Assembly (NCBI GenBank): GCA_031548325.1
Contig: JAVBRE010000128.1
Span: 1 to 47,815 of the forward strand
Length of the DNA: 47,815 bases
Direction of reading: 5' to 3'
DNA from: Desulfovibrionaceae bacterium
GTDB taxonomy: Bacteria; Desulfobacterota; Desulfovibrionia; Desulfovibrionales; Desulfovibrionaceae
Shown: piece after piece, positions 1 through 47,815 of the stretch
How positions within the stretch are numbered: the first letter of the stretch is position 1
Layout: every line of letters begins with the position of its first letter
Program-made: the position numbers and the translations under genes
The notes under the pieces: generated by a model
Database searches by the model: none
Seen by the model: the letters and a program-made list of their open reading frames with translations, nothing else
Told to the model about the DNA's origin: nothing

Positions 1-17339: not shown

Positions 17340-20300
17340 TCAGCCGTAATATTCCTGAATGCTGCGCACGGAGAGTCCGTGTTTTTTCGAGTCCGCAAGC
17401 GCCAGCGCGCAGGCTTTGGCCCCGGCCAGGGTCGTGCAGTAGGGCACGCCATAGAGCAGCGCGCCCTGGCGGATGGCTTTCGAATCCAGAACCGTACGCT
17501 TGCCCGAAGCTGTGTTGATGACCAAGCTTACCTCGTTGTTCTTGATCAAGTCCACAATGTTGGGTCGGCCCTCGTGCACCTTGAGCACCTTCAGGCAGGG
17601 CACGCCGTTCGCCGCCAGCAGGGCCGCCGTGCCGGAAGTCGCCAGCACCTCGAAGCCCAGCTCGTAATAGAGCCGGGCAACATCGGTAACCGCGGCCTTG
17701 TCCCGGTCATTGACCGAGATAAAGACCTTGCCGCCTTGGGGCAGACGGCTTCCCGCGCCGAGTTGGGCCTTCATATAGGCTTCCTCGAAGCTGGGGGCGA
17801 TGCCCATGACTTCGCCGGTGGAACGCATTTCCGGTCCCAGCAGAATGTCCACGCCGGGGAAGCGGTTGAAGGGAAAAACCGCCTCTTTCACGGACATGAA
17901 GCCGCCCTTGCGGCCGGTTTCGATATTCAGGTCCGTCAATTTCGCGCCCAGCATGACTTGCACGGCCAGACGGGCCAGCGGCACGCCCGTGGCCTTTGAG
18001 ACAAAGGGCACCGTACGGCTGGCCCTGGGGTTGACTTCCAGAATATACACCGCGCCGTCCTTGACCGCGAACTGGATGTTCATAAGCCCCACCACCCGCA
18101 GCTCTTTGGCCAGGGCCTTGGTCTGGCGGGTCAACTCGTCCGTGACTTCCCGGGGCAGAGTGTGCGGAGGCAGCACACAGGCCGAATCGCCGGAGTGGAT
18201 GCCCGCTTCTTCGATATGTTCCATGTTCCCCGCGACATAGGTGTCCGTACCGTCAGACAGAGCGTCCACGTCCACTTCGGTGGCCGATTCCAAAAAGCTG
18301 TCGATAAGTATCGGATGTTCGGGCGCGGTGGCCGCGATGATTTCCGCGAAACCCTCTTCCAGTTCCGCGTCGTCGTAAACAATGCGCATGGCCCGCCCGC
18401 CCAGCACGTACGAAGGCCGCATCAGCACCGGGTAGCCGATGGCCCGCGCGGCGGCCGCTGCCTCTTTCAGGGTCATGGCCGTGGCGCTTTCCGGCTGACG
18501 CAGGCCCAACTTGGCTATAAGAGCCTGAAAACGCTCTCGGTCTTCGGCCCGGTCGATGGCGTCGGGGCTGGTGCCCAGGATGGGAACCCCGGCGCGCATG
18601 AGCGGCACGGCCAGATTCAACGGGGTCTGGCCGCCGAACTGCACGATGACGCCTCTGGGTTGTTCTACAGCCACGATGGCCATGACGTCTTCAAAGGTCA
18701 GGGGTTCAAAGTACAGACGGTCGGAGGTGTCAAAGTCCGTGGACACGGTTTCCGGATTGGAGTTGACCATCACCGCCGTGCAGCCCAGGTCTTTGAGAAC
18801 GAAAGCCGCGTGGCAGCAGCAATAGTCGAACTCGATGCCCTGCCCGATGCGGTTGGGGCCGCCGCCCAGAATGATGACCGTATCCTTGCCCGCATCCCCG
18901 CCCCGGGCCGGGTTTGTCGACGCGCCCGCGGGTCTGCCGTAAGTGGAGTAGTAATAGGGGGAACCGCCCGAAGCCTTGCCCGCGTAGGTGGTCACCGGCC
19001 CGAACAGCGGGGCCAGATGGAACTGACCGGCAAGTTCCGCCACGTCCGATTCCGGCCGCTTCCACATCTCGGCCAACTGACGGTTGGAAAAACCCGCATC
19101 TTTGGCTTTGCGCAGCAGTTCGCCCAGTTCCGGGTTCTCCACGGTCATGGAGTTGGCCTTGGCAAAATCGCGGACTTCGCATTCCAGATCCACCAGCGAT
19201 CTGACTTCATTCAGAAACCAGGGATCAATGGCGGTTATCTCATTGATTTCGGCATTGCTCATGCCGGCCAGCATGGCCAGGCGCACATAAAAAATGCGGT
19301 TGGAATTGGGCGTGCGCAGTTTGGCGACAATTTCTTCCCTTTCCGGCAGCCGGGCGCGAAAATCGCGGCCCAGGCCCCCCGCGCCCACTTCCAGCGAGCG
19401 CAGACCCTTTTGCAAGGCTTCCTGAAAAGTCTTGCCGATGCTCATTGCCTCCCCCACGCTTTTCATGGACGTGGTCAGCTCGTCCTTGGCGCCGGGGAAT
19501 TTTTCAAAGGTGAAGCGGGGAATTTTCGCCACCACGTAATCAATATCCGGCACGTAGTCGGCCATGGTCATGCCGGGCCTGCTGCCCGCGATTTCCGACA
19601 GCGCATAGCCCACGGCCAGCTTGGCCGAGATGCGGGCGATGGGCACCCCCGTGGCTTTAGAGGCCAGCGCGGAAGAACGCGACACGCGCGGGTTCATTTC
19701 GATGACCACCAGCTCGCTCGTTTCCGGATGCATGGCGAACTGGATGTTCGCGCCGCCGCCCATCATGCCCACGGCGCGCATGATGGATTCGGAGGCTTTG
19801 ATCACGATGTCGATTTCCGCCGGGCTCAGGGTCATGGCCGGGGCCACGGTGATGGAGTCGCCCGTGTGCACGCCCATGGGGTCAAAGTTTTCAATGGTGC
19901 AGACAATGATGCAGACGTCCGCTCTGTCGCGGATGATTTCGATCTCTATTTCCTTCCAGCCGAGCACGGACTGTTCCAGCAGAATTTCGCCGGTCATGCT
20001 GGCGGCGAGGCCCCGCGAGGCGATTTCTTCCAGGTCTTCCAGGTTGTAGGCCACTCCGCCGCCCGCGCCGCCAAGGGTGAAACCGGGCCGGATAATGATG
20101 GGAAAAGGCAGCGTCGCGGCGATGGAACGCACGTCGTCCATGCTGTGGGCAATGGCGCTGGCCGGCATGGCAAGGTTGATGGAAGCCATGCATTCGCGAA
20201 ACAGCTCGCGGCTTTCCGCCCGCGCAATAACGTGGCGGTCCGCGCCCAGAAGTTCTACCCCGCATTCGTCCAGAACGCCCGCTTCCGCCAGTTTCAGGGC

Positions 20301-20594
20301 CGTATTCAGGGCCGTCTGCCCGCCCAGGGTGGGCAAAATGGCGTCGGGCCGCTCTTTGCGCACGATGGCGGCCACGGTTTCCAGTTCAATGGGCTCGATA
20401 TACGTGCGGTCGGCTAGGTTCGGGTCGGTCATGATGGTGGCCGGGTTGGAGTTGACCAGCACCACCTCGTAGCCTTCTTCTTTCAGGGCCTTGACCGCCT
20501 GGGTACCCGAATAGTCGAACTCGCAGGCCTGCCCGATGACGATGGGACCGGAGCCGATTACCATGATGCGTTTCAAATCCGTGCGTCTGGGCAT
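17340..20594 (-). CDS. carB: Carbamoyl-phosphate synthase large subunit
   Basis: 1084 aa with duplicated ATP-grasp halves (MVIGSGPIVIGQACEFDYSGTQA... / ILGGGPNRIGQGIEFDYCCCH) and a C-terminal MGS-like domain. Confidence 0.97.
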   Translation of the reverse strand: MPRRTDLKRIMVIGSGPIVIGQACEFDYSGTQAVKALKEEGYEVVLVNSNPATIMTDPNLADRTYIEPIELETVAAIVRKERPDAILPTLGGQTALNTALKLAEAGVLDECGVELLGADRHVIARAESRELFRECMASINLAMPASAIAHSMDDVRSIAATLPFPIIIRPGFTLGGAGGGVAYNLEDLEEIASRGLAASMTGEILLEQSVLGWKEIEIEIIRDRADVCIIVCTIENFDPMGVHTGDSITVAPAMTLSPAEIDIVIKASESIMRAVGMMGGGANIQFAMHPETSELVVIEMNPRVSRSSALASKATGVPIARISAKLAVGYALSEIAGSRPGMTMADYVPDIDYVVAKIPRFTFEKFPGAKDELTTSMKSVGEAMSIGKTFQEALQKGLRSLEVGAGGLGRDFRARLPEREEIVAKLRTPNSNRIFYVRLAMLAGMSNAEINEITAIDPWFLNEVRSLVDLECEVRDFAKANSMTVENPELGELLRKAKDAGFSNRQLAEMWKRPESDVAELAGQFHLAPLFGPVTTYAGKASGGSPYYYSTYGRPAGASTNPARGGDAGKDTVIILGGGPNRIGQGIEFDYCCCHAAFVLKDLGCTAVMVNSNPETVSTDFDTSDRLYFEPLTFEDVMAIVAVEQPRGVIVQFGGQTPLNLAVPLMRAGVPILGTSPDAIDRAEDRERFQALIAKLGLRQPESATAMTLKEAAAAARAIGYPVLMRPSYVLGGRAMRIVYDDAELEEGFAEIIAATAPEHPILIDSFLESATEVDVDALSDGTDTYVAGNMEHIEEAGIHSGDSACVLPPHTLPREVTDELTRQTKALAKELRVVGLMNIQFAVKDGAVYILEVNPRASRTVPFVSKATGVPLARLAVQVMLGAKLTDLNIETGRKGGFMSVKEAVFPFNRFPGVDILLGPEMRSTGEVMGIAPSFEEAYMKAQLGAGSRLPQGGKVFISVNDRDKAAVTDVARLYYELGFEVLATSGTAALLAANGVPCLKVLKVHEGRPNIVDLIKNNEVSLVINTASGKRTVLDSKAIRQGALLYGVPYCTTLAGAKACALALADSKKHGLSVRSIQEYYG

Positions 20595-20617
20595 AATCCG
20601 TCCTTTAGAGTTAGTAA

Positions 20618-20791
20618 CGCTTGAAATAGCCGCTTAACGGCGAGCCAAGTTGATTCGGGCCATCCTGGCCCTCACCCCTTCGGGGCGGCTTTGCCGTCCA
20701 ATTCCGCTGTCCTGCGAAATTGTCGCCTGCGCCTATTTCGCGGCAAGAATTTGAGGGCAATCCTTGCGGGCATTTTGAGTCTGAAATGCTC
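20618..20791 (+). repeat. Structured intergenic repeat, family R, copy R2 (longest, with about 60-90 bp extra insert; partly degenerate hairpins)
   Basis: cgcttgaaatagccgcttaacggcgagccaag ... cgcctatttcgcgg ... gggcattttgagtctgaaatgctc aligns by eye with R1 and R3. Confidence 0.55.
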
Positions 20792-21062
20792 CGGCCCTAA
20801 GGGCGTAAAAAAAGCAGGTCCGTTGCACGGCCTGCCGATCAAAAGCGTGAAGGGAAAGGGAATGGTAACGGCACAGCGTTGCCGAGCAACTGGGTATAGC
20901 CCAGGACAAAAGCCCTTGCAAGTTTTCCGGACCTCTTTTTTAAGAAATGTTGTCGAAAAATTGCACTGACACATGGCAACGGACATAAAAACATGCTATC
21001 GTTTCAAGGTAGACCATCATGTCCGCTGTTCAGGGCATTATGGCATCGTGCCTGGTACTCAT

Positions 21063-21093
21063 TTCATAAATCGGCCATTGGCCGATTTATGAA
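21063..21093. promoter_or_regulatory. Perfect 15+1+15 palindrome (ttcataaatcggcca t tggccgatttatgaa); operator-like
   Basis: Read directly from the sequence. Lies about 135 nt upstream of the ATG at 21226. Confidence 0.4.
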
Positions 21094-21179
21094 GATCGCT
21101 CCGCCGAAAAGCGTGGTTTTCGGCTCGCTCACGCCGCCGCCTGCGGCGCGCCGGACTGCCGCCCGGCGTTAGAAGCCAC

Positions 21180-21197
21180 TTCATAATGAATTATGAA
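21180..21197. promoter_or_regulatory. Second palindrome with the same half-sites (ttcataa-tgaa-ttatgaa)
   Basis: The outer 7-nt arms are identical to the outer arms of the 21063-21093 palindrome. Lies about 30 nt upstream of the ATG at 21226. Confidence 0.4.
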
Positions 21198-21225
21198 ATG
21201 ACTTCTATTCAAAAGGGGGATTTTT

Positions 21226-21837
21226 ATGAACGGGCTTACAAAATATTTTCTTTTCCTGTTTGCCGCCTCGCTGCTCACCCTGGCCTTTTCGCCCGAATCC
21301 GCGCCGGCCGAGACCCGGCGGAGGCAAGAACAAAAAACCGTTGTCTTTACCTTGTATTCCGACGATACGCCCATACAGGGGGCTGTTCTCTCGCTGCACG
21401 ACAGGGTGGGGCTCGAACTGGAACGGGGCGAAAGCGACAGCCTGGGCCAGGTTTCCCTGCGCTACGTCGAAGGCGGCAGAGAACTGCGCCTGAAGATTCC
21501 GGGCGAGGCAGAGCGCGTCGTACGCCTGCCCGCCGGCCTGGCTGAACGGGGCGGCGACGTGGAATACAGGCGGGTGCGGCCGGGTGTGCCCTTTACCCTG
21601 GAACTTGGGGTCATCAGCGGAACGGGTTATACTTGGGAGTTGGCGCCCGGAGGCGACGTGCGCCAGACTGGGTCGGAAGTCATCTACAGCACCCGGAGCA
21701 AACTGCTCGGCGCCGCGGCCGGGCAGCGGCTGACCCTGGTCGCGCCCGCGGACCAGGGTCAGGCTTTGCTGGTATACCGGCGCTCTTGGGAACACAATGT
21801 TCTTCCGATTCGCTGGCGCGTGCTGCTGCTTGGATAA
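21226..21837 (+). CDS. Secreted protein with a C-terminal chagasin-family (I42) cysteine-peptidase-inhibitor domain
   Basis: Signal peptide MNGLTKYFLFLFAASLLTLAFS. The C-terminal half has SGTGYTW (NPTTGYxW-like), LGAAAGQ (GxGG-like) and YRRSWE (RPWE-like) loops. RBS GGGGGA. Confidence 0.6.
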   Translation: MNGLTKYFLFLFAASLLTLAFSPESAPAETRRRQEQKTVVFTLYSDDTPIQGAVLSLHDRVGLELERGESDSLGQVSLRYVEGGRELRLKIPGEAERVVRLPAGLAERGGDVEYRRVRPGVPFTLELGVISGTGYTWELAPGGDVRQTGSEVIYSTRSKLLGAAAGQRLTLVAPADQGQALLVYRRSWEHNVLPIRWRVLLLG

Positions 21838-21936
21838 ATTGACAGCCGCCGGGTTTTGGGTCAGCATATATGCCTGCTCCGGCGGCCGGACGCGCGCCTT
21901 GCGCGTCCGGCCAAAGCTGCCGCGCAAGGAGAAAAG

Positions 21937-22695
21937 ATGGATACTCCCAAACGCGTCGCCGTCATTACCGGCGCCAGTTCCGGCATAGGCCGGGCCGTGG
22001 CCCTTGCTCTCGCGGCCGACTGGTTTTATGTGGCCGTCTTCGCCCGACGGCAAAAAGAACTGGCGGAAACCGTGGCCCTGGCCGGGGCGGATTCCGCGCG
22101 CATGCTGGCCCTTGTCGGCGACGTGACCGACGAGAATGCGGTGAACGAGCTTTTTGCCGCGACCTTGCGTGAATTCGGCCGCGTCGACCTTTTGTTCAAC
22201 AACGCGGGCGCCAATTTGCCGCCAACGCCGCTGGAAGACATCCCCTCGGCCGAGTGGCGGCGGGTCATCGACGTCAACCTGACGGGCAGTTTTCTTTGCG
22301 CCCAGGCGGCTTTTCGCGCCATGAAGGCCCAAAACCCCAAAGGCGGACGCATCATCAACAACGGATCCATCGCGGCCCACGCGCCGCGACCTCACGGCAT
22401 CGCGTATACGGCCTCAAAGCACGCCGTCAGCGGCCTGACCAAGGCCCTCAGCCTGGAAGGACGCGAACACGGCATCAGCTGCTGCCAGATCGACATCGGC
22501 AACGCGGCCGTCGAACGCACCGAGGTCATGGAACGGGGCATGCTGCAGGCCGACGGTTCCATGCGGCCCGAACCGCGCATGGATGTGGATCTGGCGGCCC
22601 GGACCGTGGTGTATATGGCCCATCTGCCCAAGGACATCTGCGTGCCGTCCATGATCATCATGCCCAATACCATGCCTTTTCTGGGCCGGGGTTGA
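21937..22695 (+). CDS. SDR-family oxidoreductase
   Basis: VAVITGASSGIGRAVALAL (TGxxxGxG), NNAG, and YTASKHAV (YxxxK). ATG 21937 follows AAGGAGA. Confidence 0.85.
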   Translation: MDTPKRVAVITGASSGIGRAVALALAADWFYVAVFARRQKELAETVALAGADSARMLALVGDVTDENAVNELFAATLREFGRVDLLFNNAGANLPPTPLEDIPSAEWRRVIDVNLTGSFLCAQAAFRAMKAQNPKGGRIINNGSIAAHAPRPHGIAYTASKHAVSGLTKALSLEGREHGISCCQIDIGNAAVERTEVMERGMLQADGSMRPEPRMDVDLAARTVVYMAHLPKDICVPSMIIMPNTMPFLGRG

Positions 22696-22727
22696 ACGGG
22701 CGGATCGCGGACAATTACTTCGTCAAA

Positions 22728-22824
22728 GAGCTTTTTTTCAAGCAGAGGCTGGACTCTTCCGTCCTCCCCTGCTTGAAAAAAGGCGAGCAACGCAGTCCAA
22801 ACGGAATAAATCAGCGCTTCCCTA
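22728..22824 (+). repeat. 97-nt hairpin-containing element, copy IR-L (REP/MITE-like, probable bidirectional terminator)
   Basis: Contains ttttttcaagcag ... ctgcttgaaaaaa (13-bp stem). It equals the reverse complement of 24442-24538 with 4 mismatches by hand alignment. Its last 3 nt are the azlD stop codon. Confidence 0.8.
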
Positions 22825-23160
22825 TACATATCCGAAAAAAAATCGAAGAGACGCCACGCAGGCCATCCCCGCCGCCACCGTGCCGAAAAAACTGCGCGTC
22901 GCGAACCAGGCCATGATCGTGGGCAGCGCGGCCAAAAGAAAAGCGTTGTCCAAAGAGATATCCAGCACGGGCAGCCCTTCCCGTTTGCCCAGAACCAGGG
23001 CCGGCAGCAGCAGGGCCGACAGCACGGCCGGAGGAATGAGCTCCAGCCAGCGCCCCACCACGGGCGGCAGTTTGCGCGATGAAAGCAGCAACAGCGGCAG
23101 GGCGCGCGGAATATACGTCACAAAGGCCATGCCTCCGATAAGCAGCACAAGGTCAGGCAT
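22822..23160 (-). CDS. azlD: Branched-chain amino acid transport protein AzlD
   Basis: 112 aa with 3-4 TM helices, immediately downstream of and overlapping azlC. Confidence 0.75.
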   Translation of the reverse strand: MPDLVLLIGGMAFVTYIPRALPLLLLSSRKLPPVVGRWLELIPPAVLSALLLPALVLGKREGLPVLDISLDNAFLLAALPTIMAWFATRSFFGTVAAGMACVASLRFFFGYV

Positions 23161-23908
23161 GGTCCTTCCTTTCCCGCAGGATCATGCAGGCGGTGACGCC
23201 TGTGGCCGCGGCGAGCGTGGCGACGATCACGCTCCAGTCCTTGGCCCCGGCCAGAGTCAGAAACACCGATACGCCTCCGCCGACGAGAGCTGCCAGCACC
23301 CGTCGGGGAATGCGGCAATGCGGCAGCAGCAGGGCCAGAAACATGGCCGGCAGCGCGTAATCCAGCCCCAGGGGCCGCACGTCGCCGATGCCGCCGCCCA
23401 AAAAAGCCCCCACCCCGCCACCCAGAGCCCAGACCAGATGGGCCGTGACGTTGACGCCGAAGACCTCCCCCTTGTCCACGCCGCGCGCGGCAAAGCGGCC
23501 CATGTGCAGGGCAAAAGTCTCGTCCGTCAGTTCCATGCTGAACAGGGCCTGGTGCAGGGGTTTCCAACTGGCCAGGTGGGGCGTGACCGCCGCGGACATG
23601 AGCAGGTGGCGCAAGTTGACGACAAAAGTGGTCAGAATGATCGACGGCGCGCCCAGGCCCGCCATGAGCATGTCCACGGCGATCAGCTGCGAGGACCCCG
23701 CGTAGACGAAAAGGCTCATCAGCCCGGCCTGGAGCGGGTTGAATCCCGCCTTGTCCGCCAGCACGCCAAAGGCGAAGGCCACGGGCAGATAGCCCAGCAG
23801 CAGGGGCAGCGCAAGGCGCATTCCCCGGCCGAAGCCCCGCCAGGTAAAGGCCGCTTCGAAATTATCTGATGCCGTATTATTTGCCATAACGGCCTTTTGC
23901 GGTATCAT
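23153..23908 (-). CDS. azlC: AzlC-family branched-chain amino acid transporter/permease
   Basis: GYLPVAFAFGVLA...VYAGSSQLIAV...NLRHLLMS are AzlC-like blocks. Alternative ATG at 23887. Confidence 0.8.
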   Translation of the reverse strand: MIPQKAVMANNTASDNFEAAFTWRGFGRGMRLALPLLLGYLPVAFAFGVLADKAGFNPLQAGLMSLFVYAGSSQLIAVDMLMAGLGAPSIILTTFVVNLRHLLMSAAVTPHLASWKPLHQALFSMELTDETFALHMGRFAARGVDKGEVFGVNVTAHLVWALGGGVGAFLGGGIGDVRPLGLDYALPAMFLALLLPHCRIPRRVLAALVGGGVSVFLTLAGAKDWSVIVATLAAATGVTACMILRERKDHA

Positions 23909-23964
23909 GAAGCCTTCTTTCTTACAATCCGCTTTTCCGGCGCAGCCGGCGCAAGGAGGCTTTC

Positions 23965-24444
23965 ATGTCCAACGCCATCGTCCATGCCCAGCGGGGCAAT
24001 TTTGAGTTCGCCTTCTCTCTGGCCATGCAGTTCATCGAAACCTGCCCCGAAGAGATCTGGCGCGAGAAATTCGGCGGCTGGCCCGTCTGGCAGCAGATGT
24101 ACCACGGCCTTTCCGCCACGAACTTCTTCATTATTCCCGCCGGGGCGGAATCGGACCCCGGTCCCTGTCCCGAAGGAACGAGCCTTTCCGCCGTGGCCGA
24201 ATGCGCCGCGCCCACCAAGACGGCCATGAAGCTGTACGCGCAAAAGGTGAAGGCGGCGGCCGACGCCTGGATCGGCTCTTTGAACGACGCGGCGCTGCCC
24301 CAAATACACGAGGGCGCGTCCGCCCGCATGAAGCGCGAGTTCAGCAACGCGGGCATCATGGTGCTGCTCACCGGCCACCTGCTCTACCATCTGGGCGGCT
24401 GTGACGCGGCCCTGCGCCAGCACGGCCTGAAAGGCGTATTTTAG
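23965..24444 (+). CDS. DinB-like (four-helix-bundle, putative metal-dependent) family protein
   Basis: 159 aa. His-containing motifs WQQMYHGL and TGHLLYHLGG resemble the DinB-superfamily His triad. Assignment is tentative. Confidence 0.45.
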   Translation: MSNAIVHAQRGNFEFAFSLAMQFIETCPEEIWREKFGGWPVWQQMYHGLSATNFFIIPAGAESDPGPCPEGTSLSAVAECAAPTKTAMKLYAQKVKAAADAWIGSLNDAALPQIHEGASARMKREFSNAGIMVLLTGHLLYHLGGCDAALRQHGLKGVF

Positions 24445-24538
24445 GGAAACGCCGATTTATTCCGTTTGGACTGCGTTGCTCGCCTTTTTTCAAGCAGGGC
24501 AGGACGGAAGAGTCCAGCCGCTGCTTGAAAAAAAGCTC
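24442..24538 (-). repeat. 97-nt hairpin-containing element, copy IR-R (inverted relative to IR-L)
   Basis: See IR-L. Its first 3 nt (TAG) are the stop codon of the DinB-like gene. Confidence 0.8.
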
Positions 24539-24631
24539 GCGCCTTGCCAAACAAAAAAACTCGGCCTTTCCGAAAGGCGAATGAATCAGCGCTTCCGTAA
24601 AGGAACGCGATGCCCCTTGATCCCGCGACAG

Positions 24632-24685
24632 GTGAAGGCGTTTTTCCGTAACAGAAAAACGCCTTCACTCTTTTCTTTTATTTTA
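24632..24685 (+). terminator. Strong rho-independent terminator at the left edge of the low-G+C island
   Basis: gtgaaggcgttttt-ccgtaacag-aaaaacgccttcac (14-bp perfect stem) followed by tcttttcttttatttta. Confidence 0.7.
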
Positions 24686-25024
24686 TCAAGCAGATGCCGA
24701 ACCTATGCTCTACCTGAACAGGCTCCAAAACCTGGTGAATACTTGCCGAAACCAAAACTGCCGATTGCCGCTTAACATGGCGTCCGAATTTGACGACCTA
24801 CCCCAACCCGCCTCATAGGTATCCCCTATGGCCGGATACCAAATTATTATTTGCATCCCTTTTGATGATTATGCAACGAGATATATACCAGAAGGTGAAA
24901 TGCCGGCCTGTTGATGGCGGGAAACAAAAAATGTCACACGGTCAAATAAAGGAACGTGCGCAAAAGTGCGTCAATATGCAGAACCAACATCGTATTATGA
25001 CACGAAACAGATAAAGAGTAAATT

Positions 25025-26233
25025 ATGAAAAATTACGTCATAACAAGTGCGGTCAGAACAGCGGTGGGTGCTTACCTCGGTAGTTTAAAAACAGTTGAAG
25101 CGCAGGATCTTGGCGCTGCCGTTCTCAAGGAAGCGCTCAGACGTTCCGGAGTAAAAGCGAAAGACGTGGATGAAGTCATCATGGGCGATGTATTCGGGTA
25201 TACGCCGAACGTTGCTAGGTGCGCTTCGCTTCTTGCCGGTATTCCCCAAGAAATTTCAGCGTACACTGTGGACAGGCAATGCGCGTCCTCGTTACAGGCT
25301 GTTGCGGGCGCAACGTATCAGATAGCCGCCGGTGAAGCGGAAATCGTTTTAGCCGGCGGCGTAGAAACCATGTCTCGTATGCTCTACAGTCTGCCGCCTT
25401 CAGCTAGATCCGAACCATTGCAGCTTGGCAACAAGATGCTTCATGATGCATTTACCCACGGCGTCAGTATTGCGCAACCGGTCTCTATGTTTCCGGATCT
25501 CAACATGGGTCTGACAGCGGAAAATGTGGCTGAAAAATATCAGATTACCCGCGAGGAGCAGGATAACTTCGCGCTGGACAGCATCCGCAAGATGAAGGCT
25601 GCGCAAGCGGAGGGAAAATTTAAAGAAGAGATAGTTCCCTTTGAAGTCGTGCTCCGAAAATCCAGTTTTATTTTTGATGCTGACGAACATCTCAGACCTG
25701 ACACCACTCTTGAAATACTTGCCAAGTTGCGGCCCGTCTTTAAAAAGGATGGCACGGTCACCCCGGGCAACTCTTCGGGAATGAATGACGGCGCTTCGGC
25801 CGTCGTGGTCATGAGCGAAGAAAAGGCGAGAAGCCTCGGGTGTAACCCTCTGGCCCGCATCCTGGCCACAAGCAGAGCCGGTGTTGATCCCCGCTACATG
25901 GGGCTTGGCCCTGTTCCGGCCATCAGGAAAGCTTTGGACAAAGCAGGACTTACCCTTGAAGACATAGACCTTTTTGAAATCAACGAAGCTTTCGCTGCCC
26001 AAAGCCTTGGATGCCTTAAAGAATTGGGAATGGATATGGGGACTGAGTTGTACAAACGAGTGAACGTCAACGGAGGAGCCATCGCCCACGGCCATGCTCT
26101 TGCCAGCAGCGGCACCCGCCTCATGACTACCGCAATCCATGAGCTAAAGCGGCGTAACGCTCGTTATGGAGTGGTCTCGTTGTGCATCGGCGGCGGCCAA
26201 GGCATGGCCGCCATCATTGAAAATTGTCAATAA
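25025..26233 (+). CDS. Acetyl-CoA C-acetyltransferase (thiolase II)
   Basis: 402 aa. VDRQCASSLQA (active-site Cys), NVNGGAIAHGHALASSG and SLCIGGGQGMA are C-terminal thiolase signatures. Confidence 0.9.
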   Translation: MKNYVITSAVRTAVGAYLGSLKTVEAQDLGAAVLKEALRRSGVKAKDVDEVIMGDVFGYTPNVARCASLLAGIPQEISAYTVDRQCASSLQAVAGATYQIAAGEAEIVLAGGVETMSRMLYSLPPSARSEPLQLGNKMLHDAFTHGVSIAQPVSMFPDLNMGLTAENVAEKYQITREEQDNFALDSIRKMKAAQAEGKFKEEIVPFEVVLRKSSFIFDADEHLRPDTTLEILAKLRPVFKKDGTVTPGNSSGMNDGASAVVVMSEEKARSLGCNPLARILATSRAGVDPRYMGLGPVPAIRKALDKAGLTLEDIDLFEINEAFAAQSLGCLKELGMDMGTELYKRVNVNGGAIAHGHALASSGTRLMTTAIHELKRRNARYGVVSLCIGGGQGMAAIIENCQ

Positions 26234-26256
26234 ATCGCCAAACTGAGGGACTGGAA

Positions 26257-27111
26257 ATGGTCATGCAAAAAATCGGTGTCGTGGGCGCTGGAATGATGGG
26301 AGCTGAAATAGCACTCTGCTTTGCCCGGTTCGGCTATGACGTCATTATGAGCGATGTAAGTCAGGAAAATGCAGAAAAAGGCAAAGCCAAGCTCGCCGCA
26401 ATTCTGAACAAACATATCACCAATGGAAAATTGGATCAGGAAACAAAAGAACAATATTTGGGCAGGATTACCCCTACGGGAACCGTCGCGGATATGGCGG
26501 GCTGCGATTTTGTCGTTGAAGCGATTGTCGAAGTGCTGGAAGTGAAACACGAGATTTACAAAGCCTTGGATGCGGTCTGCAAAAAAGACGCGATCATCGC
26601 CAGCAACACATCAAGCATATCCATAACCAAACTTGCTGCCGTTCTCAGCGCAAAACGAGCCCAGCGCTTTATCGGCACGCATTTTAACTCGCCGGCCAGC
26701 GTCATGAAGCTGGTAGAGGTTATCCCGGCACTTCAGAGTTCGGAAGAGGTGGTGACTGAAACCATGGCCTTGTTATCTGCCATCGGGAAAGTCCCCGTGA
26801 AAGTTAAGGATGTCGTCGGCTTTGCCCTTAACCGCATGTTCGCCGCTTTTTATCTCGAAGCCTGCCGCCTGGTCGAAGAAGGAGTATGCTCCGTCGAAGA
26901 CGTGGACACCGTCTGTTTGCATGGACTTGGACATCCTGTAGGGGTGTTCAAGCTTTTGGACGTCATCGGCCTTGACCTGCACATGAATGTGGACCGAATC
27001 CTTTTTGATGCTTATGGCGACCGCTTCAGACCGAGTCCCTGCATCCAGCGGCTTACCGATTCAGGGCGCCTCGGCAGGAAAACCGGACAAGGCTTTTACC
27101 TGTACAAATAA
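26257..27111 (+). CDS. 3-hydroxyacyl-CoA (3-hydroxybutyryl-CoA) dehydrogenase
   Basis: KIGVVGAGMMGAEIAL Rossmann fold, ASNTSSISIT, FNSPASVMKLVEV and a C-terminal HCDH domain. ATG 26257 follows GAGGGA. Confidence 0.85.
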   Translation: MVMQKIGVVGAGMMGAEIALCFARFGYDVIMSDVSQENAEKGKAKLAAILNKHITNGKLDQETKEQYLGRITPTGTVADMAGCDFVVEAIVEVLEVKHEIYKALDAVCKKDAIIASNTSSISITKLAAVLSAKRAQRFIGTHFNSPASVMKLVEVIPALQSSEEVVTETMALLSAIGKVPVKVKDVVGFALNRMFAAFYLEACRLVEEGVCSVEDVDTVCLHGLGHPVGVFKLLDVIGLDLHMNVDRILFDAYGDRFRPSPCIQRLTDSGRLGRKTGQGFYLYK

Positions 27112-27236
27112 GGAAAGCCGATGCCGGAGCGCAGGCAACTCACCGGCCGAGAAACCTGCTGATTGTTGCGCTTTTCTTTACACACCTGGTCCGTCACAAA
27201 AATTTTACGAGATCGATTTGAAGCAAGGAGGCCCGA

Positions 27237-28016
27237 ATGGAGTTCAAACGCACGATACGGTGCGCCGTGCATGGTTCAGTTGCCGTGATTACGGTGAACA
27301 ACCCACCTGTCAACTCGATCAATTTTGATGTTCTTTTTGGATTTTTAGAGTGCTTCACATATTTGGCCGAACAGCCTTCATTAACAGCGGTCATTCTTAC
27401 CGGCGAAGGCAAGGCTTTTATCGCTGGCGCGGATATACGCGAAATTTGTGATGGCGGGGACGATTTTCTTTGCCGGTCCAGCAAACAGGGGCATGAGATA
27501 TTCAGCTGTATAGAAAACTTTCCTGTTCCCCTCATTGCCGCCATCAATGGCGTGGCGCTGGGGGGAGGGCTTGAACTTGCCATCTGCTGCGATATTCTCA
27601 TAGCTTCGGAGAAGGCCAAATTCGGATTACCGGAAACAGCCCTTGGCATAGTGCCCGGCTGGGGAGGGCTCTCCCGTTTGCCGAAAATAGTTGGCGTGGG
27701 TCAGGCTAAAAAGATAATTTTCACGGCCGAACACATCCCGGCGGCACGGGCCATGGAGATCGGGTTAGTGCAAGAAGTGGCGCCGCCGGAACAATTGATG
27801 GAGCGGGCCATGGAAATCGCGGAAAAAATCAGCAAAAACGGCCCCGTTGCCGTTCGGGAAGCAAAGAAGGTTTTGAACCGCGCCAAGGAAATGTCATTGC
27901 AGTCGGCCATTTACTGTGAGCAAGAAGCCGTCCGTTTCTGCTGTCATTCCAGGGATAAAATTGAAGGCATCGACGCCTTTCTCAAGAAAAGAACTCCGGA
28001 ATTCACCAATTCTTGA
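27237..28016 (+). CDS. Enoyl-CoA hydratase (crotonase family); both catalytic Glu positions appear present
   Basis: VILTGEGKAFIAGADI, AAINGVALGGGLELAICCD and FGLPETALGIVPGWGG. Confidence 0.85.
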   Translation: MEFKRTIRCAVHGSVAVITVNNPPVNSINFDVLFGFLECFTYLAEQPSLTAVILTGEGKAFIAGADIREICDGGDDFLCRSSKQGHEIFSCIENFPVPLIAAINGVALGGGLELAICCDILIASEKAKFGLPETALGIVPGWGGLSRLPKIVGVGQAKKIIFTAEHIPAARAMEIGLVQEVAPPEQLMERAMEIAEKISKNGPVAVREAKKVLNRAKEMSLQSAIYCEQEAVRFCCHSRDKIEGIDAFLKKRTPEFTNS

Positions 28017-28095
28017 GCAAGAAATCCGACGCATCAGCTCCAGAAGACGACCGCCCCGACACGGCATTTTGCCTACGGCATCCACAGTACTATGT

Positions 28096-29667
28096 ATGGA
28101 GAAAGCAGTGACGAGGTTTCTCTCCCCCCGCGAAGCCGTGGACCTGATCAGGGACCGCGACACTCTGGCCGTCAACGGCTTCATCGGGACGGCCCATCCG
28201 GAAGTCCTGAGCAAGACCCTAGAAGAACGTTTCCTCGAAACCGGCAAACCCGAAGGCCTCAGCCTTGTCTACGCAGCCGGGCAGGGTGACAGAAAAAACA
28301 AGTCCCTCAATCACCTCGGGCATGAAAAATTGCTTTCCCGGGTCATCGGGGGACACTGGAACATGGCGCCTGCGCTGGGAAAACTTGCCGTTGAGGAAAA
28401 GATCGCGGCCTACAACCTTCCTCAAGGAGTCATCTCCCAGCTCTACCGCGATATCGCCGCCGGAAATCTGGGCACCATCACCCACGTGGGTCTGAAAACT
28501 TTTGTGGATCCCCGTCTGGACGGCGGCAAGATCAACAAAAGCGCCACCGAGGACATCGTGGAACTGATCACCATCGGCGGGCAGGAACGGTTGCTGTACA
28601 AGGCCATGCCTATCACGGCCTGCCTTATCCGCGGCACCTACGCCGATGAAAAGGGCAACGTTTCCATGGAACACGAAGGCGTGGTCGGCGACGCCACGGC
28701 CATGGCCCAGGCCGTCAGGAATTCCGGAGGCATCGTCATCGTCCAGGTCGCAGAAAAAGTGCGAGCCGGCAGTCTGGATCCCCGTCTGGTCAAGCTGCCG
28801 CACATTCTGGTGGATGTGGTCGTGGCGGTGGGGCATGAACGCAACCAGGATGATTTCGGACAGGTTCCCCGCCCTGCCTGCTGCGGCGAGATCCGTTTGC
28901 CGCTCGCCGGCATTCCGGCCCTGCCCTTTGACGAACGCAAGATTATAGGCCGCCGCGCGGCTATGGAACTCAATCCCGGATCGGTGGTCAATCTCGGTAT
29001 AGGCATGCCCGAAGCCATCGCGGCAGTGGCTGCCGAGGAAGGCATAAGCGACTATATGACCCTGACCGTGGAAGCCGGCTCCGTGGGCGGCATTCCGGCG
29101 GGGGGATTCGATTTCGGCCTGTCCCTCAACCCCGAGGCCATTCTGGACCAAAGCGCCCAGTTCGATTTTTACGACGGGGGTGGGCTGGACATCGCCAATT
29201 TGGGTCTCGCGGAATGCGACGAGACAGGCAACATTAATGTCAGTAAGCTGGGATCGCACATCACCGGCTGCGGCGGGTTTATCAACATAACCCAGAACGC
29301 GAAACGTCTGTTTTTCTGCGGCACATTCACAGCTAAAAACCTCGAGATAACCGTTGCCGACGGTAAACTGCGCATCGCTCGCGAGGGTCTGGTCAAAAAA
29401 TTCATCAAAAAAGTCGGTCATGTGACTTTCAGCGGTGAATACGCTGCCGTCCGCGGCCAGCCCGTTACATACATCACTGAGCGGGCTGTGTTCGAACTTC
29501 GCAACGACGGGCTGCATCTGATGGAAATCGCGCCCGGCGTCGACCTGGAAAAGGATGTTCTGGGTCAGATGGGGTTCCGGCCGAAAATGGACTCGCCGCC
29601 GAAGCTCATGGACGAAAAAATTTTTAAGCCTGACCTGATGGGACTTTCCGGTCGACAACCTTCATAA
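28096..29667 (+). CDS. Fused family-I acyl-CoA:acetate/3-ketoacid CoA-transferase (YdiF/Pct-like)
   Basis: 523 aa. AVNGFIGTAHPE..., GHWNMAP, YNLPQGVISQLYRDIAAG and LTVEAGSVGGIPAGG. The track ORF from 27916 overlaps the crotonase gene, so ATG 28096 is preferred. Confidence 0.8.
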   Translation: MEKAVTRFLSPREAVDLIRDRDTLAVNGFIGTAHPEVLSKTLEERFLETGKPEGLSLVYAAGQGDRKNKSLNHLGHEKLLSRVIGGHWNMAPALGKLAVEEKIAAYNLPQGVISQLYRDIAAGNLGTITHVGLKTFVDPRLDGGKINKSATEDIVELITIGGQERLLYKAMPITACLIRGTYADEKGNVSMEHEGVVGDATAMAQAVRNSGGIVIVQVAEKVRAGSLDPRLVKLPHILVDVVVAVGHERNQDDFGQVPRPACCGEIRLPLAGIPALPFDERKIIGRRAAMELNPGSVVNLGIGMPEAIAAVAAEEGISDYMTLTVEAGSVGGIPAGGFDFGLSLNPEAILDQSAQFDFYDGGGLDIANLGLAECDETGNINVSKLGSHITGCGGFINITQNAKRLFFCGTFTAKNLEITVADGKLRIAREGLVKKFIKKVGHVTFSGEYAAVRGQPVTYITERAVFELRNDGLHLMEIAPGVDLEKDVLGQMGFRPKMDSPPKLMDEKIFKPDLMGLSGRQPS

Positions 29668-29679
29668 GGGGCAATATCG

Positions 29680-30837
29680 ATGTCTGACAGAATATTCAGA
29701 ATCCCACCGATTATCCGCGTTGGTGAAGGCGCGGCCGTCCGAACAGGCAGGGAGGCGAAAAACATGGGCGCCACAAGGGCTCTTGTCATCACCGATTCTT
29801 TTCTCTTCACATCCGGCACCATCAAATCGGTCATAGATTCTTTGGCTGGGGCCGGGCTGGAAGTGGCCGTATACGACCAGGTCAACGCAGAGCCAACCTT
29901 GGCCCATGTGGCGGAATGTCTGGCGCTTTGCAAGAAGTCCAAAAGCCATGTCATAGTCGGTTGCGGCGGGGGCAGCCCCATTGATGTTGCCAAGGCCGTC
30001 AGCGCCATGGCCGTGAATGGCGGAAAAATTCAGGATTACATCGGCATCGGCAAAATCCCGAAAATAGGACTGCCAATCATTGCCGTGCCCACCACGGCGG
30101 GCACCGGGAGCGAGGCCACGTGCACCACCATCATCGCCGATACCGAACGCGATGTGAAAATGCTCATCATCAGTCCATATCTTTTGCCTTCCGCCGCCAT
30201 CGTGGACCCGCTTCTGACTCTGGGCATGCCCAGGGGCATCACAGCGGCCACGGGCATGGACGCCCTCACCCACGCGATGGAAGCCTATGTTTCCCGAAAA
30301 AACCAGCCCATGGCCGACGTATACGCCCTGAGCGCAGTCAGGCTGATTTGCGAAAATTTGTCCACCGCCTGGGGCGAGCCGTCCAACATGGTAGCGAGAA
30401 CCAAGGTTCTTCTCGGCGCCCTGCAGGCGGGCATCGCTTTTTCCAATTCCTCGGTGGCGCTGGTGCATGGCATGTCCCGCCCCGTGGGCGCGCTGTTCCA
30501 CGTGGCGCACGGCGTATCCAACGCCGCCCTTTTGGGCGTGGTCACGGAATTTTCTCTTGCCGGGAACTACGGGCGCTATGCCGATCTTGCTGTTGCCATG
30601 GGCGCTTCGGGCAAGGGGACTAAGGAAGACATAGCCATGACCGGCGCGGTCATGGTCCAGAAACTTATCAAAAAACTTGAGATTCCCAGCCTGACCCAGC
30701 TCGGCGTGACGCGTGAAAAACTTGACACGGTGGTAGAAAAAATGGCCGACGACGCCATCGCCAGCGGCAGCCCGGGCAACAACCCCCGGCCGGCGACCAG
30801 GGAAGAAATCATCGCGCTCTATTACAGGGCTCTTTGA
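29680..30837 (+). CDS. Iron-containing (group III) alcohol dehydrogenase
   Basis: GCGGGSPIDVAKA, AVPTTAGTGSE, GMDALTHAMEAY and ALVHGMSRPVGALFHVAHG, the Fe-ADH metal-binding His motifs. Confidence 0.85.
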   Translation: MSDRIFRIPPIIRVGEGAAVRTGREAKNMGATRALVITDSFLFTSGTIKSVIDSLAGAGLEVAVYDQVNAEPTLAHVAECLALCKKSKSHVIVGCGGGSPIDVAKAVSAMAVNGGKIQDYIGIGKIPKIGLPIIAVPTTAGTGSEATCTTIIADTERDVKMLIISPYLLPSAAIVDPLLTLGMPRGITAATGMDALTHAMEAYVSRKNQPMADVYALSAVRLICENLSTAWGEPSNMVARTKVLLGALQAGIAFSNSSVALVHGMSRPVGALFHVAHGVSNAALLGVVTEFSLAGNYGRYADLAVAMGASGKGTKEDIAMTGAVMVQKLIKKLEIPSLTQLGVTREKLDTVVEKMADDAIASGSPGNNPRPATREEIIALYYRAL

Positions 30838-30853
30838 AAACAGTATTGCGCCG

Positions 30854-32113
30854 TCACTTACAAAGCTCCAGCAACACTCCCGCGACCACGGCGGAGCCGA
30901 TGACGCCTGCAACGTTCGGCCCCATGGCGTGCATCAACAGATAGTTGCGACGGTTATACTCCTGTCCGAGCTTATGCGCCACACGGGCCGCCATGGGCAC
31001 GGCGGATACGCCTGCCGCCCCGATAAGAGGGTTGATGGGCGTCCGGGAAAAGGCGTTCATGGCCTTGCCCAAAAGAACTCCCGCAGCTGTCCCCGCGCAG
31101 AAGGCGAACAGACCGAGAAACAGGATACCCAGGGTTTTCAGGGTCAGAAAGCTGTCGGCTGATAGTTTTGATCCCACGGCCAGACCGAGCAAAATCGTCA
31201 CGATGTTGATAAAGGCATTCTGCATGGTATCGGAAAGTCTAGGTACAACGCCGCATTCTTTAGCAAGGTTGCCGAACATCAATGCGCCGATGAGCGGCGC
31301 GGCGGAAGGCAGCAACAGCGCACACAACAATAACGTCACAAGGGGGAAAATTATTTTTTCCTGTTTTGTCACAACCCGAAGCTGTCGCATGACAATGGTC
31401 CGCTCGGCCGGGGTAGTCAGCATACGCATGATGGGGGGTTGGATAATGGGTACCAAAGCCATATAGGAATACGCGGCGACCGCGATGGAGCCAAGCAGTT
31501 CCGGAGAAAGGCGGGAAGCCAAAAAGATGGCGGTTGGCCCGTCCGCCCCGCCGATGATGCCTATACTGGCCGCCTCCCTCAGATTGAAATCTATGCCGGG
31601 AATAAAATCCGAAAGGGCCAGCGCGCCCAACATGGCCGCAAAAATGCCGAATTGCGCCGCACCGCCCAGAAAAGCCGTGCGGGGGTTGGCAATCAAGGGT
31701 CCAAAATCGGTCAGAGCGCCGACCCCTATGAAAATGAATAAGGGAAACAGGCCGGTATTGATGCCAAAATCATAAATGAGGTACAAAAATCCAAGAGGCG
31801 CTTCGCCGATACCAGCCACGGGAATGTTGCACAACAGCCCGCCGAAACCGATAGGCAGCAGCAAAAGAGGCTCAAATTCCTTGGCCACGGCCAGATACAC
31901 CAAAACCAGGCTCACAACGATCATGAGCGCCTTGCCGCCGCTGCTGAAAAAACCATAAAGACCCGTCGACTGCCATAATCCGTCGAAGGGCTGAGAGAAG
32001 GTTCCCAAGCCGGTTTCCGCCGCCGCGAAACCGGGAAAAAGAAACATGCCGACAAGAAGCGCCGCGAGCACGGCGCCCATACGCCTGGTAAGCAAATGAA
32101 TGGGACGCAACAT
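30854..32113 (-). CDS. Sodium-ion-translocating decarboxylase beta subunit (OadB/GcdB/MmdB family)
   Basis: [62 protein letters not shown] and [14 protein letters not shown] closely follow the OadB sequence as I remember it. Confidence 0.9.
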
Positions 32114-32121
32114 GGCCTCTG

Positions 32122-32289
32122 TTACTCCTTGTCTTGAGGTTGGGGCTTTGGGCTTGATGGTTCCAGCACCTTTTTTTCAGCATACAGGGCGAGAAGAAAG
32201 CTGCTTAACCGCGTTGCATAGATCAGAAGGGCCAAAAACAAAAACACGGTCCCGATTCCTACCACCATAATAAAGAGTCCTTTCAGCAT
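32122..32289 (-). CDS. OadG-like small membrane anchor subunit (gamma/delta) of the decarboxylase
   Basis: 55 aa: [33 protein letters not shown] followed by a Pro/Lys-rich tail. ATG 32289 follows GGAGGA. Directly upstream of the beta subunit. Confidence 0.6.
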
Positions 32290-32650
32290 CTTAAGTCCTC
32301 CATTGGGTAACTTATCCGCGCGTACCCCGCAGTCCGTCTTCAGGGAAGCGCCGAACAAAGAAATTGATCCACAACGACTGCGGAACTACGCTGAAGGATA
32401 CAATATCAGCCAAGAACGTTTGACAGCTCTTTTTATCCGAGGCGCATAGCTGTCCTATTTATATTTACTATCAAGGCTTATCTTTGAGTAAACAGAATGT
32501 ATTCCTTGTGCAGCGTGGCAGCATCAAATGAAATACTCAATACCATAGCCCGTATCCATTTTGGTATGATATAATCATTATGTTCATGCAGTTCCTTTGT
32601 GAAATACTCATTTGTCATGGCCCTATAGTCAGAATTGATAGCTTGAACCT

Positions 32651-32810
32651 GGAGCAAATTAACTTTTAAAAGTTGTATCAAAAATTCTGATAATTATTGA
32701 AGGTCATCTTAATAATATAAGTAAATTATAGGAGTTAAACGACACGCTTCGTGGACATCCGCTATGCGCCCGTCAGAAAAAATTCACTTTTTCAAAGTCA
32801 ATTTTCTCTA
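32651..32810 (+). repeat. 160-bp MITE-like element, copy A
   Basis: About 130 of 160 positions are identical to 37786-37945 in an ungapped hand alignment. Imperfect terminal inverted repeats of about 24 nt: gagcaaattaacttttaaaagttg versus the reverse complement gagaaaattgactttgaaaaagtg. Confidence 0.7.
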
Positions 32811-33077
32811 AGCGCCGCGGCAGCAACGGCATGGGGACCATTTAAGGTGGTTGCCAAAAAACGGTCCGCAATCCCACGGGGGTGCTATCCGCTGTGAGCT
32901 CAATGGCGCAGGGTCAAAAGAAGAGGGGGCGGCGAAGCTCCGCAAGGTATGTAAAGCGGCAGACGGGCCCAGGTGCGCTTATCATGAGGGAATCGCCAGA
33001 AAACAGGCTGAATACAAGAATTGATCGCTCAGCCATGTTTGCGGATGGCCTAAAATGCTTTTTTTGTCTTATGGGTT

Positions 33078-33995
33078 CTAAATTTCAGCTTTGTGGTCCC
33101 CGGAAAAATATTTCATAACCTCAATAAAGTATGACAATTCTTCAGAATGAGGCCGGGACTTGAGATAAACCGTCCGGTACTCAATCGGCTGAAGGCTGTT
33201 CTTGATTTTTAGCTTTGTCAATTTTTTAGAAAATTCCGAACTAAAATGATCAAAAATAAACTCCGGAAGGATGGCCACGCCCAGACCTCTGGCGCACATC
33301 CGTAACATGGAATGGTGCGACTTTGTCTGTAACAGCTGTGTTGTGTGAGTAATTATATCCAGAATAGGTTTGTGAATTCCCGAAAATAAAACATTGTTCA
33401 AAGCATTGACAAGTATAATCTTCCTTAGATCTTCCAAATAAACTTCACCTTCTTTTGCTAATTTTTGCCCTGAGGCGATACATCCTATAAATTTAGTTTG
33501 AATAAGTGGAACTTGCATATAAGTATCTTCTGGTAATCTGATATTTCCATAAAAAGATAGTGTACTGATGTCAACAGATCCTTCAAAAAGCATTTTTATT
33601 CCAAGATCAGAAGGAACTGTATGGCTCGAAATATGAATATCAGGATATTTTTGATTGAAACTGAAGATAATATCATCAAGAAGAACTGATTCAATGCTAG
33701 GCAGCGTGGCTATAGAAAGCATTCCCTGCTTGTTTGCCGCAGTTCTTGCGCACATAGATTTTATTTTTTCGATGGAATTCAGGATATTTTTAGCTTCTTC
33801 AAGAATATTCTCGGAATCATCGCAAATAAAAGTACCGTGGGGAAACCGCTCAAAAAGCTTTTGCCCCAGTTCACTTTCAAGATCTGCTATTGCCACGCTG
33901 ATCGACGGCTGTGAAATATGCAACTGAAGCGCGGCCTTGGAAATGGATTTTGTTTCCGCGACAGTGATTAAATAAATCAGCTGTTCCAGTTTCAT
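33078..33995 (-). CDS. LysR-family transcriptional regulator
   Basis: MKLEQLIYLITVAETKSISKAALQLHISQPSISVAIADLESELG is the LysR wHTH, followed by a substrate-binding domain. Divergent from tctC. Confidence 0.9.
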   Translation of the reverse strand: MKLEQLIYLITVAETKSISKAALQLHISQPSISVAIADLESELGQKLFERFPHGTFICDDSENILEEAKNILNSIEKIKSMCARTAANKQGMLSIATLPSIESVLLDDIIFSFNQKYPDIHISSHTVPSDLGIKMLFEGSVDISTLSFYGNIRLPEDTYMQVPLIQTKFIGCIASGQKLAKEGEVYLEDLRKIILVNALNNVLFSGIHKPILDIITHTTQLLQTKSHHSMLRMCARGLGVAILPEFIFDHFSSEFSKKLTKLKIKNSLQPIEYRTVYLKSRPHSEELSYFIEVMKYFSGDHKAEI

Positions 33996-34006
33996 TTGTA
34001 GCCCTT

Positions 34007-34015
34007 TGGTATAAT
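34007..34015 (+). promoter_or_regulatory. Extended -10 element TGgTATAAT (plus strand) abutting the lysR start codon
   Basis: tggtataat read at 34007-34015, with no good -35. It would launch a plus-strand transcript into the 728-bp AT-rich spacer toward tctC. Confidence 0.35.
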
Positions 34016-34417
34016 CCGTCCTGAAATCATTAACTATACATAATGATTCAAAAATATTCGCACCGCAAACTCCGCCGAGAAGATCTGAAACGCTGTTATA
34101 AGTTGTCCCTATGCCCAGATATTAAATTAGTATTTGTATGAACTGCTCGCAGCGAGGTACTTGGTAATAACGAAAATTTTAAGCCGCACGATTCTTTTTT
34201 TGTAATTGAAAGTTTCAGCCGACACTAAGCATAAGTGATCATTTGTTATACCGCCATGTATATTTTAACAAGATTAAGAATAAATATCTATCTGATATTT
34301 TTAACTTTTCAAAGAGTATTTATGAATCAAAAATTCTTTAGTATCATTAGTCAAATTGATTTTAGGATAAAATCCATTGTTATATTTATAAGAAGTATTT
34401 TTTTGTTGTTCTCTTTA

Positions 34418-34464
34418 GCTGAGCAGCGTGCTTTTGCTGAGCAGCGTCGTATGATTCGAATCAT
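34418..34464. promoter_or_regulatory. Tandem 12-mers (gctgagcagcgt x2, 18-bp period) followed by a perfect 14-bp palindrome atgattcgaatcat; operator-like sites in the lysR-tctC spacer
   Basis: 12-mers at 34418-34429 and 34436-34447, palindrome at 34451-34464. Together they form a GC-rich patch inside very AT-rich DNA. Confidence 0.35.
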
Positions 34465-34723
34465 TACATATCTGTCCAGTCTTCCTATTACGTTTCCGAG
34501 CAGGTTTATATGCGCGCCCGAATATCGAAAATGTAAAGAGCATATGTCATATTTATATTTTGTATCATCATTAAGCAATGTTTTGATTTGTCAGGATGTT
34601 TCTATGCTTGGCCGTAACGGGGAAATAAAAACTTCCTGCGGGCGGTTACGCCATGGCCCATTCGGGCCGACGGTCTCTGGTGGATGGCTGGTCTGAACAA
34701 AACTGTAAAACTCAGAGGTGCCT

Positions 34724-35677
34724 ATGCGTAAAATGCTGTTTACCCTGTGCATTTTTTCAGTAACCTTTCTGATGAACATTTCTTTCGCCATAAGCGCTTA
34801 CCCAGAAAGACCAATCACCGTTGTTGTCGGCTATAATGCCGGCGGCTCGAATGACGCCATTGCGCGCACCATTGCCCCGGAACTTCAAAAAATCCTCGGA
34901 CAGCCTATTGTCATTGTCAACAAAGGCGGCGCGGGTGGAACCATCGCCATCAACGATGTATTGAAGAAGCCGGCCGACGGGTACACCATCGGTTTTACTT
35001 CGAGCTCCGGATTCTGTTATGAGCCCTTGGTCCGGAAGGTGCCCTTTACGGCCAGCGACCCGAAATATCTCGCGACAATAGCGTTCCAGCAGATGAACAT
35101 ATACGCGCTGGAAGATGCTCCCTATAATAGCCTGACTGAAATGATCGAGTATGCAAAGAAAAACAATGCGGCCATTACCATCGGTTATCCCAGCGGCCTG
35201 GAAGGATATTGGATGCGTTATATCGCCGCCAAGGCGAACGTCAAATTCCGCATGGTGCCTACCAAATCAGGCGCGGAAACCATTGCTTCCGTTCTTGGCA
35301 AGCATGTTGACGCCGGCAGTGGGGGAGGGCCAGAACATACATATGTCTTGGCGGGAAAAATTAAACGCATATTCAATACTTTTTCTGGAAAAATGGTTGG
35401 CGACCCCAAGCCGCAATCTCCTGAAGAAGCTGGTTTTCCTGAAGTGGGCAATGCCAGCGGTTTTCACTATTTTGCCCCCGCAGATCTTCCTGGCGATATC
35501 GTTAAAACTTTGGGGCAAGCGCTTATCCAGGCCGCAAAAGCTCCTTCTGTGTTGAAATTTTTCGCGGAAGGCAATTTCAATCCTGCTCAAATGACGAGTG
35601 AAGAGACGCTTGCGCTTATTTTAGATCAACAAAAACGGGTCGAATTTGTTATCAAGTCCGTTGAAAGTATGAAGTAG
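34724..35677 (+). CDS. tctC: Tripartite tricarboxylate transporter substrate-binding protein (TctC/Bug family)
   Basis: Signal peptide followed by YPERPITVVVGYNAGGSNDAIARTIAPEL, the Bug-family N-terminal signature. Confidence 0.85.
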   Translation: MRKMLFTLCIFSVTFLMNISFAISAYPERPITVVVGYNAGGSNDAIARTIAPELQKILGQPIVIVNKGGAGGTIAINDVLKKPADGYTIGFTSSSGFCYEPLVRKVPFTASDPKYLATIAFQQMNIYALEDAPYNSLTEMIEYAKKNNAAITIGYPSGLEGYWMRYIAAKANVKFRMVPTKSGAETIASVLGKHVDAGSGGGPEHTYVLAGKIKRIFNTFSGKMVGDPKPQSPEEAGFPEVGNASGFHYFAPADLPGDIVKTLGQALIQAAKAPSVLKFFAEGNFNPAQMTSEETLALILDQQKRVEFVIKSVESMK

Positions 35678-35775
35678 CGTACTTTTATTCATTTGGGCCG
35701 GCGCACGGGGACGTGTGGTATGTGCTCCCAACAGGGTTTCGGAATCGATGTGGAGCGAAAACGCAAGGAGAGATA

Positions 35776-36225
35776 ATGAAATCACAAGAATTTTGCGTCA
35801 ATATCATTCTCTTTTCGTTCAGCCTGCTCATGATATTTTGGATAATACCGCCACACACCGGAAATCCAATGGACGTTGGCCTGAGCGGAGACACATACCC
35901 AACCTTTCTTTGCGCTGTGATCCTGCTTATATCCGGCTTGCAAATCGGCAAGGGGCTAAGGCAGGGAATCAGCACAAAGGGCGAGAAACCGTTCACCCTT
36001 GAAGTTGTTCTTCATATAGTCAAATATTTTGGTTTGATGTTTCTTATTTTTCCCGCCTGGCAATATCTTGGCTTCATCCTGGGAAGCGCCGTTGTTTTGG
36101 CCATGCTGTTGTGGGTCTCGGGAGAAAGAAAGCTTATTGCAATTTGCGTTACAACCATATGCGTTCCTGTCGTCGTGTATTGCCTCATAACCTATGGCCT
36201 CAATGTGCCTGTTCCCTATTTATAG
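35776..36225 (+). CDS. tctB: Tripartite tricarboxylate transporter small membrane protein (TctB family)
   Basis: 149 aa with 4 TM helices, between tctC and tctA. ATG 35776 follows AAGGAGAG. Confidence 0.7.
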   Translation: MKSQEFCVNIILFSFSLLMIFWIIPPHTGNPMDVGLSGDTYPTFLCAVILLISGLQIGKGLRQGISTKGEKPFTLEVVLHIVKYFGLMFLIFPAWQYLGFILGSAVVLAMLLWVSGERKLIAICVTTICVPVVVYCLITYGLNVPVPYL

Positions 36226-36238
36226 GTAGAGGTGGCCA

Positions 36239-37756
36239 ATGGATGTTTTTTTCAACGCAGCAGTTGACGCCCTGAATGCTACAACCTTGCTGTATATTGC
36301 CATAGGGGTCGTTATCGGCGTTACCGTCGGCGCCATTCCGGGCCTGAGCGGCGCCATAGCGGTGGCCCTTTGCGTTCCTCTGACCTTTTATATGTCGGCT
36401 GTCGCTGCCATCGGTTTTTTGATCGGCATTAATAAGGGGGGCACGTTTGGCGGGTCCATCGCCTCTATCCTCATTAATACCCCCGGAGCGCCGGAATCGG
36501 CCGCCACGGCTTTTGACGGATACCCTCTTGCCCAAAAAGGGCAGGGGGTCCGCGCTGTAAAGGTATCGCTGTATTCCAGTTTTTTTGGCGACACATTTTC
36601 GGCCTTGTGTCTGATCAGCTTTTCCATCCCGCTCGCATCTGTTGCTATTAAGCTGGCCCCTATCGACCTTTGCGCTATAATCGTTTTTTCGCTTGTCCTT
36701 GTTTCGAGCCTGGAAAGCGACAATATCGGCAAAGGACTCATTTCCTGCTGTCTGGGAATGCTCGTTGCGTGTATCGGCCAAGACACGTTTGGAGAAGAAC
36801 GGTTTGTCTTTTTCAATATCTTGGATCTTTCGGTCGGAGTGTCCTTAATGGGCCTGTCTATCGGCACCCTTGCCCTGTCCGAAGTTATATTTCAGGTTCA
36901 AAAGCATCTACTGTTCACAGCAAGCGCCGCCCAGGCATCTTTGGCCGTCAGTCCTGACAAAAAACGCCTGCACTGGGCGGAGTTCAAAAGCCTGATACCC
37001 ACGTGCCTCAGAAGCTCATGCATCGGCGCCGTCATCGGTGCTCTTCCGGGGCTGGGCGCAACCATGGCCGCGTTCATGGGGTACGGCATGGCGAAAAAAT
37101 TTTCAAAAACCCCCGAGGAATTCGGCACAGGATGCCTGGAAGGCATTGCGGGGCCTGAAGCGGCCAACAACGCCGTCATCGGCTCGAATTTGATTCCTGT
37201 TTTGACATTGGGCATACCCGGCAACCTTACCTCGGCCATTGTCATGGGTGCATTGATAATGCACGGAATTCAGCCGGGCCCCTTACTTTTTGAAAAAAAC
37301 CCAGATCTTATTTACGGCATTTACGTCATGGTTTTCATCGCCGGGTTCATGAATCTGATCATTTCGCGTATAGGCATGGGACTTTTTTTCAGGGCTCTTG
37401 CCCTACGCCGTTCAGTCTTGATGCCCGTGGTGATGTTTCTCTGTTTGTCGGGAGCGTATCTCGGCGATATGTCGACATTTGCCGTGGGCATCATGCTTCT
37501 CATGGGATTGCTCGGGTTTTTTATGAGAAAATTCGGCTATTCGTTTGTCACCTTCTTAATAGGTTTTGTGCTCGCGCCGGGATTTGAAAGTTCTCTGCAG
37601 CAATCTCTGATCATCTATGATGATCAGTTCTGGTTGTTCTTTACCCGCCCGGTTCCTGTACTCGCGCTTCTCGGATGCTTCTATATAATCTGGCGTTCAT
37701 TACGGAAAAATCCGCAATCCATTTCGCAGAGCCATGAAATGCTCGATTTGAGCTGA
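36239..37756 (+). CDS. tctA: Tripartite tricarboxylate transporter large permease (TctA family)
   Basis: 505 aa and polytopic. GAIPGLSGAIAVAL, INTPGAPESAATAFDGYPLAQKG and GALPGLGATMAAFMGY. Confidence 0.9.
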   Translation: MDVFFNAAVDALNATTLLYIAIGVVIGVTVGAIPGLSGAIAVALCVPLTFYMSAVAAIGFLIGINKGGTFGGSIASILINTPGAPESAATAFDGYPLAQKGQGVRAVKVSLYSSFFGDTFSALCLISFSIPLASVAIKLAPIDLCAIIVFSLVLVSSLESDNIGKGLISCCLGMLVACIGQDTFGEERFVFFNILDLSVGVSLMGLSIGTLALSEVIFQVQKHLLFTASAAQASLAVSPDKKRLHWAEFKSLIPTCLRSSCIGAVIGALPGLGATMAAFMGYGMAKKFSKTPEEFGTGCLEGIAGPEAANNAVIGSNLIPVLTLGIPGNLTSAIVMGALIMHGIQPGPLLFEKNPDLIYGIYVMVFIAGFMNLIISRIGMGLFFRALALRRSVLMPVVMFLCLSGAYLGDMSTFAVGIMLLMGLLGFFMRKFGYSFVTFLIGFVLAPGFESSLQQSLIIYDDQFWLFFTRPVPVLALLGCFYIIWRSLRKNPQSISQSHEMLDLS

Positions 37757-37785
37757 CCCTGTGGAGCGCATCGCTCAGAGCACTT

Positions 37786-37945
37786 ATAGCATTTTAACTT
37801 TAAAAAGTTGCAGCAAAAATTCTGATAACTGCAGAAGGCCATCTTAATAATATAGGTAAATTACAGGATTTTAACTACACGCGTAGCGGACGTCCTCTAC
37901 GCGTCCGTCAGAGCAAATTCACTTTTTCAAAGCTAATTTGCTCTG
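37786..37945 (+). repeat. 160-bp MITE-like element, copy B (same orientation as copy A)
   Basis: See copy A. The 3' end forms cagagcaaatt...aatttgctctg, an 11-bp perfect stem. Confidence 0.7.
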
Positions 37946-37946
37946 A

Positions 37947-38028
37947 CGCTTGAAATAGTCGCCTACGCCTATTTGGCGACAAGGATTTGCGGACAAATCC
38001 TTGCGAGCATTTCAAGTGTGAAATGCTC
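37947..38028 (+). repeat. Structured intergenic repeat, family R, copy R3 (shortest), abutting MITE copy B
   Basis: cgcttgaaatagtcgcctacgcctatttggcgacaaggatttgcggacaaatccttgcgagcatttcaagtgtgaaatgctc. Its reverse complement aligns with R1. Confidence 0.6.
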
Positions 38029-38101
38029 TAACAGCAAGCGAAACCATTTCAGCGGGCTGCGCTCAATCAGACGGGCAGGCACAAAAAATCATGGATCAAG
38101 C

Positions 38102-38139
38102 GGCCAGCTTTTCTCGAAACGCAACCGGAAAAGCTGGCC
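38102..38139 (+). terminator. 12-bp perfect hairpin in the leader of the carboxyltransferase operon (terminator/attenuator-like)
   Basis: ggccagcttttc - 14-nt loop - gaaaagctggcc, followed by gaatcttttcc, a weak T tract. Confidence 0.35.
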
Positions 38140-38333
38140 GAATCTTTTCCGGGCAGCTTCCAACGCTTCAACCCCGCCAAGAGGCCCAGAAATTCGATCT
38201 TCGCAATATTCCCCGCCCCTTATGGGCATTAGAGTCTCCTATGACGGCATATCGAAGCATTATTTGTACCTTGCCTATTTTTCCGGGCAATAATGCAAAC
38301 AATGGTCGCACGTTCAAATCGAAGGAGAGCAAT

Positions 38334-39863
38334 ATGAAATTTGAGCAAGAAATAAAGGAATTTGAAGAACGAAAAGCAATGGCGCTTGCCATGGGCGGAC
38401 CGAAAAAACTGGCAAAGTTCAAAGCAAAGGGCAGTCTGAACGCCCGAGAGCGTCTTGAATACCTTCTGGACAAAGGCACATTTCGCGAATCTGGCCTTTT
38501 TGTGAAAGGAGAAGTGCCGGAGCAGCGCGAAGATTCTCCCTGCGACGGCAGAATAACGGGGTTCGGAAAGGTCAACGATCGGATGGTGGGAGCGATTTCC
38601 AACGATTTTACAGTATATGGCGCTACATCCACCAGTTATAACAGCCAGAAACAGAGTTATCTCAAAGGTGTCTGCGACCGGAACGGGTACCCCATGATAA
38701 TACTTGGCGAAGCTGGCGGCGGGCGCATCCCCGACAACATGGGTGCAGCGAACCTGCACTACCAGGCCTTGGGCAAAAAATACGTCCGTTACCGCACCAC
38801 CCCTTGGGTCAACGCGATCACCGGACCGTCTTTTGGCGCTTGTTGCTGGAATGCCTGTCTGAGTGATTTTGTGGTCATGAAAAAAGGGGCCTGCCTTGCG
38901 GTTGCAAGTCCCAGGCTCTGTTCTACCGCAACCAACAGCGAAGTTTCGGCGGAGGATCTTGGCGGCTGGAAACTGCATTCTCAGGTTACCGGTATCGCTG
39001 ATGTTGTCGTCGAGACTGATTATGAGGCCATTGACACCATTAAGCGATTTCTCAGCTACATGCCTTCGCACAACCTGACAACGTCTCCGGTGGCGGAGGT
39101 ACCAGAGGGGTCGGACGACGCCGTAAAAAATATCCTCGAAATTTTGCCCGAGAAACGATCGCAGGTTTACGACGTCAAAAAAATCATTCAGGCAATTGTG
39201 GACAAGGGCAGCATGTTCGAAATTAAGGCTCGCTTTGGACGGGCAATGACCACCTGTTTCGCGCGGATCAATGGCCGCGTTGTCGGGATCATCGCCAACA
39301 ATCCATATTATCTGGCAGGCGCCATGGATTATAGCGCCAGCGACAAAACCATCAACATGATGGTGCTATGCGATTCATATAACATTCCAATTCTTTGGCT
39401 TGTGGATCAACCCGGATTCATCATCGGCGTGGAAGGGGAACGACACAGGATGCCGGGAAAAATTATGAACTGGATGAATGCGCTGGCTCAGGTCACTGTG
39501 CCGAGTTTTGCCATTCAAATACGCAAAAATTACGGGCAGGCGGTGCTTAATATGGGCACGACAACGAGCGTGCAGTGCATGGGGGCATGGTGGAGCGCCG
39601 AAACCAGTTTCATGGACCCGCATTCAGCCTTGAATGTCGTGAAAGGCATTACCTATGAAGACGACCCTGAACGGTATACCGAGGCGCTCGGCAGCTACAC
39701 TTCGGAAAACAATGTGTACGAACTCGGCCGTGTATTTGGATGCCACCAGATAATCGACCCGCGTGAAAGCCGGGACTATATGAAAGATATGCTTGAAATT
39801 CACGCATCGCCGAAAAATTCCATAGGCAAACATCAGCTGCGAAATTGGCCCACCACGGTTTAA
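38334..39863 (+). CDS. Carboxyltransferase (alpha) subunit of a biotin-dependent acyl-CoA decarboxylase/carboxylase; divergent member of the AccD/PccB/MmdA superfamily
   Basis: 509 aa. LNARERLEYLLDKGTF, ISNDFTVYGA, GRVVGIIANNP and IPILWLVDQPGF are carboxyltransferase blocks. ATG 38334 follows GAAGGAGA. The track ORF from 38091 is an extension. Confidence 0.85.
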   Translation: MKFEQEIKEFEERKAMALAMGGPKKLAKFKAKGSLNARERLEYLLDKGTFRESGLFVKGEVPEQREDSPCDGRITGFGKVNDRMVGAISNDFTVYGATSTSYNSQKQSYLKGVCDRNGYPMIILGEAGGGRIPDNMGAANLHYQALGKKYVRYRTTPWVNAITGPSFGACCWNACLSDFVVMKKGACLAVASPRLCSTATNSEVSAEDLGGWKLHSQVTGIADVVVETDYEAIDTIKRFLSYMPSHNLTTSPVAEVPEGSDDAVKNILEILPEKRSQVYDVKKIIQAIVDKGSMFEIKARFGRAMTTCFARINGRVVGIIANNPYYLAGAMDYSASDKTINMMVLCDSYNIPILWLVDQPGFIIGVEGERHRMPGKIMNWMNALAQVTVPSFAIQIRKNYGQAVLNMGTTTSVQCMGAWWSAETSFMDPHSALNVVKGITYEDDPERYTEALGSYTSENNVYELGRVFGCHQIIDPRESRDYMKDMLEIHASPKNSIGKHQLRNWPTTV

Positions 39864-39898
39864 AATAGCTGCCAGCAGGAAAACAAAAGGAGTCGACA

Positions 39899-40108
39899 AT
39901 GGCGATTTTAGAATGCCCCATGTCGGGGTCTGTCTGGAAAATCAATGTAAAAATTGGTGAGGCCGTCCAGGACGGAGACGAGATGATTATTCTGGACTCC
40001 ATGAAAATGGAAGTCCCTGTGATCGCGGAAGACAATGGTACGGTCGTTGAAATCCTTGTTTCCGAAGGCGATCCCGTGAACCCGGGGGATACGCTTGTCA
40101 AATTTTAG
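39899..40108 (+). CDS. Minimal (69-aa) biotin carboxyl-carrier / biotinyl-domain protein
   Basis: GSVWKINVKIGEAVQDGDEMIILDSMKMEVPV carries the biotinyl-Lys in an (A/S)MKM motif. There is no linker or N-terminal domain. Confidence 0.85.
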   Translation: MAILECPMSGSVWKINVKIGEAVQDGDEMIILDSMKMEVPVIAEDNGTVVEILVSEGDPVNPGDTLVKF

Positions 40109-40155
40109 ATACAAACGTTGAGGCGACGGTTGGTCAACGGCCCTGGAATGACGCC

Positions 40156-40947
40156 ATGCATGCCCCGCTGATACATTTGCAGCATACGGACTCAACCAAT
40201 AATGAATTGCGGCGCAGGCTGGAGCATGCGCAGGCGCCTGATGGCACGGCGGTGCTGGCGGACTTTCAGACAAAGGGACGCGGGCGCAGGGGCCGGGCAT
40301 GGCAAAGCGCTCCGGCGGACAACATCCTGTGCTTGATTTGGAAATCTTTGGATATTTCACTGCCGGAGATTCAAGGGATATCTCTGCTGCCTGCGTTGGC
40401 TGTTCTGGATGTGCTTGACGCTTTGGGAGTTCATGCGTCCTGCAAGTGGCCGAATGACGTCAGGATACAGGGAAGAAAGGTATGCGGCATATTGACGGAA
40501 TGCCTCAGGGGACCGGCTGACGCCATAGCCGGGGTCATCATTGGCATTGGAATCAATGTGGCAAGCGCTCTAGAGCTTGTTCCGGACAAAATATGCCCTC
40601 CGCCGATCTCTTTGTTTGAGGCTTCCGGCTTCCGCTTCGATCGCATAAGACTTTGCCGCGGTCTGCAGCAAGCTTTGGAGAGCCGCGTCAATCTCTGGCG
40701 GCGGGGACTCCGCCCCGAACTTTTTGCCGAATGGGTATCGCGCTGCGACCATGTGGGCAGTTTGGCGAGCATCACTGTTAATGGTTGCAAAACTGTCGGG
40801 AGAATGTGCGGCTTGGACGCGTCGGGGCAATTGCTGTTTCAAGTGGGGGACCATGTATGCCAGGTGTGGGCGGATGATCTTGAGCCCTATGGAAACATGC
40901 AAACTTTTGGCCGCGCCGGCCAAGATCAGAACATGACCGTGAGATAA
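40156..40947 (+). CDS. birA: Biotin--[acetyl-CoA-carboxylase] ligase, group I (no N-terminal DNA-binding domain)
   Basis: HTDSTNNEL...QTKGRGRRGRAWQS is the GRGRxGRxW signature; also KWPNDV..GRKVCGIL. Confidence 0.8.
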   Translation: MHAPLIHLQHTDSTNNELRRRLEHAQAPDGTAVLADFQTKGRGRRGRAWQSAPADNILCLIWKSLDISLPEIQGISLLPALAVLDVLDALGVHASCKWPNDVRIQGRKVCGILTECLRGPADAIAGVIIGIGINVASALELVPDKICPPPISLFEASGFRFDRIRLCRGLQQALESRVNLWRRGLRPELFAEWVSRCDHVGSLASITVNGCKTVGRMCGLDASGQLLFQVGDHVCQVWADDLEPYGNMQTFGRAGQDQNMTVR

Positions 40948-41050
40948 ATCCTTTGCAACGCCGGTGCGACAATCCAGGCCGCGCTGCTTCAAAATCTCGT
41001 TTTCGAGCTTCACAAGAAGCGGCGCTGTTTTATCCCGGCAAGGAGACATC

Positions 41051-42358
41051 ATGCCAATATTTTCTTATAAAAATAAAATAATTACTGCCGAACAGGCAGC
41101 AAATATGGTGAAAAGCAATGATACGGTTTTGTTTCAGCACAGTAATGCCGCTCCCTGGAAATTCATTGACGCCCTCATGCGCCGCAAAGATGAATTGCAC
41201 CGCGTACAGATCAGCCATACGCGTATAGAGGGCTCCTTGCCCTATTTTCGTGATGACTATGGCGATACCTTTTTTCATAATACGTTCATGATAAGTCCAG
41301 AGGGGCGAAAACCCATGGACGAGGGACGCGCGGACTATATCCCATGCTGTTTCGTCAACCAGCCCGGCCTCGTCAGACGGAAAAATTTTCCTGTAGATAC
41401 CTGCGTTCTTCATGTATCCCCGCCGGATGCATACGGGTATTGTTCCTATGGCATTTGCGCGTCCTATGTGCCGGGCGCGCTTGAATCGATCAAAACCGTC
41501 ATTGCCGAGATTAATCCCCAAATGCCGAAAACCTGCGGCGCTCAGATCCATATTTCAGATATCGATTACTTCATTGAAGTGGATTATCCGCTGCCTGAGA
41601 GTAAGCTTGTTACATCCGGTCCGGTTGAGATCAAGATCGGAGAACATGTAGCCTCGTTGATAGATGACGGCTGCACTTTGCAAACCGGTATTGGAGGCAT
41701 TCCAAACGCCCTGATGGGTTGTCTGAGCAATCACAAGGATATCGGCATACACACGGAAATGTATGCCGATGGTGTCGTTGAACTAGTAAAAAAAGGCGTC
41801 ATTACGGGAAGGAAGCGCGGATACCATGCCGGAAAGATCACTTCCACCTTTGTTATGGGCACGAAAACAACCTTTGATTTTGTCAATAACAATCCGAGCG
41901 TTGAAATAGTGCGCGTTGAAGAAACCAACGATCCATCCATCATCGCTCTGAATAACAAGTTTGTCGGGATAAACGCCGCCACTGAAGTCGACGTAACAGG
42001 CCAAATTTGTGCCGAAAGTGTGGGCACGCGGCACGTCAGCGGCACGGGAGGGCAACTGGATTTCGCGCTTGGCGCTCATATCTGCGAGGGGGGGAAATTC
42101 ATCATAGCGCTGCCATCCACGGCGGCTGACGGCAAGGCCTCGCGGATATCAGCCTGCCTCGCGGAAGGAGCGGGCGTTACCACCCCCCGTTCTCTGGCAG
42201 ATTATATTGTCACCGAATATGGCATTGCTTCCCTGAGAGGGAAAAATCTTGCGCAGCGCGCGAAAGCGATGTTGCAAATAGCGCACCCGGATTTTCAAGA
42301 AGAATTGGAAAGAAAAGTACATGCCAGACGTGATGTGCATTTCACTTTTTTCAAATAA
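41051..42358 (+). CDS. Acetyl-CoA hydrolase/transferase-family CoA-transferase (4-hydroxybutyrate / butyryl-CoA:acetate CoA-transferase-like)
   Basis: 435 aa. LQTGIGGIPNAL, INAATEVDVTGQ and VSGTGGQLDF. ATG 41051 follows AGGAGA. The ORF from 40964 is an extension. Confidence 0.85.
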   Translation: MPIFSYKNKIITAEQAANMVKSNDTVLFQHSNAAPWKFIDALMRRKDELHRVQISHTRIEGSLPYFRDDYGDTFFHNTFMISPEGRKPMDEGRADYIPCCFVNQPGLVRRKNFPVDTCVLHVSPPDAYGYCSYGICASYVPGALESIKTVIAEINPQMPKTCGAQIHISDIDYFIEVDYPLPESKLVTSGPVEIKIGEHVASLIDDGCTLQTGIGGIPNALMGCLSNHKDIGIHTEMYADGVVELVKKGVITGRKRGYHAGKITSTFVMGTKTTFDFVNNNPSVEIVRVEETNDPSIIALNNKFVGINAATEVDVTGQICAESVGTRHVSGTGGQLDFALGAHICEGGKFIIALPSTAADGKASRISACLAEGAGVTTPRSLADYIVTEYGIASLRGKNLAQRAKAMLQIAHPDFQEELERKVHARRDVHFTFFK

Positions 42359-42455
42359 ACAAAAAAAATGTACCCTGGCCTCGACAGATGAAAGGCGGGG
42401 CTAAAAAGCCCGTAAAGGAAATGGGCTTTCGATCATTTACAGCAGGCCCTTAGAC

Positions 42456-42535
42456 CAAATTCACTTTTTCAAAGTTAATTTGCTTAGAACATTTCTCGAA
42501 ACTGTTTCCATACAATTTGAAAGTCGAAATTCTCT
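42456..42535. repeat. Rearranged fragment of the MITE-like family (two terminal-repeat pieces in opposite orientation) at the right edge of the island
   Basis: aaattcactttttcaaagttaatttgct matches the 3' ends of copies A and B. The following gaaactgtttccatacaatttgaaagtcgaaattctc is the reverse complement of the 5' end of the copy at 46567. Confidence 0.5.
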
Positions 42536-42587
42536 AAATTTGAAATATGAACAAGCAGGGCGATCATACGTCATGGGGCAGACCGAC

Positions 42588-43574
42588 CTATACTGTCACC
42601 TGGGGGTTGCGGGCGTTGGGCGAGCGCTGCCCGGCCAGCAGGCGGGCCACCTCGTCCAGGCAGGAGGCGCAGACCCGAAGCATGGATTCTTGCGAAAGTC
42701 CTCCGGCGTGCGGGGTAAAGACCACGTTCGGCATACGGAACAGGGGGTGGTCCGGCGGCATGGGCTCTTTGCAAAAGACGTCCAGCCCGGCTCCGGCCAG
42801 CCGCCCTTCGTTCAGCGCAGCCATAAGCGCGTCCAGGTCCAGCAGGTCTCCCCTGGCCGTATTGATGACGCAGGCGCCCTTCTTCATCTTCGCCAGTTCC
42901 GCCGCCCCCAGACGGTACGAATCCGGCCCTCCGGGCACGTGCAGGGTCAGGTAGTCCGCTCGGGCCAGGGTTTCTTCCAGCGGCAACAGGGCCATATCCA
43001 GCTCGGCGGCCAGCTCGTATTTCGGGCTGCGATTGGTGGCGGCCAGCGTCATGCCGAAAGCCCTGCCCAGACGCGCGACCGTTGTGCCTATATGTCCCAA
43101 ACCCACAATGCCCAAGGTTTTGCCCGCCAGTTCTGTGGCCTGCCGGGGCCGCCAGATTCCGGCGGCCAGGTCCATATGCATGGGCGTGACTTTATGGGCC
43201 AGGTCCAGCATCATGGCAAAAACCAGTTCCGCCACGCAGGCGCTGTTGCCGCCGGGCACGTTGGTCACCAGCACGCCGCGTTCCGTCGCGGCCGGAATGT
43301 CGATGTGGTCCAGGCCCACCCCGAACATGGCCACCAGTTTCAGGCGTTTCGCTTTTTCAAAAAACTCGCGGGAAACGCGGGTGACGTCCAGAAACAGATA
43401 TTCGATCTCGTCCGCTCGCTCCAGCAAGGCCTGCCGCGCTTCCTCGGGCGAGGGCCTGCCTTTGACCTGCCTGCCGGCATACAGCCATTCGGCCTTCCAG
43501 CCGCGTTCCAGCAGCATGTCGAGCAAGGGACCGGGTTTGTTGAAGGCCGGCATGGGGGTGTGGATGACAATCAC
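42588..43574 (-). CDS. D-isomer-specific 2-hydroxyacid dehydrogenase (PGDH/GyaR-like)
   Basis: GKTLGIVGLGHIGTTVA (NAD fold), VINTARGDLLD and FTPHAGG. GTG start. Confidence 0.85.
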   Translation of the reverse strand: MIVIHTPMPAFNKPGPLLDMLLERGWKAEWLYAGRQVKGRPSPEEARQALLERADEIEYLFLDVTRVSREFFEKAKRLKLVAMFGVGLDHIDIPAATERGVLVTNVPGGNSACVAELVFAMMLDLAHKVTPMHMDLAAGIWRPRQATELAGKTLGIVGLGHIGTTVARLGRAFGMTLAATNRSPKYELAAELDMALLPLEETLARADYLTLHVPGGPDSYRLGAAELAKMKKGACVINTARGDLLDLDALMAALNEGRLAGAGLDVFCKEPMPPDHPLFRMPNVVFTPHAGGLSQESMLRVCASCLDEVARLLAGQRSPNARNPQVTV

Positions 43575-43578
43575 GGCT

Positions 43579-43968
43579 CTATCCCCGGGTAACGATAATA
43601 CGTTGCGCGCCCTTGCGCGGAAAAGGCAAAAACACCGTCAGCACGCCGTCGCGCAAAGAGGCTTCTATGCGCGGCGCGTCTACGGCCAGAGGCAGGCTGA
43701 GGCGGGTCTCGTAGACCACGTCGCCGAACTCCAGAGCCTGCACCTTGCCCGGCAGGCAAGAAAAGCGCGTCCGCCCGCGCAGCAAAAGCGAGCCCTTGTC
43801 CACGCTCAGTTCCAGATCCTCGTGGCTGACGCCGGGCAAATTGCAATACACGAACAGGCCTTCGCCGTTTTCCACCAGGTCCGTCAAGGGACGGACGATG
43901 ACTTTGTCCGCTTCTTCCATCAGGCAGTGGGTCTGAGAGGCGACGACATAACTTGCCCTGCGGGTCAT
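43579..43968 (-). CDS. Hsp20/alpha-crystallin-family small heat-shock protein
   Basis: ACD blocks such as LPGVSHEDLELSVDKGSLLLRG...ASLRDGVLTVFLP. The start overlaps the upstream stop (ATGA). Confidence 0.85.
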   Translation of the reverse strand: MTRRASYVVASQTHCLMEEADKVIVRPLTDLVENGEGLFVYCNLPGVSHEDLELSVDKGSLLLRGRTRFSCLPGKVQALEFGDVVYETRLSLPLAVDAPRIEASLRDGVLTVFLPFPRKGAQRIIVTRG

Positions 43969-44393
43969 GACAAAACCCCCGAAGCATAGTGCACGCTGAT
44001 GGCGCGCCGTTTTTCGCGGGCGGCTTTGGGCAGGGTGACGGTCAGTACGCCGTCGCGCAGCACGGCGTCAATGGGGGCCTCACCCACAGGGGAAGGCAAC
44101 CGTATCTCGCGCTGAAAGGGGCCGGTCGGACGTTCACGCCTGTGATGCCGCCCCGTGGGCGCGGGCAGCACCCCACGCAGGATGAGGCTGCCTTTTTCAA
44201 GCACCAGCGAAAGCCTGTCCAGAGGCGCGCCGGGCAAGAGCGCCCGCACGCGCATGGCGTCGTTGTCCTCGCATACCTGCACGGGCGGAAAATGTCCGGA
44301 ATCAATGCCGGGCGTGGTGAACGCGCCTTCGTCGTCCCGGCTCATCAGCCGGTCGAAAAGCGAAGGCAGACCATAAAGCAAATCCGTGGGCAT
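43965..44393 (-). CDS. Hsp20/alpha-crystallin-family small heat-shock protein
   Basis: LPGAPLDRLSLVLEKGSLILRG...AVLRDGVLTVTLPK. RBS GAGGAGG. Confidence 0.85.
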   Translation of the reverse strand: MPTDLLYGLPSLFDRLMSRDDEGAFTTPGIDSGHFPPVQVCEDNDAMRVRALLPGAPLDRLSLVLEKGSLILRGVLPAPTGRHHRRERPTGPFQREIRLPSPVGEAPIDAVLRDGVLTVTLPKAAREKRRAISVHYASGVLS

Positions 44394-44402
44394 GATACCT
44401 CC

Positions 44403-44615
44403 TCAGCGCCTGATCGCGCCGCCCGTGCGGCGTCCCTTGTTCCATTCCGGCAGAGGCACGGCCTCTTCGACCAGCATGACGGGTATTTCGTCGCAGATGG
44501 GATAGACCTTGGCGCAGGCCGGGCAGAGCAGCCCTTCCTGTTCGCCCATTACAGTCAGAGAGCCCCGACAGGCGGGGCAGGCGAGAATTTCAAGCAACGC
44601 GGCATCCAGAGTCAT
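44403..44615 (-). CDS. Trm112-family (UPF0434) small zinc-ribbon protein
   Basis: MTLDAALLEILACPACRGSL...LLCPACAKVYPICDEIPVMLVEEA. ATG 44615 follows GAGGAA. The 119-aa track ORF extends into rpe. Confidence 0.75.
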   Translation of the reverse strand: MTLDAALLEILACPACRGSLTVMGEQEGLLCPACAKVYPICDEIPVMLVEEAVPLPEWNKGRRTGGAIRR

Positions 44616-44622
44616 AGTTTCC

Positions 44623-45276
44623 TCAGCCCGCAAGGGCCTTTTCAAAGGCTTCGCGGCGTTTGTCATAGGGCGGGAAGGCAAAAAACGCCGAACCGGAAAC
44701 CAGGGCCGTGACCCCGGCATCCACCAGGGCTTTCGCGTTATCCGGCGTGACTCCTCCGTCAACCTGAATGATGGTCCCGGCTTTCCGCTTGCGGATCAGG
44801 TCCGCCAGGCGACGGATTTTGGCGAAACTCGCCGGAATGAATTCCTGCCCGCCGAAACCGGGGTTTACGGTCATGATAAGCACCATGTCGGTTACGTCCA
44901 GCACCTCTTCCACCGCGCTCAGGGGCGTCGAAGGGTTGAGGGCCACTCCGGCCTGCATGCCCTGCCGCCGGATCTCCGCCAGGGCGCGCTGCAGATGCAG
45001 GCAGGCTTCGGCGTGCACCACCAGCATGTTGGCCCCGGCGTCGGCAAAAGCTTCCAGGTGGCGTTCCGGCTCGCGGATCATCAGGTGTACGTCGAAAAAG
45101 AGTTTGCTGCTCTTGCGCAACCGTTTGCTCACCGGCGGGCCGAAGGTGATGTTGGGCACAAAAGACCCGTCCATCACGTCCCAGTGCACCCAGTGCAGGC
45201 CCGCCTGCTCGAGGGCGGCAAGTTCCTCGCCCAGGCGGCTGAAATCGGAGGCAAGCAGAGAAGGACTGAGAATCAT
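44623..45276 (-). CDS. rpe: Ribulose-phosphate 3-epimerase
   Basis: ILSPSLLASDFSRLGEE...HWDVMDGSFVPNITFG...DVHLM...MTVNPGFGGQ...QVDGG. Confidence 0.95.
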   Translation of the reverse strand: MILSPSLLASDFSRLGEELAALEQAGLHWVHWDVMDGSFVPNITFGPPVSKRLRKSSKLFFDVHLMIREPERHLEAFADAGANMLVVHAEACLHLQRALAEIRRQGMQAGVALNPSTPLSAVEEVLDVTDMVLIMTVNPGFGGQEFIPASFAKIRRLADLIRKRKAGTIIQVDGGVTPDNAKALVDAGVTALVSGSAFFAFPPYDKRREAFEKALAG

Positions 45277-45294
45277 GAAAGCTCCGGACAGAAA

Positions 45295-45780
45295 TCAGGG
45301 TTTGAGCAGTTCGCGCAATGCGGCCAGTTCCGCCGCGATTTCACGCAGCAACAAGGGAGGAAGGGGAGAGACGGGCGTAGAAGAAGGGACGAAGGGCACG
45401 GCCTTTGCCGGGGCTGCGGCCTCCGCCAGGGGTGCGCCGGGCTCTTCGCGAGGGTTGTCGGGCGATCCGTCATGGGCGTCGCTCTCGCCGTCGCCGGCGA
45501 CAATGGCGCTGATGTCCGGTTCCGCATCCGGCGGCAGGGTTCCCTTGGCCGCTTCTTCACGCAGGATGCGGCGCGCGCCCTCAATGGTCAGGCCTCGCTC
45601 GTGCAGCAGATACCGGATGCGGCGCAGCACGGCCAGATCCTTTTCAGAATACAGGCGCTGGCCTTTTTCCGTACGGTCCGGCGCGATCTGGGGAAATTCC
45701 ATTTCCCAGAACCGCAGCACGTATGTTTTCAGGTTCAGCAGCGCGGCCGCTTCGCCTATGCGGTAGGTTTTCGCGTTCAT
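45295..45780 (-). CDS. MerR-family transcriptional regulator
   Basis: YRIGEAAALLNLKTYVLRFWEMEF...RLYSEKDLAVLRRIRYLL is the MerR wHTH. The C-terminus is low-complexity and Pro/Ala-rich. ATG at 45780. Confidence 0.8.
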   Translation of the reverse strand: MNAKTYRIGEAAALLNLKTYVLRFWEMEFPQIAPDRTEKGQRLYSEKDLAVLRRIRYLLHERGLTIEGARRILREEAAKGTLPPDAEPDISAIVAGDGESDAHDGSPDNPREEPGAPLAEAAAPAKAVPFVPSSTPVSPLPPLLLREIAAELAALRELLKP

Positions 45781-45945
45781 GCCCCTTGCGCATCCCCGTT
45801 CAAAAAAAACGGCCACGCCGTAAGCTGTCGGCAAACCCGGTCTTTTCCGGCTTGCCGGCAGTCCAAACGGCTACGCCACATGCATAGCACACGATCAAGG
45901 GTAATGAAAGCGGCGGAAAAAGGACGCGCCGCCGGGCCGCGCGCC

Positions 45946-45974
45946 TTGACAGAACGGAGCGGGCTTTGTAGTAA
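45946..45974 (+). promoter_or_regulatory. Sigma70-type promoter TTGACA-N17-TAGTAA for the FmdE-like gene, overlapped by a 7-bp inverted repeat
   Basis: TTGACA at 45946-45951 and TAGTAA at 45969-45974. gtaacac (45971-45977) pairs with gtgttac (45992-45998). Confidence 0.45.
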
Positions 45975-45999
45975 CACAAAAATATGAGTTCGTGTTACG

Positions 46000-46560
46000 A
46001 TGGTTACCGCCATGCAATCATTGTCCTCTGAAATATCCATGTTCTGGGAAAAAGCCCTGGCCTTTCACGGGCACAGTTGCCCCGGCCTGGCGCTGGGCTG
46101 CCGCGTGGCGGCGGCCGCCCTGGCGCATCTGGACATGCGCGAACCCAGCCGGGACGAAGAGATGGTCTGCGTGGCGGAAACCGACTCCTGCGCCGTGGAC
46201 GCCATTCAGGCCGTCACCGGCTGCACCCTGGGCAAGGGCAATCTGCTGTTGCGCCCGCGCGGAAAACACGTCTTCAGCTTTTATCGCAGAGACGGCAGCG
46301 ACGGCATCCGCATTACCTGGAAAGCGCGCGCCCACGATATGGAACGGCCCGAACGGACGCTCCATTTTCTCTCCGCGCCCGCATCCGACCTGTACACCCT
46401 GTCCGAAACAGTCCGGCCCCTGCCGCAAAAAGCGCTGCTCAGCCCGTCCCTGGCCTGTTCCCTGTGCGGCGAAGCCACGGCGGAACCGTACATCCGCCTG
46501 CGGGACGGCCGGCCCCAGTGCCTGGACTGTTACGTCTCCGCTTCACGCATTCTGCCCTGA
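46000..46560 (+). CDS. FmdE-family protein with a C-terminal zinc ribbon
   Basis: AFHGHSCPGLALGCRVA...ETDSCAVDAIQAVTGCTLGKGNL and C-terminal CSLCGE...CLDC. Confidence 0.75.
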   Translation: MVTAMQSLSSEISMFWEKALAFHGHSCPGLALGCRVAAAALAHLDMREPSRDEEMVCVAETDSCAVDAIQAVTGCTLGKGNLLLRPRGKHVFSFYRRDGSDGIRITWKARAHDMERPERTLHFLSAPASDLYTLSETVRPLPQKALLSPSLACSLCGEATAEPYIRLRDGRPQCLDCYVSASRILP

Positions 46561-46566
46561 CGCCTT

Positions 46567-46705
46567 GGAGCATTTCAACTTTCAAATTGTATAAAAACCG
46601 TTTCAAAAAAGGCGTCGGCATCTGCACATAATGATGCGAGATTACCAATATAAACGACACGCTTCGCGGGCATCCGCTTCGCGTCTGCTGAGCAAATTGC
46701 TCTGG
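46567..46705 (+). repeat. Diverged copy (C) of the MITE-like family, outside the island
   Basis: ggagcatttcaactttcaaattgtata... and ...aaacgacacgcttcgcgggcatccgcttcgcgtctgctgagcaaattgctctgg align with copies A and B. It lacks the ttcactttttcaaag segment. Confidence 0.5.
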
Positions 46706-46720
46706 CATAAGGATCACTCC

Positions 46721-47815
46721 ATGCGTCTTTTTTTCTGTCTGTTCGCCTTGCTCCTTTTCGCTCCGGCGGCGTCCGGGGCCGACGCGCAAACGCGCAACGT
46801 CACCGATATGCGCGGCAAAGCGGTCGCCGTACCCCTGAACCCCGTGCGCATCGCCACCATTGACGACGGGTTTGTGGAAGGGCTGATGACCCACCTCGGG
46901 GTGATCGACAAGGTCGCGGCCATCGGCTCCTGGGGCATGAAGCGCGACTACAAATACCAGTTCGAGACGGCTTCCGGCGAAAAATACGAGCACCGGGGCT
47001 GGAACACCATGAAACTGCTGCACCCCTGGCTGGACAAACTGCCCATCGTCAGTTCGCCTCAGGGGGGCGGCGCCCTTAATTTTGAGACCCTGGCCAGGGC
47101 GGAACCCGACCTGGTCATCGTGCGCGTGGGCGACTGCACCGTAAGCGCGGGCAACAAAGAGGCCATCGACAAAAGCATCCACACCATAGAGGCTCTGGGG
47201 CTTCCTCTGCTGACGCTCTATTCCCCCACCTGCTTCGGCGGTGAAGACATGACCAGCATGAAGCAGGAAATGGGCGTCATCGGCGAAGCTTTCGGGCAGA
47301 AGGAAAAAGCCCTGACCCTTGCCGACAGGCTGGCCGGGGTGGAAGCCATGATCCGCGCGCGCACCAAAGACATTCCCGATGCGCAAAAAACCCGCCTGCT
47401 GTACCTGGGGCTGAACCCCACCGTGCGCCAAAGCGGCTCGGCCGGCTCCGTGTGGGGCACCGATTCACCCGAATCGTACCTGATCGAAAAAGTGGCGGGC
47501 GCAAAAAACGCGTATTCCGGCAAGGGCAAGGGCGTGCCCATGAGCGCGGAGCAGATTTACGCCCTGAACCCCGACGTCATCGTGCTGCCCACGGCCAACG
47601 GCTATCACCCGCCGCGCGAGCTGTATGAAGCGCCCTATTACGCGAACCTGGCGGAACTTGCGGCCGTCAAAGGCAAACGCGTCTACGCCATGCCCTGGAC
47701 GCCCATGAACTGTTCCCGTCGTCTGGAATACCCGCTGGACATGCTGATCATCGCCAAAGCCGCCTACCCCGAGCGCTTTAAAGACATCAAGGTGTATGAC
47801 TACGCCCTGGGCATG
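46721..47815 (+). CDS. ABC-transporter periplasmic substrate-binding protein (iron-siderophore/cobalamin-type), 3'-truncated by the window end
   Basis: Not in the ORF track because it has no stop. ATG 46721, signal peptide MRLFFCLFALLLFAPAASGA, then VTDMRGKAVAVPLNPVRIATID...EPDLVIV...LNPDVIVLP. The frame stays open to 47815. Confidence 0.8.
   Translation, partial: MRLFFCLFALLLFAPAASGADAQTRNVTDMRGKAVAVPLNPVRIATIDDGFVEGLMTHLGVIDKVAAIGSWGMKRDYKYQFETASGEKYEHRGWNTMKLLHPWLDKLPIVSSPQGGGALNFETLARAEPDLVIVRVGDCTVSAGNKEAIDKSIHTIEALGLPLLTLYSPTCFGGEDMTSMKQEMGVIGEAFGQKEKALTLADRLAGVEAMIRARTKDIPDAQKTRLLYLGLNPTVRQSGSAGSVWGTDSPESYLIEKVAGAKNAYSGKGKGVPMSAEQIYALNPDVIVLPTANGYHPPRELYEAPYYANLAELAAVKGKRVYAMPWTPMNCSRRLEYPLDMLIIAKAAYPERFKDIKVYDYALGM

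Follow-up and report, generated by a model that had tools for sequence, protein, structure and literature searches.

A horizontally acquired catabolic island with the predicted parts of a Na+-translocating acyl-CoA decarboxylase in an uncultured Desulfovibrionaceae genome

What could a low-G+C island that combines genes for a Na+-pumping biotin decarboxylase with genes for beta-oxidation do in the genome of an uncultured Desulfovibrionaceae bacterium, and is it foreign? The island lies in a stretch of 47,815 nucleotides, the whole of which is called the window below. [quoted passage not shown]

Borders and composition of the island

The island and its non-coding elements are the following:
24445..42603, no strand: acquired island, whole; 18.2 kb, G+C 0.505, delimited by a synteny break against locus L164 and by composition
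24631..24669, plus: terminator-like hairpin at the left border, with a 16-bp stem and a T run after it, behind the host gene orf159 (23965-24444)
32653..32809, plus: 157-nt intergenic repeat, copy 1, upstream of oadG
37788..37944, plus: 157-nt repeat, copy 2, 83% identical to copy 1 and about 390 nt upstream of the carboxyltransferase gene
42447..42484, plus: 157-nt repeat, copy 3, incomplete (palindrome portion only); right border

Synteny with the nearest relative, GCA_031551515.1 (L164; CarB 91% identical), permitted the borders to be set independently of composition. DNA of this relative aligns with positions 45797-42604 and 24444-21388 of the window, that is, on both flanks. Between the aligned blocks, the relative has 1.1 kb with a single EamA gene while the window has 18.2 kb; hence, the island is an insertion or a replacement. 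A search of the window for an EamA remnant found none.

The G+C content is 0.614 in the left segment (1-24444), 0.505 in the island and 0.625 in the right segment (42604-47815). In sliding windows it drops from 0.62-0.65 to 0.49-0.59 over about 24.5 to 42.5 kb and is lowest, at 0.355, in the stretch 33.5-34.5 kb. Per gene, values of 0.36-0.585 in the island compare with 0.59-0.67 for most flanking genes, and GC3 is 0.34-0.67 inside versus mostly 0.57-0.79 outside. The island is thus foreign DNA, acquired horizontally, as the first-pass annotation had concluded from composition judged by eye; synteny now backs that conclusion. The host belongs to the Desulfovibrionaceae. The terminator noted at the left border and the failure to find mobility genes also stood: the hairpin is present, no tRNA was found within the island, and domain searches of all island ORFs, small ones included, detected neither integrase nor transposase.

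Inside, the island is a mosaic, with G+C of 0.543 at 24445-32400, 0.389 in a patch around lysR (32401-34717) and 0.501 at 34718-42603. The 157-nt repeated element is located at the module junctions, and copy 2 contains a palindrome with a 20-bp stem (37906-37948).

Genes of the island

Pfam and NCBIfam profile searches upheld each gene call of the first-pass annotation:
25025..26233, plus: thiolase, nearest BktB and PcaF types (Pfam Thiolase_N/C; NCBIfam BktB 438 bits, PcaF 403 bits)
26257..27111, plus: 3-hydroxyacyl-CoA dehydrogenase (Hbd), Hbd/PaaH-like; ATG 26257 is preceded by an RBS
27237..28016, plus: crotonase, a short-chain enoyl-CoA hydratase
28096..29667, plus: fused family-I CoA-transferase, YdiF/Pct/FadX type (PF01144; FadX 387 bits; E. 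coli YdiF 2ahu 451 bits)
29680..30837, plus: Fe-dependent alcohol dehydrogenase, generic ethanol/propanediol type
30854..32113, minus: OadB-type beta subunit of a Na+-translocating carboxybiotin decarboxylase (PF03977 512 bits; TIGR01109 539 bits, cutoff 190.6)
32122..32358, minus: OadG-type membrane anchor (PF04277, E=1e-10)
33078..33995, minus: LysR-family regulator, divergent from tctC; G+C 0.38
34718..35677, plus: TctC periplasmic binding protein (PF03401), probable ATG 34724
35713..36225, plus: TctB small membrane subunit
36239..37756, plus: TctA large membrane subunit
38334..39863, plus: carboxyltransferase (CT), 509 aa; PccB/12S-like family without characterised members, OadB-linked clade
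39899..40108, plus: free-standing biotin carrier, 69 aa, with an SMKM biotinylation motif
40156..40947, plus: biotin-protein ligase, a BirA lacking the repressor HTH domain (TIGR00121 140 bits, cutoff 83)
40964..42358, plus: 4-hydroxybutyrate/butyryl-type CoA-transferase (profile searches; alignment to 3eh7)

Judged from these matches, the island carries a complete and apparently intact set of parts for a biotin-dependent, Na+-translocating acyl-CoA decarboxylase, in keeping with the split enzyme described earlier. All ORFs are intact and catalytic motifs are kept. In an alignment to Salmonella OadB (6iva), the residues D203, Y229, N373, G377, S382 and R389, which we take to be essential for Na+ pumping, are conserved. 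The probable start of OadG is Met24 (ATG 32289), which yields a protein of about 55 aa that has a single TM helix. Profile searches found neither a biotin carboxylase nor an OadA domain in the island. The decarboxylase is divided over two transcription units, the CT operon and oadGB, which are presumably co-regulated. A decarboxylase of this kind had been considered unusual in such a host; it is less so, since a Mailhella MAG has an ordinary oadGAB whose OadB is 71% identical to that of the island.

The thiolase scores below all NCBIfam equivalog cutoffs, and the best or tied matches of thiolase and Hbd are dicarboxylyl-CoA or longer-chain types (BktB/PcaF, PaaH). For TctC no close ligand-defined structure was found, the best match being BugD (95 bits). 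The public gene call starts the 4-hydroxybutyrate-type CoA-transferase at 41105, but the 3eh7 alignment favors the upstream start.

Family and neighborhoods of the carboxyltransferase

CT, the predicted substrate-choosing enzyme, falls outside all four known types of Na+ pump, in a large, unstudied family related to PccB and 12S. Bit scores are 280 with PCC beta (1vrg), 249 with 12S, 98-166 with MCC/GCC betas, and 84 and 57 with solved GcdA structures. Two assignments were ruled out: CT is not a GcdA orthologue (at most 84 bits, about 20% identity with bona fide GcdA) and not an MmdA equivalog (334 bits, cutoff 999). The MadB model gave 142 bits against a cutoff of 597. When the AlphaFold model (pLDDT 82.5) was searched with Foldseek, the top 50 matches were all alpha-carbon CTs, with no MCC/GCC/GcdA-type structure among them. 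By sequence and predicted fold, CT thus groups with PCC, 12S, ACC and LCC, and we lean toward an enzyme that acts on an alpha rather than a gamma carboxyl, although this placement rests on 27-33% identity and is no proof of regiochemistry. In a reference tree the CT family is monophyletic (100%) and sister to a second carboxyltransferase (CT2); it lies outside the canonical PCC/MMD CTs, and GcdA is remote from it. The earlier caveat that CT is divergent and MmdA-sized was therefore correct, while its reading as a GcdA-type enzyme was not borne out.

About 170 CT-family loci were examined. CT is commonly accompanied by biotin carboxylase, CT2, and genes for acid uptake and CoA activation. OadB adjoins a family CT in only three loci. 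The window CT, its 66% homologue P0002, and the CTs of loci L082 and L165 form one clade (bootstrap 94/100 and 80%), whose three members with known context have OadG/OadB in place of biotin carboxylase. BirA occurs also in the decarboxylase clusters of L165 and L176. Orthologues of the 4-hydroxybutyrate-type CoA-transferase (43-49% identity) adjoin CT in L082, L165, L010 and L088, and a called protein in L172 shares its Pfam domains; in all, this transferase adjoins CT in six loci. The set of 14 genes seen in the island was found nowhere else; L082 and L165 share its core alone. The Fe-ADH, unexplained in the first pass, and the YdiF-type transferase are accessory to the conserved module, since both are missing from 164 other loci of the family.

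The link between the decarboxylase and crotonase, Hbd and thiolase, noticed in the first pass, was found again in L082 (oadGB-BCCP-Hbd-Crt-Thl) and in distant carboxylase-type clusters: the Rhodobacteraceae loci L004, L005 and L086 (Hbd-Crt-CT-CoAT-CT2 plus Thl), L010 of Paenibacillus (CT-BC-BCCP-Crt-Hbd) and L030. Recurrence in unrelated clusters indicates that the wiring in the window is not a local accident. Minimal clusters also exist (L083, L171, L003, L048), with transporter, acyl-CoA synthetase, CT and BCCP but without the trio. They would suit a cassette in which malonate, methylmalonate or an alkylmalonate is taken up by the TTT system, activated by CoA transfer and decarboxylated with Na+ pumping, giving acetyl-, propionyl- or butyryl-CoA. 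The operon Thl-Hbd-Crt-YdiF-ADH would then handle C4 acids or alcohols and share the island by chance. Such a cassette would agree with an alpha-type CT and with the location of the trio in a separate operon of somewhat different G+C, together with two non-conserved genes. Malonate decarboxylation by way of malonyl-CoA is known from anaerobes. PMC8085960 names Sporomusa malonica. We consider this explanation improbable, however: genes of the trio and of CT are interleaved in several unrelated genomes (L082, L004/L005, L086, L010), the MmdA and MadB scores are far below cutoff, no mutase or epimerase is found within the window, and the island has no acyl-CoA dehydrogenase for butyryl-CoA.

Biotin carboxylase adjoins CT in about 34-36 loci, and most family members would count as carboxylases. 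One may then ask if the island enzyme runs in reverse, with a Na+ gradient driving acyl-CoA carboxylation and OadGB standing in for the ATP-dependent biotin carboxylase. A like-for-like swap of the biotin-charging module is parsimonious, the pathway direction would match that of the aerobic relatives, and Na+ decarboxylases are reversible in vitro. Physiological precedent is not established, however, and between canonical PCC and MMD this swap goes together with a reversed direction (L174 versus L176). The presence of an uptake system, a LysR regulator and CoA-transferases suggests a catabolic role, and the energetics would be unfavorable for a sulfate reducer. Reverse operation is, in our judgement, extremely improbable.

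CT2 is present in both other OadB-linked clusters, L082 and L165, and its absence from the window counts against a working cassette. It might instead betray a remnant without a working pathway, assembled from different donors, with CT2 lost and the decarboxylase genes split; the three compositional blocks and the repeats at module junctions would fit. Yet ORFs and catalytic motifs are intact, most CT loci lack CT2 (it occurs in about 29 of 164), and the CT-BCCP-BirA-CoAT block has a 100% identical copy in an independent sequencing run. Such decay is very unlikely, and the cassette probably works as a Na+-pumping decarboxylase of an acid that the cell imports.

Substrate and order of reactions

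In the favored reading, the acid would enter through the TTT system and be activated by the 4-hydroxybutyrate-type CoA-transferase at the expense of acetyl-CoA. CT would pass the free carboxyl group to biotin, OadB would decarboxylate carboxybiotin with Na+ export, and crotonase, Hbd and thiolase would convert the carbon skeleton to acetyl-CoA. Background on Na+ decarboxylases is found in PMC8085960. The simplest substrate class would be C5 dicarboxylates that are unsaturated or carry a 3-hydroxy group (glutaconate or 3-hydroxyglutarate, for example), with the net conversion C5 dicarboxylate → 2 acetyl-CoA + CO2 + 2[H]. That the imported acid is a C5 dicarboxylate has an even chance of being right, and we give the same weight to cassette and C5 substrate taken together, leaving the order of steps free. 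Neither glutaconate nor 3-hydroxyglutarate is known as an abundant substrate in the environment.

In the best reading, a short dicarboxylate is imported, undergoes decarboxylation with Na+ pumping and ends as acetyl-CoA; the decarboxylase would act either on a malonyl-type substrate after beta-oxidation or on glutaconyl-CoA. Because CT is PccB/12S-like, we lean tentatively toward beta-oxidation first: glutaconyl-CoA would be converted to 3-hydroxyglutaryl-CoA and 3-oxoglutaryl-CoA, thiolysis would yield acetyl-CoA and malonyl-CoA, and the latter would be decarboxylated with Na+ pumping. We know of no established reaction that forms malonyl-CoA in this way. The parts of the route first proposed (uptake, activation, decarboxylation, cleavage) are all there, and what becomes less certain is their order, as CT is not GcdA-type; the step from glutaconyl-CoA to crotonyl-CoA becomes one of two self-consistent orders.

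That other order would require CT to be a functional alpha subunit of glutaconyl-CoA decarboxylase, producing crotonyl-CoA with Na+ export and then 2 acetyl-CoA from imported glutaconate, or from 3-hydroxyglutarate after dehydration, once activated to glutaconyl-CoA. All enzymes are present and no extra one is needed; the CoA-transferase is of 4-hydroxybutyrate/butyryl type; and the family contexts in anaerobes all center on C4-CoA enzymes, namely the trio in L082 and, in L165, an acyl-CoA dehydrogenase resembling Bcd (5ol2, 424 bits) with EtfAB/FixCX, which fits a crotonyl/butyryl-CoA product and hence this order at least as well. Glutaconyl-CoA decarboxylase followed by crotonase, Hbd and thiolase is established, with glutarate fermentation by Pelospora as a precedent (PMC8085960). 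The scores and fold matches of CT given above speak against it. All characterized gamma-carboxyl CTs known to us fall in the other clade. We regard the crotonyl-CoA order as possible, if rather unlikely.

In Formimonas warabiya a family CT and a genuine GcdA lie in one cluster; the family CT would be redundant there if it were a glutaconyl-CoA enzyme, which argues for different substrates. No single chemical scheme that we built accounts for all CT-family contexts, carboxylase-type relatives included, and among the loci examined the pairing of CT with OadGB is confined to the clade that holds the window CT, L082 and L165.

A low-G+C island absent from the closest relative

Between about 24.5 and 42.5 kb, G+C content computed in 1-kb windows falls from 0.62-0.65 to 0.49-0.59, reaching its minimum of 0.355 near 34 kb, and the same step is seen at the island in per-gene G+C and GC3. 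By segment, G+C is 0.614 in the left flank, 0.505 in the island and 0.625 in the right flank. Three compositional blocks can be distinguished within the island (0.543, 0.389 and 0.501), which is internally mosaic.

In a CarB search, the CarB protein of the window was 91% identical to a protein on a 149-kb contig of the closest relative (locus L164, GCA_031551515.1) and about 70-73% identical to proteins of named Desulfovibrio and Nitratidesulfovibrio; on sequence similarity, the host is assigned to the Desulfovibrionaceae. L164 and the window align collinearly to the left and right of the island (2084-5300 corresponds to window 45797-42604, and 6409-9536 to window 24444-21388). Between the collinear blocks, L164 contains a 1.1-kb EamA gene alone, as opposed to 18.2 kb in the window, where no EamA remnant is left. 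The synteny break thus delimits the island at 24445-42603. A low-G+C island had been drawn by the first-pass annotation at 24669-42560, and both sliding-window G+C and synteny bear it out with these slightly wider borders. Judged from the alignment, and with the nearest known genome as reference, the island arose by insertion or replacement; it is a genomic island in the sense that its composition is atypical and that a close relative lacks it at the syntenic site. Domain and tRNA searches detected no integrase, transposase or tRNA in the island, as had been claimed, and of the usual signs of mobility (an integrase, a tRNA target, direct repeats at the flanks) there was just a 157-nt repeat inside the island, a partial copy of which lies at its right end.

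Island features discussed in the text (window coordinates)
24445-42603, the island
32401-34717, lysR with both flanking intergenic regions
32653-32809, 157-nt element, upstream of oadG
34235-34696, open reading frame of 153 aa in the lysR-tctC spacer
37757-38333, non-coding leader of 577 nt between tctA and the carboxyltransferase gene
37788-37944, 157-nt element, about 390 nt upstream of the carboxyltransferase gene
38334-39863, plus strand, carboxyltransferase (CT), 509 aa
42447-42484, partial third copy of the element, at the right island border

The lysR patch has a G+C content of 0.36-0.39, compared with about 0.50-0.58 in the remaining island, which suggests a separate origin. The open reading frame found in the 720-nt lysR-tctC spacer has no Pfam match and is probably not a gene.

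The two full copies of the AT-rich intergenic element are 83% identical. Within the element lies the palindrome AGCAAATTCACTTTTTCAAAG(C/T)TAATTTGCT (2 copies found within 3 mismatches versus 0 expected); Rfam gave no match anywhere in the window, the repeat included. Two roles are conceivable for the element: an operator or promoter common to the split decarboxylase genes, through which they would be coordinated, or a small mobile element located at module junctions. One copy lies inside the long CT leader, and leader and repeat may be regulatory. The CT gene starts with the ATG at 38334, which follows GAAGGAGAG; an in-frame upstream extension from 38091 shows no similarity to family members.

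Decarboxylase parts and a separate carboxyltransferase family

Functions are read here from sequence and gene context. Pfam and NCBIfam searches upheld every gene call of the first-pass annotation, and start codons in the island were refined from the sequence. OadB scores 539 bits with TIGR01109 (cutoff 190.6) and aligns to Salmonella OadB over the whole core, with D203, Y229, N373, G377, S382 and R389 kept; we take these to be the residues essential in OadB, for Na+ binding and carboxybiotin decarboxylation, according to mutagenesis work in Klebsiella. OadG matches PF04277 (E=1e-10) and has one transmembrane helix, the 69-aa biotin carrier (BCCP) harbors an SMKM biotinylation motif, the CT matches PF01039 with 271 bits, and BirA is devoid of a repressor domain. 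The decarboxylase genes are split: oadGB lies on the minus strand, CT-BCCP-birA on the plus strand. Biotin carboxylase (BC) and OadA (PYC_OADA/HMGL plus fused carrier) are absent from the island, and the sole ATP-grasp protein in the window is CarB. Presence of pump, anchor, carrier and CT, with neither BC nor OadA, makes up the parts list of a Na+ decarboxylase of the Gcd or Mmd type. The island is probably a Na+-pumping decarboxylase cassette for an imported acid; carboxylation driven by Na+ on the same parts is less likely.

The remaining genes concern activation and carbon-skeleton chemistry. The family-I CoA-transferase is of the fused YdiF/Pct/FadX type (451 bits to Escherichia coli YdiF), and the second one is a member of the 4-hydroxybutyrate/butyryl-CoA transferase family, with 405 bits to 3eh7. 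The thiolase (Thl) leans BktB/PcaF-like and the 3-hydroxyacyl-CoA dehydrogenase (Hbd) leans PaaH-like. Together with crotonase (Crt), they are the only carbon-skeleton enzymes, as acyl-CoA dehydrogenase, Etf, dehydratase and mutase are absent from the island. The closest matches of the Fe-ADH are ethanol, methanol and propanediol dehydrogenases, so a role as 4-hydroxybutyrate dehydrogenase is unsupported. The uptake system is TctCBA (TTT); TctC has no close ligand-defined structure, and the substrate cannot therefore be read from it.

Scores of the CT with solved structures are 280 bits for a PCC beta subunit, 249 for transcarboxylase 12S, 98-166 for MCC and GCC beta subunits, and 84 (3gf3) and 57 (1pix) for two GcdA proteins. 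The top 50 fold matches to its AlphaFold model (pLDDT 82.5) are without exception alpha-carbon carboxyltransferases, 27-33% identical. Among 5.8 billion proteins, one homologue (P0002) was found at 66% identity, followed by a very large family at 48-56%; more than 120 proteins are listed in the 48-66% range, and the only exact match is a 4.7-kb contig. Samples containing the cassette are SRR23967709, ERR14654798 and JGI 3300031555. Members of this family are about 510 aa long and carry the motifs GE(S/A)xGxR(M/I)PDxMG and RKxYGQ, both present in the CT of the window. They are spread over Burkholderiales, Rhodobacterales, Bacilli, Actinobacteria and others, with generic annotations only. A neighbour-joining tree was built on p-distances, also used for the bootstraps, with uncharacterised stand-ins for the canonical enzymes (a BC-linked Phocaeicola CT, an OadB/BirA-linked Acetoanaerobium CT, a PccB-like CT of Pacificitalea, and a true GcdA). 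The family comes out as monophyletic (100%) and sister to a second family, CT2 (99.5%); it falls outside canonical PCC/MMD and far from GcdA. The true GcdA used here, from locus L030, scores 761 bits with 3gf3 and is 20-21% identical to the CT.

The suggestion that the CT is the alpha subunit of a glutaconyl-CoA decarboxylase is at odds with bit scores, identity and tree, and orthology with GcdA is ruled out. MmdA is likewise ruled out, with 334 bits under TIGR01117 (cutoff 998.8) and a position outside the canonical PCC/MMD clade; nor does the CT cluster firmly with housekeeping acetyl- or propionyl-CoA carboxylases, an outcome that the earlier reading had named as decisive against itself. 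The position equivalent to PccB D422 is uninformative, since canonical non-actinobacterial CTs are hydrophobic there too. The cassette couples a known Na+ pump to a CT of a separate, widespread and unstudied family.

Comparison with known systems

According to a 2021 review (PMC8085960), only four decarboxylases are proven Na+ pumps, those acting on oxaloacetate, methylmalonyl-CoA, glutaconyl-CoA and malonate. The island fits the structural definition of the NaT-DC family (TC 3.B.1), made of pump, anchor, carrier and CT, and orthology tests for the substrate-specific subunit failed for all four. Hence, the island appears to be a variant apart, more than a new Gcd or Mmd member. Our literature search returned nothing specific on this gene combination or on a Na+ decarboxylase of Desulfovibrionaceae. 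Relevant comparisons can be summarized as follows:

(i). GcdABCD of Acidaminococcus fermentans and Clostridium symbiosum (TC 3.B.1, EC 7.2.4.5) resembles the island in its soluble CT, free carrier, OadB-type pump and small OadG/GcdD anchor. Gcd genes can be dispersed, and crotonase, Hbd and thiolase act next in metabolism (PMC8085960). However, GcdA has 587 aa, the carrier of the island is a bare domain, and the island contains neither 2-hydroxyglutaryl-CoA dehydratase nor the glutaconate CoA-transferase GctAB.

(ii). The CT of MmdABCDE (Veillonella, Propionigenium; EC 7.2.4.3) and propionyl-CoA carboxylase matches that of the island in size and fold class (TM 0.84-0.87), yet is only about 30-32% identical. 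Motifs are NDSGGARIQEG and RKAYGGAY in Mmd/PCC versus GEAGGGRIPDNMG and RKNYGQA in the island, and neither methylmalonyl-CoA mutase nor epimerase was found within the 47.8-kb window.

(iii). Transcarboxylase 12S of Propionibacterium freudenreichii subsp. shermanii is among the best sequence and fold matches of the CT, and many relatives of the CT have a transcarboxylase-like parts list of two different CTs and a carrier. The island differs in having one CT only, no 5S (pyruvate) subunit and an added membrane pump.

(iv). Glutarate fermentation by Pelospora glutarica involves a CoA-transferase, glutaryl-CoA dehydrogenase/Etf, Na+ glutaconyl-CoA decarboxylase and butyryl-CoA formation (PMC8085960). 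The island has no acyl-CoA dehydrogenase or Etf to match it.

(v). An acetone-induced cluster of Desulfotomaculum arcticum/geothermicum encodes a Na+-translocating decarboxylase subunit, a CT, an acyl-CoA synthetase and thiolases (PMC8084838). By description, it is similar to the island in that a sulfate reducer carries an OadB-type subunit and a CT of unassigned role beside thiolase, hydratase and dehydrogenase genes; its B12 mutase, TDP enzyme and oxidoreductases are missing from the island.

(vi). Mad, the biotin-dependent malonate decarboxylase of Malonomonas, comprises a MadB-type pump and a MadA transferase and is distinguished by ACP (MadE) and a split MadC/MadD CT; neither ACP nor a split CT is found in the island, and the MadB model TIGR03136 gives the island OadB 142 bits (cutoff 597). 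ACC/PCC-type carboxylases have the BC partner that the island lacks. OadGAB differs in the presence of OadA, which is found in Mailhella and in other loci with related OadB.

A Mailhella MAG, also of the Desulfovibrionaceae, carries oadGAB with an OadB 71% identical to that of the island; a Na+ decarboxylase in such a host is less unusual than the first-pass annotation had supposed. Other close OadB homologues were discarded as guides to the CT, as they belong to ordinary oadGAB/citrate-lyase loci that are silent on it. In Acetoanaerobium noterae (L176, NZ_CP154629.1 5004-9675), a canonical-type CT, BCCP, an OadB 59% identical to that of the island and BirA lie in one operon; a dedicated biotin ligase is therefore not unique to the window.

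Gene neighbourhoods and the order of steps

Neighbours of the CT family (census of about 170 loci from genomes, metagenomes and single look-ups, biased to aerobes and scan-reachable loci)
TctC, 97 loci
Small BCCP, 64 loci
ADP-forming acyl-CoA synthetase, 44 loci
Acyl-CoA dehydrogenase directly upstream of CT, 39 loci
Biotin carboxylase, about 34-36 loci
CT2, about 29 loci
Crotonase, 27 loci
Family-III CoA-transferase, 21 loci

OadB adjoins the CT at three places only: the window, L082 and L165. None of the 159 loci obtained by genome and metagenome pattern scans has OadB beside the CT, and L082 and L165 came from individual look-ups. The CTs of the three loci and P0002 form one clade (bootstrap 94/100; 80% in the smaller reference tree). 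Gene orders informative for function are as follows:

L082: LysR, 4-hydroxybutyrate/butyryl-type CoA-transferase, CT2, TctCBA, CT, BCCP, TctABC, OadG OadB, BCCP, Hbd, Crt, Thl
L165: TctC, CT, 4-hydroxybutyrate/butyryl-type CoA-transferase, Bcd-like acyl-CoA dehydrogenase, EtfBA, FixCX, MBL, BCCP, OadG OadB, BirA, CT2
L030, Candidatus Formimonas warabiya, NZ_CP017634.1 6373-21233: UxaA/SuyB-like dehydratase, Ldh_2, CT, BCCP, fused ADP-forming acyl-CoA synthetase, TctCBA, BCCP, GcdA, Hbd, Crt
L173, Cupriavidus necator N-1 plasmid pBB2, NC_015724.1 100979-120505: GntR, TctC, CaiB-type CoA-transferase, BCCP, CT2, MaoC-type hydratase, TctC, CT, BC

The pairing of the CT with either BC or OadB has a precedent in PCC/MMD, where a single CT lineage is found with one or the other (L174 versus L176). 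The CT family presents a parallel to PCC/MMD, with an ATP-driven BC in aerobes and a Na+ pump in anaerobes; unlike PCC/MMD, neither direction has been described yet for the CT family.

The link of the CT with crotonase, Hbd and thiolase is found across phyla (L082; Rhodobacteraceae L004, L005 and L086; Paenibacillus L010; Formimonas L030). Such conservation argues that the link is functional and no local accident; a non-functional mosaic is a less likely reading of the island, as is plain malonate or alkylmalonate decarboxylation beside an unrelated C4 module. The 4-hydroxybutyrate/butyryl-type transferase is the recurrent activating enzyme (six loci), swapped elsewhere for family-III transferases or ADP-forming synthetases. 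Uptake systems vary (TTT, TRAP, TAXI-TRAP) and are always of the organic-acid type. The Fe-ADH and the YdiF-type transferase appear in none of the other CT-family loci and are accessory.

Biotin carboxyltransferases remove only an alpha carboxyl (malonyl type) or a gamma carboxyl in a conjugated enoyl or 3-oxo system (glutaconyl type). With Crt, Hbd and Thl alone, two self-consistent routes can be drawn, both starting from an unsaturated or 3-hydroxy C5 dicarboxylate, and we give even chances to a C5 dicarboxylate being the substrate of the cassette. The two routes would share their net yield, 2 acetyl-CoA + CO2 + 2[H], with Na+ export.

The route favoured by the first-pass annotation decarboxylates glutaconyl-CoA to crotonyl-CoA first and then forms 2 acetyl-CoA. 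It has biochemical precedent, and what supports a glutaconyl-CoA activity of the CT is gene context (Crt/Hbd/Thl). The Bcd/Etf context of L165 speaks for this route as well. The TctC, CoA-transferase, acyl-CoA dehydrogenase, EtfAB, FixCX, BCCP, OadGB and BirA of L165 are exactly the parts list of the Pelospora pathway as described. The L165 dehydrogenase scores 424 bits with 5ol2 (electron-bifurcating butyryl-CoA dehydrogenase), 268 with a non-decarboxylating glutaryl-CoA dehydrogenase and 178 with GcdH; being more Bcd-like than GDH-like, it indicates C4 thioesters. On the other hand, the CT is placed among alpha-type enzymes, and in Formimonas a family CT, accompanied by a BCCP, a synthetase and a TTT system of its own, is followed directly downstream by the genes for BCCP, a genuine GcdA, Hbd and Crt. 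Co-occurrence of both enzymes in one cluster argues that the family CT does not decarboxylate glutaconyl-CoA. We consider this route rather doubtful.

In the alternative order, beta-oxidation would come first. Glutaconyl-CoA would be converted to 3-hydroxyglutaryl-CoA and 3-oxoglutaryl-CoA; the latter would be cleaved to acetyl-CoA and malonyl-CoA, and malonyl-CoA would be decarboxylated on the Na+ pump. We lean towards this order tentatively and by a narrow margin: the CT groups with alpha-type enzymes, a family CT co-occurs with GcdA in Formimonas, and thiolase and Hbd have a BktB/PcaF-like and a PaaH-like character, respectively. If true, glutaconate or 3-hydroxyglutarate would be degraded by a route that bypasses glutaconyl-CoA decarboxylase.

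A more speculative reading, to which we attach limited confidence, is that the cassette might represent a fifth biochemical class of Na+-translocating decarboxylase, whose CT would act on a malonyl-type thioester that arises only once an imported C5 dicarboxylate has been cleaved by beta-oxidation, and that the whole CT family (CT, CT2, BC/BCCP, TTT/TRAP uptake and CoA activation) might constitute an undescribed carboxylation pathway in aerobes. As its pump is joined to a CT of an unstudied family, the cassette may lead to a further substrate whose decarboxylation conserves energy, would offer a functional handle on thousands of "carboxyl transferase domain-containing protein" entries in Burkholderiales, Rhodobacterales, Bacilli and Actinobacteria, and exemplifies the gain of a Na+-coupled catabolic module by a sulfate-reducer lineage through gene transfer. 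Because CT, carrier and ligase are small and soluble, the substrate question is directly testable in vitro. C. necator N-1, cultured and genetically tractable, could serve as a model in which to learn what the family does in aerobes.

In 39 Burkholderiales loci (L020, L033, L036-L038, L044, L047, L060, L068, L071 and others), acyl-CoA dehydrogenase and TctC directly precede the CT, often with no BC or BCCP within 10 kb and in some cases with two or three CT paralogues. The order acyl-CoA dehydrogenase-CT-crotonase-BCCP-BC resembles the logic of liu/atu (methylcrotonyl/geranyl-CoA carboxylase) clusters, yet the CT is of the PCC type. No common chemistry was found in the wider Burkholderiales neighbourhoods, which mix enolase superfamily, AcnX, amidohydrolase, PrpD and cupin genes. 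Sulfonate-type genes also recur near family CTs (L165 13913-16917, L030 6000-8732, L002 8852-9892, L083 and L171): SAF+GD_AH (SuyAB-like) with Ldh_2 (ComC-like), PF03601 "putative sulfate exporter" and TauE. An organosulfonate pathway was considered on account of these neighbours; no chemical role for the CT was found in it.

A second difference from L164 lies at window 10485-17340, where about 6.9 kb stand in place of a single 526-aa gene. Its contents are:

10881-12164, minus strand, pyridine-nucleotide disulfide oxidoreductase
Within 10485-17340, open reading frame of 540 aa without Pfam match
13711-15807, fused DctQM of a TAXI-type TRAP transporter
15826-16842, binding protein of the same transporter

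G+C dips to 0.52-0.55 at 15.5-17.5 kb. TAXI-TRAP transporters flank the CT in L003 and L088, and the one in the window was considered as a partner of the CT; the candidate was rejected, its binding protein being only 27-28% identical, and the transporter is not of the kind that adjoins CT genes. Lastly, the 94-nt tRNA-Cys called by ARAGORN at 8580-8673 (minus strand) lies within dnaJ, whose coding region spans 8185-9312 on the plus strand, and is most likely a false positive.
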